The notes under the pieces are model-generated. The model searched no databases. It had not been told where the DNA came from and worked only from the letters and a program-made list of their open reading frames with translations. Below, piece after piece: positions 1 to 64,000 of a stretch of DNA of 64,000 nucleotides. How positions within the stretch are numbered: the first letter of the stretch is position 1; the number at the start of each line of letters is the position of its first letter. The stretch is from the NCBI GenBank assembly GCA_965216755.1, contig CBDCGL010000011.1:4256001-4320000 (forward strand), given 5' to 3'. The DNA comes from Alphaproteobacteria bacterium. GTDB lineage: Bacteria > Pseudomonadota > Alphaproteobacteria > UBA7887. Made by a program: the position numbers and the translations under genes.

Positions 1-1321
1 GGTCGATGCTCTCGACAAAGACTTTCAGCGCCGTTGGGTCGTCAATCGCGTGCGAAAACTCGACCACATAAAGGTGGCTGCCATGCTTACCGCCGAGCGT
101 GGTGAACTGTGGCCCGACGGCGAAGTTGGTCACCTGTGCGTTGATCGCGGCGGCCGCATCCGCGACCGCCTGCTCGATCTCGGCCTCGATGACATGCTCG
201 CCAAAGGCCGACAACATGTAGGACGTGCGCCCGGTGATTAGGAGTCGCGGTGGGTGCACATCGACAAAGCGCACGGTGTCGCCGACCACATAGCTCCAGA
301 CGCCGGCGCAGGAACTGACGACCAGGGCGTAGTCGATTCCCGGCTCGATGGTTGCGACCCAATGTCGGGTCGGGGCCGGCCGATCCAGATCTTCGATCGG
401 GACAAACTCGTAGAACAAGCCATTGTCGACGTTCAGTCTGAGTCCGTCTCCATCGCCACGATCCGCGACGGCGAAAAAACCTTCGCTGGCCGGATACACC
501 TCGCGTGTCTCGGCCGGCGTGCCACGCAGCCATTCCTGAAATCGCGTCCGATAGGGCGCGAAGTGAACACCGCCGTGGACCACCAGCGAAAGATCCGGCC
601 ACAAATCCGCGGCGCACGTCGCACCAATGTCTTCGGTTGCAAGCCGCGCGAACAGCGAGACGAGCCAACTCGGTGTCCCCGAAACGACCCCGATCCGCTG
701 GTGTTTGGTGCCGCGCGCTATGGCCTCGATCTTGGCGTCCCAATCCGTGAGCAACGCGATCTCCGGCGGCGGATAGCGCCATGGTTTGGCGAACCAAGGC
801 GTTTCCTCAACCGCGATGCCGCTCAGGTCGCCGCTTTTGACCCCCGGGGCGAGGTGTTTAAGATCCGTTGATCCGCCGAGCATCAACATGCGCCCGCGCA
901 GGACGCGACTTGAGGGCCTATTGACCACATGCCAGGCGAGCACATCCAGGGCCGCGCGCGCGTTCGCCCGCACCATTTCACGGGAACAGGGGATGTATTT
1001 GGTGCGGCCGGTTGTCGTGCCGGACGTGACCGCGAAATAGGGAATTGTGCCGGGCCAGGTCTTGTCGCGCAGGTTGGGAAAGCCCTGTTGCCAATAGGCC
1101 GACCAGAAATCCTCGTAGCGTTTCAAGGCGACGCTGTCTTGGAACGCCTCGACGGATTCGATTCGGTCGAAACCGTGGTCCCGTCCGAACTGGGTCCGCG
1201 CCGCGCGCCGGACCAGCTGGTCCAATTGTCGCCGTTGGGTGGCAACGGGATCCGCCGCGGCGATACGCGCCACGCGCCAGCGCGCAAAGGCGCGAAGGGC
1301 CGTTGTCGAACCCGGAATCAT
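1..1321 (-). CDS. GH3-family acyl-acid amido synthetase (3' end runs off the window)
   Basis: Not in the ORF track because there is no stop in the window. Manual translation from ATG 1321 gives MIPGSTTALRAFARWR..., with GH3 motifs TSGTTTGRTKYIP, YPASEG and YVVGD. The start overlaps the upstream stop (ATGA, 1318-1321). Confidence 0.88.
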   Translation of the reverse strand, partial: MIPGSTTALRAFARWRVARIAAADPVATQRRQLDQLVRRAARTQFGRDHGFDRIESVEAFQDSVALKRYEDFWSAYWQQGFPNLRDKTWPGTIPYFAVTSGTTTGRTKYIPCSREMVRANARAALDVLAWHVVNRPSSRVLRGRMLMLGGSTDLKHLAPGVKSGDLSGIAVEETPWFAKPWRYPPPEIALLTDWDAKIEAIARGTKHQRIGVVSGTPSWLVSLFARLATEDIGATCAADLWPDLSLVVHGGVHFAPYRTRFQEWLRGTPAETREVYPASEGFFAVADRGDGDGLRLNVDNGLFYEFVPIEDLDRPAPTRHWVATIEPGIDYALVVSSCAGVWSYVVGDTVRFVDVHPPRLLITGRTSYMLSAFGEHVIEAEIEQAVADAAAAINAQVTNFAVGPQFTTLGGKHGSHLYVVEFSHAIDDPTALKVFVESID

Positions 1322-3588
1322 CTCCGTGGGGTCAGACGCATGACATGTTTGTAGGTCGCCCGGACCGTCGCCATTTGCAAGGGAACCTGGACATAGTCGC
1401 CTTTGCGCCACATTGGCACTTGGTCGACAAATGCGGGGCTACCGAACCAGCCGTCTTGCCCGCCCAACAATGCGAAGTAATTGCTGTCCGGATCGGCAAG
1501 ATCCGCCACGTGCCGGGCTTGTGAACCATATTGCGTGCGGTGTCGCTTTTTTGCGTCGGCGTGGGCGGTTTTCATCACCGTTGTCGAGCCGCCGCTGGCG
1601 GGATAGTCGATAAATTGATAACGGCCGCCGAGCAATGGCGCAAACTGCAACGGATGGGCGAGAGACAACCGATGCATGTCACCCCATGTCGGATAGGTTT
1701 CAAGCATTTGCGCGGCGGCCCGCAGCGCCGTGTCGCAGGCGGCGGCAAGGCGATCATCGGTGATTTCGGCGACGTGGGCGACGAGGGAGAACCGTCCGCG
1801 ACCGACACCGGTGGTTGCGTTCAGGGTGTCGTTGGTATCGAGTTCGGCAATGAAGCGATCGAGAAAAACCTCAAACAAGAGCGGTTCAGGCTTGTCCGCG
1901 TCGTAGTCGCCGGACCAGTTTCGCAGGCGTGCGACAACGGCCCTGCCATCGGGTTCCGTGGCGGCCGCGACAGTCAACTTGTCCAGACGGGCGAACAAGG
2001 CGTCCCGCAAAGCGAGCGCCGAAGGCATGACCACATCCCGCTGCAGCGCCTTCAAATCGGTCAAAGATAAGTCTCGGCGGTTGGTCAAGATAGCGGTCAG
2101 ACGAACCACGCGATCGTCCGGTGAGAAGAAATACCCGACCGGAATGTGGGCCGAGGCGGGCTTGTTGTTGGCGGAGACCAAAATGCCGTTTTCCGGATCA
2201 TAGGCCTGCGGCAGCGTCGCGGCGGTCGCAAAGTCTTGCCAGGCCGCGGCGGCTTCCAACGGCAAGGCCAAGTCGTCGGGTAGTGTCAACGGCCGTCGTG
2301 GCAGCCGCGTTGCCAGCACATGGCCGATGTGGCCCTGCGCGTCGGCATAGAGCATGTTTTGTCCAGAGACCCAAAACCCGTCCATCGCCGCCACGAATTG
2401 GTCCCAATCACGGGCGCGATTGGCTGCCAGCATGGCCGTGATTTCGTCGCTGGCCATGTGCCCGGTCCACCGCAGGGCCAGTTCGGCCGCGTCGGCGTTG
2501 AGGAGCGGCGCATCAGTTATCACCGGCCCATAGTCGGTCTCGCGGATGGTTACTTTGCTGTCCAGCCACCAGCGCGTGCGAATCGTTTCCGTGCGCGTGC
2601 GGATCGCATCATCCGACAGCGACGATATGTCGAACAAGTCGCTACTGGCCGAACGCATGTTGGTGCCGCCCCAGGCAATGTGCGGGTTGCGACCGAGCGC
2701 GACAAACGGCAGCCCGGGAATCATCAATCCCGCAGCGTGGTGAGACGGCGACTTGTAGCCGGCGATCAGCCACAGATTGGGCAGGAAAATGCCCAGATGC
2801 GGGTCGCTGGCGATCATTGCCGCACCGTTGACGCTGTTTGCGCCAGATATAACAACGGAATTGCTGCCGGACCGGCTGACGCTGGCCAGCATGGCGTCCA
2901 GGGTCGCCAGCTCGTCCGACGCGTCGGCGCCGAAACTGGGGATCGACCGGGTGCCGGCGGCAAGCAGCTGGCGCCAACGCTGCGGCCAATCGGGCGCGTT
3001 GAGTTTTGCTAGCAAGCGGAACCAAATCAGCCAATTCACATCGGTTGAAGCGAGCCGTCCAATCGCCATCAAATCATTGCCATGCCACGGTTCGCGGTCC
3101 ATAGCGAAGATATCGAACTCGTGCGGCAGAGTGTCCACATTGGCGACATAGTGGTTGACCCCGGCGACAAACGCCTCGACCCACTGGCGGGTTTCGTCGG
3201 GCATCATGGCCATCATGTCGGGCGCGGCGCGCCCAAATCCCAGAATGCGCAGCGACTTGTCGATGTCGACGGCGACGGGACCGGCGATCTCCGCCAAACG
3301 ACCCTGCGCGATACGGCGCAAAATCTCCATCTGTCCGAGGCGCAGGTGAGCGTGAACCACCCCGAGGGTCACGGCGAGGTCGTGGTCGGTATCTGCGGCA
3401 ATGAACGGGACCAGATTGTCGTTCCAAAAGATTGTAACCGGCTCTTCCAGCGGCATGGCGTCGCGCGGCAGCGTGTCGAGACGTTCGGCCAAGCTGAGGC
3501 TCTGTGGGGGCGGCGCCAAAAGCGCGCACGAGGTCAGCATGCCGCCCGTCAAACTGAGACCAAATGCGCGCCGCAACTTGGACATCAT
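1318..3588 (-). CDS. Penicillin acylase / acyl-homoserine-lactone acylase family Ntn-hydrolase, probable lipoprotein
   Basis: HAHLRLGQMEILRRIAQGRLAEI, beta-chain nucleophile GSNS, ASDPHL, ANNK. Lipobox-like LTSC follows MMSKLRR, so the start is moved from 3672 to 3588. Confidence 0.9.
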   Translation of the reverse strand: MMSKLRRAFGLSLTGGMLTSCALLAPPPQSLSLAERLDTLPRDAMPLEEPVTIFWNDNLVPFIAADTDHDLAVTLGVVHAHLRLGQMEILRRIAQGRLAEIAGPVAVDIDKSLRILGFGRAAPDMMAMMPDETRQWVEAFVAGVNHYVANVDTLPHEFDIFAMDREPWHGNDLMAIGRLASTDVNWLIWFRLLAKLNAPDWPQRWRQLLAAGTRSIPSFGADASDELATLDAMLASVSRSGSNSVVISGANSVNGAAMIASDPHLGIFLPNLWLIAGYKSPSHHAAGLMIPGLPFVALGRNPHIAWGGTNMRSASSDLFDISSLSDDAIRTRTETIRTRWWLDSKVTIRETDYGPVITDAPLLNADAAELALRWTGHMASDEITAMLAANRARDWDQFVAAMDGFWVSGQNMLYADAQGHIGHVLATRLPRRPLTLPDDLALPLEAAAAWQDFATAATLPQAYDPENGILVSANNKPASAHIPVGYFFSPDDRVVRLTAILTNRRDLSLTDLKALQRDVVMPSALALRDALFARLDKLTVAAATEPDGRAVVARLRNWSGDYDADKPEPLLFEVFLDRFIAELDTNDTLNATTGVGRGRFSLVAHVAEITDDRLAAACDTALRAAAQMLETYPTWGDMHRLSLAHPLQFAPLLGGRYQFIDYPASGGSTTVMKTAHADAKKRHRTQYGSQARHVADLADPDSNYFALLGGQDGWFGSPAFVDQVPMWRKGDYVQVPLQMATVRATYKHVMRLTPRR

Positions 3589-3927
3589 GTCGAATGACTT
3601 TCGATCCGGTTCATTTTGTGGATTGCACACAAAGCGTGCGTGACGATCAGTGTAACGCTTGGCGCCACGCATATGGTGACGGCGGGCCGAGATGGAAGGC
3701 GATCGGCCTGTTGCTCATCTGCCACTATACGTTGCAAGAATAAGAGATCCACACTGAAAGGGCGCGGAATTCCTTTGTCTGCGGCGAGTCGCGCACCTAG
3801 AGTGTGCGCCAAATAAAACAAGATTATGACGCCGAGTGAATCGGCGCCGAGTTCGGTCTCAGCCAGCGGAACATGTTGTGAGGCTTAGATGCTGCCGGGG
3901 ACTATTTGGGTGGATAAAGGGAATATA

Positions 3928-4476
3928 ATGCCGCGCATAACGCGCTGGGCAGCGGCGCTGGGGGCTATCTGCCTTTTGGCATCGCCGGGTGTCGCGACCG
4001 CCGAGCCGGAGTTTTTTGGTATGCCGTCGATTGGCGAGCTGCCCTGGATCTCCGGTGAAATTAGCGATGGTGGCGGCCGCTATGTGGATCTGGGCCTATG
4101 TGGCTCAGCGCCGGCAACTTTGCGGGCCGGCGGCGACGAATTGACTTTGGTGGCGGTCGGTGGCGGTACGGACTTGTCCGCGGCGGACGTTGTCAATGGC
4201 GCGTTGGTCGGCGGTACCATCGGTGCGGCGATGGACGCATATGACCAGCGTTGCGTTGGCCGCGTCTTGGAACTTGGCGCTGACCATGAAGCCGTGGTTT
4301 GGCACAATCAAACCTCGGATACCGCGTATCGCGTTGTCCCCGTGAAAACGTTCGAGCGTGTCACCGGATTGGTGTGCCGCGTCTTCGCGATACAAGCCAC
4401 CACTAGCGCCGACTCACAAGCCGTTTATCAAAGCGCTTGCCGCCAGATGAATGGCAGTTGGACGTCGATGATCTAG
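3928..4476 (+). CDS. Secreted 17-kDa-surface-antigen-like protein (RT0821/Lpp0805 type)
   Basis: Signal peptide (MPRITRWAAALGAICLL...ATA), glycine-zipper GALVGGTIGAAMD, C-terminal CRxF...ACRQxNGSW. Confidence 0.7.
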   Translation: MPRITRWAAALGAICLLASPGVATAEPEFFGMPSIGELPWISGEISDGGGRYVDLGLCGSAPATLRAGGDELTLVAVGGGTDLSAADVVNGALVGGTIGAAMDAYDQRCVGRVLELGADHEAVVWHNQTSDTAYRVVPVKTFERVTGLVCRVFAIQATTSADSQAVYQSACRQMNGSWTSMI

Positions 4477-4707
4477 GGCGGCACGCTGCCGCGACGGCGT
4501 AGAACTTGGCAGCGAGCCATATCGGGTTGCCCACTTGAGTGAGGCAATGCCTTCATCTGGAGCGCGTACGTATGTTGGCGGGCGCCGACGTCGGGCGCCG
4601 CCCAATCGGTGCGCCGAGTGCGTTTCAAAATCTGAATTAATTTCGGCGAAAAGTCTGCTAGTGTAATCTCTGGGATCTAACCAAGAGACGCGGGGTGGAC
4701 GGATTCC

Positions 4708-5886
4708 GTGAATGCAAAGAGCCGATGGCTCGCTGGATTGGCACTGTTTCTTACTCTCTGGTGGGCGGGCGGAGGCTCTGCGCAGGAACCGCCAGCTGAA
4801 ATCGAATACAACATCTCTCGAGCCCATGAGCTGTTTGATGCTGGCCAGTCACGCGAAGCGCTAACATTTTATGCGACCGCTTTGGGACAGAGCGCGGCCG
4901 CCTTTGGCGCTAACAGCGCGGCGATTACCGTGCTGCTCGGCGATATTAGCGACCGCTACTGGAACGCTCGCCACTTCGATCTTGCCGAGGTCCTGTATCG
5001 CAATTGGATCGCCCTGATCGAACGCGACTATGGCACCAAGAACGGTGGCTTGGCACAGCCCCTAAGCTATTTGAGCGTGTTGCTGGGAACCCAAGGTCGA
5101 TTTGCCGAGGCGCAGCGCGCCTATGTGCGTTGCGTCTCAATTCTGGAAACCGAGAAATCGCGCGACAATCGGCGGATCGGCATGGCGGCCTTCAATTTGG
5201 CCACGGCCTATGAATATCACGGCCGATTGAATGAGGCCCGGGTCCTGTACACGCGCGCGGTCGAGATATGGCAGGCGGCAACCGACACGCAAGAAGCGAT
5301 TCTGACGACCGCAAAAGAGCGGCTGGCTGGGTTGGATCGACCGCCCCCGGCGCGGCCGATGGTCGCCGCGGAAAATGTCGTGGAGCTAACGGAGGAGCAA
5401 GCACAAGCGGCGGCGGCTGATGCTGTTGTGGGCGGTTTGATCACCGATGCCGGTTTGGGGGGCATCGGCCAACAATCCGCTAGCAATTCAGCGGGCGATG
5501 GCGATGCGGCCGGAGCCGGTGTTGGCACGGAGCCGGCGCCAGTGAATGACACCGCCACAGTGGTCGCGGTGGGTACGGCAGGGGACGCCGTCGCGCCATC
5601 GCTACCTTCAGTGCCGCCAAGTTTGGCGGCGGCATCGCGCGATTTCCGGGTTCACCTTGCCTCAGTCAAGGATGTCGAAGGCACGCACTATGAGTGGGAG
5701 CGGTTGAAAAAGCTGTACCCGGACTTACTTCGCGGACTCGATTTATCCGTTGTATCTGCCGATTTGGGGCCGGACAAGGGCGTCTTTTATCAGATCCAAG
5801 CCGGCCCGCTGTCCGAATCTTCGGCACGCGCGCTATGCGCGGCCCTTGCCGAACGCGATGCATGGTGCCGCGCCGTTCATACATAA
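4708..5886 (+). CDS. Exported TPR-repeat protein with C-terminal SPOR peptidoglycan-binding domain
   Basis: Signal peptide, kinesin-light-chain-like TPR helices, Ala/Gly-rich linker, SPOR-like FRVHLAS...FYQIQAGPLSESSARALC...WC. Confidence 0.8.
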   Translation: MNAKSRWLAGLALFLTLWWAGGGSAQEPPAEIEYNISRAHELFDAGQSREALTFYATALGQSAAAFGANSAAITVLLGDISDRYWNARHFDLAEVLYRNWIALIERDYGTKNGGLAQPLSYLSVLLGTQGRFAEAQRAYVRCVSILETEKSRDNRRIGMAAFNLATAYEYHGRLNEARVLYTRAVEIWQAATDTQEAILTTAKERLAGLDRPPPARPMVAAENVVELTEEQAQAAAADAVVGGLITDAGLGGIGQQSASNSAGDGDAAGAGVGTEPAPVNDTATVVAVGTAGDAVAPSLPSVPPSLAAASRDFRVHLASVKDVEGTHYEWERLKKLYPDLLRGLDLSVVSADLGPDKGVFYQIQAGPLSESSARALCAALAERDAWCRAVHT

Positions 5887-6190
5887 GTCATTAATACAAA
5901 AAGAAAATTCTGTTTGAGCCAGATCCTTTGCCGAATCTGACCGAAAGGCCTACGGTCGGCTCGATTGACGTCGGCACAGCGCCTATTTTATTGCTAGCGG
6001 TATCGGCACCGGCGTGGCCGCCGGCACCGTCGCCAGCGGACAGAGCAAGGCTGGGCATGTATGTGGCCGGCTCAACACGGGGCCCCAATACGCTGCGAGA
6101 TTCGGCGGCGGAGCTGGGTTGGTGCGCCGGATTTTGCGTGATCTGGCGATCGACGCGTCGATGTTTGCGTGTGGTCAGGAGACGGTGCAC

Positions 6191-7192
6191 ATGAAACAGG
6201 TGATCAAGGCCGCCGCGAAAGCGGTCGACCGCGGTGTCGTTTCGGCGTCTTTGGCTGTCGCCAAGGAACGTCCAGCCTTGTTGAGCTTCACCTTTCACGG
6301 CTTGTTCGAGACACGCGATGAAGCGCGCGACGGGACGATCTATCCGCACCAAATGGTGACCATCGACGATTTGCACTTTTTCATTGGCCATTTCAAAAAC
6401 GCCGGCTATCGCTTCATCAGCCCTGCCGAGCTTCTCTCCGGGCTTGACGCCGATGGCCACTATGCGCTGATGACGTTTGACGATGGCTACGCCAACAATC
6501 TGCGCGCTCTGCCTGTGTTGCGGGAACACAATGCTCCGGCGACCTTTTTTGTGACGACGAATAACGTTGCGCGCAGCCGGTGCTTTTGGTGGGACGTGCA
6601 TTACCGCGAACGTACCGCCCAGGGCATGGGAAAAGGAGCCGTGATCGAAGAACAGGAGGCGTGGAAGCGGGCGCCGTTTAACGAGATCGAAAGTCGGACC
6701 CGGGAAGCTTTTGGCGACGGCGCGTTTGCGCCACGTGGCGAAACCGATCGACCCATGACCGAAGATGAACTTAAGGCGTTCGCGGCTGATCCTTTGGTGA
6801 CGATCGGCAACCACACGGCCGACCACGCGATCTTGACCATGTGTGATGCGGAGGCGCGTGACCGCCAGTTGCGCGATAGCCAGGCGTACTTCGGCCGTGC
6901 TTTGGGGTCTCCGCCGGACATCATTGCCTATCCGAATGGCAATTTTGACGACGCCGTTATTGCGGCGGCGCGCGCGGCGGGGCTCAAGCTTGGCATGATC
7001 GTCGGCCCACGAAAAACGCGGCTGCCGCTCGCCGACTCTGAAATGATGATGCTCGATCGTTACGTTATCGATCCCATAGAAGGTGGGCCGAGTCTCGAGC
7101 AGCAATGCCGCGCTTGTCGCAGCGACATCCAGATCCTTAACACTGTGCGCCGAGTGCGTCGGCTGCGCCGCGCGCATCAAGGCATGCAATAG
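6191..7192 (+). CDS. Polysaccharide deacetylase (CE4/NodB family)
   Basis: TFDDGYANN, IGNHTADH and AYPNG motifs. ATG 6191 preferred over the ORF-track start at 6014. Confidence 0.85.
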   Translation: MKQVIKAAAKAVDRGVVSASLAVAKERPALLSFTFHGLFETRDEARDGTIYPHQMVTIDDLHFFIGHFKNAGYRFISPAELLSGLDADGHYALMTFDDGYANNLRALPVLREHNAPATFFVTTNNVARSRCFWWDVHYRERTAQGMGKGAVIEEQEAWKRAPFNEIESRTREAFGDGAFAPRGETDRPMTEDELKAFAADPLVTIGNHTADHAILTMCDAEARDRQLRDSQAYFGRALGSPPDIIAYPNGNFDDAVIAAARAAGLKLGMIVGPRKTRLPLADSEMMMLDRYVIDPIEGGPSLEQQCRACRSDIQILNTVRRVRRLRRAHQGMQ

Positions 7193-7238
7193 TCGACGAT
7201 CGGGATAGCCAGACGATGATTGCGCGGTGGTTCGTGGG

Positions 7239-8735
7239 ATGACCCGCAAGGAAAGCGAATTTCGCGCGGTATGGCGACAAGGGCGCGTTTATGGACTGGG
7301 CAACGCGCTCAATCGAGTCGCAGCCCTCCTGCTGATTCCGGTTCTTCTCCATTCGCTGTCGGCCGAGGAATGGGGCGCCTACGCGCTGATCCTGATATTC
7401 AGTCAAGCGCTGTCCATGGGGGCGTCGGTGATCAACGACTCCATGGCACGTATCTATTACGACTATGAGGAAGAAACGAAACGTTGCCAGGTGGTCGGCA
7501 CGGCATTCGTTTTGTTCCTGATGGCCGCGGCGCTTCTGGGTGTTCTGGCTTACCCCTTGGCCATCGCCATAAATGGATTTCTGTTCGACCATGATCGCTA
7601 TTTCAACGCGGTGTTGTTGGCGAACTTCGGTGTCATTTTCGAGTTACTGCTGGGCATGTTGCTGATCTATGTGCGGTTGCGCCGCCGCCCGCTCATTTTT
7701 GTCTCGATCAGTCTTGCCCGGTCGCTTATTCAACTCAGTCTAAGCATCGTGTTGGTCGCCTATCTGGGTATGGGCGTCATGGGTGTGGTGATTGGGAATT
7801 TCGCCGCGATCACGCTGCTTTCGATTCCGGCGGCTGCGATGATGCTGCGGCATACCGGCCTTCATTACCGGCGACCGGTGGCGCGCGAGATGACCCGCTT
7901 GGCGGTACCGATGGTTCCCGCCTGGTTCGTGCGTAGCTCGTTCAATTTGATTGAGCGCACGATGCTCAATCAATTGACGACGACGGCGACGGTTGGCGTC
8001 TACGCGGTCGGTCGGCGACTGACGGAGCAATTCGACAATTTACTGACGCTGCCCTTCGCCCATGTCTGGGGCGTCCATTTGCTTGAAGTCGGCGATTCGG
8101 TGGAACGCGCGAAAGAGCTGAATCGGGTACTCAATTTGGTCATGTTCGTGCTGACCGGCGCGTCGCTTACATTGTCCCTGTTTTGCTTGGAGATTTTGCA
8201 GATCATCGCGGCGCCCGAATTTTGGGACGTGGCGCCGGTCATCCCGATCATGGCACTGACTGGTATTGTTGGTGTGCCGATCTATCATTTCGAGAGGTGT
8301 TTGCTTCAGAAAAAGCAGACAGTCTACATGCCGATCATCAACTGGAGCGTGGTCGCGTTCAGTATTGGCATATTCTTTATCATGATACCGATTCACCCAC
8401 TTTGGGGCACCGCGTGTGCCGGTCTGATGGTATTTCTTTTTAAGCTGTCACTGACGGTGTTTTTCGTCGCGCGGTGTTCCGACGTCCATAGGCTGTTTCC
8501 TTGGGGAGGCGTCGCGACCTATATCTTGTTGGCGATCATCACCTATGGCGTGTCGCTATGGCTGATCGGCGACACGGTCAGTCTGGCCGGGATTGCCGGA
8601 AAGCTTGCTTTGCTGGCGATCGGTGGCACGATCGCGTTCTACAGCCCGGCCTTCGATCGTGATGAACGGCGCGCGGCGATCGGCATGGCCAATGGCTTCG
8701 CCCAGCGGCTGGGTTTGAATTTCGGAGGACGGTGA
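7239..8735 (+). CDS. wzx: Wzx-type oligosaccharide flippase
   Basis: About 500 aa, many TM segments, N-terminal YGLGNALNRVAALLLIPV...LSAEEWG, internal VGVYAVG; polysaccharide-locus context. Confidence 0.85.
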   Translation: MTRKESEFRAVWRQGRVYGLGNALNRVAALLLIPVLLHSLSAEEWGAYALILIFSQALSMGASVINDSMARIYYDYEEETKRCQVVGTAFVLFLMAAALLGVLAYPLAIAINGFLFDHDRYFNAVLLANFGVIFELLLGMLLIYVRLRRRPLIFVSISLARSLIQLSLSIVLVAYLGMGVMGVVIGNFAAITLLSIPAAAMMLRHTGLHYRRPVAREMTRLAVPMVPAWFVRSSFNLIERTMLNQLTTTATVGVYAVGRRLTEQFDNLLTLPFAHVWGVHLLEVGDSVERAKELNRVLNLVMFVLTGASLTLSLFCLEILQIIAAPEFWDVAPVIPIMALTGIVGVPIYHFERCLLQKKQTVYMPIINWSVVAFSIGIFFIMIPIHPLWGTACAGLMVFLFKLSLTVFFVARCSDVHRLFPWGGVATYILLAIITYGVSLWLIGDTVSLAGIAGKLALLAIGGTIAFYSPAFDRDERRAAIGMANGFAQRLGLNFGGR

Positions 8736-8750
8736 AACCGCGCGCCAGGT

Positions 8751-10694
8751 TCAGACCAATTCGGGCGTGCGCGTTTGTTCTTCTGCCAGCGCATCTGCCG
8801 TCAAGCCATATTTTCTGCACCATACCTCAAACATGAGCAACGTCCATACGGCACGACTGTGATCCCGTGCGAGCGAGCGATGTTCGGCCAGCAAAGCGGC
8901 GACCGAATCACGATCGATGATCCGTGTCACCACGGAGTCCGAGGCCAGGATCCGGTCTTGGGCAAAGCGACCCAAGTCTTCCTTGAACCAATAAGTCATG
9001 GGGATCACGAAGCCCTGCTTACGCCGCCACAAAAATCCCTTGGGGAAGTAATTTTCCATGACCCGTTTCAAGATGTATTTGGTCTTGCCACCACACATAT
9101 GCGTGCGCAGCGCGATGCGGTTGGCAAGTTCGGCCAAGCGGTGATCCAGGAACGGCGTCCGTAATTCCAAACTGTGCGCCATACTCGTACGGTCTGTCTT
9201 GACCAGCATTTGGTCGGTCAAACTGGCGTGTTGGTGGAATAGGGCGAACGCTTCCAACGGCGACAGCGTATCATCGTAGAGCACGCGCAATTGGGCGCGG
9301 TCATTGGTATTGACGCAGAGTTGCGAAAGATAGTCCGACATAAGCGCCAGACGTTCGCGCCGAAAACCCTGTTGATGCTTAGAGTTTAGCCTTATGCGCG
9401 CCGGCAACTCGACGTCGGCGATATTCTGCGCCAGCCTGTCGAAGCGTTCCCGTCGCGCGGCATCTGTGGCGGGGAGGCGGCGCAATGCGGAGATCGCAGC
9501 GTTGCGAATAAAACTCGGAACATAGCGCAAACGTTCGCTGAGAATATGGCCACGATAACTGTCATAACCGGCGAACATTTCATCGCCGCCGTCACCGGTA
9601 AGCGCGACGGTGACCGACTCGCGCGCGTGTTCGGCCAGATACCAAACCGGCAAAGCCGCGGGATCCGCGAACGGTTCGTCCAAATGCCAAGCGAGCTCTT
9701 CGATCACGTCCAAAGACTGCGGCGTTAGAACGATTTCGTGGTGATTGATGCCGAACCGCTTCGCCACAAAACGCTGATAGGGGCGTTCGTCGTAGATCGT
9801 TTCTTCGAAGCCGATGCCGAACGTTTCCAGCCGTGTATCGCTGACATCTTGCGCGAGCGCGACGATGGCGCTCGAATCGACGCCGCCACTGAGGAAAAAC
9901 CCCAACGGCACGTCGCTGATCATGCGCTTCTCGACCGAATCCCTCAGCAATTCGTGGGTCAGACGGACGCCTTCGCGTTCATCGGTGATTTCCGGCGAAC
10001 CCCGTTGCGGCGTCCAATAGGGCCAGACCTTGCAGGAGCCAGCCTCAATTCGTAATGCATGTCCTGGCAATAATTTATGTACGCCGCGAAATATCGTGCC
10101 GGGACCACGTACGTAATTGTAGACGAAATACCAATAGAGACCCAGCGGGTCGATCTTGGGTTCAAAGACCCCGCCAACGAAAAGCGCCTTCAGTTCCGAC
10201 GCGAAATAGAAAGCATCGTCGGTCTCGCAATAGTAAAGGGGTTTTTCGCCAAACCGATCACGTGCCGCGAAGACCCGATTTTTTCGCTTGTCGTAAATGA
10301 CAAACGCAAACATGCCGTTCAGATGGTCAAGGCAGCCTTCACCCCACTCGACATAGGCGGCCAGCAATACTTCGGTATCGGATTTCCCGGTGAGATTGTG
10401 GCCGCGCCCACGTAGGATACGAGCCACCTCTTTATAGTTGTATATCTCACCATTATAGACCACGGCGAACGTGCCGTCGGGTGTTGTCATCGGCTGTTGA
10501 CCACCTACCAGGTCAATGACACTCAGCCGCCTATGCGCCATAAGTGCGGACCCTAGTTGCAACTCGCCATATTCGTCGGGCCCGCGATGAACGATCGCGG
10601 CCGCCATATCCCGCACGCGCGCGCGCTCGCGCGCAATCCAGCCAACGTTGCCGCTGACATGGTGCTTTTCATGAGTGAAGACAAACCCGCACAT
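8751..10694 (-). CDS. asnB: Asparagine synthase-like glutamine amidotransferase (copy 1)
   Basis: N-terminal MCG, HRGPD, HRRLSVID, NGEIYN, RDRFGEKPLYY, LSGGVDSS, TGDGGDE. Confidence 0.93.
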   Translation of the reverse strand: MCGFVFTHEKHHVSGNVGWIARERARVRDMAAAIVHRGPDEYGELQLGSALMAHRRLSVIDLVGGQQPMTTPDGTFAVVYNGEIYNYKEVARILRGRGHNLTGKSDTEVLLAAYVEWGEGCLDHLNGMFAFVIYDKRKNRVFAARDRFGEKPLYYCETDDAFYFASELKALFVGGVFEPKIDPLGLYWYFVYNYVRGPGTIFRGVHKLLPGHALRIEAGSCKVWPYWTPQRGSPEITDEREGVRLTHELLRDSVEKRMISDVPLGFFLSGGVDSSAIVALAQDVSDTRLETFGIGFEETIYDERPYQRFVAKRFGINHHEIVLTPQSLDVIEELAWHLDEPFADPAALPVWYLAEHARESVTVALTGDGGDEMFAGYDSYRGHILSERLRYVPSFIRNAAISALRRLPATDAARRERFDRLAQNIADVELPARIRLNSKHQQGFRRERLALMSDYLSQLCVNTNDRAQLRVLYDDTLSPLEAFALFHQHASLTDQMLVKTDRTSMAHSLELRTPFLDHRLAELANRIALRTHMCGGKTKYILKRVMENYFPKGFLWRRKQGFVIPMTYWFKEDLGRFAQDRILASDSVVTRIIDRDSVAALLAEHRSLARDHSRAVWTLLMFEVWCRKYGLTADALAEEQTRTPELV

Positions 10695-10962
10695 GGGCCC
10701 GCGCCTACCTCTTTGCCGCTCCGTCGAGGCCAGCCCCGAACATCGAGTGGCGCGACAAGATTGATGAAATTGCGAGCGGATCGTCGTTTCGGTTCACGCG
10801 AGACACTGTCATATTGCGGCTGTCGACGGCCGACTGTTGAGGGCGATTTGTTCGCGGCCCAGTGCCCGGCGGCGCGACGCGGCCAAGCGGGGCATATGGC
10901 GGCGCAGCCAAGGCACGCGTACGTGGCGATGACCTCGTTGGATTTTCGACACGCCTTGGAGT

Positions 10963-12075
10963 GTGAGGATGAACAATAGGTTGGCCGATATGAAGATTGT
11001 CTTCACGGGGGCCATAGCCCGGCCGGGCCAGCCCGCTGTTGGTGGCGTCGAGGCGAGCAATCGCGCGATTATCGACGCATTGGTCCACCGTGGTGTATCG
11101 GTCACCGAATTGCGCTACCCAACCCCCGATCGTCATGGCGGCATGGGCGCAAAGCTGGTGGCTTATGGTTTTGGCCTGCTTGCCGTCGCATGGCGCGAGA
11201 TTGTGACCGCGCCACGTTCGCAGTTGTTGCATGTGACCAGTCTTTATCGCCATTTCATCTATCCGGAGCTTGCTTATGTTTGTATCGGGCGCGTTCTCGG
11301 GAAACCGGTTTTCTTTCACATTCGAGGCGGCGACTGGCTGGAACAATATGGGAGACGAACCGGAATCTACCGGTGGGCGTGTGAACGTGCCCTGAAGTAC
11401 AGTCACTATGTTGCCGTTCAAGGCAAGGAAATAGTACCGTTTGTTGAAGAAAGAGAAGCAAAGTCATTTTATTTTCCAAATTTCGTCACGGTGCCGCCCC
11501 GTTTCAACCCCCGCCTTGAGCATCTGGGCGACACCATAAAGTTGGTTTATCTCGGCGCCTTACGGGAAGAAAAAGGTGTCGAGGTCGTGCTGCAAACACG
11601 GCGACAATTGGAGTTGTCCGGCAAAACTGCAACCGTGCGTTTGATCGGCGCCGGCGATGACGCGTATGTGGCCGGTCTCAGGGAGCGTTACGACGAAGCC
11701 AGCATCGAATGGCTGGGGGCGATCGACCACGACCGTGTCCGAGATGCCGTTGGCGGGTCGCATTTCTTCGTGTTTCCAACGCGTTGGCATGGCGAGGGAC
11801 AATCCAACGCTCTGACCGAATGTATGGCGGAGGGCGTGGTGCCGATTTGCAGCGACCATGGGTTCAACAAACGAATGGTGGCCGATGCCGGGACGGTTAT
11901 GGACAAATATGCCAGCGCCGAACAATATGCCGACGCGATCATCGACATTTGGGATCATGACCAGTGGCGTGCGCTGTCCGAGCTGTGCACAAAGCGCGTA
12001 CGCGACAGTTTTACCGCGGACGTTGTCATCGATCGTCTCATGTGCACCTATAAGGAGTTGGTTGACTCGCGGTAA
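10963..12075 (+). CDS. Glycosyltransferase family 4
   Basis: LVYLGALREEKGV and FVFPT..HGEGQSNALTECMAEG (EX7E motif). Confidence 0.88.
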   Translation: MRMNNRLADMKIVFTGAIARPGQPAVGGVEASNRAIIDALVHRGVSVTELRYPTPDRHGGMGAKLVAYGFGLLAVAWREIVTAPRSQLLHVTSLYRHFIYPELAYVCIGRVLGKPVFFHIRGGDWLEQYGRRTGIYRWACERALKYSHYVAVQGKEIVPFVEEREAKSFYFPNFVTVPPRFNPRLEHLGDTIKLVYLGALREEKGVEVVLQTRRQLELSGKTATVRLIGAGDDAYVAGLRERYDEASIEWLGAIDHDRVRDAVGGSHFFVFPTRWHGEGQSNALTECMAEGVVPICSDHGFNKRMVADAGTVMDKYASAEQYADAIIDIWDHDQWRALSELCTKRVRDSFTADVVIDRLMCTYKELVDSR

Positions 12076-13262
12076 CGCGATGCCATCGACGGCAAGGGAT
12101 TTCCCGCCAAGACACTGTGGTACAGCTTTAGATGCGCGCGCGCCATCGCCGTGAGGCTGTATTGTGCGTCGACCAAGTCGAACGCTCGCGCCCCACACGC
12201 TTCGGCCAAGCCTGGATTGGCCAGCATTTCGGTACAGGTCACCGCGGCTGCGGCGGCGTCGTCGAGCGGAAACAATCGACCCGTTTTGCTGTCATCGACG
12301 ATGTCATTGTGGCCGGGAATGTCGGTCGCAACGATGGGCAAAGCCCACGCCATGCCTTCCAAGAGCGCAAACGGCAGACCTTCCTCGCGCGACGCCGAAA
12401 TCATGACATCGGCCTTGCTCAGTCTTTCGCCGACATTCGTGACGGCACCGGCAAAGCGAACGACATCGGTCAGGCCGAGTGACCGTGCCTGGGCCTCGAA
12501 ACGCGCGCGATCAACACCATCCCCGAGAATGTCGAGCGTCGCGCGCGGATGTGACTCGTGGATCGCTTTCATGGCGTTGATCAGTGTCTCGACGCCTTTG
12601 CGCAGGTCCAATCGTCCGACAAACACCAGTGACGGTCCATCCGGATAATTGTTTTGCGCGCGCGCCAATCGCGCTGATCGTGACTCTTCAAGCTCTTCGG
12701 CCGAGGGTACGTCAACGCCGTTGGGGATCACTCGGACGTCGGCCTTGTCGATACCAAATTTGTGATAGAGCGAATCGCGTACGGACTCGGAGACAGCGAT
12801 ATTCTTGGCTGCGATCTTGATGCCATGCCGCAACATCTGCCGCCGGATCCAGCCGTATATCGGTCGGCCCTCCCCAGCCGCTTCCATCAGGTTTGTTGAG
12901 TGATGCGAGGCGACCATCGGGGGGCCACCCATGCGGTGCGCACGTGCCGCCCAAAACGTCGAGTCCGACATGTGTGCATGAATCAGGTCGACATCGTTCG
13001 CGGCGGCGATTTCGTGGACGCGTCGTGGAACCCTCGTCAGTCCGCGCAGCCCGATCACCGGACCAAAATTCAGAAGTGGTATATCCGCGTCGACAAACCG
13101 CGATTCGAGTGCGCCGCGTCGTCGCCACGGCAATACGATCGGCTGGCAGCCGAGCCCTTTCAATCCTTTCGACAGGCTCAGAACCGCCACCTGACCGCCG
13201 CCGATCTCGATTTCTCGAATGAGGAACAGCACCCGCAACGGTCGGTCGCGATCAGAAATCAT
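12048..13262 (-). CDS. Glycosyltransferase family 4
   Basis: IGGGQ, VIPNGVD, FVGRLDLRKG, SREEGLPFALLEGMA. Confidence 0.9.
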   Translation of the reverse strand: MISDRDRPLRVLFLIREIEIGGGQVAVLSLSKGLKGLGCQPIVLPWRRRGALESRFVDADIPLLNFGPVIGLRGLTRVPRRVHEIAAANDVDLIHAHMSDSTFWAARAHRMGGPPMVASHHSTNLMEAAGEGRPIYGWIRRQMLRHGIKIAAKNIAVSESVRDSLYHKFGIDKADVRVIPNGVDVPSAEELEESRSARLARAQNNYPDGPSLVFVGRLDLRKGVETLINAMKAIHESHPRATLDILGDGVDRARFEAQARSLGLTDVVRFAGAVTNVGERLSKADVMISASREEGLPFALLEGMAWALPIVATDIPGHNDIVDDSKTGRLFPLDDAAAAAVTCTEMLANPGLAEACGARAFDLVDAQYSLTAMARAHLKLYHSVLAGNPLPSMASRYRESTNSL

Positions 13263-13393
13263 CTCTGACCTCCGTGCTCAAGGTCGACGCCGCCCATTAT
13301 GCGCCCGCGTCAGTCTGTTTTCTTGCGATAAAGCGCATGGCGGCAACAAAACGCCACCGAAGCCGATCAACGGGCCATCGTCGGATCGGATTA

Positions 13394-14614
13394 TTACCGC
13401 CACAAAGAGCCATATGCCGCCAACAGATGCGGGACCTCATGCGGCCACGCCAGTTCATTCTCCACCCGCGCACGTCCAAATTCACCCATTGTCCGGCGCC
13501 GGTTCGGATCGTCCAATAACTCTAGAATCTTTTCGGCAAAATCGATCGCGTCGTCATGGCGCGCATAAAGCGACGCGTCGCGTGCCGAAAACCGTCCCTC
13601 GGTCATGTCGAATTGCACAACCGGCTTGGCCAGTGCCATGTATTCCATGATCTTGTTCATGGTGGATTTGTCGTTGAGGGCGTTGAACGAATCCGGATTG
13701 ACGCAAACATCTGCAGTGTTCAATACGGCGAGCAGTTCCTCGTCCGGCGCACGGCCGGTGAAATTGACATGATCCTGAAGTTTCAAATCATTTGCCAATG
13801 CAATCAGGGCATCAAGCTCAGGCCCCGAGCCGACCAGCGTGAAATGCACATCATCGCGGCCGAGGGTCTTGACGATATGTGCTGCCGCGCTGAGCAAGAG
13901 ATCGATACCTTCCTGCTGGCCCATCACACCGACATAGCCGACCAGGAAGGTTCGTCCGTGCTTGAGCGTCGGGTCGGGCGGCATGACCCGCATGCGGTCC
14001 AGGTTGGGACCAGAGCGCACAACAAACACTTGGTCTGCGCGTTTGCCGCCGCGCGTCGTCGCGATCTTTCTATAGGAATTGTTGGTGGCGATCACGGCGT
14101 CGGCTGTCCGAAACGTGCAGCGTTCGAACCAACACAACAGGCGATAAAAGAAATCGCGCCGCGCGAACTTCGCTTCGTAGAGCTCCGGCCCCAAGTCGTG
14201 CTGGTCGAATAGAAACTTCTTGCGAAAGAAAAGCTTAAAGAACCCACCGACCAAAAAGATTAGGTCTGGTGGGTTGCAGGCGTGGATGACATCGAATCCA
14301 CGCCGCCACAACACCACCCAGCTCAGATAGAACTCCCAGAACAAGGCGCTGGTATATTCCAGCAAGTAGCCGCGCGCGCCGCGCGCCTCCAAGGGCAGCG
14401 TGTGACGGTAAATGTGAATGCCGTCGATCACTTCGCGCCGCGCCTCGTGACCCTTACCGGTCGGGCAAATGACAGACACGTTATAGCCGGCCTGCTGCAA
14501 AGTGGTTGCTTCATGCCAGACCCGCCGATCGAACGGCACGGGCAGATTTTCGACGATGATCAGAACACGGCGTGGGCGCGGCACGGTCGAACGGTCACCA
14601 GTTGATGCCATCAT
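13394..14614 (-). CDS. Glycosyltransferase family 4 (WbuB-like)
   Basis: VLIIVENLPVPFDRRVW, HACNPPD, YVGVMGQQEG, STMNKIMEYMA. Confidence 0.9.
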   Translation of the reverse strand: MMASTGDRSTVPRPRRVLIIVENLPVPFDRRVWHEATTLQQAGYNVSVICPTGKGHEARREVIDGIHIYRHTLPLEARGARGYLLEYTSALFWEFYLSWVVLWRRGFDVIHACNPPDLIFLVGGFFKLFFRKKFLFDQHDLGPELYEAKFARRDFFYRLLCWFERCTFRTADAVIATNNSYRKIATTRGGKRADQVFVVRSGPNLDRMRVMPPDPTLKHGRTFLVGYVGVMGQQEGIDLLLSAAAHIVKTLGRDDVHFTLVGSGPELDALIALANDLKLQDHVNFTGRAPDEELLAVLNTADVCVNPDSFNALNDKSTMNKIMEYMALAKPVVQFDMTEGRFSARDASLYARHDDAIDFAEKILELLDDPNRRRTMGEFGRARVENELAWPHEVPHLLAAYGSLWR

Positions 14615-15923
14615 ACCGGTCTCCCAAATCGCCGCCGTCGGGCACCCGTACCATATCGATCAGGCTTTGATCGGCGTTGAGCCGAGACGCGGCCTGGTGG
14701 AAATCCGGGTCATTGTTGCCAATGACAATCACTTTGCCATGCGCGAGCACGTCGTCGATCGAATCGACCATCAAGTTCGAGATATGCGGAATGGTCTCCA
14801 GTATGTAGGCCTTGTTAGAGCCGACCAAGCGCGCCAGGCTCACATTCTTGTCATAAAGACGAAGGTCGTAGCCCTTGCCAATCAGCCGTTCGATCAGTTC
14901 GACCATCGGGCTTTCGCGCAAATCATCGGTACCGGCCTTGAAACTGAAACCCAATACGCCGATTTCCCGACTACCCGCCGCCATGACCATGCGCACAGCC
15001 CGCGCCACCTGTTCTTGATTGCTGGGCATCAAGCTGTTCAACAACGGCAAATTCAGGTCCAATGTGCGACCGGTATAGGTGATTGCACGCACATCTTTCG
15101 GCAGGCAAGAACCGCCAAAGGCGAACCCCGGCTTCAGGTAATACGGAGACAGGTTCAGCTTGGTGTCTTGGCAGAATATTTCCATGACGTGGTGGCTGTC
15201 GATGTCCAGCGCCTTGCAGATATTGCCGATTTCGTTGCCAAAGCCAACTTTGACCGCATGCCAGGCATTGTCGGCATATTTGATCATTTCCGCCACCTCA
15301 TGCGGAGTGATGAACACCGGCGCGTCGATGCCATGATAAAGCGCGGCGACGCGCGCGCCGGTTTCTTCATCGCTGGCGCCGATGACCGTCTTGGGCGGGT
15401 TTGTGAAATCATAGACGGCCGTGCCTTCGCGCAGAAACTCAGGGTTGTTGGCAACGCCGAAGTCCACTCCGGCGCGTTTGCCGCTATGCGCCTCCAAGGT
15501 GGGACGGACCAAATCCCGCATGGTGCCCGGCAAAATCGTCGAACGTACGACAACGACGTGATGGCCTGATTTGTCGCGCAAGGCCTGTCCGATCTCTTCG
15601 CACACCTTGCCGACGGCGGCGACGTCAAGGCTGCCGTTCGGACGGCTGGGCGTGCCGACGCAAATAATCGAAACATCCGAATTGGCGACGGCGTCAGCGG
15701 CCGACTGGGTGGCGCGCAAGCGGCCGGCCTGACCGGCTTCTTGGACCAGCGTTTCCAAATCCTTCTCGATGATTGGCGCCCGTTGCGCGTTAATCAGGTC
15801 GACCTTGGCGGCTTGTGCGTCGACACCGATCACGCTGTGGCCCATGCGCGCAAAACATGCAGCGGAAACGCTGCCGACATAGCCGAGGCCAAAAATACTG
15901 ATACGGGTTGTGGAGTCGGGCAT
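14595..15923 (-). CDS. algD: GDP-mannose 6-dehydrogenase (AlgD-like; UDP-Glc/GDP-Man dehydrogenase family)
   Basis: ISIFGLGYVG, CVGTPS, NPEFLREG, KLNLSPYYLKPGFAFGGSCLPKD, FKAGTDDLRESP, C-terminal GINW; closely follows Pseudomonas AlgD as I recall it. Confidence 0.85.
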   Translation of the reverse strand: MPDSTTRISIFGLGYVGSVSAACFARMGHSVIGVDAQAAKVDLINAQRAPIIEKDLETLVQEAGQAGRLRATQSAADAVANSDVSIICVGTPSRPNGSLDVAAVGKVCEEIGQALRDKSGHHVVVVRSTILPGTMRDLVRPTLEAHSGKRAGVDFGVANNPEFLREGTAVYDFTNPPKTVIGASDEETGARVAALYHGIDAPVFITPHEVAEMIKYADNAWHAVKVGFGNEIGNICKALDIDSHHVMEIFCQDTKLNLSPYYLKPGFAFGGSCLPKDVRAITYTGRTLDLNLPLLNSLMPSNQEQVARAVRMVMAAGSREIGVLGFSFKAGTDDLRESPMVELIERLIGKGYDLRLYDKNVSLARLVGSNKAYILETIPHISNLMVDSIDDVLAHGKVIVIGNNDPDFHQAASRLNADQSLIDMVRVPDGGDLGDRYDGINW

Positions 15924-16154
15924 GGCTCGCTGTGACTTATCGGACGATGGGGTGGGCACCCACGTTCATGGCGGGCGAGAAGAACAGCCTTCCCCTACCT
16001 GATTTAACGTAGTCGCTGCCGTCGGCAAGGCGTGAGGCGCCGCACAATGAAACAACTGCGCCGCCGCACTCTGGCGCCATTGCCTTCGTCACGCAAGGGA
16101 GCCGGCGCGAAATTGCCGTGTTGGTGGATGAACGCACAGGCCACTTTTGGCTCA

Positions 16155-18200
16155 TCACTTGATTTCGAAGCGTGTTTCCAAGATCGCCGGCGCCACGAGC
16201 TGACAGCGGCCACGCAGGGTTGTGGCCGGCTCGCGGTATCCTAGCGCTCCAGAGTACCAGCCCAATGGCGCCGATTCGTCGCCGCGCACGATGTCCCATT
16301 GCCAGTGACCATCGACCGTGATGGTCATCAGCGAGCCGGTATCCGCGTCGACCGCCGACCAGGTCGGATGATTGGCGCCGCCGGTGCCCGTGTCGCGCGC
16401 GGACAGCACAAGGTGTGGGGCAAAATGAAAGTGTAAGGCGCAGTCATGGGGCACCGTTGCGGCTTGGTTGCCTGGTACACAGTCGATTCGGTCGCGAACG
16501 ACCAAGCACCTCTGCTCGCTATCTATCTCTACCGTTCGGTCGTGGACAACGCCCAGAGCCATGTACCCGTCGTGGCTGCCGCGTGCCCATTGGCTGCCAT
16601 CGTCTTCGAGCGCCCATTCGCGCAGCCGGGCCTTGGCGTGACGCAGCCACAAAAACGGACCGCCGATCAACGACTGGTCGTGATCGTCGACCGTGAGCGT
16701 GTTGTGGGCGCGCGTGCCGCGGAAATAGGATCGCCAGACCGGGTCTGAATGGTAGGCGAAGGTGCCCGGGTCGACCAACCACCAGGCACCGTCCACGGCC
16801 AGGCACAGGCTAAGGGCGTCGGCGTGGCCATGGGCGGCGATCGACGGGTAGCCGAGGGGGCCAGCGTCAAACACGAGGTGAAACTTCGGATCGCCGAGCA
16901 CCGCATAGCCGCCCTCAGGAAAGATCCGCGGATATGTGACGTCGGCCGATGCCGACCCGCCATCGCGGTTGGCGCCTGCGGGGACCGCCATGCGATACCA
17001 GTACGCTTTTTCGCCAATTGCCCGCGCATCGTCAGGTGGGTCGTCGCCGAACACGGCGTCGACCGCTTCCAAGACTTGGCCGTACGGATCCGTCGGCCAA
17101 CGTGCATCGAACCGGGTGACGAAGCCGTCGTCGGCGTCGCCAATCTGCGGTGGCGTACCTCCAGGTGGGGCGATTGCGCGCAGGAATGCTGCCATTGCCA
17201 ATATGCGATTGCGGAACGCGGCCGAGAAGGGTCTCGCGCAGGATTCACCGACGATCCAGGCGACCAAGAAATACTCTAAGACCCACAGATGATAATACGC
17301 CGCTTGCTCTTTGTTGACGCCGTCGGCAAAGACTTGAGCCGCGGCTTCGCGTTCCAATTCGCGTTGCGCGCGCCGCGCCCAGCGCGCGCCCCAGGCACCC
17401 ATATCGAAGGTGCAGGTGGCTACCCAAATACCGGTTAGCTCGCCGATGAGGTGGTTGTTTGCCGATGAATGTCGAGACAAAAAGCGGCTGATAAAATGCG
17501 TTTGTTGGTAAATCGCCGTTCCAAAACGCTGTTGATTGCGCATCGCCGGAAATATGCCGTCGGTGCCGTCGCGAACCGCGATCAACGCTTGGATGAATGA
17601 CCAAGCAATCAGTCGCAATGCCGGTTCCAAAGCGCTGCACCAATGCACGCCGAGGCCATAGGGATTGGCCAGGCACCAGCCATCGATCTGTTCGGCGACC
17701 GCGTCGCGGTAACGGGAGTCACCGCTATGGGCATAGGCGGCGGCCAGCGGTATCAAATGCTGATGGCGGCCCAGCTCCCACAGCACCTTGATGTCGCCGA
17801 CCAGCCGGTCATCGCGATAGTTGATGGTCTTGCCAAAGCTCAGAGGCGCGCGCAGACCGGTTTTCGGATCGCGGTGCCAGTCTACCGGATGACCGACTTC
17901 AAGTGGCGCGTTGCCGAAAAAATCAATCCGCCCGGCAGCGATATCCGCGAGGCCCGGCGCATCAATTGTATAGGCGGCCAACCTCTTGGCCTGCCACCCG
18001 TTCGGCGGATCGAACATGGACTGGCCAGGTTGGACAGGTCGCGATGGTCGCGGTTGTCGTTCAAGCCCGACCATGGTTTGTTCCACGCGCTGATCAACGG
18101 CGCGCCACAGTCGGTGCACGACTTCGCCCGCGCTCATTGCGCGCAGGCGGTTCAATTTCCAAGAAAGTCCGCTCAACCGACCAGATACTGACGATGCCAT
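16155..18200 (-). CDS. Heparinase II/III-like protein
   Basis: DIKVLWELGRHQHL, SSANNHLIGE, EQAAYYH, AAHGHADALS, VDPGTFAY, AHNTLTVD. Start uncertain (18224/18200/18137). Confidence 0.85.
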   Translation of the reverse strand: MASSVSGRLSGLSWKLNRLRAMSAGEVVHRLWRAVDQRVEQTMVGLERQPRPSRPVQPGQSMFDPPNGWQAKRLAAYTIDAPGLADIAAGRIDFFGNAPLEVGHPVDWHRDPKTGLRAPLSFGKTINYRDDRLVGDIKVLWELGRHQHLIPLAAAYAHSGDSRYRDAVAEQIDGWCLANPYGLGVHWCSALEPALRLIAWSFIQALIAVRDGTDGIFPAMRNQQRFGTAIYQQTHFISRFLSRHSSANNHLIGELTGIWVATCTFDMGAWGARWARRAQRELEREAAAQVFADGVNKEQAAYYHLWVLEYFLVAWIVGESCARPFSAAFRNRILAMAAFLRAIAPPGGTPPQIGDADDGFVTRFDARWPTDPYGQVLEAVDAVFGDDPPDDARAIGEKAYWYRMAVPAGANRDGGSASADVTYPRIFPEGGYAVLGDPKFHLVFDAGPLGYPSIAAHGHADALSLCLAVDGAWWLVDPGTFAYHSDPVWRSYFRGTRAHNTLTVDDHDQSLIGGPFLWLRHAKARLREWALEDDGSQWARGSHDGYMALGVVHDRTVEIDSEQRCLVVRDRIDCVPGNQAATVPHDCALHFHFAPHLVLSARDTGTGGANHPTWSAVDADTGSLMTITVDGHWQWDIVRGDESAPLGWYSGALGYREPATTLRGRCQLVAPAILETRFEIK

Positions 18201-20065
18201 AATTCCAACGTGAGCAGGCTCCACAACAGTTTTTCGTGGTTCTGACGTCCGTCGACATGCGCGCGCAGGATGTTGTTGAGCGCATCGGAATCATAGAATG
18301 CACGGGTTTTCGACTCGGCACCGGTCAGGTGGTCGTACAGATAATCGCGCATGGTGCCACGGAACCATTCATTGACGGGCACGCGGAAGCCAACTTTTGG
18401 TCGCTCGAGTATGGCAGCCGGCAAGATCTGTTTCATGGTCTGACGAAACAGCCATTTGGTCTGCATTCCGCGGACTCGGAAATGATCGGGTAGAGTCGAA
18501 AGATAGCCCGCGATTTCGTGATCGACGAATGGCATTCGTGCTTCCAACGATGCTGCCATCGTCACGCGGTCGCCGCGCTCAAGCAGATTGTCCGGTAGCC
18601 AGCTGGTCTGATCGAAATAGAGAATTTTGCGTAGCGGACTGCTCGTACAGGGCGGCGACAAGTGCCAAGGCTGTTCTGCCGATTCGACTGGCGGCGCGAA
18701 GGCCGTCAGGTGCGCACGCGCGTGCGGTGTCAGAGCGCCAAACCAGCGCGGCATGCGGGCGGTCCAATCATCCAAACCAAGGTTGGTCGCGGCAGTCTTG
18801 GCGCGACGAAAGCGATAGGGCAGGGCCTGTACCAAGGGTTCGACCAGATGACGGCGCAGACCACCCGGGATGAGCTGATACCAGGGGGTGAAACGTTCGT
18901 AGACATGTTTGGGGTAGCCGCCGAAAAACTCATCGCCGCCTTCGCCGGTCAAAACCATCTTGACCGTGCGGCGCGCTTCCTTGGAAAGCAGGAAGATCGG
19001 AATATCCGACGGCTCGGCGACCGGCGCGTCGCGGTGCCAGATCATGCGCGGCAAGTCGTCCATGAGATGATCGGACGACACCACCAGTTCGTGGTGGTCG
19101 GTTTTGAACAGCTCCGCCGCCATGCGCGCATAAGCTAACTCACTATAAGCGGCTTCGGAGAAACCCACAGAATAGGTTTTGATGGGCAGGCTGCTGTGGC
19201 GGCTCATCAACGCGACCACGGCCGACGAATCGATGCCGCCGGATAGAAATGCGCCAAACGGCACATCGCTGACCATGCGCGCTTGTACCGAATCCTCGAT
19301 CAACGCCGACATCTTGGCGATCGGCGACGGATCCACCGCGGACCGATCATACGGCGCCCGGTCAGGTGGCGTGTAGTAGCGGTTGTCAGGCCCCAACCGA
19401 CCATTTTCCCAAATCCGCCAGCAACCCGGCGCGAGCTTGGTGATTCCTTTGAACATGGTGCGCGGACCAGGCACATAGCGGTAGGCGAGATAGTCCCAGA
19501 CCGCGTCCATATCGACGCGCGCAGTCACCACCGACAAAGTCAGCAGCGCTTTAATTTCTGATCCAAAGGCCAGCTGGTCGTCGCTTGCAAAAACAAACAA
19601 AGGTTTTTTGCCAAAGCGATCGCGGGCCAAAAAAAGCCGCTGCCTTTTTGCATCCCAAATTGCGAAGGCGAACATGCCACGCAGGCGCTGGACACACGCC
19701 TCACCGAATTCCTCGTAGGCGTGAACGATGGTCTCCGTATCTGACGCGGTTTTGAACCGATGGCCACGCGTGATTAGCTCATCACGCAACGCTTTGAAAT
19801 TGTAGATCTCGCCATTGAAGATGATGTGGATTGTGCCGTCCTCGTTGGTCATCGGCTGCTGGCCGGTGTCCAGATCGATGATCGACAGACGCCGATGGCC
19901 CAAGGCGACGACCCGTCGACCATCGGCGGTGCGGGTCACAAAAGTACTGCTGTCGTCCGGGCCACGATGGGCGATAGCATCGGCCATGGCCGTAACGGCG
20001 GCCTGAGCGCCGTGTGGGCCACCGGCAGCGTCGCCGTGCATAATGAAGCCCGCGATCCCACACAT
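18173..20065 (-). CDS. asnB: Asparagine synthase-like glutamine amidotransferase (copy 2)
   Basis: MCGIAG, HRGPDD, HRRLSIID, NGEIYN, LSGGIDSS, TGEGGDE, SLEARMPF. Confidence 0.93.
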   Translation of the reverse strand: MCGIAGFIMHGDAAGGPHGAQAAVTAMADAIAHRGPDDSSTFVTRTADGRRVVALGHRRLSIIDLDTGQQPMTNEDGTIHIIFNGEIYNFKALRDELITRGHRFKTASDTETIVHAYEEFGEACVQRLRGMFAFAIWDAKRQRLFLARDRFGKKPLFVFASDDQLAFGSEIKALLTLSVVTARVDMDAVWDYLAYRYVPGPRTMFKGITKLAPGCWRIWENGRLGPDNRYYTPPDRAPYDRSAVDPSPIAKMSALIEDSVQARMVSDVPFGAFLSGGIDSSAVVALMSRHSSLPIKTYSVGFSEAAYSELAYARMAAELFKTDHHELVVSSDHLMDDLPRMIWHRDAPVAEPSDIPIFLLSKEARRTVKMVLTGEGGDEFFGGYPKHVYERFTPWYQLIPGGLRRHLVEPLVQALPYRFRRAKTAATNLGLDDWTARMPRWFGALTPHARAHLTAFAPPVESAEQPWHLSPPCTSSPLRKILYFDQTSWLPDNLLERGDRVTMAASLEARMPFVDHEIAGYLSTLPDHFRVRGMQTKWLFRQTMKQILPAAILERPKVGFRVPVNEWFRGTMRDYLYDHLTGAESKTRAFYDSDALNNILRAHVDGRQNHEKLLWSLLTLELWHRQYLVG

Positions 20066-20121
20066 GGGCTAGGCCGCCCCCAGAGGCCGAACATGGCCGC
20101 CCATCGCCGAATTGGCGTGCT

Positions 20122-21186
20122 TCATTGGGCGGATAACCCGCCCGCCATTGCGGTGGCCTGGTTGACCAACGCCTCGACGGTGGGCAGCAGACCGGTGGTC
20201 ATCATCTGGTGAGCCTGGGCATTGGGGTGACCGTCTTTCGGCACGCGCAGGCTTTGCTCGGAAGCGCGGTCGCCGGCTGGATGGACCTCGATAAATGCAA
20301 GCTCAGGAAACTCGGCGCGCATAATTTGGGCGAGCGTCTGGGTCATGGGGCTGGCCGAAAGGTCGAGACAGGCCACCAAATGGGGCCGGTCACCGACTAT
20401 GTCGCGAAATTTGGCGATTGTTTGGCGAAACGTTTGAAGACGTGGATCGTCGTCGGAAACCTCTGGTGCACGCCCGACCTGGGCGCGGGCGCCAACATAG
20501 CGAAACCGCCGCAGATGTGTCTCCTTGCCGACGATGGCCAGATGCGATTTGCGCAGACCGGCGCGAAAAACGTCCATGGCCCAAGACGGCGGACCAAATG
20601 TGGTTTTGGTCAAATAGCCGAATCGGTCGACGCGATTGTTCGCCCGCTCAGGATTAAGGTCATGGGAGATGAACGCCAGCAACACGATATCGGCGTCGAT
20701 CTCTGGCAAACGGTCCTGCAGATGGGCCACTTCCATGGGCAGGGAGTGACCCGGCACGCCAAAGTTGAGCACCGCGATATTGTGGCCAGCATCCCCCAAG
20801 GCATACTCAAGCTGTGCCGGGAATCCTTCTTCGGCCGCGATTGATTGGCCGAAAGTGACCGAATCACCAAATACAGCGATCGTCGTTCTGGGCGCCGTCG
20901 GGTCTATCGTGGCCGCATATGGCGTGTGCAGACGATTGCCGAACGGCCCCGTTTCCGTCCAGGTGGGACCCTTGAGCCGGCCTTGATAGTTCGACTTGAG
21001 GACCCAATAGCTGTCTTGGCCGGCGGCCTCGAAGGCGGCTTCTGTGTACAAATGATCGGCCAAGCCAAGGACCCGGACGGCGACCTCCAACAAGGCAAAT
21101 GTGACGATGGCGATGATCGCCGCCGACCGCAAAAACGAAAAAATCCTTCTAAATGCGGACTTTCCTGAGGTCTTGCCGTCGTTCAT
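20122..21186 (-). CDS. Membrane-anchored SGNH/GDSL hydrolase-family protein (copy 1)
   Basis: N-terminal TM (AIIAIVTFALLEVAVR), block I FGDSVTFG, block II NFGVPG, block V DGHPN. Confidence 0.8.
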   Translation of the reverse strand: MNDGKTSGKSAFRRIFSFLRSAAIIAIVTFALLEVAVRVLGLADHLYTEAAFEAAGQDSYWVLKSNYQGRLKGPTWTETGPFGNRLHTPYAATIDPTAPRTTIAVFGDSVTFGQSIAAEEGFPAQLEYALGDAGHNIAVLNFGVPGHSLPMEVAHLQDRLPEIDADIVLLAFISHDLNPERANNRVDRFGYLTKTTFGPPSWAMDVFRAGLRKSHLAIVGKETHLRRFRYVGARAQVGRAPEVSDDDPRLQTFRQTIAKFRDIVGDRPHLVACLDLSASPMTQTLAQIMRAEFPELAFIEVHPAGDRASEQSLRVPKDGHPNAQAHQMMTTGLLPTVEALVNQATAMAGGLSAQ

Positions 21187-21470
21187 AAAGTTCCCCTGAT
21201 CGACCCGGCCCGCGATCAAACATGGCCGTGCCAGTTTCGGCTATATAATGTGGTGTGCCGCCGTCATTGAATCCCGCCGCGCCCCGCGCATTTTTTCGCG
21301 GGCAGAAATCGTGGCACCGTCTGACCATGTCGGTCGCGCGCCGTCATTCCCTGCCGCTGGAAAAGGCGGGCATTCGCGGGATGCGTGATACATTAATGCA
21401 TGATTGCATAACATCCCGTTGACGATGATCGCAGCGGCAGAGAAATCGGAACAAAACCCGCCATCGGTCA

Positions 21471-23018
21471 ATGCTGAGAAATTTTAGCCTTAAGATCGAT
21501 ATTGAATGGGTCTTCGCTTTTGTGATGGCCACCGGCTTCGCCTATTTTGTGGGCACCGGATTTTGGCTTGGCGCGGCTGGCATCATGGCGATCATGGTGT
21601 CGATCTGGCTGGGGCTCACGCAGCAATATATGCTGACCGTCGTGTGGTTGGTCGGAATGCCGACGATCTTCGTCATGGCCAACAACGTTATGAGTAGCAT
21701 TCCGATCTTGAATGCAGACCGGGCGCTGTTTTTCGTCTTGCTCGGTTTCTTGATTGCCCATGCCCTGGTGCGCTCGAACATGGTCGCGGGGGGCGGCACG
21801 CTTGGCGCCGCACTTGGCATCTATTTGTTTTATGTCCTCGTGTCCTGGTCATTCACCTTGCCGGACCGCGCCTGGAGCGATGTCTATCGCGACATCGCGT
21901 TTCTGCTTGACCGTTTCCTGATGCCGACCGTGGCTTATCTCATGGCTCGGTTTTTGCCGTGGGAACGTGAGCGCCTGACGACTTTTCTTTGGATCGTGGT
22001 CGCCTGGATGGGCTCATATCTGATTATTACGGGCTTGCTGCAATATGCCTTGGGCTGGACGTTCTTCATGCCGGCGGGGCCCGAACGGCTGTTTCCCGAT
22101 CGCGTAACCGGTCCGTTCGTCAACTCCACCTATTACGGCATGGCGGTCGCCATGGTGATGCTGATGGCTCTGTTCTTGGCCTTGCACACCAAGGCACTTG
22201 GCTGGCGGTCGGTGTTGTTGGCGTTCGTTGGCGCTCTCTTGCTGATGGTGTTGTTGAGCAAGTCGCGCTCTGTTTGGCTGGCCGCACCGATTGTCCTGGC
22301 GTATCTGTTTTTGCGGGTGCAGCGCACGCGTCCGATGATCACGTTTGCGGCCGTTGCGGTCGCCGCTGTCGCGCCGGTCGCACTGCCGCTAATTGTTGAT
22401 TTCGGCGATCTCGCAACCCGACTTGGGTCTTTGGGGCCGATCTACAATCGCCTGACCTTGTGGGGCACGGCGGTGAACATGATCATCGACAAGCCAATTT
22501 TCGGCTTTGGATTCGGTTGGGCCACATTCGGGCAATATAAGGCAGATTTCTATGCCAGTGTGGCCGGCGTTCCGGCCCAATATGCGGCGATTCCCAAGAT
22601 CCCGCACAATGAATATTTGAATGTTGGCGTCATGTTGGGTTTGGTCGGCTTGGTGCTTTATTTCGTTTGCCTATCCCGGGCCTGGCGGGTCTTGACGGCG
22701 GTTCGGCAATCATGGGCGCATGAGGACTCGTTCGTGTCCGACTTGGCCGTGTTTGTACAAAGCTGTCTTCTGTTGGTCTTGGTCGGCGTGGTTTTCATTG
22801 ACTTGGCTGAATCCTCGTCGGTCATCGTAATTTTCTTGTTCTTCTTGATCGGCATCGTGACCCGGTTTCATGACATCGTGAAACCGACAACAGCGCCGGC
22901 GCCCGAGCCATCGCGCGCACGTTCGCTGATCCTGCGCACGCCAGCGACTGCCACGCCCCGGACCGCAAAAGGCACGCCGACGCGCCCGGCACTCAGTCGC
23001 GCGCGGCCACGCGGCTAG
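21471..23018 (+). CDS. O-antigen ligase / Wzy polymerase family membrane protein
   Basis: Multi-TM protein with RVTGPFVN, LSKSRSVW, RLTLW...KPIFGFG and PHNEYL motifs. Confidence 0.85.
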   Translation: MLRNFSLKIDIEWVFAFVMATGFAYFVGTGFWLGAAGIMAIMVSIWLGLTQQYMLTVVWLVGMPTIFVMANNVMSSIPILNADRALFFVLLGFLIAHALVRSNMVAGGGTLGAALGIYLFYVLVSWSFTLPDRAWSDVYRDIAFLLDRFLMPTVAYLMARFLPWERERLTTFLWIVVAWMGSYLIITGLLQYALGWTFFMPAGPERLFPDRVTGPFVNSTYYGMAVAMVMLMALFLALHTKALGWRSVLLAFVGALLLMVLLSKSRSVWLAAPIVLAYLFLRVQRTRPMITFAAVAVAAVAPVALPLIVDFGDLATRLGSLGPIYNRLTLWGTAVNMIIDKPIFGFGFGWATFGQYKADFYASVAGVPAQYAAIPKIPHNEYLNVGVMLGLVGLVLYFVCLSRAWRVLTAVRQSWAHEDSFVSDLAVFVQSCLLLVLVGVVFIDLAESSSVIVIFLFFLIGIVTRFHDIVKPTTAPAPEPSRARSLILRTPATATPRTAKGTPTRPALSRARPRG

Positions 23019-23021
23019 CGC

Positions 23022-24140
23022 CTAGGGTGTCGTAGCTGCTTCGCCGTCGCTGGCTACGTGGGTCATGGCCTGATCTTCCACCAATATCCGGGTGACTTCA
23101 TCGCCGATCATCCGATGAGCTCGCGCCGAAATATGGCGATGGCCGTGTGCAACATGGACTTGGTCCGGAGCGACCTGGTCAGAGGCAAACAAAATCGTGC
23201 TGTCGATGAACGCATCGCTGTTGTCTTGCAAGGTCTGACGTATGTCGGCGGCAGCCGATGGCCGAATGCCGCCGTCGCGAGACACACTTGGGATATCGAC
23301 GATGATCAAAAAAATGCCCTGTTGCTTCGTGAATGCATAGAGCCTCTCAAAAAGGGCGTGGCCGAGTGCAACTTCATAATTGTCGACCTCGCCGGTGGCG
23401 ACGGCGTACTCCGTGGTCAGTTTTGCGCGTTCTTTGCTCAGCAAAGCCGCTTTGGCCAATTGCCATAGCGAGTTGAACCCAAATGAATACAGATATGAAT
23501 TCTCACTCAGCCATCTGAGCACGGCAAACTGGTTGATCGCGTCCATGATCGCCACGCCGGGTATGTGGCTTTTCTTGACGACCACAAGCTCGTCATCTTC
23601 CAGGCGAAAGATCCCAGCCTTGGTGTTGTCGCTCAGATCGTTGGCATAGAAGCCGACAACCACGACATCAGGCCGATAGCGCACGCCTTCCTGTTCCAAG
23701 AGCACCAGCTGTTCGGCCGTGCTGAAGCCTGATACGCCGGCGTTGATCACCTCGGCGTTTATGCCGGAGTGGTTCAAATTCGTCGCGATCACCTCAGAGA
23801 ACGTTTCGTTTTGGTGAACCTCCGCGCCGGCGGTTTGCGAATCGCCGAGACTCAGCACGCGAAAGACACCGTTCGGCTTGTCATAGGAAAAATCCTTGGT
23901 GCTGCGAAACCCTTGGGCATTGATGTCATAGCGCCACGCCCCATCGACGCTGGTGTGCCAAAATGTCGCGTCGGGCCGGTAGCGGCGCAGCGTGAAGTCG
24001 CCATAGGTTGCCGAGGTGTGATAGCGCGGATACATCAAGATCTGGTCTTTCATGAACAGCCGCAGGCAGGCTTCGCCGAGCAGACAAGCGACCAAAATCG
24101 ATATGGCGACCAACGCAAATGACGATAGAAAAGCTCTCAT
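23022..24140 (-). CDS. Membrane-anchored SGNH/GDSL hydrolase-family protein (copy 2)
   Basis: N-terminal TM, INAQGFRS, LGDSQTAG, INAGVSG, YANDL, C-terminal HRH in place of DxH. Confidence 0.8.
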   Translation of the reverse strand: MRAFLSSFALVAISILVACLLGEACLRLFMKDQILMYPRYHTSATYGDFTLRRYRPDATFWHTSVDGAWRYDINAQGFRSTKDFSYDKPNGVFRVLSLGDSQTAGAEVHQNETFSEVIATNLNHSGINAEVINAGVSGFSTAEQLVLLEQEGVRYRPDVVVVGFYANDLSDNTKAGIFRLEDDELVVVKKSHIPGVAIMDAINQFAVLRWLSENSYLYSFGFNSLWQLAKAALLSKERAKLTTEYAVATGEVDNYEVALGHALFERLYAFTKQQGIFLIIVDIPSVSRDGGIRPSAAADIRQTLQDNSDAFIDSTILFASDQVAPDQVHVAHGHRHISARAHRMIGDEVTRILVEDQAMTHVASDGEAATTP

Positions 24141-24940
24141 AAACGATTGCGTCCTTATTGCTGCAGGGTCGGTGCTTGTCCGCTGTTTTGGCTACGCCCC
24201 GATATGCGATGGCCGGAACATGTTGAAGCTATATACGAGCGCAAGAATCGGCGATCAACGTTCGGATGGCTGGCCGAGGCAACGATCCTGCACGAGCCAA
24301 TGATTCGGCGTCCTTCAGTTCGAGCAAATACAATAATAACCGTTTAAAGATCTCAGATTAGCTTGCTCCGGACAGGCGAGAGGGGCCCGCAAGGTGCCTG
24401 CCGGCGTATCCATGTACCGTGGGGGTTCGGCTGTGCCAACGTCTCCGACTTGTCGCCGTGTTTGCGCATTTGATCTCGGGCCGATATGGCCGGCCGCGGC
24501 CTGCGCCGCCCCTCGGGTCGCATTCGGCGCCTTCGATGGCCTTCTAGCCTATTGCTTTTCAACGAGATTCTTGGCGGCGGGACACGGGCTGGCAGTTGAT
24601 CCGGAAATGTGCACACGGGTCGGCGGCATGACAAGGAAGCTACAGGTGTCATCAAAGTTCAGCCTCGGTTCACGGTCAGCTTGGAATGATTCGCATGCGG
24701 AACTAAAATCCGAGACGAATTCCCGATCACTACTGCCGATCAAAGTTTCCTGGGCTTTGTGGTCGTGGCAAAGGGATCGACCTAAATCGATCGTAAGGGG
24801 CAGACCCCCTGAGGATAATTCGGAGTGTCGTCGGCGCCGCAGAGGGTCGTGCGCCGTCGTCGCGCGTCGATCGGATGAGGGTCGGAGTCGCCGGCGTTGA
24901 CGGCGCGCAACGATGCTTGAAGGGCATGTGGGCGAGGACA

Positions 24941-25381
24941 ATGGGCGCAAAAAAGGATACCGGTACACACGAACGATTGCAGCGATCGGAAGTCGTTCAA
25001 GGTTCGTCGGATCGATCGTTTGGGATCGTCTTCGCGGTCGTATTTGGCATTATCGCCATTTGGCCGTTGCTCCACGAGGGTGGTCTGCGCTGGTGGTCTT
25101 TGATCATCGGGTTGGGTTTCCTGGCCGTGTCATTCGTGCGCCCAACGTTGCTTGCGCCACTCAACTACATTTGGACCAAATTCGGCTTGCTGCTTCACCG
25201 CATCGTCAACCCGCTGATTATGGGTATTCTGTTCTTTATCGTCGTGACCCCGATCGGACTTGTGATGCGACTCGGCGGCAAAGATCTGCTGCGACTCCGA
25301 TTTGAGCCAAATCAACAGTCCTATTGGATTGAGCGTGAACCACCCGGACCAGCGCCGGACTCTATGAAACATCAGTTCTGA
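24941..25381 (+). CDS. SxtJ-family membrane protein
   Basis: SDRSFGIVF, PLNYIWTKFGLLLHRIVNP, VTPIG, SYWIER, C-terminal MKHQF; adjacent to a carbamoyltransferase. Confidence 0.85.
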   Translation: MGAKKDTGTHERLQRSEVVQGSSDRSFGIVFAVVFGIIAIWPLLHEGGLRWWSLIIGLGFLAVSFVRPTLLAPLNYIWTKFGLLLHRIVNPLIMGILFFIVVTPIGLVMRLGGKDLLRLRFEPNQQSYWIEREPPGPAPDSMKHQF

Positions 25382-25388
25382 GGCTGAA

Positions 25389-25538
25389 ATGGACTTCTTG
25401 AAAGAGCTTTGGCAGTTCATGCGTGTGCGCAAGAAGTTTTGGCTGATGCCAATTCTTTTGATGATGCTGCTTCTTGGCGGATTGGTGGTGCTGACTCAAG
25501 GCAGTGCCGTGGCGCCGTTCATCTACACAATCTTTTAG
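25389..25538 (+). CDS. 49-aa single-TM peptide, SxtK/DUF5989 family
   Basis: Below the ORF-track cutoff. Manual translation: MDFLKELWQFMRVRKKFWLMPILLMMLLLGGLVVLTQGSAVAPFIYTIF*. Fits the gap between the sxtJ-like and carbamoyltransferase genes. Confidence 0.92.
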   Translation: MDFLKELWQFMRVRKKFWLMPILLMMLLLGGLVVLTQGSAVAPFIYTIF

Positions 25539-25552
25539 TTTAGGCGGCTCCG

Positions 25553-27388
25553 ATGCGCATTTTGGGTCTTTCGGCCTTCTATCACGACAGTGCCGCGGCG
25601 CTGGTGGATGAAACTGGGATTGTCGCGGCGGCGCAGGAAGAGCGCTTTACCCGGGTCAAGCACGACTCGGGCTTTCCCAGCCATGCCATCGAATATTGTT
25701 TGAAAGAAGCGGGTATCGGCCTGGGCGATGTCGACTTCGTGGCATTCTACGATAAGCCGTTTTTGAAGTTCGAACGACTGCTTGAGACGTACCTGGCATT
25801 CGCGCCACGGGGCTTCAAATCGTTCCGCATGGCGATCCCGGTTTGGCTCAAGGAGAAGCTGTTTCAGAAGAAGCTGCTCAAGGACGAACTCAAGCAATAC
25901 GCGCCCGACTATGACTGGGAGAAGCGCCTGGTGTTCGCCGAGCATCACCAGAGCCATGCTGCCAGCGCGTTTTATGCCTCACCGTTTGAGTCTGCTGTCG
26001 TGTTGACAATGGATGGTGTTGGCGAATGGGCGACGACGTCGGTTGGCATGGGCTATGGCGGCGGTTTGGAGATGGCGAAGGAGATCCATTTCCCCCATTC
26101 CATCGGGCTACTCTATTCGGCGTTCACCTACTACACCGGCTTCAAGGTGAACTCGGGCGAGTACAAAGTCATGGGATTGGCTCCCTATGGCGAACCGAAA
26201 TACAAGCAGCTGATTCTGGATAATCTGGTTGACCTGAAAAAAGACGGCACATTCCGCCTGGACCTGGACTATTTCGACTACTGCACCGGCCTTCGCATGA
26301 CCAACGACAAGTTCGACGCGCTGTTTGGCGCGCCGGCGCGACAACCGGAACAGCGGCTGACCCAGCGCGAGATGGACCTGGCGGCGTCGATCCAAGCGGT
26401 GACCGAAGAGATCGTCCTGCGATTGACACGGTCTTTGGCGGACGAGACCGGCTCGAGGAACCTGTGTTTGGCCGGCGGTGTGGCACTGAACTGTGTTGCC
26501 AATGGCAAGGTGCTGCGTGACGGTAGGTTTGAGCATATGTGGATTCAACCGGCGGCCGGCGACGCGGGCGGCGCGTTGGGGGCGGCCTTGGCCGCGTATC
26601 ACCTGTACCAAGGAAAGCCACGGCACATCAACGGCGCCATGGACGCGATGAGCGGCAGTTATCTGGGGCCGGCCTTTGCCCAAGACGATATCGAGGGACG
26701 CTTAACCGCGGTCGGTGCCAAATTCGAAACGCTCAGCGACGATGATCTGGTCAATGCAGTGGCCGATGCTTTGGTCGACGAAAAGGCGGTCGGTTGGTTC
26801 CAAGGCCGCATGGAGTTTGGGCCGCGCGCCTTGGGTGGTCGTTCCATACTGGGCGATCCGCGTTCGCCGACAATGCAGAAAACGCTCAACCTGAAGGTCA
26901 AGTATCGCGAGAGCTTTCGACCCTTTGCGCCATCGGTGTTGGCCGGCGACGTGTCGTCTTGGTTCGAACTGGACAGTGAAAGCCCGTACATGCTGCAGGT
27001 CGCCGATGTTGCCAAGGAGCGGCGGCGCGAGATGACCAATGAGGAACATGCCTTGTTCGGGATCGAAAAGCTAAACGTTGCCCGGTCAGAAATTCCGGCC
27101 GTGACCCACGTCGACTATTCGGCCCGAATTCAGACTGTCCACGAAGAAACCAATCCGCGTTACCACGCCTTACTCGAGGCATTCAAGGCGCGCACCGGTT
27201 GCCCGATCTTGGTCAATACGTCGTTTAATGTTCGCGGCGAGCCGATCGTCTGCACGCCCGAAGATGCTTTCCGTTGCTTCATGGGCACGGAGATCGAACG
27301 TCTCGCGGTCGGCAATTGTCTGCTGAAAAAGGAAGATCAGGATCCTTCGTTGAAGCTCGACTATAAGGATGCGTTTGAGCTTGACTGA
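25553..27388 (+). CDS. O-carbamoyltransferase (NodU/CmcH/TobZ/SxtI family)
   Basis: ILGLSAFYHDSAAA, EERFTRVKHD, HHQSHAASAF, DGVGE, EYKVMGLAPYG, GRMEFGPRALG, RESFRPFAP, NTSFNVRGEPIV. Confidence 0.95.
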   Translation: MRILGLSAFYHDSAAALVDETGIVAAAQEERFTRVKHDSGFPSHAIEYCLKEAGIGLGDVDFVAFYDKPFLKFERLLETYLAFAPRGFKSFRMAIPVWLKEKLFQKKLLKDELKQYAPDYDWEKRLVFAEHHQSHAASAFYASPFESAVVLTMDGVGEWATTSVGMGYGGGLEMAKEIHFPHSIGLLYSAFTYYTGFKVNSGEYKVMGLAPYGEPKYKQLILDNLVDLKKDGTFRLDLDYFDYCTGLRMTNDKFDALFGAPARQPEQRLTQREMDLAASIQAVTEEIVLRLTRSLADETGSRNLCLAGGVALNCVANGKVLRDGRFEHMWIQPAAGDAGGALGAALAAYHLYQGKPRHINGAMDAMSGSYLGPAFAQDDIEGRLTAVGAKFETLSDDDLVNAVADALVDEKAVGWFQGRMEFGPRALGGRSILGDPRSPTMQKTLNLKVKYRESFRPFAPSVLAGDVSSWFELDSESPYMLQVADVAKERRREMTNEEHALFGIEKLNVARSEIPAVTHVDYSARIQTVHEETNPRYHALLEAFKARTGCPILVNTSFNVRGEPIVCTPEDAFRCFMGTEIERLAVGNCLLKKEDQDPSLKLDYKDAFELD

Positions 27389-27758
27389 CCGACCGAGAAT
27401 AGAGCCGCATCGCCACCGGCGGCGGATAGTACGGTCGCACCTGGCAAGCAACCGCGTGCACGCGATAAGGTTTGAGCAGTGGACGGAGATATCGGGCGCC
27501 AATGTCGGCCTTAAAGGTCGAACCGGCGTTGCCGTTGGCGTGCGCGAAAAATGGTTATGGGTCGCGGATTCGGCTGCTTCGCCCAAGTTACAACTGTGCT
27601 GGCGGAGTTTGGCGAACTACGGCCACAAAGTCGGAATACGGACAATATCTGGATTGGCCGGAAACGTTGCGATGCGAGGGAACTGACAAGTCTTCGTTTC
27701 GACGAGGGCGGAGTCCGGAGACAAGCCGAAACAGCGAGCTGAACAAAGGTACAGGCAG

Positions 27759-30700
27759 ATGACCGCGAATGTCTTCGACTGTGTGATTCTCGGTGATGAA
27801 TCACTGCTCATCGGGTGCGGTGATATCTTGCGTGAACGCGGCCATCGGATCCGCGCGATTATGTCGGCCAATCCGCAAATCGCCACCTGGGCAAAAAGCA
27901 ACGATATAACGTGCGTGTCGGATTTAGAGAGCTTGCGCGCTTCGATGGCCGAGGGCGCGATCGACTATTTGTTCAGCATCACCTATTTGTCGATTGTTCC
28001 GACGGATCTCTTGGCGGCGGCGCGGCATGGCGCGATCAATTTTCACGATGGGCGCTTGCCGGACTATGCGGGCCTCAATACACCGGTTTGGGCGCTGCTC
28101 AATGACGAGCGAGATTACGGCATCACCTGGCACTTGATGGCCGAAAAAGTCGACCAAGGCGATATTTTGATGCGTGTCCCGGTGGCGATCCAGGACCACG
28201 ATACGGCCCTGAGTCTCAACACCAAATGTTACGAAGCGGCGCTGCAATCATTTCCCGTTCTTCTGGATGCGCTGGAGAGCGAGAACGTTGCGCGCAGCCC
28301 GCAGAATCCGAGCGCGATTCGCTACTTCGGCAAATACAAAAAGCCGGATGCGGCCTGCGCCATACGCTGGGATCAAGATGCGGCTGCGATCACACGTTTG
28401 GTGCGCGCCCTGGAATTTGGCGCGTATCGCAATCCGGTGGGCGCGGCCAAACTGTTGCTTGGCGACACGGCAGTTATCGTCCACGAGGCCGACAACGTGG
28501 GGACAGCGGCACAACACGCGGCCGGCGAGGTTGTTGGGATCAGCGAAGAGACAATCACCGTGGCTGCCGGACAGGGCGCCGTTGCGCTGCGCCGTCTCAG
28601 CCAATTGTCAGGGGCCAGTTGCACGATATCCGACATTGTCGCACATCATGACCTCAAGGTCGGTGATCGACTGACAGTGATTGACGACGCCAGCGCCCAA
28701 AGCCTGGGCGCGCGGCAGAGCGATGTCGCCAAGCACGAGGACTACTGGGTCCGACGTTTGGCGAACCTGGATGGGGTCAGATTGCCCGGACATGGGGGGG
28801 GCGCATCCGCACCGACTCAGCCAAGCATGCACGCCGAGCCGTTTGTCGTGCCCTCTGATGCCCAATCCTTGCTGGGCGGCGACCCGCTCGCGTTTATGGT
28901 CGCCTTGGGTGCGTTCGTGGCACGAATGGATGGCAAGACAAGCTTCGACGTTGCATACCGCGATGGCGCCCTGCGGGCATTGGTCCCGGTCGATGATCCG
29001 ATTTTTTCACGCTTCGTGCCACTGCGGTTTGAGATTGATTTGGCAACGCCGTTCGCCGACCAACGTGCGCAGCTGTCTGCGGCCATCCAAGAACTGACCA
29101 AACGCAAGACATTTCTGATTGATGCGAAGGCGCGGCACCCGGCGGTGGCGCAGGCGACGGCTAACGGCGCGCCGGTTTTGCCGGTCCGAATTAACGTCGG
29201 TGGCATAACCGAGCCAGCCAACGCGGGCGGCCTAACGATCGCAATTGATGACGCCGCGACAGAATGTATCTGGCACTACGATTCCGCTGCCGTCAGTGCG
29301 TCCGCCGTGCACGCGGCCCAAACGCGCTTCGCCGCTTTCTTGGAAAATCTGTCGCGCATGTCGACCGCGTCGCTCGCTGATGTGCCGATGTTGAGCGCGG
29401 ACGAACAGCAGACCATGCTGCGCGACTGGAACGACACCGTGCGCGATTATCCGCGCGACCGTTGCGTCCATCAGCTGTTTGCGCAACGCGCGGCGCAAAC
29501 GCCCGACGCGGTTGCCTTGGTGTTCGAAAATCAATCGCTCACCTATGGCGCGCTCAACGCACGGGCCAACCGAGTCGCGCACCAATTGCGTGATATGGGC
29601 ATTGGGCCCGACAAACTGGTCGGCGTCGCGGTGGAGCGCTCGATCGATTTGATGGTTGCTGTTTTGGGTGTCTTGAAGGCGGGCGGCGCCTATGTGCCGA
29701 TCGATCCGTCGTATCCGCACGAACGCGTTCGGCTCATGCTCGAGGATTCGAATGTGCCGGTCCTGCTCACGCAACGACATTTGATGGTGGATCTGCCGGA
29801 TCATGCGGGCCGGGTTTTGTGCGTTGACGCGGACGGCGTGCAAGCTGACGCGGCCGGCGACCATGATCCGGACGTTGCCGTTCAACCCGACAATCTCGCC
29901 TACGTCATTTACACGTCTGGTTCCACGGGACGACCCAAAGGGGTCATGGTCGAACATCGCAACGTGGTCAATTTCTTTGCCGGCATGGACGACTGCATTG
30001 CACACGATCCGCCTGGCGTGTGGTTGGCGGTGACCAGCCTATCGTTCGATATTTCGGTGTTGGAGCTGTTTTGGACCCTGGCGCGCGGCTTCAAGATTGT
30101 CCTCCACGGCGATACGCCGCAGCGTAAAGTGGCCGCGGCGACAAGCGGCGCGGCACGAAAGCGACCGGTGAACTTCAGCTTGTTTTATTTTGCCAGCGAT
30201 CAGCAGGGCCAGGGTTCAGAGCGGTATCGATTGCTAATGGATGGCGCCAAGTTTGCCGATGAGCATGGCTTTGAAGCGGTCTGGACCCCGGAGCGCCATT
30301 TCCACGATTTCGGCGGCTTGTATCCGAATCCGTCGGTGGCCGGTGCAGCCATCGCCGCGATCACCAAGAACGTTGGCATTCGGTCAGGCAGTTGTGTTTT
30401 GCCCTTGCACCATCCGATTCGTGTCGCCGAAGAATGGAGCCTGGTCGACAATCTGTCCGACGGCCGCGTCGGAATCGGCATTGCATCTGGTTGGCAACCT
30501 AATGATTTTGTCTTGCGTCCGCAAAATCATGCCAAGGCCAAGGACATCATGTTCCATTCCTTGGAACAAGTGCAGAGGCTGTGGGCCGGCGAAAGCGTCA
30601 CGTTTCCGGGGCCGAAAGGTGATGTCGATGTCGCGATAATGCCAAAGCCGGTCCAAGATTCGTTGCCGGTTTGGATCACCACCGCCGGAAATCCCGAGAC

Positions 30701-32450
30701 CTATCGGCAGGCCGCACAGGCCAAGAGTTTCGTTTTGACGCATCTTCTTGGCCAAAGTCTCGATCAGGTCGCGGAAAAGATCGAGATCTATCGGCAAGCG
30801 TGGCGAGAAGCGGGGCACGAAGGCGAAGGCCACGTCACTTTGATGCTGCACACGTTCGTCGGCGACGATCCCAGCTTCGTCAAGGATATCGTCCGCGAAC
30901 CGATGAAACGCTATCTGTCGACCGCGATGAGCCTGGTCAAGGCCGCCGCGTGGAACTTTCCGACTTTGCAGAAGAAGTTCGTCGAGAAGTCCGGCGACGA
31001 GCTAGACGCCTATTTTGCCAACGCCTCCGAATCCGATCTGGATGCGCTGCTGGAGTTCGCGTTCGACCGCTATTACGAGCAGAGCGGCCTGTTCGGAACG
31101 CCGGAGCATTGTATCGAAATCGCCGAACGTGTTCGCGCGATCGGCGTCGACGAGGTTGCGTGTTTGATCGATTTCGGTGTGCCGACCGATATCGTTCTTG
31201 AACATCTCCCGCACCTTAACAAGGTTCGGCAGGCGATCGTGGCAGCCAATGATGATGGCGACACAGACGATCATTCGATCGCCGCCTTGATTGCGCGTCA
31301 CGGTGTCACGCACCTGCAATGCACGCCCTCGATGGCGAGTATGCTGTTGGCGGACACGGCGACCCGCGACGGGCTTCGCTCCGTCAAGCAGATGTTTGTC
31401 GGTGGCGAGGCCTTCCCGACACCGTTGGCCGAGGATTTGCGCGCGGCCGTCGGTGGCGACGTGACCAACATGTATGGCCCCACCGAAACAACGATTTGGT
31501 CATCGGTGCACAAGGTCGATGACACGTCCGCGGCAATCCCCATTGGGCGTCCGATTGCCAACACGCAGCTCTATGTATTGGATGAGTCCCAGCACCCGGT
31601 ACCAGTAGACGTGGTTGGTGAACTATATATCGGCGGCGACGGCGTCGTGCGCGGCTATAAGGACCGGCCGGACTTGACCGCCGAGCGCTTTGTCGACATC
31701 AGTGTCGTGCCGGGTGAGACGCCCCGTCGCTTGTATCGCACCGGTGATTTGGTGCGCTATCGCGAAGACGGCGTCATTGATTTCCTCGGTCGGGCGGATC
31801 ACCAGGTCAAGGTTCGCGGCTATCGAATCGAGTTGGGCGAAATCGAGTCGGTGCTGGGTCGTCATCCCGCAGTGCGATCGGCGGTCGTCGTCGCCCGAGA
31901 CGATGATGCCGGCGGACGTGGTTTGGTAGGTTATTATGTCCCGGACACGGGTTGGTCGCCAACCGTGCAAGAACTGCGCGATTTCACCGCGGCGCGATTG
32001 CCGGAATTCATGGTGCCGTCGTTGTTTGTTGAACTTGATGCGTTTCCGCTGACTCCCAACGGCAAGGTTGATCGGAAAGCCCTGCCAGATCCGATGGATA
32101 GCCGGCCACGGCCAGCATCGGTCGCCGACTATGAACCGCCCGTGGGCGAAATGGAAAGCGATATCGCGGAAATTCTGTGCGAGGTACTTGGCGTCGAGAA
32201 GATGGGACGGCAGGACAGCTTCTTCGACCTTGGCGGTCATTCACTGTCTGCGGTTCGAGTCGCGTTCCAGATGCGCCAGCAATTCGGGGTCGATTTTCCG
32301 CTTCAAACACTCTTCGAAGCGCCCACTGTTGCGGCACTGGCGGAGCGTGTTGAAACCATGGTACTTGAGCAAGCCGATAGCGATGAGCTTGAGAGTCTCT
32401 TGGCAGAAATGGAAGATACCTCAGACGCCATCGCGGTCGGCAACGACTAA
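27759..32450 (+). CDS. NRPS starter: formyltransferase - degenerate C - adenylation domain interrupted by a luciferase-like monooxygenase - PCP
   Basis: F: INFHDGRLPDYAG, VDQGD. A: YTSGSTGRPKG, SFDIS, NMYGPTE, YRTGD, NGKVDR. LLM insert about 30168-31230 (FSLFYFA, WTPERHF, SGWQPNDF). PCP: FFDLGGHSL. Confidence 0.92.
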   Translation: MTANVFDCVILGDESLLIGCGDILRERGHRIRAIMSANPQIATWAKSNDITCVSDLESLRASMAEGAIDYLFSITYLSIVPTDLLAAARHGAINFHDGRLPDYAGLNTPVWALLNDERDYGITWHLMAEKVDQGDILMRVPVAIQDHDTALSLNTKCYEAALQSFPVLLDALESENVARSPQNPSAIRYFGKYKKPDAACAIRWDQDAAAITRLVRALEFGAYRNPVGAAKLLLGDTAVIVHEADNVGTAAQHAAGEVVGISEETITVAAGQGAVALRRLSQLSGASCTISDIVAHHDLKVGDRLTVIDDASAQSLGARQSDVAKHEDYWVRRLANLDGVRLPGHGGGASAPTQPSMHAEPFVVPSDAQSLLGGDPLAFMVALGAFVARMDGKTSFDVAYRDGALRALVPVDDPIFSRFVPLRFEIDLATPFADQRAQLSAAIQELTKRKTFLIDAKARHPAVAQATANGAPVLPVRINVGGITEPANAGGLTIAIDDAATECIWHYDSAAVSASAVHAAQTRFAAFLENLSRMSTASLADVPMLSADEQQTMLRDWNDTVRDYPRDRCVHQLFAQRAAQTPDAVALVFENQSLTYGALNARANRVAHQLRDMGIGPDKLVGVAVERSIDLMVAVLGVLKAGGAYVPIDPSYPHERVRLMLEDSNVPVLLTQRHLMVDLPDHAGRVLCVDADGVQADAAGDHDPDVAVQPDNLAYVIYTSGSTGRPKGVMVEHRNVVNFFAGMDDCIAHDPPGVWLAVTSLSFDISVLELFWTLARGFKIVLHGDTPQRKVAAATSGAARKRPVNFSLFYFASDQQGQGSERYRLLMDGAKFADEHGFEAVWTPERHFHDFGGLYPNPSVAGAAIAAITKNVGIRSGSCVLPLHHPIRVAEEWSLVDNLSDGRVGIGIASGWQPNDFVLRPQNHAKAKDIMFHSLEQVQRLWAGESVTFPGPKGDVDVAIMPKPVQDSLPVWITTAGNPETYRQAAQAKSFVLTHLLGQSLDQVAEKIEIYRQAWREAGHEGEGHVTLMLHTFVGDDPSFVKDIVREPMKRYLSTAMSLVKAAAWNFPTLQKKFVEKSGDELDAYFANASESDLDALLEFAFDRYYEQSGLFGTPEHCIEIAERVRAIGVDEVACLIDFGVPTDIVLEHLPHLNKVRQAIVAANDDGDTDDHSIAALIARHGVTHLQCTPSMASMLLADTATRDGLRSVKQMFVGGEAFPTPLAEDLRAAVGGDVTNMYGPTETTIWSSVHKVDDTSAAIPIGRPIANTQLYVLDESQHPVPVDVVGELYIGGDGVVRGYKDRPDLTAERFVDISVVPGETPRRLYRTGDLVRYREDGVIDFLGRADHQVKVRGYRIELGEIESVLGRHPAVRSAVVVARDDDAGGRGLVGYYVPDTGWSPTVQELRDFTAARLPEFMVPSLFVELDAFPLTPNGKVDRKALPDPMDSRPRPASVADYEPPVGEMESDIAEILCEVLGVEKMGRQDSFFDLGGHSLSAVRVAFQMRQQFGVDFPLQTLFEAPTVAALAERVETMVLEQADSDELESLLAEMEDTSDAIAVGND

Positions 32451-32465
32451 ACGCACAAACGACAG

Positions 32466-35400
32466 GTGAGGTTGCGGAGCGTGCGGGAAAATAGAGACCG
32501 GCTATCGCGTTTGTCGCGTGAAGAGCGGGCGCGCTTGGTTATGCGCCTCAAAAAACGATCGGCCGCGGATGAGCCTGATCATATCCAACCGGATCCCGAG
32601 AACCGCTACGCGCCGTTCCCGCTGACCGATTTGCAGCAAGCTTATTGGATTGGGCGTAGTGGCTCTTTCCAGATGGGCCAAGTCGCCAGTCACAGCTATT
32701 TGGAGGTTGAGGGCGAATACGATCTGCCGGCCTTGGAGGCGGCGCTGCAAAAGGTGATCGCCCGGCATGAGAGCTTGCGCACGATTGTTCAACCGAACGG
32801 TCAGCAGCGGGTTCTGGAAGAAACGCCGCTTTATAAAATCGAAACCACCGATGTTGGCGCTCTGACGCCGGACGCGGCGCAGGCCGCGATGGACGCGTTG
32901 CGCCGTCGTATGTCGCATCAGGTCCGGCCCAGCGACCAATGGCCGGTTTTCGAGATCCATGCCGCACTACTGGGCGGCCGGCGCGCACGTCTCTATGTCA
33001 GCCTCGACGCGCTTCTGATTGATGGCTGGAGTATCGCCGTGTTGTTCCGCGAGTGGGCGCAGGCGTACCGAGAGCCGGATAAGGCATTGCCGGACATCGA
33101 TCTGACGTTTCGCGACTATGTTCTGGCGGAACGTGCTTTGGAAGAGACGGCGAAGTTTGAACGTGACCAAGCTTATTGGTTGGCGCGCATCGACGATTTG
33201 CCCAATGGGCCGGATTTGCCACTGGCCAAGCCGCCGTCCGAATTGGCCGAGGCACGGTTTGTTCGACGTCACGCCCGCCTTGAGGCGGAACAATGGACCC
33301 AATTGCGAGCGCGGGCGAAGGCACATGGTCTGACGCCGACAGGGATTCTGCTGGCGGCTTATGCCGACGTGGTGGCGTTGTGGTCGCAGAACGAGCGGTT
33401 TTTGATCAACGTGCCGCAGTTTAATCGCGCCCCCTTGCACCCACATGTAAACGACGTCATCGGTGAGGCCGCGTCGTTCAGCGTTGTCGCCGTGGATATG
33501 ACCGGCAATGACGGATTTAGTGACCGCGCACAACGATTGCAGCGGCAAATGTGGGAAGACCTTGACCACAGCGGATTCAGCGGCGTCAAAGTCCTGCGCG
33601 AGGTCGCGCGGTCACGGGGCCAGACCTCGGGGTCATTGGCGCCGGTGATTTTTACCGCGGCGCCACAAGACGATGACGGCAAAGACGGCTACGCGACTTT
33701 GGTTGCACGCGAAATCGGTGAGGTGGTGTTTTCCGTCAACCAGACCTCTCAAGTTTGGATCGATAACCATATCTCCGAGCAAGATGGTGGCCTGATTTGC
33801 GATTGGGATTCGGTCGACGAGCTGTTCCCACCGAATCTGTCCGCGGACATGCTTGGCGTCTATTTCGATCTGCTGAACCGCTTGGCGCGCGACGACGCGG
33901 TGTGGGAGATGGATTGGCCAAGCATCGCTGCGACCTTGATGCCGGCTGATCAACGCGAGCGCCGCGACAGTGTGAATGACACCGCCCAGCCGGTGCCCGA
34001 TCACTTGATGCAGGACCTGTTCGCCGCCCAAGTCAGTGCACATGCGGATAAGCCAGTGGTGATCGCTCGCGACCGCACCTTGCGCTACGGCGAGCTTGAT
34101 CAATTGGCCAACCGGTGGGCGCGACGCTTGCGTGATATGGGTGTTGCACCGGGCGATCGCGTGGCGATTGTCATGGAAAAAGGCTGGGAGCAGTTTGTCG
34201 CGGCTTTCGCTGCGCTCAAAGCCGGTGGCGCGTATGTGCCGATCGATTCCGAGCAACCTGTCGAGCGACTGACCTATATGATCGAGAACTGTGGCGCGGC
34301 CTGCATTCTCAGTCAATCGTGGGTTGACGCACGACTGACTTGGCCGGACGGGGCCCGGATCCTGTTAGTCGACAAAGAGTCGGTCGATGATTGGGACGCA
34401 ACGGCCATAGATCCGGAACGGACGGCTGACGATCCCGCCTTTGTGATTTACACCTCGGGTTCGACCGGGATGCCGAAGGGCGTGGTGTTGAGCCATCGGG
34501 GCGTCGTTAACGCGTTACTGGCGACCAATCAGCGGTTCGATGTTGGGCCGGACGATGTTGGCTTCGCTATCGCGGCATTGCATCACGATCTTTCCATCTA
34601 TGACACGTTTGGATTGCCGGCGGCGGGGGGCACGGTCGTCATGCCTGACCCGACGGGACGGCGTGATCCGGCTCATTGGTCCGAGTTGATGGTGGCGCAC
34701 AACGTCACGGTGTGGAATTCGGTGCCGGCCATGATGGTGATGCTATTGGAATATGCCGATAGCCACGAGAACGCCATGCCGACCGAACTCAGGTTGTCGT
34801 TCTTGGGCGGCGATTGGGTACCCGTTGACGTGCCGCAGCGTATTGCGCGGCACGCCAAGAAATGTCTGTTGGTCACGACCGGCGGTCCGACCGAAACCAC
34901 CCTATGGAACATCTGGAATCCGATTGAGGCATTCGATCCCGATTGGACCAGCATTCCGTATGGCAAACCGATCGCCAATACACGCTATTACATCATGAAC
35001 GAGCATTTCGTTGAGCGGCCGGATTGGGTGGTCGGCGAAATGTATGTGGCTGGTGTTGGCGTCGCGCACGGCTATCTCGGCGATCCGAAACGCAGCGGCG
35101 AGAAATTCGTACTAAATGGGTGGACCGGTGAACGCTTGTGCCGCACTGGCGATTTGGGGCGCTACATGCCGGATGGCAATATTCAGTTCGTCGGGCGCGC
35201 GGACTTCCAAGTCAAGATCAACGGCCAAAGGATCGAGTTGGGAGAGATCGAGGCCGCGCTGGCCAAACATCCCGATATTTCAACAGCCGTGGTCATGGCG
35301 ATCGGACCGGCACAAAAGGCACGCCGCTTGGCCGGCTTTGTGGTTCCGCAAGAGGGTAAGACGGTTGTCAGCGACGACCTGCGGAACTACCTGATGGATA

Positions 35401-36686
35401 AGGTGCCGGACTATATGGTGCCGACCGCATTTGTTAGCCTTGACAGATTACCCTTGACCGCCAATGGCAAGGTCGACCGAAAAGCACTCAGCGCGCTGGA
35501 GACCGAGGTCGCAAAACCTGAGGCGGCGCGGTCCACGGGCGGCGCCTCGACCACGGCCAAAGTTGCCGCCTTGGTGGGGACCGTGATGGGCGACGACGCC
35601 ATCGATCCGGCGGCCAACCTTCTGTCGCTGGGCGCGAATTCCATCAATATGGTGCAGATCGGCAACGAAATCGAAAAGGCATTCGGATTTCGGCCGCGCA
35701 TGGACCAGATTTTTCGCTTGCAATCGATCAACGCCATCGCCGCGTTTTGCGATCGCGAGCTGGGCGGGGCCGACAGTGAAGAGACCAAGGATACCGGCGA
35801 AATCGGTCTGACCAACGAAATTCGAGAAATCATTGCATCCTTCGAGAACATCATCGATCCGTGCGAGCGCGACGCGTTCAAGAACTCGCAACCGGGCATT
35901 CGCCGCGATGACGCCGACCGGGATTTCGTCCAGCTCGTTGCGCCCGAGATAACCGACGAACTCCGCGCCTACTACGCCAATCATCGCAGCAATCGTCGAT
36001 TTGGGCTGCAGCCTATCCCGCTCGAGCAGTTTAGTTCGTTCTTGGCGTGCATGTATCCGATCGAGCTCAATGGCCGGCCGAAATATTTGTTTGCTTCGCC
36101 GGGCGGGCTCTACCCGACCCAGGCCTATGTCCATGTTAAGCCGGCGCGGATCGAGGGTATCCCCGGCGGCAGCTACTACTATCATCCGTCGAAGCATCGA
36201 CTCGTTTCACTCAAAAAGGGCGCGGTGGTCGATCGCGGCATTCATGTCCCGTTTGTCAACACACCGGTGTATGACGAGGCCGCGTTTTCGATTTTCTTGG
36301 TCGTCGATCTGTCGGCAATTGCGCCGTCCTATGGCGAACGATCGATCTTCTTCGCGACCTTGGAGGCGGGCATCATGTCGGTTGTGTTGGAAGAAGCTGC
36401 CCGCGATGCCAAGTTGGGCATTTGCCAAATGGGCGGTGTCGACTTTGATCAGATCCGCGATTTGTTCGATCTACAACCGCATCACCTCTATATGCACTCG
36501 CTGCTCGGCGGACCGCTGTTCGATGGGCCCGATAGCCAACCGGTGATTCGCACGTCGCGAGATGAGGAAAACCGCACGCGGATTGCCAATCTCTTGGAAC
36601 GTATTCGCCAGCTATCGCCGGATGAAGCGCGGGTCATGGTCGGCGTACTCAAGAATGAGGTCGATCGGGGCTCGGAGAATGACTGA
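32466..36686 (+). CDS. NRPS module: heterocyclisation (Cy) - A - PCP - oxidase (SagB/nitroreductase-like)
   Basis: Cy: FPLTDLQQAYWIGR, DALLIDGWS (DxxxxDxxS), PVIFT, NQTSQVWID. A: YTSGSTGMPKG, WNSVPA. PCP: LGANS. Ox: RSNRRF, ASPGGLYP, YYYHP, LEAG. Confidence 0.92.
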   Translation: MRLRSVRENRDRLSRLSREERARLVMRLKKRSAADEPDHIQPDPENRYAPFPLTDLQQAYWIGRSGSFQMGQVASHSYLEVEGEYDLPALEAALQKVIARHESLRTIVQPNGQQRVLEETPLYKIETTDVGALTPDAAQAAMDALRRRMSHQVRPSDQWPVFEIHAALLGGRRARLYVSLDALLIDGWSIAVLFREWAQAYREPDKALPDIDLTFRDYVLAERALEETAKFERDQAYWLARIDDLPNGPDLPLAKPPSELAEARFVRRHARLEAEQWTQLRARAKAHGLTPTGILLAAYADVVALWSQNERFLINVPQFNRAPLHPHVNDVIGEAASFSVVAVDMTGNDGFSDRAQRLQRQMWEDLDHSGFSGVKVLREVARSRGQTSGSLAPVIFTAAPQDDDGKDGYATLVAREIGEVVFSVNQTSQVWIDNHISEQDGGLICDWDSVDELFPPNLSADMLGVYFDLLNRLARDDAVWEMDWPSIAATLMPADQRERRDSVNDTAQPVPDHLMQDLFAAQVSAHADKPVVIARDRTLRYGELDQLANRWARRLRDMGVAPGDRVAIVMEKGWEQFVAAFAALKAGGAYVPIDSEQPVERLTYMIENCGAACILSQSWVDARLTWPDGARILLVDKESVDDWDATAIDPERTADDPAFVIYTSGSTGMPKGVVLSHRGVVNALLATNQRFDVGPDDVGFAIAALHHDLSIYDTFGLPAAGGTVVMPDPTGRRDPAHWSELMVAHNVTVWNSVPAMMVMLLEYADSHENAMPTELRLSFLGGDWVPVDVPQRIARHAKKCLLVTTGGPTETTLWNIWNPIEAFDPDWTSIPYGKPIANTRYYIMNEHFVERPDWVVGEMYVAGVGVAHGYLGDPKRSGEKFVLNGWTGERLCRTGDLGRYMPDGNIQFVGRADFQVKINGQRIELGEIEAALAKHPDISTAVVMAIGPAQKARRLAGFVVPQEGKTVVSDDLRNYLMDKVPDYMVPTAFVSLDRLPLTANGKVDRKALSALETEVAKPEAARSTGGASTTAKVAALVGTVMGDDAIDPAANLLSLGANSINMVQIGNEIEKAFGFRPRMDQIFRLQSINAIAAFCDRELGGADSEETKDTGEIGLTNEIREIIASFENIIDPCERDAFKNSQPGIRRDDADRDFVQLVAPEITDELRAYYANHRSNRRFGLQPIPLEQFSSFLACMYPIELNGRPKYLFASPGGLYPTQAYVHVKPARIEGIPGGSYYYHPSKHRLVSLKKGAVVDRGIHVPFVNTPVYDEAAFSIFLVVDLSAIAPSYGERSIFFATLEAGIMSVVLEEAARDAKLGICQMGGVDFDQIRDLFDLQPHHLYMHSLLGGPLFDGPDSQPVIRTSRDEENRTRIANLLERIRQLSPDEARVMVGVLKNEVDRGSEND

Positions 36687-39600
36687 TCTGTATCAAGGCA
36701 CGGACGGGTTGAGCCCAGAGCAGAGCGAACTTTTCGCGCTGATGCTGGATTATGAAGGACTCGACCCGCAGGAGCTGCCAATCGCGGCGCGTGGTGACGA
36801 CGCGCCCAACGCGCCACTGTCCCATACCCAAGAACGCTTTTGGTTTCTGAACCAAATGGCGCCGGACAGCCCGGCCTATAACGAGCCGATCGCCATGCGT
36901 TTGCAAGGTGCGTTGGATCGCGATGCGCTCACTCAGGCATTGACGGCCCTTTTACGACGGCATTCGGCGCTGCGCGTACGATTTGTGACCGATGGCGCAT
37001 CACTCGCGCAGACCATTGAACCGGTGCCCGACAACCCGCTGACTATCGAAGATCTTCGGGATGTCGCGGCAGATAATCGGCTGGCTCAGGCACAGGCGCG
37101 GGCGGCGGCGGTGACCGTTGCGCCGATGGACTTTTCCGTTGGGCCTCTTTACCGATTTCGCCTGTTTCAACTGGACGACCAAGATCATTTGCTCCTGATC
37201 GTTTTGCATCACGGCATTGCCGATGGCTTCTCGCTGCGTCTGCTGATGCGCGAATTGTCGGCCCTGTACGCCGCATTTTGCGCAGGTCAGCCGTCGCCGC
37301 TGCCCGACGTGCCGCTGCACTACACTGACTATGCCGCGTGGGAGCGTGCCGCGGCGGGCGAAACGCGGAGGCGCGATAGTCTGTCCTATTGGCGGCGCGT
37401 GCTGAGCGACGCGCCGGACCTGCTGGCATTGCCCACGGATCACCCGCGGCAATCAGCTTTCACGTTTCATGGTGCGACCGAACGTTTTGCGGTCGATAAC
37501 GAGCGGTCGACTGCCTTGCGTGATCTCAGTGCTGAACAAGGCGTTACGCTATTTATGACCATGCTGGCGGCGTTTCAGGCGCTGCTGCACCGTTATGCGC
37601 GTCAGGACATGATTTTGGTGGGCACGCCCGTATCCAGTCGTGAACGTCCTGAATTGGAAACCGTTGTTGGGTCGTTTGCCAACAATCTTGTTCTGCACGC
37701 CGACTGTGCTGACAATCCGCGGTTTGTCGATCTGCTGGCGCAGGTTTCCGACACCTCTTTGGAAGCTTTCTCGCATCAGGCCGTTCCGTTTGAAAAAGTT
37801 GTCGAGGCCGTTGATCCGAAGCGCGACGCCGGGTATAACCCATTGTTTCAGGTCGCTTTTTTACTTCACCAAAACACATTGCGTGATAATTTAGAGCTCT
37901 CTCATCTACGTGTCTCAGCGGTGCCGATCGAAACCGGCGCGACACGCTTCGATATCGACCTGATGCTTGAGGATACGCGCGCCGGGTTGGTGGGCACCCT
38001 GCATTACAACACTGACCTGTTCGAGCCGGCGACGATTGCGCGTTTGATAGGCCACTATCAGACCCTCTTGCAGGCGGTGGTCGATGATCCGCAGCAGCGT
38101 TTGTCGGATATCGCCCTGCTTGAAGCCGATGAGCGGGGGCTGCAGCTCGAGACTTGGAACAACACGGCGCAGGACTACGACCGCACCGCGACCCTTCACG
38201 GATTGATCGCGCGCCAGGCGGACCGCACGCCCGAGGCCGTCGCGGTTGTTGATGACGCCACGTCACTGACTTATGGCGAACTTGAGGCTCGCGCCAACGC
38301 GTTGGCGGCGCATCTGTGTCGGCATGGGGCCGAACCCGGCAAGATCGTTGGCGTCATGCTTGAGCGGCGGACTGATCTTTTGGTCGGTTTACTGGGCGTT
38401 TTGAAATCTGGCGCGGCCTATTTGCCGCTTGATCCCGGATTTCCGAAACGGCGCCTGTCGATGATGCTGGAAGACAGCGCCGCGCCTTTGATTGTCAGCG
38501 AGCCGTCGCTGGCTGCGGATGTCCCGGATTCGGCGGCGACAGTGGTGGATTTGTGCGACATCGCCACGTCCGGCGCCGCACCGCCTGACTCAGCGACGGC
38601 AGGCGCGGACGACTTGGCCTATGTGATCTTCACCTCGGGCTCCACCGGTCGGCCCAAGGGCGTGCAGATTAGCCATCGCAACGTGGTCAATTTCTTGACG
38701 AGCATGGCGAAAGCACCAGGCCTGAACGCCGACGATCGTCTATTGGCGGTGACGACCACGTCGTTCGACATATCGGTGCTTGAACTGTTTTTGCCCCTGA
38801 CTGTTGGGGCGACGGTCGTCTTGGCAGACCGAGACACCACCGCCGATGGCGACGCGTTGGCGGAGTTCGTCATGGAGTCCGGGGCCACGGTCATGCAGGC
38901 GACGCCGGCCACCTGGCAGCTTTTGATCGCTGCCGGATGGAACGGAGACATGGGCCTGAAGGCGCTGTGTGGTGGTGAGGCGTTGACCCGCGATTTGGCA
39001 CGCAGCCTGAAATCCCGTGTCGGTTGTCTGTGGAACATGTATGGGCCGACAGAGACGACGATTTGGTCGACATGCGCCGAAATCACCGATTCGGACGATA
39101 TCACGGTCGGGCGGCCAATCGCGAACACACAGATATACGTTTTAGACACCCATCGGCAACCTGCACCCATCGGTGTTCCCGGCGAGTTGTTTATTGGCGG
39201 CGATGGCGTGGCGCGCGGCTATCTCAATCGGCCAGACCTCACCGCTGAACGCTTTGTACCGGATCCGTTTCGGGCCGGCGATGCGTGCATGTACAATACC
39301 GGTGACCTGGCGCGGCTTCACGACGACGGCCGAATCGAACATCTGGGCCGGGTTGACAGCCAAGTCAAAGTACGCGGATTCCGCATTGAGTTGGGTGAGA
39401 TTGAGTCGGCCCTGTCAGAACATGACGGCCTCGCGCAAGCGGCTGTCGCGGTACGACACGCCAGCCCCAATGATGCGCGATTGATCGCGTATACCGTCAA
39501 TGCGGTCGCTGACCAACCGCCCACGGTTGGCGATCTTAGAAAACACCTCAGACAACGACTGCCGGACTATATGATCCCGCAGAAATTCGTTGAATTGGAC

Positions 39601-40026
39601 CGGCTGCCGCTAACGGCGAACAACAAAGTCGATCGTTTAGCTTTGCCGAATCCGTTCGAGGATGTCGCCGCCGTCGAAGACGATTATGTGCCGCCGCGGA
39701 CTCCGGCCGAAAAGCTGGTGGCGGGCATATGGCAGGATGTGTTGGGTGGTACGCGTGTTGGCGCGAATGATAATTTCTTCGAGGTCGGTGGTCACTCGTT
39801 GCTCGCTATGCAGGTCATTGCACGGATTCGGCAAGAAACCGGGCAGAAACTCTCTCCACGTGCTATGATATTGAATTCGCTGGAAAGAATCGCGGCCGAT
39901 CTCGGTCCGATCGGTGTTGTGACAAGTTCTGTCGCCGGCCCGTCCGAAGCCGAGACGGTGAACGATGATTCGGCGAATAGCTCTTTGCTAAAGCGCGTCA
40001 AAAGTTCGCTCTTTGGGCCGCAGTGA
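36679..40026 (+). CDS. NRPS terminal module C - A (Gly-like) - PCP, no thioesterase
   Basis: C: HHGIADG. A: FTSGSTGRPKG, SFDISVLE, MQATP, NMYGPTETTIWS. PCP: FFEVGGHSL, then only a short tail. ATG 36679 overlaps the previous stop. Confidence 0.92.
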   Translation: MTDLYQGTDGLSPEQSELFALMLDYEGLDPQELPIAARGDDAPNAPLSHTQERFWFLNQMAPDSPAYNEPIAMRLQGALDRDALTQALTALLRRHSALRVRFVTDGASLAQTIEPVPDNPLTIEDLRDVAADNRLAQAQARAAAVTVAPMDFSVGPLYRFRLFQLDDQDHLLLIVLHHGIADGFSLRLLMRELSALYAAFCAGQPSPLPDVPLHYTDYAAWERAAAGETRRRDSLSYWRRVLSDAPDLLALPTDHPRQSAFTFHGATERFAVDNERSTALRDLSAEQGVTLFMTMLAAFQALLHRYARQDMILVGTPVSSRERPELETVVGSFANNLVLHADCADNPRFVDLLAQVSDTSLEAFSHQAVPFEKVVEAVDPKRDAGYNPLFQVAFLLHQNTLRDNLELSHLRVSAVPIETGATRFDIDLMLEDTRAGLVGTLHYNTDLFEPATIARLIGHYQTLLQAVVDDPQQRLSDIALLEADERGLQLETWNNTAQDYDRTATLHGLIARQADRTPEAVAVVDDATSLTYGELEARANALAAHLCRHGAEPGKIVGVMLERRTDLLVGLLGVLKSGAAYLPLDPGFPKRRLSMMLEDSAAPLIVSEPSLAADVPDSAATVVDLCDIATSGAAPPDSATAGADDLAYVIFTSGSTGRPKGVQISHRNVVNFLTSMAKAPGLNADDRLLAVTTTSFDISVLELFLPLTVGATVVLADRDTTADGDALAEFVMESGATVMQATPATWQLLIAAGWNGDMGLKALCGGEALTRDLARSLKSRVGCLWNMYGPTETTIWSTCAEITDSDDITVGRPIANTQIYVLDTHRQPAPIGVPGELFIGGDGVARGYLNRPDLTAERFVPDPFRAGDACMYNTGDLARLHDDGRIEHLGRVDSQVKVRGFRIELGEIESALSEHDGLAQAAVAVRHASPNDARLIAYTVNAVADQPPTVGDLRKHLRQRLPDYMIPQKFVELDRLPLTANNKVDRLALPNPFEDVAAVEDDYVPPRTPAEKLVAGIWQDVLGGTRVGANDNFFEVGGHSLLAMQVIARIRQETGQKLSPRAMILNSLERIAADLGPIGVVTSSVAGPSEAETVNDDSANSSLLKRVKSSLFGPQ

Positions 40027-40085
40027 ACAGGACGCCAATCCCGACTCGAACGGGTGACGCATCGCGCGATGGGGATTGACTGGCA

Positions 40086-40883
40086 ATGATGCCGCAATAT
40101 TTTGGTGCTGAGAACGAACGGCTTTTTGGCGTTTATCAAGAGCCCACGCATGGCACAGACCATGACCATGGCGTGGTGCTGTGTTATCCCCTATGGCAGG
40201 AATATGTGCGGTCCCATCGCGCCTATCAGCGCTTGGCGGTTATGCTCGCGCGCCAGGGACACCACGTTTTCCGATTCGACTATTTTGGCTCCGGTGATTC
40301 GTCCGGATCCAGCGACGGCCTCACGATAGCCGCGTGCCTCGATAACATCGCCACGGCGATCGACGAGCTCAAGGACGTCGCGGGCGTCAGCCGCGTGTCA
40401 TTGGTCGGGCTACGGTTTGGCGCCACGCTGGCGGCGCTTGTCGGCGGCCACCGCGTTCCCTGCCACAGACTGGTGCTTTGGGATCCGGTGGTGGTCGGCG
40501 CGGATTATATGAATGGACTGCATGGCTTGCGCGACAAGGTGATGACGGCGTGCAGCTGGCGGCGCCGGCGGCCAAACGGTCTTGCCAGTATTGGGGCGCA
40601 TCAGCTCTTGGGATTCCCGGTCCCCGAGCCCGTCGCCGCCAATGTTTCGGCCGCCGATCTATTGTCGGTTGAAAAATTCCCGGCGCGCCGCGCCCTTGTG
40701 GTCGGTTCATCGGACAAGCCCAGCTACAAAACGCTGGTCGATCACATGGAGCGCCGTGGTACCAAGACGTCCTATCAAGTGGTCGAGGATGACGACGATT
40801 GGGACGAATTTTCCAAATACGATTTTATCCTCGTACCGCCAAACGCCCTGTCGGCGATCACGGCGTACCTTGCCGCGGGATAA
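40086..40883 (+). CDS. Alpha/beta-hydrolase-fold protein lacking the nucleophile (resembles exosortase-A-associated hydrolase 2)
   Basis: FRFDYFGSGDS; nucleophile elbow reads GLRFG; LVLWDPVV. Confidence 0.75.
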   Translation: MMPQYFGAENERLFGVYQEPTHGTDHDHGVVLCYPLWQEYVRSHRAYQRLAVMLARQGHHVFRFDYFGSGDSSGSSDGLTIAACLDNIATAIDELKDVAGVSRVSLVGLRFGATLAALVGGHRVPCHRLVLWDPVVVGADYMNGLHGLRDKVMTACSWRRRRPNGLASIGAHQLLGFPVPEPVAANVSAADLLSVEKFPARRALVVGSSDKPSYKTLVDHMERRGTKTSYQVVEDDDDWDEFSKYDFILVPPNALSAITAYLAAG

Positions 40884-40887
40884 AGCA

Positions 40888-41760
40888 ATGGAACGTGCGT
40901 TTGCCTTTGGCCCGCGATCGGCCTTGATCGGTACACTGACCGAGGCTGTTGACACGCCACTATCCGACCACCAGCCGGGTGTCATCCTGATCAATGCCGG
41001 GTTGGTTCATCGCATCGGTCCCGGCCGCCTGTACGTGGAAATCGCCCGTCGCCTGGCCGCACGGGGATTCCCGGCGTTCCGTTTCGACCAATCGGGCATC
41101 GGCGACAGCATGGCCCGGCGCGACGATGTCGCGTTTGAAAAACGTGCGCAGGAAGAAATCGTCGCGGCGATGGATTTGATGGTGGCGCAGGGTCAATGCC
41201 AGACTTTCGTGCTGATGGGGATTTGCTCTGGCGCCGACAATGCCCATCAGGTTGCGCTATCGGATCCGCGGGTTGTTGGCGCGGTTTATTTGGATGGTCC
41301 AGCTTATCGAACCGTGAAGTTCCTGGTGCGCCACTACGGCGTCCGGCTATTTCGACCACGCAGCTGGGCCGGACTTGTCGCGCGTCTGTTGGCCCGGATA
41401 TCGCGAACCGCCGGTGAACAACAGGAACCGACATATGTGCGCGAACTGCCGCCGCGTGAGCAATTCGGTCGTGAGTTATACAATTTGGCCGAACGCGGCA
41501 TGTCGCTGCTGCTGATCTTCACCGGTGGTTATCAACGTTACTACAATTATGAGCACCAGTTCGCCGATGTATTCGCACCATTGGCTGCGAACGCCGGTTT
41601 GCAGAACATCTTTCTGTCGCACTGCGACCATACGTTCGGGTTGGTCGAAGACCGTGCCGCCGTTATCGATATTATCGCGGATTGGATGTTGAACGCGTTC
41701 GGCGCGACCAATGACCGCCCGGTCGCTGAGACACTGCGCCAAGCGTCCGGTCAGGTCTGA
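40888..41760 (+). CDS. Alpha/beta-hydrolase-fold protein with Cys at the elbow (resembles exosortase-A-associated hydrolase 1)
   Basis: NAGLVHRIGPGR, FRFDQSGIGDS, GICSG, C-terminal DHTF. ATG 40888 lies 4 nt after the previous stop. Confidence 0.78.
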   Translation: MERAFAFGPRSALIGTLTEAVDTPLSDHQPGVILINAGLVHRIGPGRLYVEIARRLAARGFPAFRFDQSGIGDSMARRDDVAFEKRAQEEIVAAMDLMVAQGQCQTFVLMGICSGADNAHQVALSDPRVVGAVYLDGPAYRTVKFLVRHYGVRLFRPRSWAGLVARLLARISRTAGEQQEPTYVRELPPREQFGRELYNLAERGMSLLLIFTGGYQRYYNYEHQFADVFAPLAANAGLQNIFLSHCDHTFGLVEDRAAVIDIIADWMLNAFGATNDRPVAETLRQASGQV

Positions 41761-41790
41761 CAGGATTCACCTTGCGCTAGCGGGCGCGGG

Positions 41791-42549
41791 TTATGCGTGC
41801 GTGAAAGCGCTGGTAAGAATATGACTTGACGTGCAATGAAAGCGCCCAGAAATGCCTTGTCTTGGGCCAACCTGGCTGCCTTCGAAAACGATTTTGGCGC
41901 GAAAGGTTCCGCGCTCAGGGTCGATCGACAAGCGTACGTCCAAAAAGTCGAAGGGGATCCGGTGGGCCGGATATAGGCACTTGTACACGCTTTCTTTGGC
42001 GCTGAAAATTACCTTTGACCATCCGCTCGCCCGTGGTGCCGGCGTGACCCGCGCAAAGGCCATTTCGTCATTCGTGCAAATCATGTCGTTGAGATCGCAC
42101 CCCAACTCGCCGGCGCACTCAACATCAATGCCGATGCCATGAAAGACCTGCGCGCGCGCGACCGCCGCGACGCACAGATCCGTGCAGTGCGACAGACTGC
42201 CGACAATGCCGTGTGGCCATATCGGCACGCGGTCGGCATCACGCGGCAGTGGCGCCTGTTCATGTCCAAAGTAACCGAGCGCACGTCGCGCGCAGACCCG
42301 ACCAGCCGAATATTCGCGCCGTCGCTGCGACGTCGCCCGCACGAGCTCGTTTTCGCAGTCCAAACCAGCGCGATTGCCAACGCGATCGTCAATTTCGGCC
42401 ACGCCGTCAAGGTCGAGCATGGCCACGCTGACGCCGCCTGGAAACAACCGTGCTAGGCGCGAATCGGGCCGTGGCGCGCCAACTTGGTGGGCCAGTCCGA
42501 TGCCGGTCGCCGGCGACTGTTCGACGCTATCTAGTCCGGGCGAGAACAT
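41791..42549 (-). CDS. 4'-phosphopantetheinyl transferase (EntD/Sfp type)
   Basis: RRREYSAGRVCARRAL, PIWPHGIVGSLSHC, GIGIDVE, IFSAKESVYK. Confidence 0.92.
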   Translation of the reverse strand: MFSPGLDSVEQSPATGIGLAHQVGAPRPDSRLARLFPGGVSVAMLDLDGVAEIDDRVGNRAGLDCENELVRATSQRRREYSAGRVCARRALGYFGHEQAPLPRDADRVPIWPHGIVGSLSHCTDLCVAAVARAQVFHGIGIDVECAGELGCDLNDMICTNDEMAFARVTPAPRASGWSKVIFSAKESVYKCLYPAHRIPFDFLDVRLSIDPERGTFRAKIVFEGSQVGPRQGISGRFHCTSSHILTSAFTHA

Positions 42550-42561
42550 TGGCCTGACGCC

Positions 42562-44031
42562 CTAGTAGGCGTTTTCGTCGCCAAGCAGAACGAACAGTGT
42601 CTTGGCGATGATGACCAAATCCAGCCACACCGACCAATTGTCGATGTAGTAGAGGTCATATTCGACACGCTTTTGGATTTTTTCGATGGTGTCCGTTTCG
42701 CCACGCCAACCGTTAACTTGGGCCCAGCCCGTTATGCCGGGTTTCACGCGGTGTCGGGCGGCATAACGGTCGACGACTTCCTCAAATAGCCGCCCTTCGG
42801 CTTTGGTCGCCAGGGCGTGGGGACGCGGCCCAACAATCGACATGTCGCCACGTAAGACGTTTAGCAGTTGTGGAAACTCGTCCAGGCTGGTCTTGCGCAA
42901 CAAGGCGCCCACGCGCGTGACTCGCGGGTCACCGCGCGTGGTTTGGATCTCGCAGTTGGCGTCGTTCATATCGACGCGCATGGTGCGGAACTTCCACACC
43001 TCGATCAGCTTGTTGTTAAAGCCGTAACGACGTTGTTTGAAGAATATCGGACCCGGTGAATCGAGTTTCACGGCCAAGGCGATGATTGCCAGAGCGGGCG
43101 CAAAAAACAGTAAGGCAAGAAGCGCCAGAGTCCGGTCTTCGATCGCCTTCAGCACATGCGACCATCCGGATATCGGTCGGTCGAACAGATGCAGCATTGG
43201 CAGGCCGGCAACCTGCGTGAATGAACGATCGGCGAAATGCAGGCCGGCCAAATCCGGCGCCAGTCGGATCCGCACCGGCGTCAACGCCAAACGCTGCACC
43301 AAGGTCCGCAACCGGCTCTCGGCGCTCCACGGCACGGCGATAAACACCTGGTCGACGAGATTGCTGCGAATCAAGCGAATCAAGTGATCCGTATCGCCAA
43401 GGACCGGAAGGCCGTCGGCCGGCGGTACGATCCGGTTACGCCGATCATCGATAAAGCCGACAAGCTGGGTGCAGACATCGCCATACTGTTGCAAATGTTG
43501 CGACAAGCGCTGGCCATTCTCACCGGCGCCGACGATGACCGTGCGGCTGGCGAATCGGCCCTCTCGGGCCAGCGTTGCAACCCAATGGGCCAGCGCCCCG
43601 CGGCCGAAGCCCAGAACGATGAAGACGCTCACCATCCAGCCAACCGACCAGACACGCGAATACATGTCCGAAATCTTGACCGCGAAAGCGGTCGCCAACA
43701 GCGCGCCGCAAATCACGACCCACGCCGTCAAAACCCGGTCAAAACGTGGCGTGCGCGAGAAGATGTATTCCTCCGCATACACCCCAAACCATTGGAACAG
43801 GACGGCTGCCATGGTCATCGCGATCAACACCGCGACGACATATTCGCTCTCCACACCGGACGCCTCTGGATAAACACCATACGCGAAATAGATGCCCGCA
43901 CCGAGCAGCCCGATGACGCTCAGGTCAAAGAGCCGAAGGCATCCGCTGACGAACGCCGTGGAAATTGGCTGAACACGACGACCCGCCAGCGCTGGGTCGA
44001 GCGGTGTCTCAAATAGATTCGATTGCGTCAT
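42562..44031 (-). CDS. wcaJ: Undecaprenyl-phosphate glucose phosphotransferase (priming glycosyltransferase, WcaJ type)
   Basis: N-terminal TMs, [70 protein letters not shown]. Start at 44031 chosen from the promoter position. Confidence 0.93.
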
Positions 44032-44054
44032 TGCTTGTTCCATGGGAGTGGGAA

Positions 44055-44070
44055 AGCAAGGGGCATGCCA
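44055..44070 (-). promoter_or_regulatory. Sigma-54 (-24/-12) promoter of the wcaJ-PPTase unit
   Basis: Minus strand reads TGGCATG-CCCC-TTGCT, with exact GG-N10-GC spacing, about 25 nt upstream of ATG 44031. Confidence 0.7.
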
Positions 44071-44740
44071 GTCTCGCCGTTTCGTAAGTCTTTGAAAAAC
44101 CTTGATAAAACGATGGCGTGCCATGATTGACTCGCGTATGTACCAGATTTGTTACACACATCTCAGACCACGCCGAATTCTCGTCTTCTCGGTTCGTTTC
44201 ACGATGGCAACAAGTGTAAGCAAATGCTTGTCAAATAAACATAAAATTTTTCATTTAATAACGCTCTCCGTCGTCGACGGCGTGGTCACAGATCGACGTT
44301 GAATAGCGACTGTAAACACGATGAAACGCACAATAAGGGGTGATGCCGCGTCAACGCGGCGTTTCTTACGGTGTCACGGTGCGGCGCCGGCAATTCGCCC
44401 CGCAAAATATGTAAAGCTTGCGAAACAAAGGCTCGGAATACGCCCTTGTCTATAGTCCGTTTGGCTCAAAGCTCGGGTGGAGAGACTTGGCGAGGCGGAT
44501 TATGATCCGCCGAAGCGCGGCCATGTCGCCCGGCTTTTGCCCTGCGACCGGCCGTTGGAAGGGTGTGGTCGGATCAATCCGCGTCTGTTGGATCATCACA
44601 ACCGACGGCGGCCGACTCGCGGATGTCGACGAATTGCGGGGATCGCCGGTGGGCGTGAATTCGTGTCGCTTGTGGTTGGCCTGCCGATCTGCAAAACACA
44701 TCTCTTTGACGGAAGATCGCCGTCTCGCAGACGGTGCGCC

Positions 44741-45220
44741 GTGATTGACATCAAAAGGTGGAACTTCATATTGGCGGGGCGTCGGAAGATTGCGGATGCC
44801 ATCCAAGGATTCTGTGCGCTTGGTCAAGCGACATTTGCTTGGTTACAACCACTTAACCGCGCGCGTGCGGTTCTGTGTTTTTGGGTCATGTGCCTTGTCG
44901 CGGTTTTCATCGCGGGCATCCTGCCGCAAGGGACGCAGCCGGGACTGCACTATATGGACAAGCTTGTCCATTTCGCGGTGTTCGCTGGTCTGGCTGCCAT
45001 ATCCGGGCTGGCGATCACGCGCGATGCTGAAATCGCGCTCGCTGCCGCCGTGCTGTTGACGGTCGGGCTGGCCATCGAACTAGCCCAGGCGCGGGTTCCG
45101 GGACGATTCGCTTCGGCGGCGGATTTTATCGCCGACGGCGTTGGTGTGGCCGCCGGTTTTTATGGCGTGGCCCGTATTCGTGGCGCGATTTTTGACACAT
45201 TGCGTCGGGACTCCGGTTAA
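44741..45220 (+). CDS. VanZ-family membrane protein
   Basis: DKLVHFAVF, IELAQARVPGRFASAADFIAD. Start uncertain. Confidence 0.75.
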   Translation: MIDIKRWNFILAGRRKIADAIQGFCALGQATFAWLQPLNRARAVLCFWVMCLVAVFIAGILPQGTQPGLHYMDKLVHFAVFAGLAAISGLAITRDAEIALAAAVLLTVGLAIELAQARVPGRFASAADFIADGVGVAAGFYGVARIRGAIFDTLRRDSG

Positions 45221-45250
45221 CGCCGGGGCCGGGGACACGGGCGAAGCATC

Positions 45251-46672
45251 ATGGTGCGCCGGGAACAAGGCCCAGGTGCGGCGCGGCAATCGAGACACTG
45301 TTGCAACACGCGATCTTATTGGCGCGGTTGGTCGGTTTTGCTGGCTGCCGCAATCGCGGTTCTCGTCGCCGCGTGCACCGCGGACGATAAGACCGATCCG
45401 TTATCGGTGCCGAACGGTCACTATCGGGCTGGCCGCTATCAAGAGGCCGCGCGAGCCGCTTTGCCCTATGCCGAAGCCGGCGCGCCGCAGGCACAGGCCT
45501 TGGTCGGGCGCGCGCTGACCCAAACCGGCGCTTATGACCAAGCGCTTATTTGGCTCTTGCGCGCGTCACGCGCCAATGATCGCACGGCATTGGAAACCCT
45601 CGGCGATCTCTATTTCTTCGGCGCTGGCATCAACCAGAACTTTCGCCTCGCGCGCAGCTACTATTTCCGCGCCGCCGTGTCGCCTATCGGTGGCGCGGTC
45701 TATCCGATCCGGGGCTACGCCCTGGCGCGGCTTGGGTTCATGGACATGAACGGATTTGGCGGATCGCGCAACGTGTTCGGCGCGGTGCGCCAGTTTCGTG
45801 AAGCCGCCGACCTGGCGAGCGGCATGGGCATGTTCGGATTGGGACTTGCCAACGACCTTGGTGTCGGCGCGGCGCGGGACCGGAACCGCGCCAATTATTG
45901 GTACGGCTTGGCGGTTGAGCTGGCAGCGACGGTCGATGCGCAGGCTGGCTATGAACGGGCGATCCGCGCGGTGCGCAGGGTCCCGCAGTTACCGGCCGAC
46001 GCGACGCTTGCACTGCCGCCGATCCCCGATGACGGGCGCGAAGTCTTGCAAATGCGTAGCATTGACGTGGGCGTTTTGATCAGCGGGGCGGGTCAAGTAT
46101 TGACCCATTTTGGGGGTGTTGATGATTGCAAACAAAGACGCGTGCGCGATCGATCAACGACCGTCGTGGCGACCATTATGGCGACGTCTCCGACCGACGA
46201 CGTGGCCATATTGGCGACACGCCAAGAGTGGCCGCGCGCCATCGGAATGCGTTTGCGGTGGCCGTTGCAGCCGGCCGAACGCGTTGCCGTCGGCAGCTTC
46301 CCCCTGTTTGGCGTCATCGATCACGGTCCGTTGTGGGCGCGTGGCGAGATCGATCCGGTATTGTCTGCGGATGCCGATCATATCGGCATCCGCACGCGAA
46401 TCGGGCCGGATGAAGTAACCGGCCCGGTCGTCGATATTAGCGGCAATTTGGTCGCTTTCATGATTTCGGGGCATCAGAGGCCGACGGTCTTGCGGCGCTA
46501 CCCGGATTGGCCGGTCGGCTATGCACCGGCGCTCCCAATAACACGGCTGCGGACCTTCCTCGATGATAACTTCATTGACTACGACTCGCGGCCATTCAAC
46601 TTTAACGCCACCGATGAAGACATGATCGGCGAATTGCGGCGGGCCATGGTATTGGTTGAATGCTGGCGTTGA
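45251..46672 (+). CDS. Lipoprotein with Sel1 repeats and a degenerate trypsin-like domain
   Basis: Lipobox VAAC, Sel1 repeats (LGDLYFFGAGINQN, LGFMDMNGFG), C-terminal protease-like fold ending LVECW. Confidence 0.7.
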   Translation: MVRREQGPGAARQSRHCCNTRSYWRGWSVLLAAAIAVLVAACTADDKTDPLSVPNGHYRAGRYQEAARAALPYAEAGAPQAQALVGRALTQTGAYDQALIWLLRASRANDRTALETLGDLYFFGAGINQNFRLARSYYFRAAVSPIGGAVYPIRGYALARLGFMDMNGFGGSRNVFGAVRQFREAADLASGMGMFGLGLANDLGVGAARDRNRANYWYGLAVELAATVDAQAGYERAIRAVRRVPQLPADATLALPPIPDDGREVLQMRSIDVGVLISGAGQVLTHFGGVDDCKQRRVRDRSTTVVATIMATSPTDDVAILATRQEWPRAIGMRLRWPLQPAERVAVGSFPLFGVIDHGPLWARGEIDPVLSADADHIGIRTRIGPDEVTGPVVDISGNLVAFMISGHQRPTVLRRYPDWPVGYAPALPITRLRTFLDDNFIDYDSRPFNFNATDEDMIGELRRAMVLVECWR

Positions 46673-46738
46673 CGCAATGCGGCATGGTCATCGGCGATCG
46701 TCGCGAGGCGGCCTCGATCCCGTTTCGCCCTATATCTT

Positions 46739-48568
46739 TTGTGTAAGTCGTATCGTGGTTTCGGGGGCGATTCGCCGCCGATTGGCCGACCCGAATCGGA
46801 GCCCAAGCAGGTCGTGCAGCAAAGCAGGGAATCGGATAAATCAGCCACCCCAATACCGCCACTTGCCGCGGTTCGGTTGTGGCGATGGTTGGTCGGATTG
46901 TGGCCAGGCGGCGGGGCGGGGCAAACGCCCGCGCCGTGGTTGGCCAATTATCCGAAGGGGGTGGCGTGGGATGTGGCCATCGGGCCGGCACCTTTGCCCG
47001 AAATTCTACGCAACGCCGCGGCCACCTTTGGCTCACAACCATGCTTGCATCATTATGGCAAGGTTTACAGCTATGCCGAGGTTTGGGAACTGGTTCGCCG
47101 CGCCGCGCGCGGCCTGCAGGGGCTTGGTGTCGGACGTGGCGATCGCGTCGGGCTGCTGCTGCCGAATTCGCCATATTATGTGATTTTCTACTACGGCGTG
47201 CTGTTGGCCGGGGGCACGGTTGTCAACTTCAATCCACTCTATGCGCGCCGCGAAATTGCCAGTCAGATCGCTGATTCCGAAACCCGCATTCTGGTCACCA
47301 TCAATCTCAAAGGGGTGTATCCAAAGGCCGCCGCCGGCTTCGATGCTGGCTTGAAATACCTGGTCGTGTGCCCGATGGGCGAAACGTTGCCATTAGCAAA
47401 TAAGGCTTTGTTTGCCCTATTCCGGCGCCGTGAAGTGGTGACCATTCCCAACGATACCCGACACATCACATATGGCACGCTCATGGACAATGACGGCGTG
47501 CCCGCCGACATCCCCATCGCAGCAGAGAAAGACGTGGCGGTGCTGCAATATACCGGCGGCAAAGTCGGCCGGCCAATGGGTGCAAAACTCACCCACGCCA
47601 ATCTGTATGTAAATGCGCATCAGACCCGCATGTGGGCCACCGACACCACGCCCGGCGCGGAAAAAGTGCTGGCAGTTTTGCCACTGTGTCACGTATTCGG
47701 CATGACCGTGGTCATGAACACCAGCTTGGCCCTGGGCTCTGAGATTATACTTGTGCCCCAGTTCAAGGTCGGTGACGTCCTCAAGACCATCCATAAACAG
47801 CGACCGACGATCATGATGGGCGTGCCAACCATGTACGCGGCACTGAATGCCTACAAAGAGCTCGACCGATATGATCTCACGAGCCTGCGGTTCTGCACGT
47901 CGGGCGGTGCCGCATTGAGTGCCGGTATCAAGGCGCAATTCGAAGAATTAACCGGCTGTCGGCTGGTGGAGGGCTATGGCCTGACCGAAGCCGGGCCGGT
48001 GTGCACGATCAACCCGTTTGATGGATCCGACCGGTCGGGCTCGATCGGTCTCCCGTTGCCGGCGACCCAGATCCGGATCGGCTCGGTGAAACGGCCAGGT
48101 CGGGTGTTGAAGATCGGAGAGACCGGAGAGATTTGTATATCAGGGCCCCAGGTCATGGTCGGCTATTGGCGCCGCGATCAAGAATCGGACGATGTCTTTG
48201 GCCCTCTTGGCTTGCGCACGGGCGACCTGGGTTACATGGATACGAACGGTTTCGTCTACATTGTCGGGCGCTGCAAACCCCTGATTATCACTGGCGGTTT
48301 CAATGTCTATCCGGGTGTGGTCGAAGACGCCTTGCGCCTCCATCCGGCCGTGGCGGACGTGGTCGTCACCGGCAAGCCTGATCGCCATCGTGGTGAAGTG
48401 GTGATGGCGACTGTTGCGCTGCACCCATCGACTCAGGCGACGCCGTCGGAGCTGCGTGGCTTCCTGCGCGACAAGCTGGCAACTTTCGAACTGCCACGAC
48501 GAATCAAAATCGTTGCTGACGTCGACGACACTTCGGCAAGCATGGCCATGGCAGAGGTGGCTTCCTAA
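46739..48568 (+). CDS. Long-chain acyl-CoA ligase (FadD-like) with divergent catalytic motifs
   Basis: PWLANYP, LLLPNSP, LPLCHVFG, EGYGLTE, LRTGDLG, GFNVYP. Start uncertain. Confidence 0.8.
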   Translation: MCKSYRGFGGDSPPIGRPESEPKQVVQQSRESDKSATPIPPLAAVRLWRWLVGLWPGGGAGQTPAPWLANYPKGVAWDVAIGPAPLPEILRNAAATFGSQPCLHHYGKVYSYAEVWELVRRAARGLQGLGVGRGDRVGLLLPNSPYYVIFYYGVLLAGGTVVNFNPLYARREIASQIADSETRILVTINLKGVYPKAAAGFDAGLKYLVVCPMGETLPLANKALFALFRRREVVTIPNDTRHITYGTLMDNDGVPADIPIAAEKDVAVLQYTGGKVGRPMGAKLTHANLYVNAHQTRMWATDTTPGAEKVLAVLPLCHVFGMTVVMNTSLALGSEIILVPQFKVGDVLKTIHKQRPTIMMGVPTMYAALNAYKELDRYDLTSLRFCTSGGAALSAGIKAQFEELTGCRLVEGYGLTEAGPVCTINPFDGSDRSGSIGLPLPATQIRIGSVKRPGRVLKIGETGEICISGPQVMVGYWRRDQESDDVFGPLGLRTGDLGYMDTNGFVYIVGRCKPLIITGGFNVYPGVVEDALRLHPAVADVVVTGKPDRHRGEVVMATVALHPSTQATPSELRGFLRDKLATFELPRRIKIVADVDDTSASMAMAEVAS

Positions 48569-48569
48569 G

Positions 48570-49877
48570 ATGTCCGCGCAGCGCGTCGTGCCAAGGCCCG
48601 ATACACGTCTGACTCCGGCAATGTCGGCGGCGCCGGCGTGGGATCTTGCATTGGCAACGGTCGATCCTGATACAGAGGTGATCGTCCTTGGAATCTGGCT
48701 GCACGGTGCTGCCATGATGCGCCGTCTCGCGGCACGTGGCTGGCGCGTTGTCGGCGTGACCGATGACCTCCGTGACGGTGCGCGGGCCTCGCGCTACTGC
48801 TTCACTGGGTTATGTCCCAACCCGAACTTGGATGCCGATGGCTGGCTCGAATTCATGAATGCCTTGGGCGCGCGCTGTACACGACGCCCGCTGCTTTTGC
48901 CGACCCTCGATCGTTTTGTTCTGGCCCTGGACCGTCACGCGGACAAACTATCTGGTAGCTTTCGCCTGCACGGTTTCGGCTCGAACTTACGCACCAGATT
49001 GACATCTAAGGAGCAATCTTACGCGCTAGCCGATAAGTCAGGTTTTCCGGTTGTCAAAGCGCAACCGATCGACAATGTCGACGCGTTGGCGGAATTTTGT
49101 CATGGCGCCACGTGGCCGGTCTTGCTGAAGCCGGACTTGACTTTCGAATGGCACAGGCCGGAGATCGCCAAGCAAATTGGCGATGCCAAAGTATTGCGCG
49201 GCGACTCTGTCGAGACGTTGTGCGCCGCGTACCAAGACATCGCCACATATTGTCCGCGCATGATCGCCCAAGAGGTCATCGTTGGGCCGGATGAAAATCT
49301 CATCTACTGGGCTGGTTTCGTTGACGCTGATCACCGGGTTCGAGGCCGCATTGTCGGGCGGAAGCTGCGCACGATGCCGCCAGGTTATGGATCTGCGACG
49401 TTTGTCACTTTGATTGATATGCCCGAGGTCGAGGCCACATGCGCGCGTTTCGTGCGGCGGATTGGCTATCAAGGATTGTGCGGTATCGAGTTGAAGATCG
49501 ACACCCGTGATGGGATCGCGAAGTTGATCGAGGTCAACTCGCGCTTTGGGCAATGGGACGAGCTGGGCGCGCCCTATGGCGTCGACCTGGCTCACGAAGC
49601 TGCGGCGGCTGCCTTTGATCGGCCATATCCGGACGCCGCCAGGCCAAGCCGGTTTGGCGGTCAATGGGTGCATCTGGGGTTGGATCTGGCCGCTTTGCGG
49701 CGCTATCGGGCCATGGGCCGCTTGACGATGTGGCGGTGGTTGCGGTCTTTCGGTTGGCGCCTGACCGTCACCGACCAGCCGTGGCGTAGCGATCCTGGCT
49801 ACGCCTGGGCGCAGCTGCGTCGTATCGGCGCGGCGGCACTGCGCGTCGCCACGGGACGATCGATTCGAACGAGCTGA
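48570..49877 (+). CDS. ATP-grasp carboxylate-amine ligase (D-aspartate-ligase-like)
   Basis: WPVLLKP, IAQEVIVG, GRKLR, IELKID, LIEVNSR. ATG lies 1 nt after the fadD-like stop. Confidence 0.8.
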   Translation: MSAQRVVPRPDTRLTPAMSAAPAWDLALATVDPDTEVIVLGIWLHGAAMMRRLAARGWRVVGVTDDLRDGARASRYCFTGLCPNPNLDADGWLEFMNALGARCTRRPLLLPTLDRFVLALDRHADKLSGSFRLHGFGSNLRTRLTSKEQSYALADKSGFPVVKAQPIDNVDALAEFCHGATWPVLLKPDLTFEWHRPEIAKQIGDAKVLRGDSVETLCAAYQDIATYCPRMIAQEVIVGPDENLIYWAGFVDADHRVRGRIVGRKLRTMPPGYGSATFVTLIDMPEVEATCARFVRRIGYQGLCGIELKIDTRDGIAKLIEVNSRFGQWDELGAPYGVDLAHEAAAAAFDRPYPDAARPSRFGGQWVHLGLDLAALRRYRAMGRLTMWRWLRSFGWRLTVTDQPWRSDPGYAWAQLRRIGAAALRVATGRSIRTS

Positions 49878-49959
49878 CCGGAACAGCCCGCGGTCGCGGT
49901 ATGTGGATACCGTCAATCGTCGCGCGGGCCCGGTCTTCCACTGCAAAGCAATTGTACGC

Positions 49960-50014
49960 TTGACAAAACACACCGTCCGGCCATTTATAAATCATACTGA
50001 TTTGGTCATGATTT
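49960..50014 (+). promoter_or_regulatory. suf operon promoter region with putative Rrf2 operator
   Basis: TTGACA at 49960, AT-rich CATTTATAAA downstream, and dyad AAATCAT-N12-ATGATTT at 49989-50014. Confidence 0.5.
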
Positions 50015-50039
50015 GTCCGCGCGCGCGGAAGGGGTACCA

Positions 50040-50528
50040 ATGATACGTTTGAGTCGCCTGGCAGACTACGCCGTGTTGTTGATGAGCCACTTTGCCCGCG
50101 ATAGCGCGGCGATCTATAACGCCCAGGACGTCGCGGCATCATGCGGCCTGCCGGCGGCGACGGTCAGCAAGATCTTGGCGGCCCTATCGCGCGATGGGCT
50201 GCTAGATTCGATCCGCGGTAGCAAGGGCGGCTACCATCTCGCTTTGCCGGCGGAAGAAATCTCGGCGGAACAGATCATTCGCGCGATCGATGGTCCGATC
50301 GCTCTAACGGTGTGCGTGGACCAAGGGCCCGACAATTGCGAGGTCGCGGCTTTTTGTCCATCCCGCGCCAATTGGCGCAAGATCAATGATGCTGTATGCG
50401 ATGCCTTGCGCGCGGTACGGTTGACTGACTTGACGACCACGTCAGCATTGTTTCCATTGCCAACAGATGCCGTGACATCTGAGGTCGTGGAGCAAGGCAA
50501 ACACAGACGCGACCGCGCAGAAGTGTAA
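50040..50528 (+). CDS. Rrf2-family SUF-system Fe-S cluster assembly regulator
   Basis: MIRLSRLADYAV, SIRGSKGGY, IDGPIALTVC..C..C; first gene of the suf operon. Confidence 0.9.
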   Translation: MIRLSRLADYAVLLMSHFARDSAAIYNAQDVAASCGLPAATVSKILAALSRDGLLDSIRGSKGGYHLALPAEEISAEQIIRAIDGPIALTVCVDQGPDNCEVAAFCPSRANWRKINDAVCDALRAVRLTDLTTTSALFPLPTDAVTSEVVEQGKHRRDRAEV

Positions 50529-50600
50529 GTCGCACATCCGCACCAGCAATGACGATCAAAAGAGAAACCGCGAAACGCGGACGGTGGAGAGGTTCTAACG

Positions 50601-52061
50601 ATGGCAGCATCGGTCGATACGGTTACCGCCGTTGAAGAGGTAACCGGCGGCGATTACAAATACGGTTTTACAACCGATATCGACGCGGAATTCGCGCCGA
50701 AAGGTTTGAACCGCGACATCGTTCGGTTCATTTCGGCGAAAAAAGACGAGCCGAAATGGTTGCTTGATTGGCGATTGACCGCGTTCGAGCGCTGGCTGCA
50801 AAGTAAGTCCGACGAACCGGAATGGGCCAATGTGCGGTATGCACCGATCGATTTTCAAGACGCGTATTATTATGCCGCGCCACGGCAAACCGAGCGGCCA
50901 AAAAGCTTGGACGAGGTTGATCCGGAACTGCTGCGGACCTACGAGAAACTCGGCATTCCGTTGCGTGAGCAAGAAATGTTGGCCGGTGTCGCGGTCGATG
51001 CGGTGTTTGATAGTGTGTCCGTGGCAACCACGTTTAAAGGCAAACTCAAGGAACTGGGCATCATCTTCTGTCCAATTTCGGAAGCCGTGCGTGATCATCC
51101 GGACTTGGTTCGAAAATATTTGGGCAGCGTTGTTCCTTATGGGGACAATTTCTATGCAACGCTGAATTCGGCGGTTTTCAGCGACGGCTCGTTCGTCTAT
51201 GTGCCGCCCGGGGTTCGCTGCCCGATGGAGCTGAGTACCTATTTTCGCATTAATGCAGCCGAAACTGGACAATTCGAGCGCACGCTTATTATTGCAGACG
51301 AAGGCAGTTATGTGAGCTATTTAGAAGGCTGTACCGCGCCGATGCGCAGTGAGCATCAGCTCCACGCGGCCGTGGTCGAATTGGTGGCCATGGACAATGC
51401 CGAAATCAAGTACGCGACGGTCCAAAATTGGTACCCCGGCGACAAGGATGGCCGCGGCGGAATCTATAATTTTGTCACAAAACGAGGCGCCTGTCGGGGC
51501 AAGAATTCGAAGATATCGTGGACCCAGGTAGAGACCGGTTCGGCCATTACCTGGAAATATCCGAGCGTTATTTTGCAGGGTGATAATTCGGTTGGCGAGT
51601 TTTATTCGGTCGCGATCACCAACAATCGCCAGCAAGCCGATACAGGGACAAAAATGATTCATATCGGCCGCAATACCTCAAGCACGATCATTTCGAAAGG
51701 CATATCCGCTGGGCACGGCCAGCAAACCTATCGCGGCTTGGTCCGGGTTCAGGGCAAAGCGGACAAGGCGCGCAACTATACCCAGTGCGACTCACTGTTG
51801 ATCGGCGAAAAATGTGGCGGTCATACCGTTCCTTACGTCGAAGTCAAGAACCGCTCGGCGCGGGTTGAACATGAAGCGACAACATCAAAAATCAGCGACG
51901 ATCAGTTGTTCTACTGTCGGCAGCGAGGATTGTCCGACGAAGATGCTGTGTCGCTGATCGTCAACGGCTTCTGCAAGGAAGTCCTGCAAAAACTACCGAT
52001 GGAATTTGCCGTTGAGGCGCAAAAGCTTTTGGGCATTAGCCTAGAAGGTGCCGTTGGCTGA
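50601..52061 (+). CDS. sufB: Fe-S cluster assembly protein SufB
   Basis: [54 protein letters not shown]. Confidence 0.98.
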
Positions 52062-52079
52062 ACCGGGGCATTAGAGACC

Positions 52080-52826
52080 ATGCTGAATATCGAAGACCTT
52101 TGCGCGAGCGTCGATGGCAAACAGATTCTGTCTGGCCTGAGCTTGCAACTGGACCCAGGCCAAGTGCACGCCATCATGGGGCCAAATGGATCCGGCAAAA
52201 GTACATTGGCGCACGTTTTGGCAGGCCGCGGTGGCTACGAAGTCACATCCGGATCCGTCACCTATCAAGGCAAAGATTTGTTGGCTTTGGCGCCGGACGA
52301 GCGTGCGCGTGAAGGTATCTTTCTGGCGTTTCAATATCCGGTCGAAATTCCGGGCGTGGCGAACGCGACATTCCTGCGGGCTTCGGTGAACGCAGTCCGT
52401 CAGCATCGTGGTGAACCCGAACTTGACGCGATCAAGTTCCTGAAGCAGGCACGGGCGATGCTCAAGGACCTGCAGATGGATGACTCGTTTTTGAATCGTC
52501 CGGTCAATGTCGGCTTTTCGGGCGGCGAGAAAAAGCGAAACGAGATTCTACAGTTGGCCCTGTTGAAACCGGCACTGGTCATTCTCGACGAAACCGACTC
52601 CGGTTTGGATATTGACGCGCTTAAGATTGTTGCCGATGGCGTCAACAAGTTGCGCAGCCCGGATCGGGCCATTTTAGTCATTACCCATTACCAACGTTTG
52701 CTCGACTATATCGTGCCGGATCGCATTCATGTGTTGGCCCATGGTCGGATTGTGCGCTCTGGCGACAAAGGGCTGGCGCGCGAGTTAGAGGATAAGGGGT
52801 ATGCCGAATTTGGAACGGCAGCGTAA
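52080..52826 (+). CDS. sufC: Fe-S cluster assembly ATPase SufC
   Basis: GPNGSGKST, FQYPVEIPGV, GFSGGEKKRNE, LDETDSGLDIDAL, ITHYQRLL. Confidence 0.98.
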   Translation: MLNIEDLCASVDGKQILSGLSLQLDPGQVHAIMGPNGSGKSTLAHVLAGRGGYEVTSGSVTYQGKDLLALAPDERAREGIFLAFQYPVEIPGVANATFLRASVNAVRQHRGEPELDAIKFLKQARAMLKDLQMDDSFLNRPVNVGFSGGEKKRNEILQLALLKPALVILDETDSGLDIDALKIVADGVNKLRSPDRAILVITHYQRLLDYIVPDRIHVLAHGRIVRSGDKGLARELEDKGYAEFGTAA

Positions 52827-52829
52827 ACG

Positions 52830-54206
52830 ATGGCGCTAACCTTACGCAGCGATGGCGTGGCGCCGCTTGTGGCCCATTTTGATGCCATTCGTGGCGCGCT
52901 GCCGGGTCAAGACCTGGCATGGCTCGGTGACCTGCGCACCGAGGCGTTGGCGCAGTTCACGGCCGCCGGCGTGCCCGGGGCAAAGGTCGAGGAATGGAAA
53001 TACAGTGCCGTTGCCCGCGCTCTGTCGGGCGACGCGCCGGCTGGTGAAGGTCGTCGCACGGCGGCACCGGCAGTCGATGCCGCCATGGTACGCGCCCAAA
53101 TCGACGATTACGATGGTCCAAGTCTGGTGTTTGTCGACGGCATCCATCAGCCGCAATTGAGTCGTGTGCCGGTGGGGCAAAAGGGTATTTCGATCCGTCC
53201 TCTCAGCACCGTCTTGGCGGAGTCGCCCGAAGATCTGCGTCCGTTTTTGGCCAAGAGCCACGATCGCGCGGAACATCGGCTGTCGGGGCAGGTTGATCGT
53301 CGACCATTCGCGCTCATTGCCTTGAATGCGGCGTTGATGGCTGATGGCGCGGCCATAAAGGTGGCCGCCGATACTGTGTGCGAAACGCGGATCTACATAC
53401 TGCATCTGAATCGGCACGGGGATGACCAAGGTATGGTCACGCCGCGGACAGTTGTTGCCTGCGATAGCGGTGCCCAGTGCCGGATTGTGGAAAGCTATGT
53501 CGGGGTGGGCGACGCCAGCTATCTGACCAATGCGGTCACACAGATTTTTGTTGGCTCAAACGGCCGGGTTGAACACTGGCGTTTACAGGCTGAATGCGGC
53601 GCGGCCAACCATGTTGGCGCGACATTGGTGGATTTGGGCGATGGCGCGCGCTACGACGCCACCGATGTCACGATTGGGGGTGGCGCCAATCGCGCCGAAA
53701 TGCGCGTTGGGCTCGCGGGCGATCATGCCCAATGCCACTTGAAAGGGCTCTATTTGGGGCGCGGCCGGCAGCAGCATGATCTTCTCACGCGCTTAGACCA
53801 TGTCGGTCAAGATTGTATCAGCGATCAGGTGTACAAAGGGGTGATTGGCGGCAATGCGCGCGGTGCTTTTCAGGGCAAAATCCACGTTGCGCCGAATGCT
53901 TTGAAAACAGATGCAAAACTACTGAATAAGAATCTGATTGTGTCCGACGCCGGCGAAGCCGACAGCAAGCCGGAGCTTGAGATCCTGGCCGATGATGTCA
54001 AATGTGCGCATGGTTCGACGGTTGGGGATCTGGATTTGGATGCATTGTTCTATTTGCGCGCGCGGGGAATCGATGAAGCTGCGGCACGCGCCTTGTTGAT
54101 AAATGGCTTTGTCGCCGATGTACTGGACGGCGCCGGCGATGAAACGGTCGCCGGACAAATGCGGCGGGCGGTCAATCAATGGTTGGCGGGCGAGGTGCAA
54201 TCATGA
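52830..54206 (+). CDS. sufD: Fe-S cluster assembly protein SufD
   Basis: EEWKY, FQGKIHV, KPELEILADDVKCAHGSTVG, LFYLRARGI. Confidence 0.96.
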   Translation: MALTLRSDGVAPLVAHFDAIRGALPGQDLAWLGDLRTEALAQFTAAGVPGAKVEEWKYSAVARALSGDAPAGEGRRTAAPAVDAAMVRAQIDDYDGPSLVFVDGIHQPQLSRVPVGQKGISIRPLSTVLAESPEDLRPFLAKSHDRAEHRLSGQVDRRPFALIALNAALMADGAAIKVAADTVCETRIYILHLNRHGDDQGMVTPRTVVACDSGAQCRIVESYVGVGDASYLTNAVTQIFVGSNGRVEHWRLQAECGAANHVGATLVDLGDGARYDATDVTIGGGANRAEMRVGLAGDHAQCHLKGLYLGRGRQQHDLLTRLDHVGQDCISDQVYKGVIGGNARGAFQGKIHVAPNALKTDAKLLNKNLIVSDAGEADSKPELEILADDVKCAHGSTVGDLDLDALFYLRARGIDEAAARALLINGFVADVLDGAGDETVAGQMRRAVNQWLAGEVQS

Positions 54207-55456
54207 ATGCCATGACGGCGGACAGGGCGCCGGTGCCGGTTTTTGACGCCATCCAGGCGCGCTCCGATTTTCCCATCCTCGGCGAGTCGATGTATGGCAA
54301 ACCGTTAGTGTATCTGGATAGCGCGGCAAGCGCGCAAAAGCCACGTTGTGTAATTGACGCCATCAGTGGTTGCTATGAGAAGCAATATGCCAATGTCCAT
54401 CGGGGCGTGTATTGGCTCAGCGAGCGGACGACCGAGGCCTATGAGGACGCGCGAGAAAAAGCGCGGGCGCACATTAACGCGCCCCGTGGCCGCGAGGTGG
54501 TTTTCGTGCGCGGTGCGACAGAAGGCCTGAACCTGGTTGCCAGCAGCTACGTCCGGGCGTTCATGAAGCCCGGTGACGAAGTGATTATCAGCGCGATGGA
54601 GCACCACTCCAATATCGTGCCCTGGCAAATGGCCCGCGATCAGTTTGGAATCGTGCTGAAGGTGGTGCCGATTACCGATGCCGGCGAATTGAAGCTTGGC
54701 GCGCTCGAAGCTTTGATCACCGCGCGCACCAAAATGATCGCAATCACCCATGTGGCCAACGCGTTGGGCACCGTGCTGCCGGTTGAGGCGATTTGCCGGT
54801 TGGGCCGCGATCGCGGCGTTCATGTGCTGATTGACGGGTGCCAAGCGGTGCCGCACATGCCGGTCGATGTGCAAGAGCTGGGCTGCGACTTCTATGTCTA
54901 TTCGGGTCATAAACTCTATGGTCCCAGCGGTATTGGCATTTTGTACGGCCGCGAAGACTTGCTGGATGCGATGCCGCCCTATCAAGGCGGCGGCGAAATG
55001 ATCAGCTCGGTAACGTTCGAGAAGACCGAATTCGCTGCCTTGCCGCACAAGTTCGAGGCGGGCACGCCGCATATTGTCGGCGCCATAGGTTTGGGTGCAG
55101 CGATCGACTATCTCGCTGGTATCGACAGCGCGGCCCTGGCGGCGCATGAAGCCGACGTGTTGGACTATGGCGCGCGCCAGCTTAGTGCCGTGGCGGGGCT
55201 GCGCATGATTGGCACGGCACAACACAAGGCCGGCGTCTTGTCGTTTGTGCTCGATGGCGTGCACCCGCACGACGTCGGCACGATCCTGGATCGTGAAGCC
55301 ATCGCTGTGCGCGTCGGGCATCATTGCGCCCAGCCGGTCATGGATCGGTTTGGCGTTCCGGCGACTGTGCGCGCGTCGATTGGGCTCTACAATACGCGCG
55401 AGGATATTGACGCGCTGGTGACGGGTTTGGAAAAAGTGCGGCGGATTTTTGGCTAA
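54203..55456 (+). CDS. sufS: Cysteine desulfurase SufS
   Basis: YLDSAASAQKP, ANVHRG, MEHHSN, SGHKLYGP, FEAGTP, RVGHHCAQP. Confidence 0.97.
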   Translation: MNAMTADRAPVPVFDAIQARSDFPILGESMYGKPLVYLDSAASAQKPRCVIDAISGCYEKQYANVHRGVYWLSERTTEAYEDAREKARAHINAPRGREVVFVRGATEGLNLVASSYVRAFMKPGDEVIISAMEHHSNIVPWQMARDQFGIVLKVVPITDAGELKLGALEALITARTKMIAITHVANALGTVLPVEAICRLGRDRGVHVLIDGCQAVPHMPVDVQELGCDFYVYSGHKLYGPSGIGILYGREDLLDAMPPYQGGGEMISSVTFEKTEFAALPHKFEAGTPHIVGAIGLGAAIDYLAGIDSAALAAHEADVLDYGARQLSAVAGLRMIGTAQHKAGVLSFVLDGVHPHDVGTILDREAIAVRVGHHCAQPVMDRFGVPATVRASIGLYNTREDIDALVTGLEKVRRIFG

Positions 55457-55914
55457 TGTCAGACCTGAGAGACCTCTATCAGGAAGTGATCCTGGATCAT
55501 AATCGGCGGCCGAGGAATTTCGGCCAATTGGCTGAGCCGTGCCGCCACGCGGACGGCCATAACCCGCTATGCGGGGATCGGCTGACCGTTTACCTGAATG
55601 TCGACGACGGCACGGTCCAAGATATTCGTTTTGAGGGCAATGGCTGCGCCATATCGACCGCGTCGGCGTCCATGATGACCGAATTGGTCAAGGGCAAGAC
55701 CGAGGCCCAGGCCGAGGCTCTGTTCGCAACATTTCGCGGCATGTGTACGGGGGAAGACGTGTCCGAAGTGGCGGCGACCGACGAAGAGGACCGCGACGTG
55801 TTGGAAGTCTTGTCGGGGGTACGGGAATTTCCCATGCGCGTCAAATGCGCAACCCTAGCGTGGCATACGCTGAGCGCCGCCTTGCACGGTGAAGATGCCG
55901 CGACGACCGAATAG
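55456..55914 (+). CDS. sufU: SUF-system NifU-family protein SufU
   Basis: LYQEVILDH, NPLCGD, GCAISTASAS, RVKCATLAWH. Confidence 0.95.
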   Translation: MSDLRDLYQEVILDHNRRPRNFGQLAEPCRHADGHNPLCGDRLTVYLNVDDGTVQDIRFEGNGCAISTASASMMTELVKGKTEAQAEALFATFRGMCTGEDVSEVAATDEEDRDVLEVLSGVREFPMRVKCATLAWHTLSAALHGEDAATTE

Positions 55915-55950
55915 AGAGACGGGGCGGACAGCGAGCAAGCAAAAGGTTCA

Positions 55951-56355
55951 GTGATGTTTGGAAGCTTTTTCGGTAGCCGGGCGCCAGATCTGGAAATGGA
56001 AAGCGCCGTATTGAGCGCACAGGCGGGCGAACCTTTAGAGACAGGTTCGCCCGTGGCCGGCAAAGAAACGGTGGTCGCGGCTCTACAGACTGTTTACGAC
56101 CCAGAGATTCCGGTCAATATCTATGATCTGGGGCTGATCTATGACATTCAGATCAGCGAAACCGGCCAGGTGGCGATCCAAATGACATTGACCACCCCGG
56201 GCTGCCCGGTGGCAGGCTCGATGCCCGGCATGGTCGCCCAGGCCGTGGCGGCCAGCGAGGGTGTCGGCGAGGTCGAGGTCGTCTTGGTTTGGGAGCCGCC
56301 GTGGACTCAGGATCGCATGACCGAAGCCGCCAAGCTGGAATTGGGCATGTTTTGA
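55951..56355 (+). CDS. sufT: SUF-system protein SufT (DUF59)
   Basis: VYDPEIPVNIYDLGLIY, MTLTTPGCPVA, WEPPW. Confidence 0.92.
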   Translation: MMFGSFFGSRAPDLEMESAVLSAQAGEPLETGSPVAGKETVVAALQTVYDPEIPVNIYDLGLIYDIQISETGQVAIQMTLTTPGCPVAGSMPGMVAQAVAASEGVGEVEVVLVWEPPWTQDRMTEAAKLELGMF

Positions 56356-56400
56356 TGTCGTCTTTGCCAAGTTGGAATACCTGTATCAAAAGGACGCCAG

Positions 56401-56742
56401 ATGGCCGATAGACCGCCGCTTCTCACCTTGACCGCTGCCGCCGCCACCCGCGTTAAAGAGGTATTGGCGAAGCGTGATACGCCGGCGCTTGGTCTGCGCA
56501 TTGGTATTAAGAACGCCGGCTGCTCGGGCATGTCGTATACGGTCGATTATGCCGACGAAGTCGGGCCGCACGACGAAGTGATCAACGACAAGGGGGTCAC
56601 CATAATCGTTGCGCCGACCGCTTCGCTGTTTTTGATCGGCAGTGAGGTCGATTATGTGGAAGACCGTTTGCAATCGGGCTTCGTGTTTTCAAATCCGAAT
56701 GAGAAAGGCCGCTGCGGCTGCGGCGAGTCGTTTCACGTCTAG
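56401..56742 (+). CDS. sufA: A-type Fe-S carrier (SufA/IscA)
   Basis: LTLTAAA, GCSGMSY, NPNEKGRCGCGESF. Confidence 0.93.
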   Translation: MADRPPLLTLTAAAATRVKEVLAKRDTPALGLRIGIKNAGCSGMSYTVDYADEVGPHDEVINDKGVTIIVAPTASLFLIGSEVDYVEDRLQSGFVFSNPNEKGRCGCGESFHV

Positions 56743-56744
56743 AA

Positions 56745-56870
56745 TCAATTACGGTGAATTACGGTGACAGTTTACTTAATTCCGATCGAAGTGCTTGTGG
56801 ACGAAAACGGAACCGCAACTGAATTAAGTAAACTGTCACCGTAATTCACCGTAATTGACTGTCACCGTAA
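56745..56870. repeat. Perfect 38-bp inverted repeat around a 38-bp spacer, plus a partial third copy (REPIN/MITE-like)
   Basis: 56745-56782 TCAATTACGGTGAATTACGGTGACAGTTTACTTAATTC is the exact reverse complement of 56821-56858; extra CTGTCACCGTAA at 56859-56870. Confidence 0.9.
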
Positions 56871-56943
56871 GTCCGATCCGCATAAAACGACGGCCCGACA
56901 ACGGCGACATAAGCCGCCACTATCGGGCCGAGGTTTGATCAGT

Positions 56944-56973
56944 CTTGAACCGGGCCTGACGGCCCGATTCAGG
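56944..56973 (-). terminator. Hairpin just downstream of the histone-like gene (possible terminator)
   Basis: TGAACCGGGCC-TGAC-GGCCCGATTCA stem, 12 nt beyond the stop; no clear U-tract. Confidence 0.35.
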
Positions 56974-56985
56974 CTGACGGCGTAA

Positions 56986-57759
56986 CTAGATGCGCGCGAT
57001 GCCGTTCTGACGGGCAGAATAGGCTTTCCGGAACGCGGTGCTCGACGTAATCGACGAACCGCCGCTCCGGCGCGCGGAACCGCCGGCCTTGCGGGCCGTG
57101 GTCTTGCGAGCGCTGGCGCTACGGCGCGGGCTCGCCTTACGGACCGACACCTTGCGGGTGCTGGTACGCTTGGCAGCCGTGGCCTTCCGAGCAGTCGTCT
57201 TGCGGGCTGTCGTCCGCTTGGCTGCGGTGCGGCGGGCCGTGCTCTTGCGGGCCGTGCTCTTGCGCGCGGTCGTGCGCCGCGCTGCGCTGGCGCGCCGGGT
57301 CGCGGCTTTGCGTGCGGTGGCTTTCCGCGCGGTCGTCTTGCGTGCCGTTGTCCGCTTGGCTGCCGTGCGGCGGGCCGTGGTCTTGCGGGCTGACGAAGCG
57401 CGCCGGGTGGTGGCACGTTTTGCAGTGGCTTTGCGCGCCGTGCTCTTACGTGCAGTGGTCTTTTTCTTCGCCGCGGTCTTCTTGGCCGTGCTCGAAGCCC
57501 GGGCGGTTACTTTCTTCGCCGACGCGGCGAGAGTGGCAGCCTTCTTGGCGGCGGATTCGGCGGTCTTTGCACTGACGGCGACCCTGCCAACAACTTTGGC
57601 CATTTGGGTCACGGTACGCGCGACGGCTTTGATTTCTTTCTCAATGGCCCGCAGCTGTTTCGTCATTGCCTGCACTTGCGTGGCAGAGACCGGTTTGCTG
57701 GTGGCCGCCTTTCGGGCTGTCGAAGCCTTTCGGGACGACGACTTTGCCTTAGTTGCCAT
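56986..57759 (-). CDS. Histone H1-like Lys/Arg/Ala/Thr-rich DNA-binding protein
   Basis: MATKAKSSSRK start with GAGG upstream, a short helical segment, then more than 20 pentapeptide repeats (ARKTT, ARKAT, ARKST, AKRTT). Confidence 0.75.
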   Translation of the reverse strand: MATKAKSSSRKASTARKAATSKPVSATQVQAMTKQLRAIEKEIKAVARTVTQMAKVVGRVAVSAKTAESAAKKAATLAASAKKVTARASSTAKKTAAKKKTTARKSTARKATAKRATTRRASSARKTTARRTAAKRTTARKTTARKATARKAATRRASAARRTTARKSTARKSTARRTAAKRTTARKTTARKATAAKRTSTRKVSVRKASPRRSASARKTTARKAGGSARRSGGSSITSSTAFRKAYSARQNGIARI

Positions 57760-57936
57760 GGGAATTGCCTCTTGACTCGTTAACGAAATCGGGCGGCCGA
57801 ATCGCCACCGCTGCAAGTTGATCTAGGCGCACATGCTTAAAAAAGTCTTACTTTTTGCCTGATCCGCAGAATTTGTTGTTTGTGAGTCACGCATTTAGAA
57901 GCAAAACGGCACTCAGTGCCGGCATGACTTGGACAA

Positions 57937-58698
57937 TCAGGGCGCAATTTCGATTGAGTCCACTTTGTCCGGATAGAAGCACAAGTGGTCTTTCATCTTT
58001 GCCACCTCTGGTAAGGGTGCCGGATAGCTCCATGCAATGTCTCTGATCGTGTCACCCTCTACTTCGATTGACCAATGAACGGCCGTGCCCTTATACGGGC
58101 AGGATGTTCGTGTCTCCGAAGGCCGCAAAAGATCACGTCGTACATCCATTAGGGGGATGTAATAACGGGGTGGAAGACCGGTCTCGAACAGGAACACCGC
58201 AGTGCGCGAATCCGCGATTGTGATGCCCTTCAATTTGATCGTAACCGCGCGCGAACTGCGCAAAACGTCAATGCGCACACGCGGGTCGCGGGCGTGGACA
58301 AAGACCTCTTCATCTTCTTCCAACCAACACTCCAGCCGATTCCAATAAAAAGCTACGTAATCCTTGAGTTCGCGTACTTCGGCATAGGGATTGTCATAGC
58401 CCCAGACCGCGTTTTGAGACCGCCGCGCGCCAACCGTGATCGTCCAATAACGTGCCGTGCCCTTGAATGGGCATTCGGTCTGGTGATCGGTGGCGTCGAG
58501 CAACTCCATGCGGACGTCGGCGCGCGGCAGGTAGTAAACCGGCGTGTGGCGTGATTCGCGCATCAGCAACGCGCGCGTCGTGTCGGCGATGGTCGCGCCG
58601 GCGAAACGCGCCCGAATCCGTTTCGCGCATGGTTCCAAGGCGACCATATGGTCTGGATGGCGGACGTAACCGGGACCCGGGTTGGCATCGTCGGGCAT
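57937..58698 (-). CDS. Tandem DUF427 domain protein
   Basis: Two copies of YYxP..DVR...T.CP(F/Y)KG.A..W...WxY..P..EV...KD..(A/C)FY. Confidence 0.88.
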   Translation of the reverse strand: MPDDANPGPGYVRHPDHMVALEPCAKRIRARFAGATIADTTRALLMRESRHTPVYYLPRADVRMELLDATDHQTECPFKGTARYWTITVGARRSQNAVWGYDNPYAEVRELKDYVAFYWNRLECWLEEDEEVFVHARDPRVRIDVLRSSRAVTIKLKGITIADSRTAVFLFETGLPPRYYIPLMDVRRDLLRPSETRTSCPYKGTAVHWSIEVEGDTIRDIAWSYPAPLPEVAKMKDHLCFYPDKVDSIEIAP

Positions 58699-58765
58699 GG
58701 CAGGCCTCCTGACTTTCACGTGAGATCCCCACTAGACTAAACCGAATTCGCTTTGTGGAGGCAGC

Positions 58766-60157
58766 ATGAAGTCATTTGTCGTCGGCACCATCCTGGCACT
58801 GGCCCTGGCTCAGGGCCCGCGCGCCGCCGCGGAGACCCTTGCTCTCATTGGTGCGACCGTGGTCGATCCGGCGCGCGCCGGATCGATAGCCGATGGCGCT
58901 GTCGTGATCCGCGACGACCGGGTCGCGGCGGTGGGCGGACGCGATGACGTGGAGGTGCCCGCAGACGCACGCGTGGTCGATCTCACCGGCAAATGGATCG
59001 TTCCGGGACTGATCGACGCCCATATCCACTTTTTTCAATCAGGTGGTCTCTACACGCGGCCTGATATCATCGATCTCCGTGCGCTTCGGCCTTATGGGCA
59101 GGAAATCGCGACGATACGGGCCCGGCTCCCCGAGACCCTAGCGCGCTATATCGCCAGCGGCATCACAGCTGTCGCCGATGTCGGCGGCCCATTCTGGACC
59201 CTGCGTATCGCTGCCGAATTGGACTCGTTGGACGCTGCGCCGCGCATCGCCGCCAGCGGTCCGCTGATATCGACCTATTGGCCGCGTGCCCTTGATATTG
59301 CCGATCGGGCCATCGCCCATGTGACCACGCCCGAAGAGGCCCGTGCGCGGGTGCGCGACCATGTGGCGCGAGGCGCCCAGATGATCAAGATTTGGTTTGT
59401 CCGCATCGCCGGCGAAGACCTCGAAGATGCGATCGCGTGGGTTCGTGCAGCGGTTGCTGAGGCCCATGGTGCCGGGCTAGCCGTCGCGATTCATGCCACC
59501 CAATTGGAAACCGCTCACGCGGCCGTCGATGCGGGGGCCGATATTCTAGTTCACAGCGTCGACAATGCGCCGATCGACGATGGGCTGCTCGACAAGCTGC
59601 GTGCCGGCAATGTCGTCTACACGCCCGCCTTGGCGGTTTATGAAGGATATCGCGAGGTACTGGGGCAACATGTGGGACTAACAGACATCGACCGCCGGGT
59701 CGGTGATCCAGCTGTTATCGCAAGCTTCGATGATCTCGCCGACATTTCGGCCGACATGTTGCCGTGGGGCGCGCAACGGCGCCAGCCGCAGCCAATAAAT
59801 CCGATCATGACCGACAATCTGATCCGCGTTCAGCGCGCTGGCATCACCATTGCCGCCGGCTCGGACGCCGGCAATATCGGCACATTGCACGGATCCGGCT
59901 TGCATCGAGAGTTCGAGATCATGGAGGACGTGGGTATGTCGCCGATGGCGGTCTTGGCCAGCGCGACTCTGAGCGGAGCACACGTGATGGGTATGGCTGA
60001 TCGGATCGGCCAGATCGCGCCGGGCTTTTTGGCCGACTTGGTGGTATTGAACGCGGATCCCACCCTTAGCGCCACCAATTTGCGGCGGATCGACCGGGTT
60101 ATGAAAGGTGGTGTGTTCTTCGATCCAAACGCCTTGCTGGCCGAGCTTGGCCAATAG
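58766..60157 (+). CDS. Exported metal-dependent amidohydrolase
   Basis: Signal peptide, PGLIDAHIH, AIHA, LVHS, GSDAG, ADLVVL, VMKGG. Confidence 0.88.
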   Translation: MKSFVVGTILALALAQGPRAAAETLALIGATVVDPARAGSIADGAVVIRDDRVAAVGGRDDVEVPADARVVDLTGKWIVPGLIDAHIHFFQSGGLYTRPDIIDLRALRPYGQEIATIRARLPETLARYIASGITAVADVGGPFWTLRIAAELDSLDAAPRIAASGPLISTYWPRALDIADRAIAHVTTPEEARARVRDHVARGAQMIKIWFVRIAGEDLEDAIAWVRAAVAEAHGAGLAVAIHATQLETAHAAVDAGADILVHSVDNAPIDDGLLDKLRAGNVVYTPALAVYEGYREVLGQHVGLTDIDRRVGDPAVIASFDDLADISADMLPWGAQRRQPQPINPIMTDNLIRVQRAGITIAAGSDAGNIGTLHGSGLHREFEIMEDVGMSPMAVLASATLSGAHVMGMADRIGQIAPGFLADLVVLNADPTLSATNLRRIDRVMKGGVFFDPNALLAELGQ

Positions 60158-60173
60158 TCGTTCCTTTCCTCGA

Positions 60174-61733
60174 CTACGCGCCTCGCGCGCTGGCCCATGG
60201 CGACATGATATGGGCGCAGCCGCGTTTGACGCCGTGCGTGGGATCGTCCTGAACGGCCGACGGGCAGGCATAAAACGCGGGATAAACCGTCGGCTGCGCG
60301 GCTTGGCTCGGAAACCTGTCGGTGAGCGCCTTGATCGTGGCCGTCGCCAAGTTCGGATCATAAACAAGAATATCACCGCCGCTGGCGTCGATCCGCGGGT
60401 GGTGAAACGCGCTTTCCAAGTCCATCCGAAAGTCAACCAACGCCGACGTCAACTGAAACACAGCCGGCATGATTCTGCGGCCGCCCGACGCGCCCAAAGC
60501 GGTCCGGGTGCCGTCGTCATGGTGAATGATGGTCGGGCACATGTTGGTCAGCGGCCGGGCGCCGGGCCGAATCGAATTTGGCCGACCGGGGCGGGGGTCG
60601 AACCACATAATGCCGTTGTTCATCAGAATCCCGGTCTCCGGCAGCACCACGTTGCTGCCGAACAATGACAACAAGGTCTGGGTCAGCGAAACCGCCATGC
60701 CGTCGCCATCGACCACGCACATGTGGGTCGTGCACGCCGGCGCGGTGTTGGATTCCGTGTCGCCCAAGCTGGTCAAACGTTGCTCGTAGGCGTCGCGCAG
60801 GCTCTGTGCTTGGGCGATCACTGCCTCGGCGTCCGGCGTCGTACCCTGGGGCGTCAATCGCGACTCCAGCCGCGCCAGCGCGTCGCGCAAGGTTGGCCCC
60901 GCGGTGAGGCCCGGCGGGGCAAATACTTTGGCGTCGCGATATGCGGCGGCCGGCGCCTCAATGACGCGCGCTTGATAGGCACGCAAGTCTTCGACCGAAA
61001 GCGTGCCGCCCAGCGCGGCGACGTCCGCGACTATGCGCTCGCCGACCGGCCCGCGATAAAACGCATCCGGCCCGCCGCGGGCCAATTCGCTGAGCGTTGC
61101 GGTCAGCGCCGGGAAAGGCCGCGTCGGCTTCGTGCCCGACCAGTCACAGACCGGCACAAAGCCGTCGTCCAAGAAGATAGCGCGGCTGCTTGGATAGCGG
61201 CTCAGGTCGCGGGCATTGGACGCGATCAGCGTGGTGGCGTACCAATCGACCGATAGGCCGCCATCAGCAAGGGCGACGGCCGGTGCGAGTGACTCCGCCC
61301 AGCTTCGGGAGCCAAAACGCTCCAACGCGAGCGCCATGCCGGCAACGTGGCCAGGCACCGCCATGGACAGCGACCCCATGACATTGCGATCTTCGACAAC
61401 CGCCGGCCAGCCAAACAGATCACCCCCACTGCCATCGACCAAAGGATAGGCATTCGGATCGAGGGCGATCGGCGCCACCATGGTGAAATCGACAGCGGAA
61501 ACCGTGTTCGCGCCGGCCTCGGCGACCAGCATGACGCCGCCGCCGCCGATCCCGCTCATCCAGGGCTCGACGACGCCGATGGCAAACGCGGCGGCGACCG
61601 CCGCGTCAACGGCATTGCCGCCTTTCGCCAGCACCTCGGCGCCGACCGCCGAGGCCAAATAGTGCTGACTGGCGATCATGCCCCCCTGTGACTTGACCGC
61701 CGGCTTGGTTACCGTCCAATGCTCGCCGCGCAC
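60174..61733 (-). CDS. ggt: Gamma-glutamyltransferase family protein
   Basis: GGNAVDAAVA, EPWMSGIGGGG, VPG, nucleophile TTH, SLTQTL, GASGGRRI. Confidence 0.9.
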   Translation of the reverse strand: MRGEHWTVTKPAVKSQGGMIASQHYLASAVGAEVLAKGGNAVDAAVAAAFAIGVVEPWMSGIGGGGVMLVAEAGANTVSAVDFTMVAPIALDPNAYPLVDGSGGDLFGWPAVVEDRNVMGSLSMAVPGHVAGMALALERFGSRSWAESLAPAVALADGGLSVDWYATTLIASNARDLSRYPSSRAIFLDDGFVPVCDWSGTKPTRPFPALTATLSELARGGPDAFYRGPVGERIVADVAALGGTLSVEDLRAYQARVIEAPAAAYRDAKVFAPPGLTAGPTLRDALARLESRLTPQGTTPDAEAVIAQAQSLRDAYEQRLTSLGDTESNTAPACTTHMCVVDGDGMAVSLTQTLLSLFGSNVVLPETGILMNNGIMWFDPRPGRPNSIRPGARPLTNMCPTIIHHDDGTRTALGASGGRRIMPAVFQLTSALVDFRMDLESAFHHPRIDASGGDILVYDPNLATATIKALTDRFPSQAAQPTVYPAFYACPSAVQDDPTHGVKRGCAHIMSPWASARGA

Positions 61734-61857
61734 TGCGTCCTCCGTGTTCCAACTTTTGTATCAGGGCATGCTTGGGCGCCAATGCCAAACCTGTCAAGCG
61801 TCTGACGCATAGGCACAGCAGGTGCGCCGGCGGCTAAATTGCGGCATCGTCGGCGTT

Positions 61858-63120
61858 ATGGCTTTGGTTAAACACCCGACCGGTTGGGCCCGCGTACCCG
61901 GCTTTGGCGGTATCGGACGCGCGGTCTCGAACCGAAATTATCGAATCTACGCCGCCGGCAACGTGCTGTCCGTGATCGGTGGCTGGGTGCAGCGAGTCGC
62001 GGTTGTTTGGCTCGCCTGGCAGCTCTCCGAGTCACCGGCTTGGCTGGGCGCGATTGCATTTGCCGACCTACTGCCATCGATTCTGGTTGCGCCATTCGCT
62101 GGCTACATCGCCGACCGGCGCAACAGACTGCACTTGCTGATGATGGCTCAGGCCGCGGCCATGACGCAGGCCGTCATCTTATGTGTGTTGACCGCCTTGG
62201 ATCGGATGACAATCGAAGTGCTTATGGCGCTGACTTTGTTTTTGGGCACTGTCATCGGCTTTAGCCAGCCGGTTCGCTTATCGCTGGTGCCCAGTTTGGT
62301 CCGGCCGCAAGATTTATCTGCCGCTATTGCGGTGAATTCGTTGGTCTTTAACAGCGCACGGTTTGTCGGACCGGCCATTGCCGGTGTCGTCATCGTCAAG
62401 GCTGGTGTCGCCTGGGCGTTTGGGCTCAACGCGCTGAGTTTTCTCGGCTTGCTGGCGGCGCTTGCGCGGTTGCGGCTGCCGCCGCAAGAGCGGGGTGCTA
62501 CCAAGGGCCTTGGCGTGATCGCGGGGTTGCTCGAGGGATTGACCTATGCCAGTCGCCATCCCGGCATCGGCCCGCTATTGGTTTTGTTGGGTGTGTCGGC
62601 GTTCTTTGGCCGCCCGGTGATGGAGCTGTTGGCGGCATTTGCGGGCGACGTCTTCGATCGCGGTGCTGATGGCCTTGCCATGTTGACCGCCGCGAACGGG
62701 TTCGGAGCCATGGCGGCTGGATTTTGGCTGTCGCAACGTGGCCCGGTACGCGGCCTGACGCGGGCGGCGGTCGTCAGCGTATTGGTTTTTGGCGTTGCGA
62801 TTGCGCTGTTCGGCATCACGGAATTGTTCGCCGCAGCTTTGGTATGCATTGGCGTCGCCGGTTTTGCCATGGTGGTCGGTGCGGTTGGGATTCAAACGTT
62901 GTTGCAATTCTCGGTCGACAGCACCATGCGCGGCCGGGTGCTGAGCCTCTATGGGCTGACGTTTCGGGGCGGCATTGCCATCGGCGCCCTGGCAATGGGA
63001 ACGGCGGCGGATCATTTTGGGCTCGCCCTGCCGGTGATTGTCGGTGGTACGATGTGCGCGACGGCTTGGCTTTTTGCGGTACGACGCATCCACGTCTATG
63101 CGGCCGCGTTAGAGGACTGA
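61858..63120 (+). CDS. MFS transporter
   Basis: RNYRIY..GN..S.IG.W, AGYIADR, NSARFVGPAIAG, MRGRVLSLY; about 12 TMs. Confidence 0.9.
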   Translation: MALVKHPTGWARVPGFGGIGRAVSNRNYRIYAAGNVLSVIGGWVQRVAVVWLAWQLSESPAWLGAIAFADLLPSILVAPFAGYIADRRNRLHLLMMAQAAAMTQAVILCVLTALDRMTIEVLMALTLFLGTVIGFSQPVRLSLVPSLVRPQDLSAAIAVNSLVFNSARFVGPAIAGVVIVKAGVAWAFGLNALSFLGLLAALARLRLPPQERGATKGLGVIAGLLEGLTYASRHPGIGPLLVLLGVSAFFGRPVMELLAAFAGDVFDRGADGLAMLTAANGFGAMAAGFWLSQRGPVRGLTRAAVVSVLVFGVAIALFGITELFAAALVCIGVAGFAMVVGAVGIQTLLQFSVDSTMRGRVLSLYGLTFRGGIAIGALAMGTAADHFGLALPVIVGGTMCATAWLFAVRRIHVYAAALED

Positions 63121-63199
63121 ACTTGCCTTTTCCGAGGCCACGCTGGCCACGATCTATTTCGCCTGAACCGTTCCCGATGCCATCATTTGTCTTAGCGCC

Positions 63200-64000
63200 C
63201 TAATTGAGATGGGCACGAAACCAATCGATTGCCTGTTCGATCGCCTCGGCGCGATGGGGCCCATAGACTGTGTAGTGGTCACCGGGAAACAATTTGTATC
63301 CCGCCGGGGCGTGTTGACCGATAATTTCATAGACCGCGCGACCGTTCGCGGCGCTATCGAAATACTGGTCGTCCTTCGCATCCAGAATCAATGTCGCGGC
63401 TATCACCCGATGGGCGTTCTCAAGTGGCCGGTGCTGCACCATTTTCGCGAAATCTGGCCAGCCACCGGCGAGCTCGTCGACACCCATAGCAGAACCATCA
63501 ATTTCACCGCGTGCCTTCTGGACCATGCGCTTTTTTCCCAACTCAATCCGTTCCGTCGTGCGGGCGACACCCATGAAGCCGACCTGTGCCACGACCGCCG
63601 CGACACGTGGCTCGCGGGCGGCGGCCTCGATCACGTGACCGCCACCGTAACTTGTGCCCCATAGGCCAATTCGGTCGGCCCGCACATGCGGTTCGCCCAT
63701 GACGAACGCGACCGCGTTGAGCAAGTCTTCGACTTGTTCTTGCGGGTCGATAACCTTGCGGATCTCGCGTACACGAACGATCGCCGTGCCGTCCGGATCG
63801 GGTGTTGGAATCGGCTCGGAGGTGGTCAAGCGGCCGTCGCTGCCGCCCCAGCCCCGATAGTCAAACGTCAACACAATGAACCCGTACGACTCGAAAATCG
63901 GTGCGTAACTGTCGTTGAGCTCGGCGCGCAAGCCCCCCCATCCCTGGGCGAGAACAATGGCCGCGCGCTTTTCATCCGCGGCTAGGTCGTCGGGCAGCCA
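63200..64000 (-). CDS. Alpha/beta hydrolase (5' end outside the window)
   Basis: Frame is open to the edge (WLPDDLAADEKRAAIVLAQGWGGLR...); FDYRGWGGSDG, GLWGTSYGGG, DH. Confidence 0.85.
   Translation of the reverse strand, partial: WLPDDLAADEKRAAIVLAQGWGGLRAELNDSYAPIFESYGFIVLTFDYRGWGGSDGRLTTSEPIPTPDPDGTAIVRVREIRKVIDPQEQVEDLLNAVAFVMGEPHVRADRIGLWGTSYGGGHVIEAAAREPRVAAVVAQVGFMGVARTTERIELGKKRMVQKARGEIDGSAMGVDELAGGWPDFAKMVQHRPLENAHRVIAATLILDAKDDQYFDSAANGRAVYEIIGQHAPAGYKLFPGDHYTVYGPHRAEAIEQAIDWFRAHLN

Follow-up and report, generated by a model that had tools for sequence, protein, structure and literature searches.

The 64,000-nt stretch of DNA analysed here (the window) contains a glycan locus of the Wzx/Wzy type at 6014-44124, in which three translationally coupled nonribosomal peptide synthetase (NRPS) genes are nested at 27759-40026 (Table 1). 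Comparison of these genes with their relatives points, at about even probability, to a carrier-protein-dependent pathway that decorates a glycan, or the lipid-linked precursor of one, with a peptidyl group, acceptor and product both being putative. The locus would then encode a surface glycan whose repeat unit, or the lipid- or nucleotide-linked precursor of that unit, is acylated by a short NRPS peptide.

Table 1. Genes of the locus, with positions in the window; paired scores are match against family cut-off.
Feature	Coordinates	Strand	Profile matches and remarks
Polysaccharide deacetylase family protein	6014..7192	+	PF01522 E 9e-25
Wzx-like flippase (MOP family)	7227..8735	+	PF13440 32.2 bits vs 23; 12 TM-like segments
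AsnB-type glutamine amidotransferase 1	8751..10694	-	PF00733/PF13537; TIGR01536 472 vs 267
Glycosyltransferase (GT1/GT4 C-terminal domain)	10963..12075	+	PF00534 E 9e-16
GT4 glycosyltransferase	12048..13262	-	PF00534, PF13439
GT4 glycosyltransferase	13394..14614	-	PF13692, PF00534
NDP-sugar dehydrogenase (previously algD)	14595..15959	-	PF03721/PF00984/PF03720; TIGR03026 410.9 vs 189.8
Heparinase II/III-like protein	16155..18224	-	PF07940, PF16889
AsnB-type glutamine amidotransferase 2	18173..20065	-	PF00733 E 2e-108
SGNH/GDSL-like protein	20122..21219	-	PF13472 30.7 bits, just under 32.9; one N-terminal TM-like anchor, TM 25-55
Wzy_C / O-antigen-ligase-like polymerase	21471..23018	+	PF04932 64.7 vs 31.7; 9 TM-like segments
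SGNH/GDSL-like protein	23022..24140	-	PF13472 37.3 vs 32.9; N-terminal TM-like anchor
SxtJ-like small membrane protein	24875..25381	+	PF19588 38.7 vs 24.4; 3 TM-like segments
Carbamoyltransferase (NodU/CmcH type)	25553..27388	+	PF02543 E 5e-110, PF16861
NRPS1: formyltransferase domain (F), C-domain remnant, A (Gly-type code) split by luciferase-like monooxygenase, PCP	27759..32450	+	PF00551, PF02911, PF00501 (2 stretches), PF00296, PF00550
NRPS2: Cy, A (Cys-like code), PCP, Ox (nitroreductase-type)	32466..36686	+	PF00668, PF00501, PF00550, PF00881
NRPS3: C, A (Gly code), PCP	36679..40026	+	PF00668, PF00501, PF00550
Hyd2: alpha/beta-fold protein, Arg at nucleophile position (G-L-R-F-G)	40086..40883	+	Starts 60 nt after NRPS3
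Hyd1: alpha/beta-fold protein, Cys nucleophile (G-I-C-S-G)	40888..41760	+	Starts 5 nt after Hyd2
Sfp-type 4'-phosphopantetheinyl transferase (PPTase)	41791..42549	-	PF17837, PF01648
WcaJ-type priming polyprenyl-phosphate sugar-phosphate transferase	42562..44124	-	PF02397, PF13727; TIGR03023 508.8 vs 410.75

Genes were called by Pfam and NCBIfam profile searches and TM-like segments by hydropathy scan. The profiles bear out the positions given in a first-pass annotation of this DNA, with the three NRPS genes between wcaJ and the other glycan genes (wzx, wzy-like, GT4, algD, asnB, deacetylase, SGNH). The NRPS operon is convergent with the wcaJ-PPTase pair, in which wcaJ is followed at 12 nt, on the same strand, by the PPTase gene, and glycan genes flank both sides. 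GC is even across the locus (0.556-0.624), and the profile searches (Pfam and NCBIfam) found no transposase or mobile-element families among its genes. Among the ORFs scanned with Pfam at 6-44 kb there are no ABC, MFS, RND or TonB families and Wzx is the sole transporter-like gene, in keeping with the earlier statement that the locus has no exporter or TonB receptor. Pfam and NCBIfam searches of the window gave no Wza/Wzc export genes, no exosortase and no MBOAT, which counts against glycan decoration. The hydropathy scan gives the deacetylase no TM-like segment or signal-like N-terminus. Both AsnB-type proteins match TIGR03108 (XrtA/PEP-CTERM amidotransferase) under its cut-off of 816.9, with scores of 534.7 (AsnB-type 1) and 542.8 (AsnB-type 2), and the SGNH/GDSL-like protein at 20122..21219 is a weak paralogue of that at 23022-24140. 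The ORF at 27369-27686 appears non-coding; because a 370-nt gap lies 5' of NRPS1, the NRPS operon may have regulation of its own.

By sequence, the assembly line runs F-A(Gly-type + monooxygenase)-PCP, then Cy-A(Cys-like)-PCP-Ox, then C-A(Gly)-PCP. The catalytic Asn/His/Asp of the NRPS1 formyltransferase domain (N94/H96/D132) is invariant across 27 sequences, and the domain matches the ArnA formyltransferase domain (E 1e-19), GDP-perosamine formyltransferase (E 4.5e-16) and LgrA (E 8e-11). The monooxygenase (TIGR04020, 496.2 bits vs 244.45) interrupts the A domain between the FDxS and NxYGPTE motifs. According to passages of PMC10204066 and PMC11342130, the glycyl C-alpha is hydroxylated by monooxygenase domains that interrupt Gly A domains between motifs a4 and a5, and part of PMC12283262 gives the code DILQLGMIWK for Gly/MOX domains. 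Since the embedded monooxygenase is of the type described in those passages as alpha-hydroxylating glycyl thioesters, the plain formyl-Gly starter previously proposed is probably wrong; the starter may instead be N-formyl-(alpha-hydroxy)glycyl, or glyoxylyl after carbinolamide collapse. The chain would continue from this unit through a thiazole to Gly, held on PCP3. The earlier thiazole/oxazole assignment needs qualifying, the second A-domain code being only Cys-like. The Cy motif of NRPS2 (D-x4-D-x2-S), the C motif of NRPS3 (HHxxxDG) and the PCP serines of the NRPS genes are legible. NRPS3, whose start (an ATG within the ORF opening at 36562) overlaps the NRPS2 stop, terminates ~40 residues past its PCP, and Pfam detects no PF00975 thioesterase or reductase domain in NRPS1-3, so that the last module does end at a PCP as first described. 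No close relative of the NRPS trio was found among 185,579 species genomes. Among the fetched loci, those with the closest relatives of NRPS2 and NRPS3 are ordinary NRPS clusters, which counts against glycan decoration.

The first-pass annotation had overlooked both the monooxygenase within module 1 and the Hyd2/Hyd1 genes. To say that there is no off-loading step would be incorrect for this locus, because these two alpha/beta-hydrolase-fold genes directly follow the last PCP. Hyd1 C113, D136 and H248 are invariant in 30/30 relatives, and the predicted model places C113 at its strand-helix elbow (pLDDT 88.7). In the predicted model of Hyd2, strand 103-109 is followed by R110 (pLDDT 88.7; likewise invariant in 30/30 relatives) and then by helix 111-122. 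Hyd2 is a predicted non-catalytic partner on these grounds, and Hyd1 a candidate transacylase or thioesterase for PCP3. Both proteins are soluble and predicted cytoplasmic by hydropathy scan, and the structural matches of their predicted models are esterases and lipases only.

Structure prediction for the Hyd1-Hyd2 heterodimer gave a score of 0.88, against 0.00 for the best control; in calibration, 116 out of 157 solved complexes attained that mark, as did 2 out of 215 mismatched pairs, but because the alignments used here were our own these counts apply only roughly. The runs agreed in at least 74% of contacts, with partner pLDDT of at least 86, and the modelled interface takes in Hyd1 residues 244-256, around His248. 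Hyd1 and Hyd2 are thus predicted to form a heterodimer, and natural Hyd2-Hyd1 fusions exist (P0265, P0367, P0376 and five that are plasmid-borne). In NCBIfam, Hyd1 and Hyd2 match best the exosortase A (XrtA/PEP-CTERM) system-associated hydrolases 1 and 2 (TIGR03100 and TIGR03101), both under cut-off (Hyd1 79.6 vs 168.45; Hyd2 67.8 vs 202.75), as are all 19 of 19 further relatives that match either family; judged from these scores, the Hyd1/Hyd2 family is a sister family to TIGR03100/TIGR03101.

The pair comes directly after a carrier-ending gene lacking a TE in 5/5 instances (the window, L001, twice in L034, and L049). In L001 that gene is a PKS of KS-AT-KR-DH-ACP form, whose counterparts in L002, L003, L004 and L006 have a terminal TE. 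A search of PLSDB plasmids with Hyd1, made with no NRPS pre-selection, returned 17 records, of which seven contexts were opened, one of them unannotated. An ACP or NRPS/PKS gene lies near Hyd1 in all six annotated contexts: within 3 genes in Variovorax and Shinella, 5-6 genes off in the cassettes of Azospirillum and Mycetohabitans, and ~7 kb away in B. gladioli, with an IS element between. In three of the six, Hyd1 is inside a polysaccharide (Wzx/Wzy/Wza/Wzc) locus. The co-directional array of Variovorax paradoxus comprises a PKS/NRPS without TE, PPTase, Hyd2, Hyd1, Wza, Wzc, Bac_transf, fucose synthase, GTs and a flippase; that of B. gladioli a flippase, a fused Hyd, Wza, Wzc and Wzy; and that of Shinella GTs, a deacetylase, a flippase, a fused Hyd, an ACP, an AMP-ligase, a PLP enzyme and an ATP-grasp protein.

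Module 1 also recurs with glycan genes. The 78 loci examined come from the best 80 of more than 630 matches to generic NRPS motifs, and Pfam was used to check the module-1 neighbourhoods of L004, L006, L010 and L014. At least one GT lies within 10 kb in 19 of the 22 loci with a full-length F-A(LLM)-PCP gene, although 16 of those 19 belong to one Rhodobacterales clade and are not independent events; Wzx and/or Wzz lies within 10 kb in 15 of the 22. On plasmids, module-1 matches number 19 records at 80% coverage or more, and the annotated contexts opened (3/3) are surrounded by genes for GT, Wzy, Wza, flippase and priming transferase. One member (P0103) has a FemAB-like acyltransferase domain (PF13480) fused to it. 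By sequence, module 1 is a member of a widespread family that includes the NRPS of the roseobacter "conserved PKS/NRPS" cluster, which has the same F-A(LLM)-PCP architecture and is 41-46% identical to NRPS1 over nearly its full length. That cluster consists of PKS, glycosyl transferase, NRPS and PPTase (Martens et al. 2007, as cited in a passage of PMC5014874). The same part of PMC5014874 (2016) gives the product as still unidentified, and we found no later identification in the literature. Like NRPS1, its NRPS is embedded in glycan genes, there for GT, Wzx and Wzz, and has a PPTase gene beside it; its partner, in contrast, is a KS-AT-DH-KR-ACP-TE PKS, and it is without Cy/Ox, C-A-PCP modules and the Hyd2/Hyd1 pair.

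The earlier idea that a TE-less NRPS feeds a glycan thus finds support in the GT/Wzx/Wzz/Wzy surroundings of module 1 and in the Hyd pairs beside carriers in polysaccharide loci. Against it stands a free, hydrolysed product, which we consider unlikely overall but the most serious alternative: a small thiazole peptide (signal, metallophore or matrix-associated metabolite) freed as the acid by Hyd1/Hyd2 acting as a trans thioesterase, with co-regulation or shared export as the only link to the glycan. Hyd1 has a complete hydrolase-type triad, a Cys-His-Asp alpha/beta enzyme of this kind can also merely hydrolyse, and the models resemble only esterases and lipases; these points count against decoration, as does the kinship of NRPS2 and NRPS3 with ordinary secondary-metabolite modules, and the 370-nt gap also fits a separate peptide. 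Module-1 relatives that feed a TE-ending PKS (L002, L003, L004, L006) or bear their own TE (P0058) release, by their domain content, the product from the carrier even in glycan loci, and the 10-kb flanks of L002 and L003 hold no glycan genes. Nor do glycan genes appear in the available flanks of L049, including the stretch downstream of its Hyd pair, or in those of L001, where the sequence ends directly after the pair. A free peptide is, however, harder to reconcile with Wzx as the sole exporter, the PPTase gene next to wcaJ, the recurrence of the pair within the Wzx/Wzy/Wza/Wzc arrays of three further genera, and the strict conservation of a Cys nucleophile and a nucleophile-less partner, not obviously needed for plain hydrolysis.

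It is more improbable that the peptide is an aglycone or anchor rather than a polymer side-group, with GTs glycosylating the NRPS product, or the peptide being joined to lipid or protein, and Wzx exporting a glycopeptide or glycolipopeptide. Roseobacter-type loci do carry a GT2 gene between their PKS and NRPS genes, the assembly lines of Variovorax and L049 contain an aminotransferase module and have a lipopeptide-like appearance, and L049 has a FeeM-like N-acyl amino acid synthase near its Hyd pair. In the window, however, Pfam finds no lipid-loading domain in the NRPS, and the Wzy_C polymerase together with the polyprenyl-phosphate priming transferase is indicative of polymer assembly on a lipid carrier. 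Chance insertion of an unrelated NRPS cluster, which the lack of a close relative of the trio for synteny comparison would allow, is very improbable given the even GC without mobile-element genes, the PPTase placement, and the recurrence of both module-1 family and Hyd pair with glycan genes in several lineages.

It is instructive to compare peptidyl decoration with known systems. In the Dlt pathway (DltA/DltC/DltB/DltD), teichoic acids are D-alanylated with one amino acid via an MBOAT and the extracellular DltD. As there, a carrier protein is charged by an adenylating enzyme, and an envelope polymer is the proposed destination of the acyl group; the window differs in having a three-module NRPS, in that neither MBOAT nor DltD families were found by Pfam or NCBIfam, and in candidate transferases that are soluble and predicted cytoplasmic. 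SyrC and CmaE rely on a Cys in the active site, and CouN7 transfers its acyl group to a sugar hydroxyl. These free-standing enzymes pass a T-domain acyl group to an acceptor and not to water, resembling Hyd1 in proposed reaction; no sequence relationship to Hyd1 was seen, and Hyd1 differs in its obligatory nucleophile-less partner. Acyltransferases of this carrier-to-acceptor type, CmaE/SyrC and CouN7 among them, are treated in PMC8748450. The XrtA-associated TIGR03100/TIGR03101 proteins (with acyl-CoA ligase TIGR03098) are likewise two adjacent, divergent alpha/beta-fold paralogues near an adenylating enzyme and a carrier in EPS contexts, and the Shinella locus has the ligase-ACP-PLP enzyme form of that system; its exosortase and PEP-CTERM genes were not seen in the window. 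We found no biochemical description of that pair in the literature, and no mention of it in PMC1569441. For module 1, the glycine modules of MtaG/MelG type (myxothiazol, melithiazol) and SolF (solanimycin) also have a monooxygenase between a4 and a5 of a Gly-activating A domain, with a specificity code one residue different from that of NRPS1; these modules are terminal or internal, whereas NRPS1 is a starter fused to a formyltransferase domain, and its carbinolamide may be retained or else split into formamide and a glyoxylyl thioester. The formylating initiation module LgrA of linear gramicidin synthetase (PDB 5ES5 and others) is, like NRPS1, an F-A-PCP starter with formyltransferase Asn/His/Asp, but the NRPS1 F domain is nearer to ArnA and GDP-perosamine formyltransferase, and the C-domain remnant and monooxygenase are additional.

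In the mechanism that we propose for glycan decoration, Hyd1, in heterodimer with nucleophile-less Hyd2, would take the chain from PCP3 onto Cys113 as a thioester and hand it to a sugar hydroxyl or amine at the cytoplasmic face, before Wzx flipping; an amine exposed by the deacetylase is a candidate acceptor. Because a TE-less assembly line stands in a polysaccharide cluster and the Hyd pair recurs in other glycan loci, the product of the NRPS line is probably a small peptide destined for attachment to the polymer, not for release.

NRPS1-3, the three genes that encode modules 1-3 of the assembly line, lie inside a glycan locus whose extent we read from the ORF listing and from Pfam and NCBIfam scans of the window (see table). 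One side of the NRPS genes encodes a deacetylase, a Wzx-like flippase, two AsnB-type amidotransferases, three glycosyltransferases (GTs), an NDP-sugar dehydrogenase, a heparinase II/III-like protein, an SxtJ-like protein and a carbamoyltransferase. The other side has a gene for a WcaJ-type priming transferase, which scores 508.8 bits with TIGR03023 (cut-off 410.75); 12 nt beyond it comes an Sfp-type PPTase gene. The Wzy_C polymerase is flanked by two membrane-anchored SGNH proteins. The four components that mark a Wzx/Wzy-dependent polysaccharide locus (priming transferase, flippase, polymerase and GTs) are all present, with PF13440, PF04932 and PF00534 above their cut-offs. The first-pass annotation had placed the NRPS genes in a Wzx/Wzy/priming-GT locus free of exporter and TonB genes; the placement is borne out by the ORF listing, Pfam and NCBIfam, and the second point by the Pfam scan, in which no ABC, MFS, RND or TonB gene appears between 6 and 44 kb. 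Genes for Wza/Wzc-type export and chain-length control were not found in the window by either family scan. The components of Dlt-type polymer acylation are incomplete here: no MBOAT (DltB) or DltD family occurs among the scanned window ORFs, and the DltA matches reflect only generic A-domain likeness. GC content is even along the locus, and no mobile-element families were seen in the window family scans.

Rfam gave 0 matches over the whole window, and promoter and terminator scans remained at or near shuffle expectation. The 370 nt between the carbamoyltransferase gene and NRPS1 contain no convincing ORF, Rfam match or clear promoter-like site; a regulatory region specific to the NRPS operon may lie in this stretch. 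An Arg-rich ORF at 27369-27686, with no family match, was rejected as a gene. Features on either side of the locus are collected in the table.

Coordinates of features in the window and in the related loci discussed in the text (L-numbers denote loci fetched by homology)
Feature	Coordinates	Strand	Remarks
GH3-family protein	2-1411	-	OlsH-like (lyso-ornithine lipid synthetase), 530 bits against a cut-off of 620; just upstream of the glycan locus
Penicillin-amidase (Ntn) family protein	1318-3672	-	also just upstream of the glycan locus
Glycan locus	~6014-44124
370-nt intergenic stretch	27389-27758
NRPS1	27759-32450	+	module 1
Formyltransferase (F) domain	27759-28748	+	in NRPS1
NRPS2	32466-36686	+	module 2
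NRPS3	36679-40026	+	module 3
Hyd2	40086-40883		60 nt after NRPS3
Hyd1	40888-41760		5 nt after Hyd2
Long-chain acyl-CoA ligase-like gene, then overlapping ORF	46739-49877	+	ORF matches ATP-grasp weakly (PF02786, E 7e-5); a VanZ-like gene and a Sel1/trypsin-like gene lie upstream
Rrf2-family regulator, then complete SUF Fe-S assembly operon	50013-56742	+	ordinary housekeeping; SufB, SufC, SufD, SufS, NifU-like scaffold protein, two more Fe-S assembly genes
Histone H1-like (HC2 family) protein	56986-57816	-	Lys/Ala-rich
L034, first TE-less carrier-ending gene/Hyd2-Hyd1 pair	3967-5582	+	Gammaproteobacteria MAG contig
L034, second TE-less carrier-ending gene/Hyd2-Hyd1 pair	10910-13793	-	convergent with the first
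Cassette: ACP, acyl-CoA dehydrogenase-like, amino acid-[ACP] ligase, DUF1839, GH2-family, fused Hyd2-Hyd1	L079:2354-9942; L083:1947-9948; L086:2348-9993		two Azospirillum, one Mycetohabitans

The NRPS genes form a modular (type A) assembly line, with stops and starts that abut or overlap. C/Cy, A and PCP domains were identified by Pfam, the core motifs and PCP serines were read directly, and TIGR01733 scores above its cut-off in all three proteins. The line had been described as lacking a TE or reductase, and the Pfam scan agrees: no TE (PF00975) or R domain for release in cis occurs in NRPS1-3, and NRPS3 ends about 40 residues beyond its PCP (PCP3). Module 2 carries the features of a heterocyclising and oxidising module, with the Cy motif D-A-L-L-I-D-G-W-S (D-x4-D replacing HHxxxDG) and a nitroreductase-type Ox domain (PF00881, residues 1171-1347). 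With positions assigned by us from GrsA numbering, the A-domain codes read DILQFGMIWK, DLYNFGTLWK and DILQLGMIWK for modules 1, 2 and 3; position 301 of module 2 is G, where we take Cys codes to have S. In the portion of PMC12283262 that lists these codes, DILQLGMIWK is reported for Gly domains with MOX, and the Cys pattern is D, L, Y/W, N ... W, K. The module 2 code fits that pattern at positions 235, 236, 239, 278, 331 and 517 and departs from it at 299, 322 and 330, so the code is divergent and the predicted substrate only Cys-like. A single-protein scan of genome contigs with NRPS2 returned 9 pattern matches, none of them a relative, and no relative of the whole trio was found in that scan.

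Module 1 is more elaborate than the first-pass annotation recognised: a luciferase-like monooxygenase (LLM) of the MupA/Atu3671 natural-product type (TIGR04020, 496.2 bits against 244.45) splits its A domain between the FDxS and NxYGPTE motifs. The insertion between a4 and a5, the score above cut-off and the Gly code together identify a MOx-interrupted Gly A domain; the code DILQFGMIWK differs by one letter from the Gly/MOX code DILQLGMIWK as listed in PMC12283262. According to the relevant sections of PMC10204066 and PMC11342130, monooxygenase domains inserted here in Gly A domains add a hydroxyl group to the glycyl C-alpha; in myxothiazol and melithiazol the carbinolamide is then cleaved to an amide and a glyoxylyl thioester, and in solanimycin B it is retained instead. 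By analogy with these domains, an N-formyl-alpha-hydroxyglycyl or glyoxylyl starter is more likely in module 1 than plain formyl-Gly. The product sequence first proposed, formyl-Gly to azole to Gly, holds in part: the Cy/Ox module and a formylating starter are present, but the starter is probably oxidised and the second code is only Cys-like. PF00551 and PF02911 identify the formylating initiation module, in which the catalytic residues N94, H96 and D132 of the F domain are invariant in 27/27 relatives. A PDB sequence search placed the F domain closer to the formyltransferase domain of ArnA and to sugar N-formyltransferase than to the NRPS F domain of LgrA; its substrate may be Gly-S-PCP or a sugar amine. 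We found no literature description of an F-plus-LLM starter module.

Directly after NRPS3 are two genes that the first-pass annotation did not include, encoding the alpha/beta-fold proteins Hyd2 and Hyd1. Their best NCBIfam matches are exosortase A hydrolase 2 (TIGR03101) for Hyd2 and hydrolase 1 (TIGR03100) for Hyd1, at scores well under the curated cut-offs (67.8 against 202.75 and 79.6 against 168.45, respectively), and no exosortase gene was seen in the window. None of the 20 members that match TIGR03100 or TIGR03101 reaches these cut-offs, so the Hyd1 family, with 886 representatives at E<=1e-30, is by sequence an unnamed sister family. Neither protein has the G-x-S-x-G motif of canonical Ser alpha/beta hydrolases. 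The nucleophile elbow of Hyd1 reads G-I-C-S-G, with Cys113, Asp136 and His248 invariant in 30/30 relatives, and its model (pLDDT 88.7) places Cys113 between strand 107-112 and helix 114-125. The elbow of Hyd2 reads G-L-R-F-G; Arg110 is invariant in 30/30 relatives and occupies the equivalent elbow in its own model. Among plasmid relatives the Cys elbow is found in 7/7, and the Hyd2-like elbow has Arg in 6/7 and Gly in 1/7. Both proteins are soluble, with no TM-like segment. Natural Hyd2-Hyd1 fusions exist (P0265, P0367 and P0376), and prediction of a Hyd1-Hyd2 heterodimer passed with a score of 0.88 (best control, 0.00), a mark reached by 116/157 solved complexes and 2/215 mismatches; these counts are approximate because our own alignments were used. 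At least 74% of contacts are common to the runs, partner pLDDT is at least 86, and the predicted interface includes Hyd1 residues 244-256, beside His248. PDB sequence and fold searches with Hyd1 and Hyd2 returned only generic esterases and lipases (TM 0.5-0.77), which assign no function, and PMC1569441 (Haft 2006) does not mention hydrolase, acyl carrier, decarboxylase or acyl-CoA.

In all five instances among the window and the loci L001, L034 (two instances) and L049, which were fetched with the NRPS1 alignment and are thus selected by NRPS likeness, the Hyd pair follows a TE-less gene ending in a carrier domain. The pair in L001 follows a KS-AT-KR-DH-ACP synthase; homologous synthases in L002, L003, L004 and L006 end in a TE. 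Each of the two carrier-ending genes of L034 is followed by its own Hyd2-Hyd1 pair, and between them lie GT4, PPTase and type I phosphodiesterase-family genes. Because of this selection, annotated plasmids were searched with Hyd1 alone. The search gave 17 records, of which seven contexts were opened and six were annotated (Rhizobium T136 was not). A carrier protein or NRPS/PKS is nearby in 6/6. In Variovorax and Shinella it lies within three genes of Hyd; in the Azospirillum and Mycetohabitans cassettes the distance is five or six genes, and in B. gladioli about 7 kb, with an IS element in between. Three of the six are polysaccharide loci. Variovorax paradoxus VAI-C has a co-directional array of TE-less PKS/NRPS, PPTase, Hyd2, Hyd1, Wza, Wzc and Bac_transf genes, then GDP-fucose synthase, GTs and a polysaccharide biosynthesis protein. 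B. gladioli BSR3 has flippase, fused Hyd, Wza, Wzc, polymerase, acyltransferase and GT genes; Shinella has GTs, NDP-sugar dehydrogenase, deacetylase, flippase, fused Hyd, ACP, AMP-binding protein, PLP enzyme and ATP-grasp genes. The window deacetylase and flippase resemble their Shinella and B. gladioli counterparts at family level only; among these compared genes, sequence likeness indicates no shared orthologues, the Hyd pair excepted. The other three contexts (two Azospirillum, one Mycetohabitans) have a common cassette, which connects the Hyd pair with aaRS-like carrier-protein ligases; we know of no role for these ligases.

Proteins with the F-A(LLM)-PCP architecture of NRPS1 (about 1,560 residues) make up most of its 120 best database matches, by an inexact count, with 46-50% identity over at least 97% of its length. 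Their surroundings were drawn from 78 loci, obtained from the best 80 of more than 630 matches to an alignment scan with two generic A-domain patterns, and hence a biased sample. Local tblastn searches, using Pfam-verified seeds, covered the 22 fetched loci in which a full-length member has long flanks: within 10 kb, 19/22 have at least one GT, 15/22 have Wzx and/or Wzz and 2/22 have a WcaJ-like gene; L002, L003 and L070 had none of these. Glycan context was Pfam-confirmed in L004, L014, L006 (Salinivenus) and L010. L004 has GT4, GT2, Wzx, PKS-TE, GT2, NRPS, PPTase, Wzz and further genes; L014 (Agrobacterium) has Wzx, GT4, NRPS, PPTase, GT4, Wzc-like, Wza and Wzy genes, and has neither PKS nor TE. 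The unknown 440-aa protein of L014 has no similarity to the window SGNH proteins, and the possibility of an anchored SGNH component in common was dropped. Sixteen of the 19 GT-bearing loci belong to one Rhodobacterales clade in a quick tree, which leaves about four or five lineages, together with the window, as independent support. Plasmid contexts of the family in Aminobacter, Shinella zoogloeoides and Paracoccus (3 opened of 19 records at 80% coverage or more) agree. Among family members, one carries a fused PF13480 FemAB-like acyltransferase and another a fused TE. The quick tree gives a weak grouping of window NRPS1 with L001, the other Hyd-pair-bearing member. Two Hyd2 relatives and two F-A(LLM)-PCP relatives have, pairwise, equal longest contigs (P0426/P0041, 223,918 bp; P0496/P0032, 88,017 bp), which suggests that each pair lies on one contig in other MAGs. 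The F-A(LLM)-PCP family includes the roseobacter-conserved cluster of PKS, glycosyl transferase, NRPS and PPTase genes whose product, in the section of PMC5014874 (2016, citing Martens 2007) that describes it, was not identified; we found no later identification in the literature.

The most economical reading of these observations is carrier-protein-dependent decoration of the glycan. Hyd1, together with Hyd2, would take the completed chain off PCP3 and then, at the cytoplasmic face, transfer it to a sugar acceptor, a proposal to which we give roughly even chances; what we say of the function of Hyd1/Hyd2, the monooxygenase and the acceptor is inferred from sequence, context and models. Its main rival, hydrolytic release of a free peptide, is favoured by the TE-bearing relatives and by those Hyd-pair loci that have no visible glycan genes, and we judge it unlikely. 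That the product is a glycosylated peptide or anchor is more doubtful still, and chance adjacency of NRPS and glycan genes seems highly improbable. A broader form of the decoration proposal can be offered only tentatively. Hyd1/Hyd2 would be an undescribed heterodimeric off-loader (a Cys transacylase with an Arg pseudo-enzyme) that moves carrier-bound acyl or peptidyl chains to surface glycans and defines a widespread class of assembly-line-decorated polysaccharides in Proteobacteria and beyond. Here the substituent would be an NRPS-made thiazole peptide. The embedded monooxygenase would oxidise its first unit, possibly giving a reactive glyoxylyl/aldehyde that could cross-link the matrix. The roseobacter PKS/NRPS cluster, first reported in 2007, would likewise make a glycan substituent of this class.

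Amino-acid and acyl decorations affect the binding, aggregation and recognition of surface polysaccharides, and for many of them we know of no attaching enzyme. We also found no literature description of an NRPS-decorated Wzy glycan. If the decoration proposal is true, a Cys/Arg hydrolase pair beside a TE-less carrier would serve as a sequence marker for such systems, and genome miners would be cautioned that some 'orphan NRPS clusters' may never give a free metabolite. It would also supply a concrete hypothesis for the alpha/beta pair that NCBIfam names as exosortase A system-associated, and another for the roseobacter PKS/NRPS cluster, whose description dates from 2007 and which still had no identified product in the account given by that section of PMC5014874. 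More generally, it would provide a testable route from thiotemplate assembly lines into glycan biosynthesis.

Follow-up and report, generated by a model that had tools for sequence, protein, structure and literature searches.

A predicted azole-forming NRPS line and its candidate two-part off-loading enzyme in an alphaproteobacterial polysaccharide locus

The Dlt pathway (DltA, DltC, DltB and DltD) carries out the D-alanylation of teichoic acids, CloN7 and CouN7 transfer acyl groups from carriers to sugars in aminocoumarins, and CmaE and SyrC are cysteine transacylases. Among the described systems closest to the one analyzed here is that of the exosortase A-associated hydrolases 1 and 2 (TIGR03100 and TIGR03101), in which hyd2 precedes hyd1, Arg and Cys occupy the respective nucleophile elbows, and the pair follows a carrier within a glycan locus, with a TIGR03098 acyl-CoA ligase, an ACP and a TIGR03099 decarboxylase. 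One TIGR03100-annotated gene belongs to the bep exopolysaccharide cluster of Burkholderia cenocepacia, whose role has been proven genetically (PMC3584217). As published, the repeat unit of Bep has no acyl group, although 0.3 M NaOH had been used for its extraction (PMC7084887). The peptidylamido-glycan of Clostridioides difficile type B flagellin is a case of a peptide that is N-linked to a surface-glycan sugar (PMC5207246); that system has carbamoyl-phosphate-synthetase-like and cyclodeaminase-like proteins, and the main text of two papers does not mention an NRPS. In a Collimonas paper (PMC8313283) the loci are unlinked. Our literature search, which covered mainly openly available papers, found no study of a system like the one presented here.

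We have analyzed a locus in a window of 64,000 nucleotides (the whole stretch of DNA under study). A preliminary description had placed three NRPS genes between the priming glycosyltransferase gene wcaJ on one side and wzx, GT4, asnB, deacetylase and SGNH genes on the other. All of these genes were located by profile matches, including three GT4, two asnB and two SGNH genes, and the gene there called algD matches a general nucleotide-sugar dehydrogenase profile (TIGR03026); the carbamoyltransferase, sxtJ-like, DUF5989 and heparinase II/III-like genes had been overlooked. The polysaccharide genes and the phosphopantetheinyl transferase gene are as follows.

6119..7192, + strand, polysaccharide deacetylase (CE4; PF01522 1e-24; TFDDG motif; start from codon model)
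7239..8735, + strand, Wzx-type flippase (PF13440 32 bits vs cut-off 23, weak but above; ~12 predicted TM helices)
8751..10694, - strand, AsnB-type amidotransferase 1 (PF00733, TIGR01536)
10969..12075, + strand, GT4 glycosyltransferase (PF00534)
12048..13262, - strand, GT4 glycosyltransferase (PF00534, PF13439)
13394..14614, - strand, GT4 glycosyltransferase (PF13692, PF00534)
14595..15923, - strand, nucleotide-sugar dehydrogenase, uronic acid precursor (PF03721/PF00984/PF03720; TIGR03026 411 vs 190)
16155..18017, - strand, heparinase II/III-like protein (PF07940, PF16889)
18173..20065, - strand, AsnB-type amidotransferase 2 (PF00733, TIGR01536)
20122..21132, - strand, membrane-anchored SGNH protein (PF13472 below cut-off; GDS and DGH motifs; one TM)
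21471..23018, + strand, Wzy_C-domain membrane protein, polymerase or O-ligase (PF04932 65 vs 32; ~10 TM)
23022..24140, - strand, membrane-anchored SGNH protein (PF13472; GDS motif; N-terminal TM)
24941..25381, + strand, SxtJ-like small membrane protein (PF19588)
25389..25538, + strand, DUF5989 small membrane protein (PF19451 7e-28)
25553..27388, + strand, O-carbamoyltransferase, CmcH/NodU family (PF02543, PF16861)
41791..42549, - strand, phosphopantetheinyl transferase, PPTase (PF17837, PF01648)
42562..44043, - strand, WcaJ-type priming glycosylphosphotransferase (TIGR03023 509 vs cut-off 411)

The locus has a priming glycosyltransferase, further glycosyltransferases and a Wzx flippase, as in the Wzx/Wzy-dependent pathway. 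The gene earlier called wzy-like does encode a PF04932 membrane protein, but PF04932 spans polymerases and ligases alike, and this one may belong to the ligases. Its only NCBIfam match is to the O-glycosylation ligase model TIGR03097, below the cut-off (60 vs 188). This match, the presence of only three GTs, and the absence of wza and wzc from the locus (the nearest wzc-like and wza genes lie 24-30 kb upstream, behind unrelated genes) would suit a small glycoconjugate or a protein- or lipid-linked oligosaccharide as the product, in which the PF04932 protein would join the short, peptide-bearing Und-PP glycan to a protein, to lipid A or to the peptide itself. We consider such a product distinctly unlikely, since three wza and several wzc-like genes elsewhere in the genome could serve in trans, several homologous loci (L204, L208) carry wza/wzc, and no exosortase (PF09721) was found in this 99.8% complete genome. 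The deacetylase is without a predicted TM or signal helix and could unmask an amine acceptor; no sugar aminotransferase was found at the locus. The PPTase and priming transferase genes are coupled: they share a strand, and 12 nt separate the wcaJ stop from the PPTase start. GC3 is equal for the NRPS and glycan genes and typical of the genome, and gives no support to a horizontal insertion of the NRPS genes alone. Promoter and terminator scans gave the same counts as shuffled background (8 vs 7.9; 23 vs 23.7).

The NRPS line has the architecture F-A(Gly, with monooxygenase)-T, Cy-A-T-Ox, C-A(Gly)-T, and both TE and reductase are absent.

27759..32450, + strand, NRPS1 starter: formyltransferase, truncated C-like spacer, A (Gly, DILQFGMIW) with embedded luciferase-like monooxygenase, T
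32466..36686, + strand, NRPS2 azole-forming module: Cy, A (DLYNFGTLW, Ser/Thr-leaning), T, FMN oxidase; start codon uncertain
36679..40026, + strand, NRPS3: C (HHGIADG), A (Gly, DILQLGMIW), T; tail of ~45 residues; no release domain

The A domain of NRPS1 is split around the luciferase-like monooxygenase (TIGR04020 496 vs 244; residues 806-1157), and the truncated C-like spacer before it has no Pfam match. We take MtaG and MelG (myxothiazol, melithiazol) to be the comparators for a Gly A domain with an embedded monooxygenase. NRPS1 shares this insertion, but it is a starter behind a formyltransferase with two modules after it, whereas MtaG and MelG are terminal, with C and TE. Its code is one residue off the MOX-type Gly code DILQLGMIWK (PMC12283262). 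The formyltransferase is nearer to ArnA (1e-19) than to LgrA (1e-10); formylation of a sugar amine was set aside because the domain is fused in front of a Gly A-T.

The Cy domain of NRPS2 is closest to that of EpoB (3e-96) and has the DxxxxD, Thr and Asp motifs. The oxidase is closest to BmdC (1e-35) and retains the catalytic Tyr and the FMN residues, with equivalents of Tyr260, Arg146, Ser147, Arg149, Asn236 and Gly294. The module resembles the azole modules of EpoB (Cy), BmdB/BmdC (bacillamide) and BlmIII, and its Ox domain is placed after T as in BlmIII. In the A code, F299, G301 and T322 stand where Cys domains have L/M, S and L; agreement is 7 of 10 positions with the Thr-group code DMFNFGVLWK and 6 of 10 with the Cys-type code DLYNLSLIWK. 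Cys codes (DLYN[LM]S[LM]IW) occur in 47 of 120 homologs, and the closest homologs are without them. Judging from the code, an oxazole (Ser/Thr) is more likely than a thiazole (Cys). The product sequence proposed previously, formyl-Gly, then thiazole or oxazole, then Gly, had overlooked the monooxygenase on formyl-Gly and named both rings, of which oxazole is now favoured.

NRPS3, whose start overlaps the NRPS2 stop, does end at its carrier as previously stated, with neither TE nor reductase in the tail; the PF00975 thioesterase profile has four matches genome-wide and none in the window. Also as stated before, the ORFs scanned (6191-44070) gave no match to an exporter, a resistance gene or a TonB receptor. 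Directly behind NRPS3 are two genes, missed in the preliminary description, that are the likely off-loader of the line.

40086..40883, + strand, hyd2, alpha/beta-fold pseudoenzyme (Arg110 at nucleophile elbow; TIGR03101-like, below cut-off)
40888..41760, + strand, hyd1, alpha/beta hydrolase, candidate transacylase (Cys113-Asp136-His248; TIGR03100-like, below cut-off)

The gaps are 59 nt (NRPS3 to hyd2) and 4 nt (hyd2 to hyd1). Gene order and elbow residues are those of the exosortase A-associated hydrolases, but the pair scores only 81 vs 168 and 68 vs 203 against TIGR03100 and TIGR03101 (members in locus L100 score 336 and 241), lies on a tree branch apart from the exosortase A type, and is loaded by a three-module NRPS rather than by a ligase and ACP; TIGR03098, the ACP and TIGR03099 are all missing among the genes at this locus. 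NRPS thioesterases have PF00975 and a Ser nucleophile; here the elbow holds Cys (hyd1) and Arg (hyd2). The Cys is retained in 224 of 224 hyd1 sequences and the His in 223 of 224, and the hyd2 Arg is retained in 80 of 83. Eighty metagenome loci were examined, and hyd2 is immediately 5' of hyd1 in 59 of the 60 informative ones, those with upstream DNA present. Fifteen loci have hyd2 joined to the C-terminal end of the synthase, where a TE would stand, and 30 of 44 free hyd2 genes come after a carrier or synthase gene. Of 29 A domains that are the last before hyd2, 15 carry a Gly-type code like that of NRPS3, a pattern that would fit a common linker residue. The pair is found behind three unrelated loading systems: NRPS/PKS lines; a ligase, an ACP and a decarboxylase in exosortase-A glycan loci; and an amino acid:carrier ligase and an ACP in glycoside hydrolase loci. 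In a quick tree, a single branch separates each of the three groups from the rest (support 92, 100 and 98).

A fold search with the hyd1 model matched generic esterases and thioesterases only (best Z 22, TM at most 0.62), and the fold is thus no proof of transfer chemistry. All clusters obtained in an Atlas search bore the name hydrolase or exosortase hydrolase 2. A natural hyd2-hyd1 fusion of the amino acid:carrier-ligase subfamily gave a predicted fold with pTM 0.81 from 8 sequences, a weak result that concerns another subfamily. CloN7/CouN7 and CmaE/SyrC, which have an alpha/beta fold as hyd1 does, move acyl groups off carriers, but they are single proteins with small-molecule or carrier targets and have no dead Arg partner. 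A Cys nucleophile might also indicate that hyd1 is a carrier-to-carrier shuttle, in the manner of CmaE and SyrC, handing the chain to another line, for example a cassette of C-A-T, radical SAM and hexapeptide-T genes that lies 370 kb away in the same genome and has no TE. In L049, L059 and L137 the same radical SAM and hexapeptide-T genes go together with a starter module or a hyd line. A shuttle is nevertheless very improbable, because most of the 15 loci with hyd2 fused after the last carrier have no further module called downstream of hyd1. CmaE and SyrC, like CloN7, are not among the listed hyd1 fold matches, where many alpha/beta hydrolases tie at Z 18-22.

The preliminary description had argued from the missing TE to transfer onto a sugar. 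That argument fails: a candidate off-loader adjoins NRPS3, and TE-bearing lines, which also occur in glycan loci, are found beside glycan genes equally often or oftener. Starter-module relatives with a TE are in glycan loci in 12 of 38 cases; hyd-ending starter relatives are beside glycan genes in 1 of 6 cases within 10 kb and in 2 of 6 after extension of L042.

Linkage to glycan genes among the relatives is enriched, 6- to 9-fold and in several phyla, but is not obligate. Of the 28 hyd1 loci whose free flank is 5 kb or more, 11 have core glycan genes nearby, where 1.2 would be expected; for the starter module the figure is 22 of 66 loci, with an expectation of 3.3. At least two such genes are present in 14 of 80 starter-module loci, whereas random stretches of the genome analyzed here lead one to expect 1.2; in these comparisons the glycan markers are partly drawn from the loci under test, the background is one genome, and the relatives counted are not independent (L132, L133 and L135; seven Sneathiella loci). 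In the flanking DNA examined, 17 of the 28 hyd1 loci are without any core glycan gene, as are 44 of the 66 loci with the starter, and the flanks of L015 and L053 were still without glycan genes when extended. The peptide-decorated glycan proposed earlier, which was to be doubted if homologous NRPS sets mostly occurred away from polysaccharide genes, gains from the enrichment and from the PPTase-wcaJ coupling, and loses from the two thirds or so of homologous loci that have no glycan gene.

Such loci, roughly 60-65% of the homologous ones in the flanks examined, are what would be expected if hyd2/hyd1 acted in trans as a release enzyme of two parts, setting a small molecule free by hydrolysis, aminolysis or cyclisation. 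The position of the peptide genes among glycan genes would then reflect co-regulation, or the gathering of both kinds of gene in variable envelope islands. The hyd-ending lines of Gemmatimonadota and Nitrosomonas, where no glycan genes were seen, and the structural neighbours of hyd1 (the thioesterase DcsB and esterases) point the same way. We regard this release as unlikely, in both its chemistry and its account of the gene neighbourhood, given the enrichment near glycan genes in several phyla, the use of the same pair with one-residue carriers in glycan loci, where freeing an acid would be futile, the absence of exporter and resistance genes, and the coupling of the PPTase to wcaJ.

The best reading, to which we give about an even chance, is that hyd1/hyd2 transacylate the NRPS peptide onto a sugar acceptor. 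Transfer onto a glycan is made plausible by the PPTase-wcaJ coupling, the occurrence of the hyd pair in glycan loci, the TIGR03100-annotated gene of the bep cluster and the glycan context of the cyanobacterial locus L064, presented below. Against it count the many homologous loci without a glycan gene in the flanks examined, the TE-bearing lines in glycan loci, the C-T-TE end of the L064 line, the generic fold matches of hyd1, the Bep repeat unit without an acyl group, and the lack of a sugar aminotransferase, wza and wzc at the locus. The PPTase would prime the three carriers. NRPS1 would load and N-formylate Gly, which the embedded flavin monooxygenase would oxidise, probably at C-alpha; NRPS2 would join Ser or Thr (possibly Cys), cyclodehydrate and oxidise it to an azole; and NRPS3 would append the terminal Gly. 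The catalytically dead hyd2 may dock the last carrier and pair with hyd1, the acyl chain passing to Cys113 of hyd1 and then, by transfer rather than hydrolysis, to an amino or hydroxyl group on a sugar acceptor in the cytoplasm, either an undecaprenyl-PP-linked repeat unit or a nucleotide sugar. Wzx would flip the acylated unit outward, giving a surface glycan with a formamido-azole-glycyl group. The predicted system is like Dlt in that a carrier-bound acyl group would be bound for an envelope polymer. It differs in that no MBOAT protein (DltB) was matched among the locus ORFs scanned, the carriers are in cis with no stand-alone D-Ala ligase and carrier, the predicted cargo is multi-module, formylated and heterocyclic, and a soluble Cys transacylase is the candidate for a transfer predicted to be cytoplasmic.

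More generally, the Cys/Arg two-part transacylase could be an adaptor that, in many phyla, unloads any carrier onto surface glycans, so that many orphan TE-less NRPS clusters would make polysaccharide substituents instead of free metabolites; this falls a little short of an even chance in our estimation. The cargo of such an adaptor might, with a similar degree of doubt, be one residue, a polyketide-peptide or, at this locus, a formylated azole peptide, which would place an aromatic, possibly metal-binding heterocycle on the glycan. An azole there could change metal binding, hydrophobicity, or recognition by phages or predators. The transacylase reading offers a testable function for two protein families (TIGR03100/03101-like) long without an assigned role, and would give the widespread NRPS lines that lack a thioesterase a way to unload their product. 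Should the acceptor be a glycan, screening culture extracts for natural products would overlook these compounds, and alkaline polysaccharide preparation would remove ester-linked substituents; the enzyme pair would double as a tool for attaching peptides to sugars.

Searches with the NRPS2 T-Ox region found one other match in 401 genomes of the phylum, in a line with a type II TE behind it, two matches besides the genome of L064 in 251 genomes of the cyanobacterial class, none in 301 genomes of the Ramlibacter family, and 21 distant records among plasmids. The exact NRPS trio with the hyd pair was not found in these genomes and plasmids. Genes of L083 and L085 labelled 'hexapeptide-carrier' are PglD-type, the label being a clustering artefact. 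L064 is the one other locus among 80 in which the starter is combined with Cy-A-T-Ox. Its line terminates in C-T-TE, without a hyd pair. Genes for an ABC transporter and several GT4/GT2 enzymes come directly after it, and those for WecG and Wzc lie upstream.

The locus at window positions 6191..44070 is real and coherent, and it exemplifies a widespread type of carrier line whose terminal genes encode a hydrolase-fold Cys/Arg pair. An ORF listing and family scans bore out the gene map of the preliminary description, including a last module that ends at a carrier; neither a TE nor a reductase was found in NRPS3 by family scans, and the four PF00975 matches in the genome all lie outside the locus. 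Two alpha/beta-fold genes behind NRPS3 had been overlooked. The features are as follows.

27759-32450: NRPS1, formyltransferase with an N-x-H motif, truncated C-like spacer, split A domain with luciferase-like monooxygenase, carrier
32466-36686: NRPS2, Cy, A, carrier, FMN oxidase
36679-40026: NRPS3, C, A, T and a short tail
40086-40883: hyd2, starting 59 nt behind NRPS3
40888-41760: hyd1, starting 4 nt behind hyd2

The monooxygenase that interrupts the NRPS1 A domain matches TIGR04020 with 496 bits, against a cut-off of 244. MtaG is a precedent for a Gly-domain monooxygenase, and by analogy the embedded enzyme probably hydroxylates the Gly C-alpha, and a carbinolamide, or a compound derived from it, may form the cap. 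The nearest match of the NRPS2 Cy domain is EpoB (3e-96), and that of the oxidase is BmdC (1e-35). Among the key BmdC residues named in the accessible part of PMC8795117, equivalents of Tyr260, Arg146, Ser147, Arg149, Asn236 and Gly294 are retained in the alignment, while Arg145 is replaced by His. A-domain codes were obtained by motif anchoring. Those of NRPS1 (DILQFGMIW) and NRPS3 (DILQLGMIW) can be compared with DILQLGMIWK, listed in the portion of PMC12283262 available for Gly domains carrying a monooxygenase; Thr-group codes in the same portion include DMFNFGVLWK. The NRPS2 code is DLYNFGTLW. In a set of 120 proteins its nearest full-length relatives (~55% identity) have D[LM][YF]NFG[TV]LW and Cys codes of the form DLYN[LM]S[LM]IW appear in remoter ones. 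Because NRPS2 and its closest relatives are nearer to the Thr group than to the Cys codes, an oxazole is a likelier prediction for the ring than a thiazole. In outline, the product would be formyl-(oxidised Gly)-azole-Gly; the formyl-Gly, azole and Gly proposed earlier are consistent with domains and codes, but the probable oxidation by the embedded monooxygenase had been omitted. This cargo is the distinctive feature of the locus: oxidised formyl-Gly, azole and Gly linker occurred together with the hyd pair in no other locus searched.

The two hyd proteins are paralogs (profile probability 99%) that resemble TIGR03101 (hyd2) and TIGR03100 (hyd1), both far under the family cut-offs. The nucleophile elbow reads G-L-R-F-G in hyd2 and G-I-C-S-G in hyd1. 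In sets picked by similarity, with fragments of <200 profile columns excluded, the hyd2 Arg is conserved in 80 of 83 sequences and the hyd1 Cys, His and Asp136 in 224, 223 and 196 of 224. The predicted hyd1 model (pLDDT 88) is an ordinary alpha/beta hydrolase, for which fold searches returned no close solved relative.

The gene context of homologs points to an off-loading role. A hyd1 alignment search matched 562 metagenome loci, of which the best 80 were examined; 20 of these are without upstream DNA, and in the 60 informative loci hyd1 directly follows a free hyd2 (44), a hyd2 fused to the synthase C-terminus (15) or a carrier gene (1). The fused hyd2 occupies the usual TE position. The 44 free hyd2 genes are preceded by a carrier or synthase gene in 30 loci, by nothing further in 9 and by another gene in 5. 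Of 29 last A domains ahead of hyd2, 15 carry a Gly-type code; three are near-copies. Genome loci carrying the starter monooxygenase numbered 324, and the best 80 were classified, by a rule that misfiled L049, L050 and L059, as TE in cis (38), A-T followed by hyd2 and hyd1 (6), starter alone (17) or cut off (19), and among them the pair never stands directly behind a TE-ending line. The pair is also found behind a ligase, ACP and decarboxylase in exosortase A glycan loci and, as a single fused protein, behind an ACP, dehydrogenase, amino acid:carrier ligase and GH2. These three uses fall on three branches of a quick tree built from 107 hyd1 domains, with short fragments and 8 duplicate or overlapping loci omitted; the window hyd1 is among the synthase-linked ones. 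It is likely that the pair unloads the assembly line.

Whether the acceptor is a glycan was approached through linkage, with one core marker set (GT4, GT2, WcaJ, Wzx, Wzy_C, Wza, Wzc, Wzz, dehydrogenase) for both searches. Among the best 80 of 562 hyd1 loci, those offering 5 kb or more of DNA outside the synthase contain at least one core gene in 11 of 28 cases (1.2 expected) and at least two in 6 (0.3 expected); the corresponding figures for starter loci from the best 80 of 324 are 22 of 66 (3.3 expected) and 14 of 66 (1.2 expected), with expectations drawn from random stretches of this one genome, markers partly taken from the tested loci and relatives that are not independent. Judged by record titles, the glycan-linked loci cover Pseudomonadota, Bacteroidota, Actinomycetota, Myxococcota and Cyanobacteria. 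Homologous lines are enriched beside glycan genes, although the majority of loci show no such gene in the flanking DNA examined. Short flanks conceal some links, since locus L042 has no glycan gene inside 10 kb and wcaJ, wza and wzc just past that; L015 and L053, with no glycan genes even in extended surrounding DNA, are real counter-examples. TE-bearing starter lines in the same best 80 of 324 are also glycan-linked (12 of 38), so a missing TE is in itself no evidence for sugar transfer, and the earlier argument to that effect falls. The only other Cy-module locus among these 80, L064 (Xenococcus), shares the monooxygenase starter together with tandem Cy-A-T-Ox and terminates in C-T-TE; directly after it come an ABC transporter and a row of GT4/GT2 genes, with WecG and Wzc upstream. 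The locus is an independent instance of this azole chemistry within a glycan cluster. We consider it fairly probable that the acceptor is a sugar, in a polymer repeat unit or a small or protein-linked glycan. The best single reading, a repeat-unit sugar of the adjoining pathway, has about an even chance. Release of a free metabolite by the pair, instead of loading of a glycan, sits less easily with the enrichment; we regard it as unlikely.

The glycan genes of the window match the preliminary description, and the ORFs scanned in the locus gave no match to an exporter, a resistance gene or a TonB receptor, again as described. The wcaJ and PPTase genes share a strand, the latter starting 12 nt past the stop codon of the former. 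The gene called wzy-like is indeed a PF04932 membrane gene, but its product could be a ligase instead of a polymerase. Wza and wzc are absent from the locus, the nearest lying 24-30 kb upstream beyond unrelated genes. A heparinase-like gene and a carbamoyltransferase cassette had been overlooked; the latter (24941-27388; sxtJ-like, DUF5989 and carbamoyltransferase genes with SGNH neighbours) looks like a separate system for glycan O-carbamoylation. Locus L126 likewise has carbamoyltransferase and sxtJ-like genes next to hyd1, and L052 has them next to the starter.

Dlt, CloN7, CmaE and SyrC are known systems for comparison. The literature searched, with subscription papers mostly outside its scope, held no study of the hyd pair or the starter family, and none of a polysaccharide decorated by an NRPS. 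Its sole mention of TIGR03100, in the sections available, concerns Bcam1334, which belongs to the bep exopolysaccharide cluster of B. cenocepacia, is conjectured in that paper to be a hydrolase for quality control, and is absent from the mutants characterised in those sections (PMC3584217). The published bep-cluster repeat unit has no acyl group in the accessible text of PMC7084887, where extraction was in 0.3 M NaOH, a treatment that would strip esters. C. difficile flagellin carries peptide-bearing sugars (PMC5207246), with NRPS unmentioned in the available parts of PMC5207246 and PMC5207245.

Several other cassettes were observed. A second TE-less one (L095:11952-17232, ~3.922-3.927 Mb of the same contig) encodes C-A-T, a radical SAM protein and a carrier-fused hexapeptide acyltransferase; L049, L059 and L137 also have the latter two genes beside hyd lines or starter modules. 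In L083 (Anabaena) and L085 (Aulosira) a lone formyl-Gly/monooxygenase module lies in exopolysaccharide loci that also contain PglD-type, DegT, ATP-grasp, WcaJ and Wzc genes, and the flanking DNA examined has neither a TE nor the hyd pair; this is a candidate second route from the starter to an amino sugar. The operon ACP, acyl-CoA dehydrogenase, amino acid:carrier ligase, (DUF1839, GH2), fused hyd2-hyd1 is conserved in L214, L215, L047, L057, L063 and L192-L194, and supplies aaRS-like carrier ligases with a candidate downstream enzyme.

At the left edge of the window (2-1411, and L102:15771-16499) a GH3-family gene, OlsH-like but under cut-off, adjoins a penicillin-amidase gene, and 50040-56742 holds an ordinary SUF Fe-S operon (regulator, sufB, C, D, S, U, T, A) with low GC in sufB and sufC. 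The wza/wzc cluster nearest to the locus includes a Wzc-like protein with an HNH domain (L199:10788-11915; contig positions 4232788-4233915). The genome has six WcaJ-like priming transferase loci against three Wza-type exporters, and export proteins may therefore be common to several glycan pathways of this genome.

Follow-up and report, generated by a model that had tools for sequence, protein, structure and literature searches.

Gene content of the locus

The window (i.e., the whole stretch of 64,000 nucleotides that was analyzed) contains a 49-aa open reading frame (ORF), an SxtJ-like gene, a carbamoyltransferase gene, and two SGNH genes, all at the positions given in a preliminary description of the sequence (Table 1; genes were called with a crude ORF picker). 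The J-K-CT triad is tightly spaced: the J stop codon is followed after 7 nt by K, which has a GAGG located 5 to 6 nt 5' of its ATG, and the K end is followed after 14 nt by CT. Two membrane-anchored SGNH genes lie on the minus strand upstream of the triad, and a gene for a Wzy/O-antigen-ligase-like membrane protein is located between them. The product of the latter, which also matched TIGR03097 (exosortase-A-associated ligase; 1.6e-16, below the model cut-off), is likely the polymerase or ligase of the polysaccharide being modified. The preliminary description had remarked on the lack of an MBOAT gene in the window; our search (PF03062) agreed and found none in the whole genome, which is 99.8% complete. 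Three AT3 genes are present in the genome, each >900 kb from the locus.

Table 1. Features of the locus, with positions in the window and domain matches
Feature	Coordinates	Strand	Match
SG2, SGNH protein, 365 aa	20122-21219	-	Lipase_GDSL_2, 5.4e-7, below Pfam cut-off
Wzy/O-antigen-ligase-like membrane protein	21471-23018	+	Wzy_C, 1e-17
SG1, SGNH protein, 372 aa	23022-24140	-	Lipase_GDSL_2, 5.1e-9
SxtJ-like membrane protein (J)	24875-25381	+	PF19588, E 1.8e-9
SxtK-like microprotein (K), 49 aa	25389-25538	+	Pfam DUF5989, E 6.9e-28
Carbamoyltransferase (CT), 611 aa	25553-27388	+	Carbam_trans_N 4.5e-110, Carbam_trans_C 1.6e-73

On the basis of its two domains (Carbam_trans_N, 368.8 bits; Carbam_trans_C, 246.3 bits), CT is classified as a cytoplasmic O-carbamoyltransferase of the SxtI/NodU/TobZ type. 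A NodU equivalog must reach 1000 bits, and the 147.7 bits scored by CT (E for the NodU model, 5.1e-43) rule it out as one. The TobZ/NodU family makes activated carbamoyl from carbamoyl phosphate and ATP by established chemistry, and TobZ, NodU, and CmcH, which belong to the same two-domain enzyme family as CT, are, as far as is known, enzymes that work alone on soluble acceptors. In contrast, CTs of the clade described here come with a fixed pair of membrane partners and show unusually strong conservation (median pairwise identity, 64%; minimum, 50%; n = 100 J/K-linked CTs across phyla). CT carries a GPRALGGRS stretch, which has been named the putative catalytic site (PMC3037375).

J, which adjoins K and CT, scored above the cut-off of the SxtJ family (PF19588; 38.7 bits; cut-off, 24.4), and its true start may alternatively be the ATG at 24941. 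Hydropathy and an alignment indicated that J has three helices in the membrane, followed by a tail with conserved residues (D137, Y150, W151, and QF-COOH), and the helices were modeled with a pLDDT of 90 to 98 in an AF2 model of a homologue. The alignment showed neither a conserved His nor any other residue that would obviously be catalytic. Because it is small, has three helices, and lacks a conserved His, SxtJ is no obvious MBOAT substitute. The C-terminal tail of J is rich in K/R (6.6 per 34 residues), and neither membrane side fits cleanly. In 80 related K loci, J was found in 63 and CT in 73 (phmmer); the median pairwise identity of J was 39%. In two genomes (loci L187 and L190), CT and J are naturally fused into one protein of 738 aa, and K and an SGNH gene come next, in that order. 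We propose that J is a membrane dock for CT and a partner of K.

The C-terminal hexapeptide of SxtK

The translation of K ends in ...GSAVAPFIYTIF-stop (i.e., with the C-terminus APFIYTIF-COOH). K matched DUF5989/SxtK (PF19451) over positions 1 to 49 of 49 (96.9 bits; cut-off, 27) and is the one DUF5989 copy in the genome. A Pfam scan at an E of ≤1e-2 (0.01) gave DUF5989 only, with no match to the DltX family, and K did not match any solved chain by sequence. The peptide begins with a basic amphipathic N-terminus (RVRKK), continues through one transmembrane (TM) helix and a linker of eight residues (TQGSAVAP), and closes with the hexapeptide FIYTIF. Among 59 K sequences, the mean number of K and R residues was 4.1 on the N side versus 0 on the C side of the TM helix; the predicted orientation is N-in/C-out, which would place the tail Tyr in the periplasm. 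In the AF2 model the tail was flexible (pLDDT below 50). Some J-K fusion proteins, possibly informative on the topology of K, resemble read-through or frameshift artefacts.

Conservation of the tail was assessed in two sets. The DUF5989 search gave 3289 clusters at an E of ≤1e-3, and in the best 150 of these 3289 cluster representatives the Tyr was kept in 148 and the exact end [FM][IV]YxxF in 115. An even genome sample gave 59 family members (58 loci), every one of which had Tyr at position -4, F or Y at -1, and a stop directly after the hexapeptide; F was present at -6 in 53 of the 59, and Phe at -4 in none. Divergent members have lost the RKK box and retained GSxxAPF[IL]YxxF-COOH. Since it is kept across both the cluster representatives and the even sample, the tail is no chance feature of a single copy, and the Tyr at -4, whose invariance the preliminary description had named as a check, is indeed conserved. 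Of 201 evenly sampled Pseudomonadota genomes, 54 carry K, and K loci were also found in Nitrospira, Acidobacteriota, Desulfobacterota, and SAR11; the median pairwise identity of K was 61%.

The preliminary description gave the tail of DltX as FIYNEF. The acyl-shuttle motif as published is FXYXXF, with FIYANF of PatA as an example, and a covalent acyl-Tyr has been demonstrated for DltX and PatA (PMC12148441, cited here and below from an excerpt). DltX of the Firmicutes DltABCD/X system is a membrane peptide (~50 aa) that has a single TM helix and ends outside the cell in FXYXXF; the invariant Tyr of this motif hands the acyl group on to the SGNH protein DltD, at its Ser (PMC12148441). K and DltX have in common their size, the single helix, the motif with its Tyr at the extreme C-terminus, and linkage to a membrane-anchored SGNH protein, the last judged for K from gene linkage. 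They differ in their partners: DltX works with a carrier protein and an MBOAT (DltB), the kind of enzyme that loads the Tyr, whereas K adjoins a carbamoyltransferase and SxtJ, also in MBOAT-free genomes (19 of the 54 K+ genomes, the source genome among them). They would also differ in the group carried, which is D-alanyl for DltX and, as proposed here, carbamoyl for K.

Similar tails terminate MBOATs. In 200 Pseudomonadota genomes, 30/30 MBOAT loci had an ORF (≥300 aa) that ends in F[IL]Y[FYL][QNR]F-COOH and in which, as in K, the hexapeptide comes after a basic loop, then a TM helix, then a short linker; the MBOAT C-terminus in PatA/PatB and AlgI/AlgJ/AlgX pairs carries the K-like hexapeptide. 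A profile-profile alignment placed K and the MBOAT tails in register (P, 1.6e-4), with a probability of 51% over only 11 columns. PatA auto-acetylates its tail Tyr, and PatB takes acetyl from an acetyl-FIYANF peptide (PMC12148441). The tail bearer is a free 49-aa peptide in the case of K versus the MBOAT in PatA/AlgI systems, and the donor is a soluble CT that depends on ATP here versus an 11-helix acyl-CoA-using MBOAT with a catalytic His. In OatA-type AT3-SGNH proteins, the acylated Tyr of the membrane part feeds the SGNH domain (PMC12148441); unlike that of K, this Tyr lies outside any C-terminal hexapeptide, and no AT3 domain was found near the J-K-CT locus. The likeness to DltX and MBOAT tails pointed out in the preliminary description is therefore sound as regards motif, register, and architecture.

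Linkage of SxtK to an SGNH subfamily

SG1 and SG2 both start with a hydrophobic helix (residues 2 to 34 in the AF2 model of SG1). In SG1 this N-terminal TM anchor precedes a predicted periplasmic catalytic domain (AF2 pLDDT, 86), and in alignment A2 (32 sequences) its GDS serine (S101) is nearly invariant and H336 is invariant. SG1 has the block I Ser, the block V His, and the fold matches (Z, 14 to 20) of an SGNH protein; the Asp of the D-x-H triad is absent, SG1 reading H-R-H where most of the subfamily reads D-x-H. SG2 belongs to the same subfamily, with a TM anchor and the GDS and DGHPN blocks (DGH retained). In the genome, SG1 was the best match to the subfamily profile (E, 1.4e-79), and SG2 matched with an E of 1.3e-55. 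Elsewhere in the source genome, a paralogue of the subfamily is found close to an AT3 gene, at a distance of two genes.

The C-terminal half of the subfamily profile matched AlgX (4.3e-10), AlgJ (1.8e-9), and PatB1 (3.7e-5), and several SGNH homologues, SG1 itself not among them, matched Pfam ALGX. The closest solved structure to SG1 is that of CgnD, described as a slow hydrolase; PatB (Z, 14.6) ranked below CgnD and generic esterases (Z about 16). Of 81 subfamily matches, 9 start ≤6 kb from an MBOAT gene and 15 start ≤6 kb from K. By its profile and Pfam matches and by these distances, the SGNH subfamily beside K is of the kind that also partners MBOATs.

Linkage by position was counted in two samples. 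Sample 1 consisted of the 80 loci with the greatest similarity to the query, with K located in 78, and the triad was directly flanked by an SGNH-like gene in 31 of these 78 loci. The share of SGNH-like genes was 22% at the first flank (32/143), 8% at the second (10/132), and 2% at rank 3 or beyond (13/663). Many flanking SGNH genes are co-directional with the triad, with gaps of ≤70 nt, and 49 of 57 candidates had an SGNH-type Pfam match, several of them to ALGX. In sample 2 (58 loci from 54 evenly drawn K+ genomes), an SGNH gene directly flanked the triad in 16 loci, and SGNH genes were again concentrated at the first flank (17/106; second flank, 4/101; beyond, 3/337). No other recurrent functional neighbor of the triad was seen in the sampled loci.

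Linkage by genome was called with profile A2, which was built from K-adjacent genes, at an E of ≤1e-20 across 201 genomes. The subfamily was present in 45 genomes, 40 of which carry K (i.e., in 40/54 K+ versus 5/147 K- genomes); the odds ratio of 81 overstates independence because the sampled genomes share ancestry. Counts inside a single taxonomic family were 6/7 K+ versus 3/40 K- genomes (hand count). A full-length member was encoded elsewhere in 3/5 K+ genomes without an adjacent SGNH gene. At the same threshold the subfamily was missing from 14/54 K+ genomes, about five of which have weaker SGNH-like genes near K. None was found in 95 to 100%-complete K+ genomes including G157, G191, G042, G070, and G134, and G157 and G191 had no member genome-wide even at an E of ≤1e-3. 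The co-occurrence of DUF5989 with SGNH genes, which the preliminary description had proposed to measure, is thus strong by position and by genome, though not universal. We conclude that CT, SxtJ, SxtK, and SGNH form a well-supported four-part functional module.

A possible carbamoyl-Tyr relay and its alternatives

The SxtI-SxtJ-SxtK-SxtL proteins of cyanobacterial saxitoxin clusters represent the same four families in matching order (CT, SxtJ, SxtK, GDSL/SGNH). The accessions of sxtI-J-K-L (L being a GDSL lipase) run consecutively and the genes share one origin, the suomilide gene cluster also groups sxtJ, K, and L, and SxtI-L are regarded in the literature as acting together, with no mechanism given. 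SxtL was assigned to decarbamoylation on homology only (PMC3037375). In Lyngbya wollei, which has no carbamoylated toxins, sxtI is truncated and sxtL is absent; the same paper nowhere mentions sxtJ or sxtK (PMC3037375). Unlike the saxitoxin clusters, the window belongs to a polysaccharide locus, in a genome that is not cyanobacterial, and a sugar polymer is therefore the presumed acceptor.

Our best reading, to which we give slightly less than even confidence, is that the module performs trans-envelope O-carbamoylation of the locus exopolysaccharide by a carbamoyl-Tyr relay. Cytoplasmic CT would make activated carbamoyl from carbamoyl phosphate and ATP, and SxtJ would dock CT on the membrane, as the natural CT-J fusions suggest. 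Because CT is cytoplasmic but the Tyr of K is predicted to lie outside, a conduit would be needed. The carbamoyl group would be placed on the invariant Tyr of the SxtK FIYTxF tail, and the flexible tail, predicted to be periplasmic, would then present O-carbamoyl-Tyr to the Ser of a membrane-anchored SGNH protein, on the model of DltX to DltD and of the PatA tail to PatB; motif identity and SGNH co-occurrence point to this step. Finally, a hydroxyl of the sugar would receive the carbamoyl group from the SGNH protein, and we propose SG1 as the terminal carbamoyl transferase. The conserved CT-J-K would serve as a donor side of universal use, and the choice of acceptor would fall to the SGNH, which is very divergent (median pairwise identity, 17% for SGNH versus 64% for CT and 61% for K).

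We further consider it possible, if short of probable, that SxtK is a free-standing carbamoyl-Tyr shuttle fed by CT, the first acyl-Tyr relay without an MBOAT or AT3; that its SGNH partners, including those of the SxtL type, are terminal extracytoplasmic O-carbamoyltransferases and not decarbamoylases; and that CT-J-K is a universal donor cassette retargeted by swapping the SGNH protein. We found nothing in print on the proposed relay. The MBOAT-independent relay put forward in the preliminary description thus draws support from tail invariance, SGNH co-occurrence, and the DltX/MBOAT analogy, and is weakened at SxtJ, the component that does not stand in obviously for an MBOAT.

A rather unlikely alternative is that SxtJ and SxtK merely tether CT, so that a lipid-linked sugar or another membrane-proximal acceptor is carbamoylated on the inner face before export, the SGNH proteins are periplasmic esterases trimming carbamoyl or acetyl, and FIYxxF is a structural or packing element. 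Tethering is all that the CT-J fusion demonstrates, J has no catalytic-looking residue, and, to our knowledge, known CT-family members all work in the cytoplasm, where they carbamoylate hydroxyl acceptors directly. The triad often lies among housekeeping/LPS genes (lptF/G, rsmB), which would suit a constant inner-face target; yet CT keeps its 64% identity across phyla despite very different locus contexts. A pure anchor also leaves unexplained the uncharged, predicted-outside tail, which is the most conserved part of K and whose invariant hexapeptide matches the register of a proven acyl-Tyr shuttle. As for the SGNH proteins, their co-occurrence with K fits equally well the removal of carbamoyl or acetyl, the esterase role once proposed for SxtL, with Ape1 beside PatA/PatB as a parallel and the hydrolase CgnD as the closest solved structure. 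Moreover, 60 to 70% of K loci have no adjacent SGNH gene, and the subfamily is absent from several K+ genomes that are complete. An editing esterase would, however, be expected to be optional, whereas the subfamily is near-confined to K+ genomes (40/45), and carbamoylation typically blocks serine hydrolases instead of being turned over by them.

The same conservation and co-occurrence would fit a non-covalent role, which we regard as improbable, in which the K tail docks on or gates the SGNH cleft or SxtJ and couples CT to the periplasmic enzyme or to export, never carrying carbamoyl. The tail is flexible in the model, and no activated carbamoyl would need to cross the membrane. Binding alone, however, would allow Phe at -4, yet 0/59 members have it, and the invariant residue is Tyr, the chemical carrier in every characterized system with the motif described in the excerpt of PMC12148441. 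Coincidence (i.e., a chance tail in a short hydrophobic peptide beside SGNH genes that are common in polysaccharide loci) is already disfavored and very improbable: although the motif is defined by four positions only, the profile-profile probability is just 51%, and K matches no solved chain, SGNH enrichment drops steeply with distance within the same loci and did so again in sample 2, the genome-level association also holds within one family, and many SGNH-partnered triads lie outside polysaccharide loci.

DUF5989 and SxtJ are widespread families without an assigned function. If the relay is true, the tyrosine acyl-shuttle principle known from D-alanylation and O-acetylation would reach carbamoylation and MBOAT-free systems, and it would explain how a cytoplasmic carbamoyltransferase modifies polymers already outside the cell. 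It would also recast the interpretation of four genes whose joint occurrence in cyanobacterial natural-product clusters was noted long ago, and a single Tyr in a 49-aa peptide would become a handle on the role of bacterial surface carbamoylation. Should the covalent step prove wrong, the tight linkage of CT, J, K, and SGNH would still stand as a new functional association that can be tested.

The J-K-CT triad and its locus

The window holds a polysaccharide locus with genes for glycosyltransferases, a Wzx-like flippase, a UDP-glucose dehydrogenase, and a priming sugar transferase, and the same locus encodes two AsnB-type amidotransferases and a heparinase-like protein. Within it, J (an SxtJ-family membrane protein), K (an SxtK-like DUF5989 peptide), and CT (an O-carbamoyltransferase) lie downstream of two membrane-anchored SGNH proteins, SG1 and SG2. 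The placement of these five genes, as well as the absence of an MBOAT gene, had been described correctly in every checkable point in the preliminary description. In the whole genome (99.8% complete), DUF5989 was a single-copy gene, no MBOAT was found, and three AT3 genes were each located >900 kb from the triad.

Features of the triad, its surroundings, and selected loci of other sampled contigs
Feature	Position	Strand	Remarks
AsnB-type glutamine amidotransferase	8751-10694	-	Same polysaccharide locus
Heparinase II/III-like protein	16155-18224	-	Same polysaccharide locus
AsnB-type glutamine amidotransferase	18173-20065	-	Same polysaccharide locus
SG2, SGNH gene	20122-21219	-	Upstream; Wzy/ligase-like membrane protein gene between SG1 and SG2
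SG1, SGNH gene	23022-24140	-	Upstream of J-K-CT operon
J, SxtJ-family membrane protein	24875-25381	+	First gene of tight three-gene operon
K, DUF5989/SxtK, 49 aa	25389-25538	+	Preceded by GAGG; begins 7 nt past J stop
CT, two-domain O-carbamoyltransferase, 611 aa	25553-27388	+	Begins 14 nt past K stop
NRPS block, three large genes	27759-40026	+	Begins 371 nt past CT
Phosphopantetheinyl transferase	41791-42549	-	Behind NRPS genes and hydrolases
CT-J fusion	L187:8184-10400	-	Followed by divergent K (tail YIYAMF), then SGNH
CT-J fusion	L190:8185-10401	-	Followed by divergent K (tail YIYAMF), then SGNH
Tandem K gene	L167 (G014:C21):8001-8201	-	Tail LIYTMF
Tandem K gene	L167 (G014:C21):8212-8439	-	Tail FIYTLY
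ORF of the L209 group	L209:4226-5494	-	L209 is G000:C11:2685000-2697000; its three listed ORFs comprise an SGNH paralogue, an AT3 acyltransferase, and a beta-helix protein
ORF of the L209 group	L209:5548-7062	+
ORF of the L209 group	L209:7315-8532	+

The Wzy-like gene gave a weak match to an exosortase-A-associated ligase model, and the exopolysaccharide locus is suggested to be of the PEP-CTERM/exosortase type. The first gene of the NRPS block encodes formyltransferase, adenylation, luciferase-like monooxygenase, and carrier domains; the second encodes C-A-T plus a nitroreductase domain, and the third encodes C-A-T. In principle, the NRPS product, rather than the polysaccharide, could be the target served by the CT operon. 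An Rfam scan of positions 19000 to 28500 returned no match at an E value of ≤0.1. From 24000 to 27900, promoter-like sites were at chance level, and there were 10 terminator-like sites (shuffle mean, 4.1; sd, 1.9), none of which was convincing.

The C-terminal hexapeptide of K

K consists of a basic amphipathic N terminus, one hydrophobic helix, the linker TQGSAVAP, and the C-terminal hexapeptide FIYTIF, which the preliminary description had likened to the DltX acyl shuttle. The DUF5989 family comprised 3,289 clusters (50% identity; E ≤ 1e-3). Among the best 150 of these 3,289 clusters, the exact ending [FM][IV]YxxF was present in 115 and the Tyr was kept in 148, the exceptions having the look of frameshifts or miscalled fusions. 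Independently, 201 Pseudomonadota genomes were sampled evenly; K scored above the Pfam cut-off in 54 of them, and 59 K genes were extracted from 58 loci of these 54 genomes. All 59 had Tyr at position -4, F or Y at -1, and the C terminus directly after the hexapeptide, while 53 of 59 had F at -6; the predicted invariance of the Tyr at -4 was thus upheld in both sets. Divergent members have lost the RKK box and retained GSxxAPF[IL]YxxF, so the tail is the most constrained part of K. Because the 59 sequences contain a mean of 4.1 K+R residues on the N-terminal side of the helix and 0 on its C-terminal side, an N-in, C-out topology is predicted.

The acyl shuttle motif has been defined as FXYXXF (Anderson et al. 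2025, PMC12148441). In that paper, DltX is described as a microprotein of the membrane in which a Tyr close to the C terminus takes D-Ala from the MBOAT DltB and passes it to a Ser of the SGNH protein DltD. The paper also reports that the hexapeptide is the C terminus of other bacterial MBOATs themselves, that PatA auto-acetylates the hexapeptide Tyr, and that an acetylated FIYANF peptide is a usable donor for PatB; it presents MBOAT/SGNH pathways other than Dlt as operating without a DltX-like microprotein (PMC12148441). K falls outside the Pfam DltX family, and it is likened to DltX here by the published description.

MBOAT genes were present in 74 of the 201 genomes. At all 30 MBOAT loci listed, an ORF of ≥300 aa ended in F[IL]Y[FYL][QNR]F-COOH, in line with the published statement that MBOATs carry the hexapeptide at their C terminus. 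In these 30 loci, the tail followed a basic loop, a helix, and a linker of 6 to 8 residues, an arrangement shared with K. When the profile of K was compared with that of the C-terminal 60 residues of 27 MBOATs, the two tails aligned in the same register (probability, 51%; P = 1.6e-4; 11 columns). The likeness is real as a motif and falls short of proving common descent. A search of the K profile against the sequences of solved structures gave chance matches only (E ≥ 0.36), and an ESM Atlas search for K look-alikes outside DUF5989 gave no usable match. Complex prediction for SG1 and K (alignments A2 and A1), run without controls, scored 0.25 versus a mark of 0.32 and favors neither contact nor its absence. 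At one locus (L167), two K genes stand in tandem, with an SGNH gene two genes away.

SGNH genes associated with the triad

Co-occurrence of DUF5989 with SGNH genes, which the preliminary description had proposed as a check, was borne out by both gene position and genome content and is the strongest new result. We located K in 78 of the 80 public loci most like it and identified SGNH-like genes with our own ORF picker and jackhmmer seeded with SG1 and SG2. The J-K-CT block was directly flanked by an SGNH-like gene in 31 of 78 loci. By position, such genes made up 32 of 143 first-flank genes, 10 of 132 second-flank genes, and 13 of 663 genes further out. Many of the partners were codirectional with the triad, at gaps of 0 to 70 nt, and 49 of 57 candidates had an SGNH-type Pfam match, several to the AlgX SGNH model. 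The remaining first-flank genes were mixed (rsmB, a TPP enzyme in SAR11 synteny, UDP-glucose dehydrogenase, glycosyltransferases, and others), and neither a second recurrent partner nor an MBOAT was seen among them. The positional pattern was repeated at the 58 loci of the even sample (flanking SGNH in 16 of 58; first flank, 17/106; second, 4/101; beyond, 3/337).

At the genome level, we searched the 201 genomes with A2, a profile of K-adjacent SGNHs (E ≤ 1e-20). The subfamily was present in 45 genomes, 40 of which carry K, i.e., in 40/54 K-positive versus 5/147 K-negative genomes, giving an odds ratio of 81 for a profile built from K-adjacent genes and genomes that are mutually related. Within a single taxonomic family, a hand count gave 6/7 K-positive versus 3/40 K-negative genomes. 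The A2 threshold matters, as approximately 5 of the 14 genomes scored as having K only carry weaker SGNH-like genes next to K. Of five K-positive genomes without an adjacent SGNH gene, three had a full-length member elsewhere and the other two (G157 and G191) had none; in all, no member was seen in at least five high-quality K-positive genomes (G157, G191, G042, G070, and G134). Either a substitute enzyme can be used in such genomes or the triad can act alone. In four loci of one bacterial family (L159, L169, L170, and L176), which have no SGNH gene adjacent to the triad, the LPS export permease genes lptF/lptG directly adjoin it; this hints at LPS as the target in that family.

Members of the subfamily share a membrane helix at the N terminus and an N..GFR box; the GDS Ser is nearly invariant, a His is invariant, and the usual motif around it is D-x-H(W), for which SG1 reads H-R-H instead. 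The family profile matched CgnD over its full length (1.7e-10), and its C-terminal half matched AlgX (4.3e-10), AlgJ (1.8e-9), and Bacillus cereus PatB1 (3.7e-5). The AF2 model of SG1 (pLDDT, 86) was closest to CgnD (PDB 8a2n; Z, 19.7; rmsd, 3.8; 235 residues aligned), followed by a match with a Z of 16.3; Neisseria gonorrhoeae PatB had a Z of 14.6. Plain Foldseek with SG1 returned generic SGNH esterases only, and CgnD was singled out by a VIA second look. CgnD is a "protease" that works very slowly and belongs to the crocagin gene cluster. By the account of the paper on it, this cluster alone among crocagin-like clusters has a carbamoyltransferase (CgnI), and its product is carbamoylated.

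Of the 81 subfamily genes in the sampled genomes, 15 started within 6 kb of K and at least 9 started within 6 kb of an MBOAT, the latter being a lower bound because the comparison covered only contigs picked out by inspection. At L147 (G025:C22:31690-47833), both systems are adjacent in the order SGNH-K-J-CT-MBOAT-SGNH-SGNH; this locus could be a natural site for comparing the K and MBOAT relays. The proximity to MBOATs and the L147 gene order indicate that the subfamily also pairs with MBOAT tails. A third paralogue of the present genome lies two genes from an AT3 acyltransferase (L209), in what is probably a separate O-acylation unit. The pairing with K is far tighter.

A possible carbamoyl relay

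From 2008-2010 onward, SxtJ and SxtK have been described as acting "in conjunction" with SxtI, and no function is given for them (PMC2679770, PMC2885083, and a 2026 preprint). The accessions of sxtI, J, K, and L (L being a GDSL lipase) run consecutively, and one common origin has been inferred for the four genes; sxtJ, K, and L are clustered in the suomilide gene cluster too. The Lyngbya wollei cluster, which yields no carbamoylated products, has a truncated sxtI and no sxtL, and sxtJ and sxtK go without mention in the paper on it. The "decarbamoylation" role of SxtL rests on homology only. The literature searched, mostly outside subscription journals, contained nothing on DUF5989 or on an acyl shuttle with carbamoyl, no mention of DltX together with SxtJ or SxtK, and nothing relevant on carbamoyltransferase, SGNH, and polysaccharide combined; within it, a carbamoyl-Tyr relay appears to be unpublished.

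On the donor side, CT and J are fused in two genomes of one genus (738 aa; CT, 1 to 590; J, 608 to 737), with a second SGNH gene two genes upstream; thus, CT and J act as one unit, with the J N terminus in the cytoplasm. AF2 modeling of a homologue gave J three confident helices (pLDDT, 90 to 98). J has conserved residues, none of which is a His, and a K/R-rich tail. Four J-K fusions (P0087, P0197, P0234, and P0269) were rejected as topology evidence, being singletons with junctions that resemble read-through, frameshift, or deletion; in the single-chain model of P0087, the J helices were confident and the K tail had a pLDDT of <50. MAFFT alignments A3 and A5, in which sequences of J alone and of K alone were combined with the fusion, were misaligned and discarded.

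We tentatively regard the carbamoyl-Tyr relay as the leading mechanism. CT would dock on J, and the carbamoyl group would pass to the Tyr of K, on to the SGNH Ser, and finally to a sugar hydroxyl. Aryl carbamates, to which O-carbamoyl-tyrosine belongs, carbamoylate serine hydrolases. This makes the second transfer plausible, and hydrolysis would be slow, as befits a transferase. The weak point is Tyr loading, since CT depends on cytoplasmic ATP and carbamoyl phosphate, whereas prediction places the Tyr outside. MBOATs solve loading with a tunnel; here, the three helices of J and the single helix of K, perhaps in oligomeric form, would alone be available.

Median pairwise identity was 64% for CT (minimum, 50%, among 100 J/K-linked CTs from several phyla), 61% for K, 39% for J, and 17% for the SGNHs. 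A relay predicts that the donor cassette stays constant and that the final enzyme varies; an unchanging target at the inner face would also account for the CT identity, and a CT tethered there, with the SGNH proteins acting as esterases, is a less probable reading. Non-covalent coupling of the components is improbable. Coincidence, set against the positional and genome-level association, is very improbable indeed. A functional linkage of CT, J, K, and the SGNH protein has good support, and we consider it likely.
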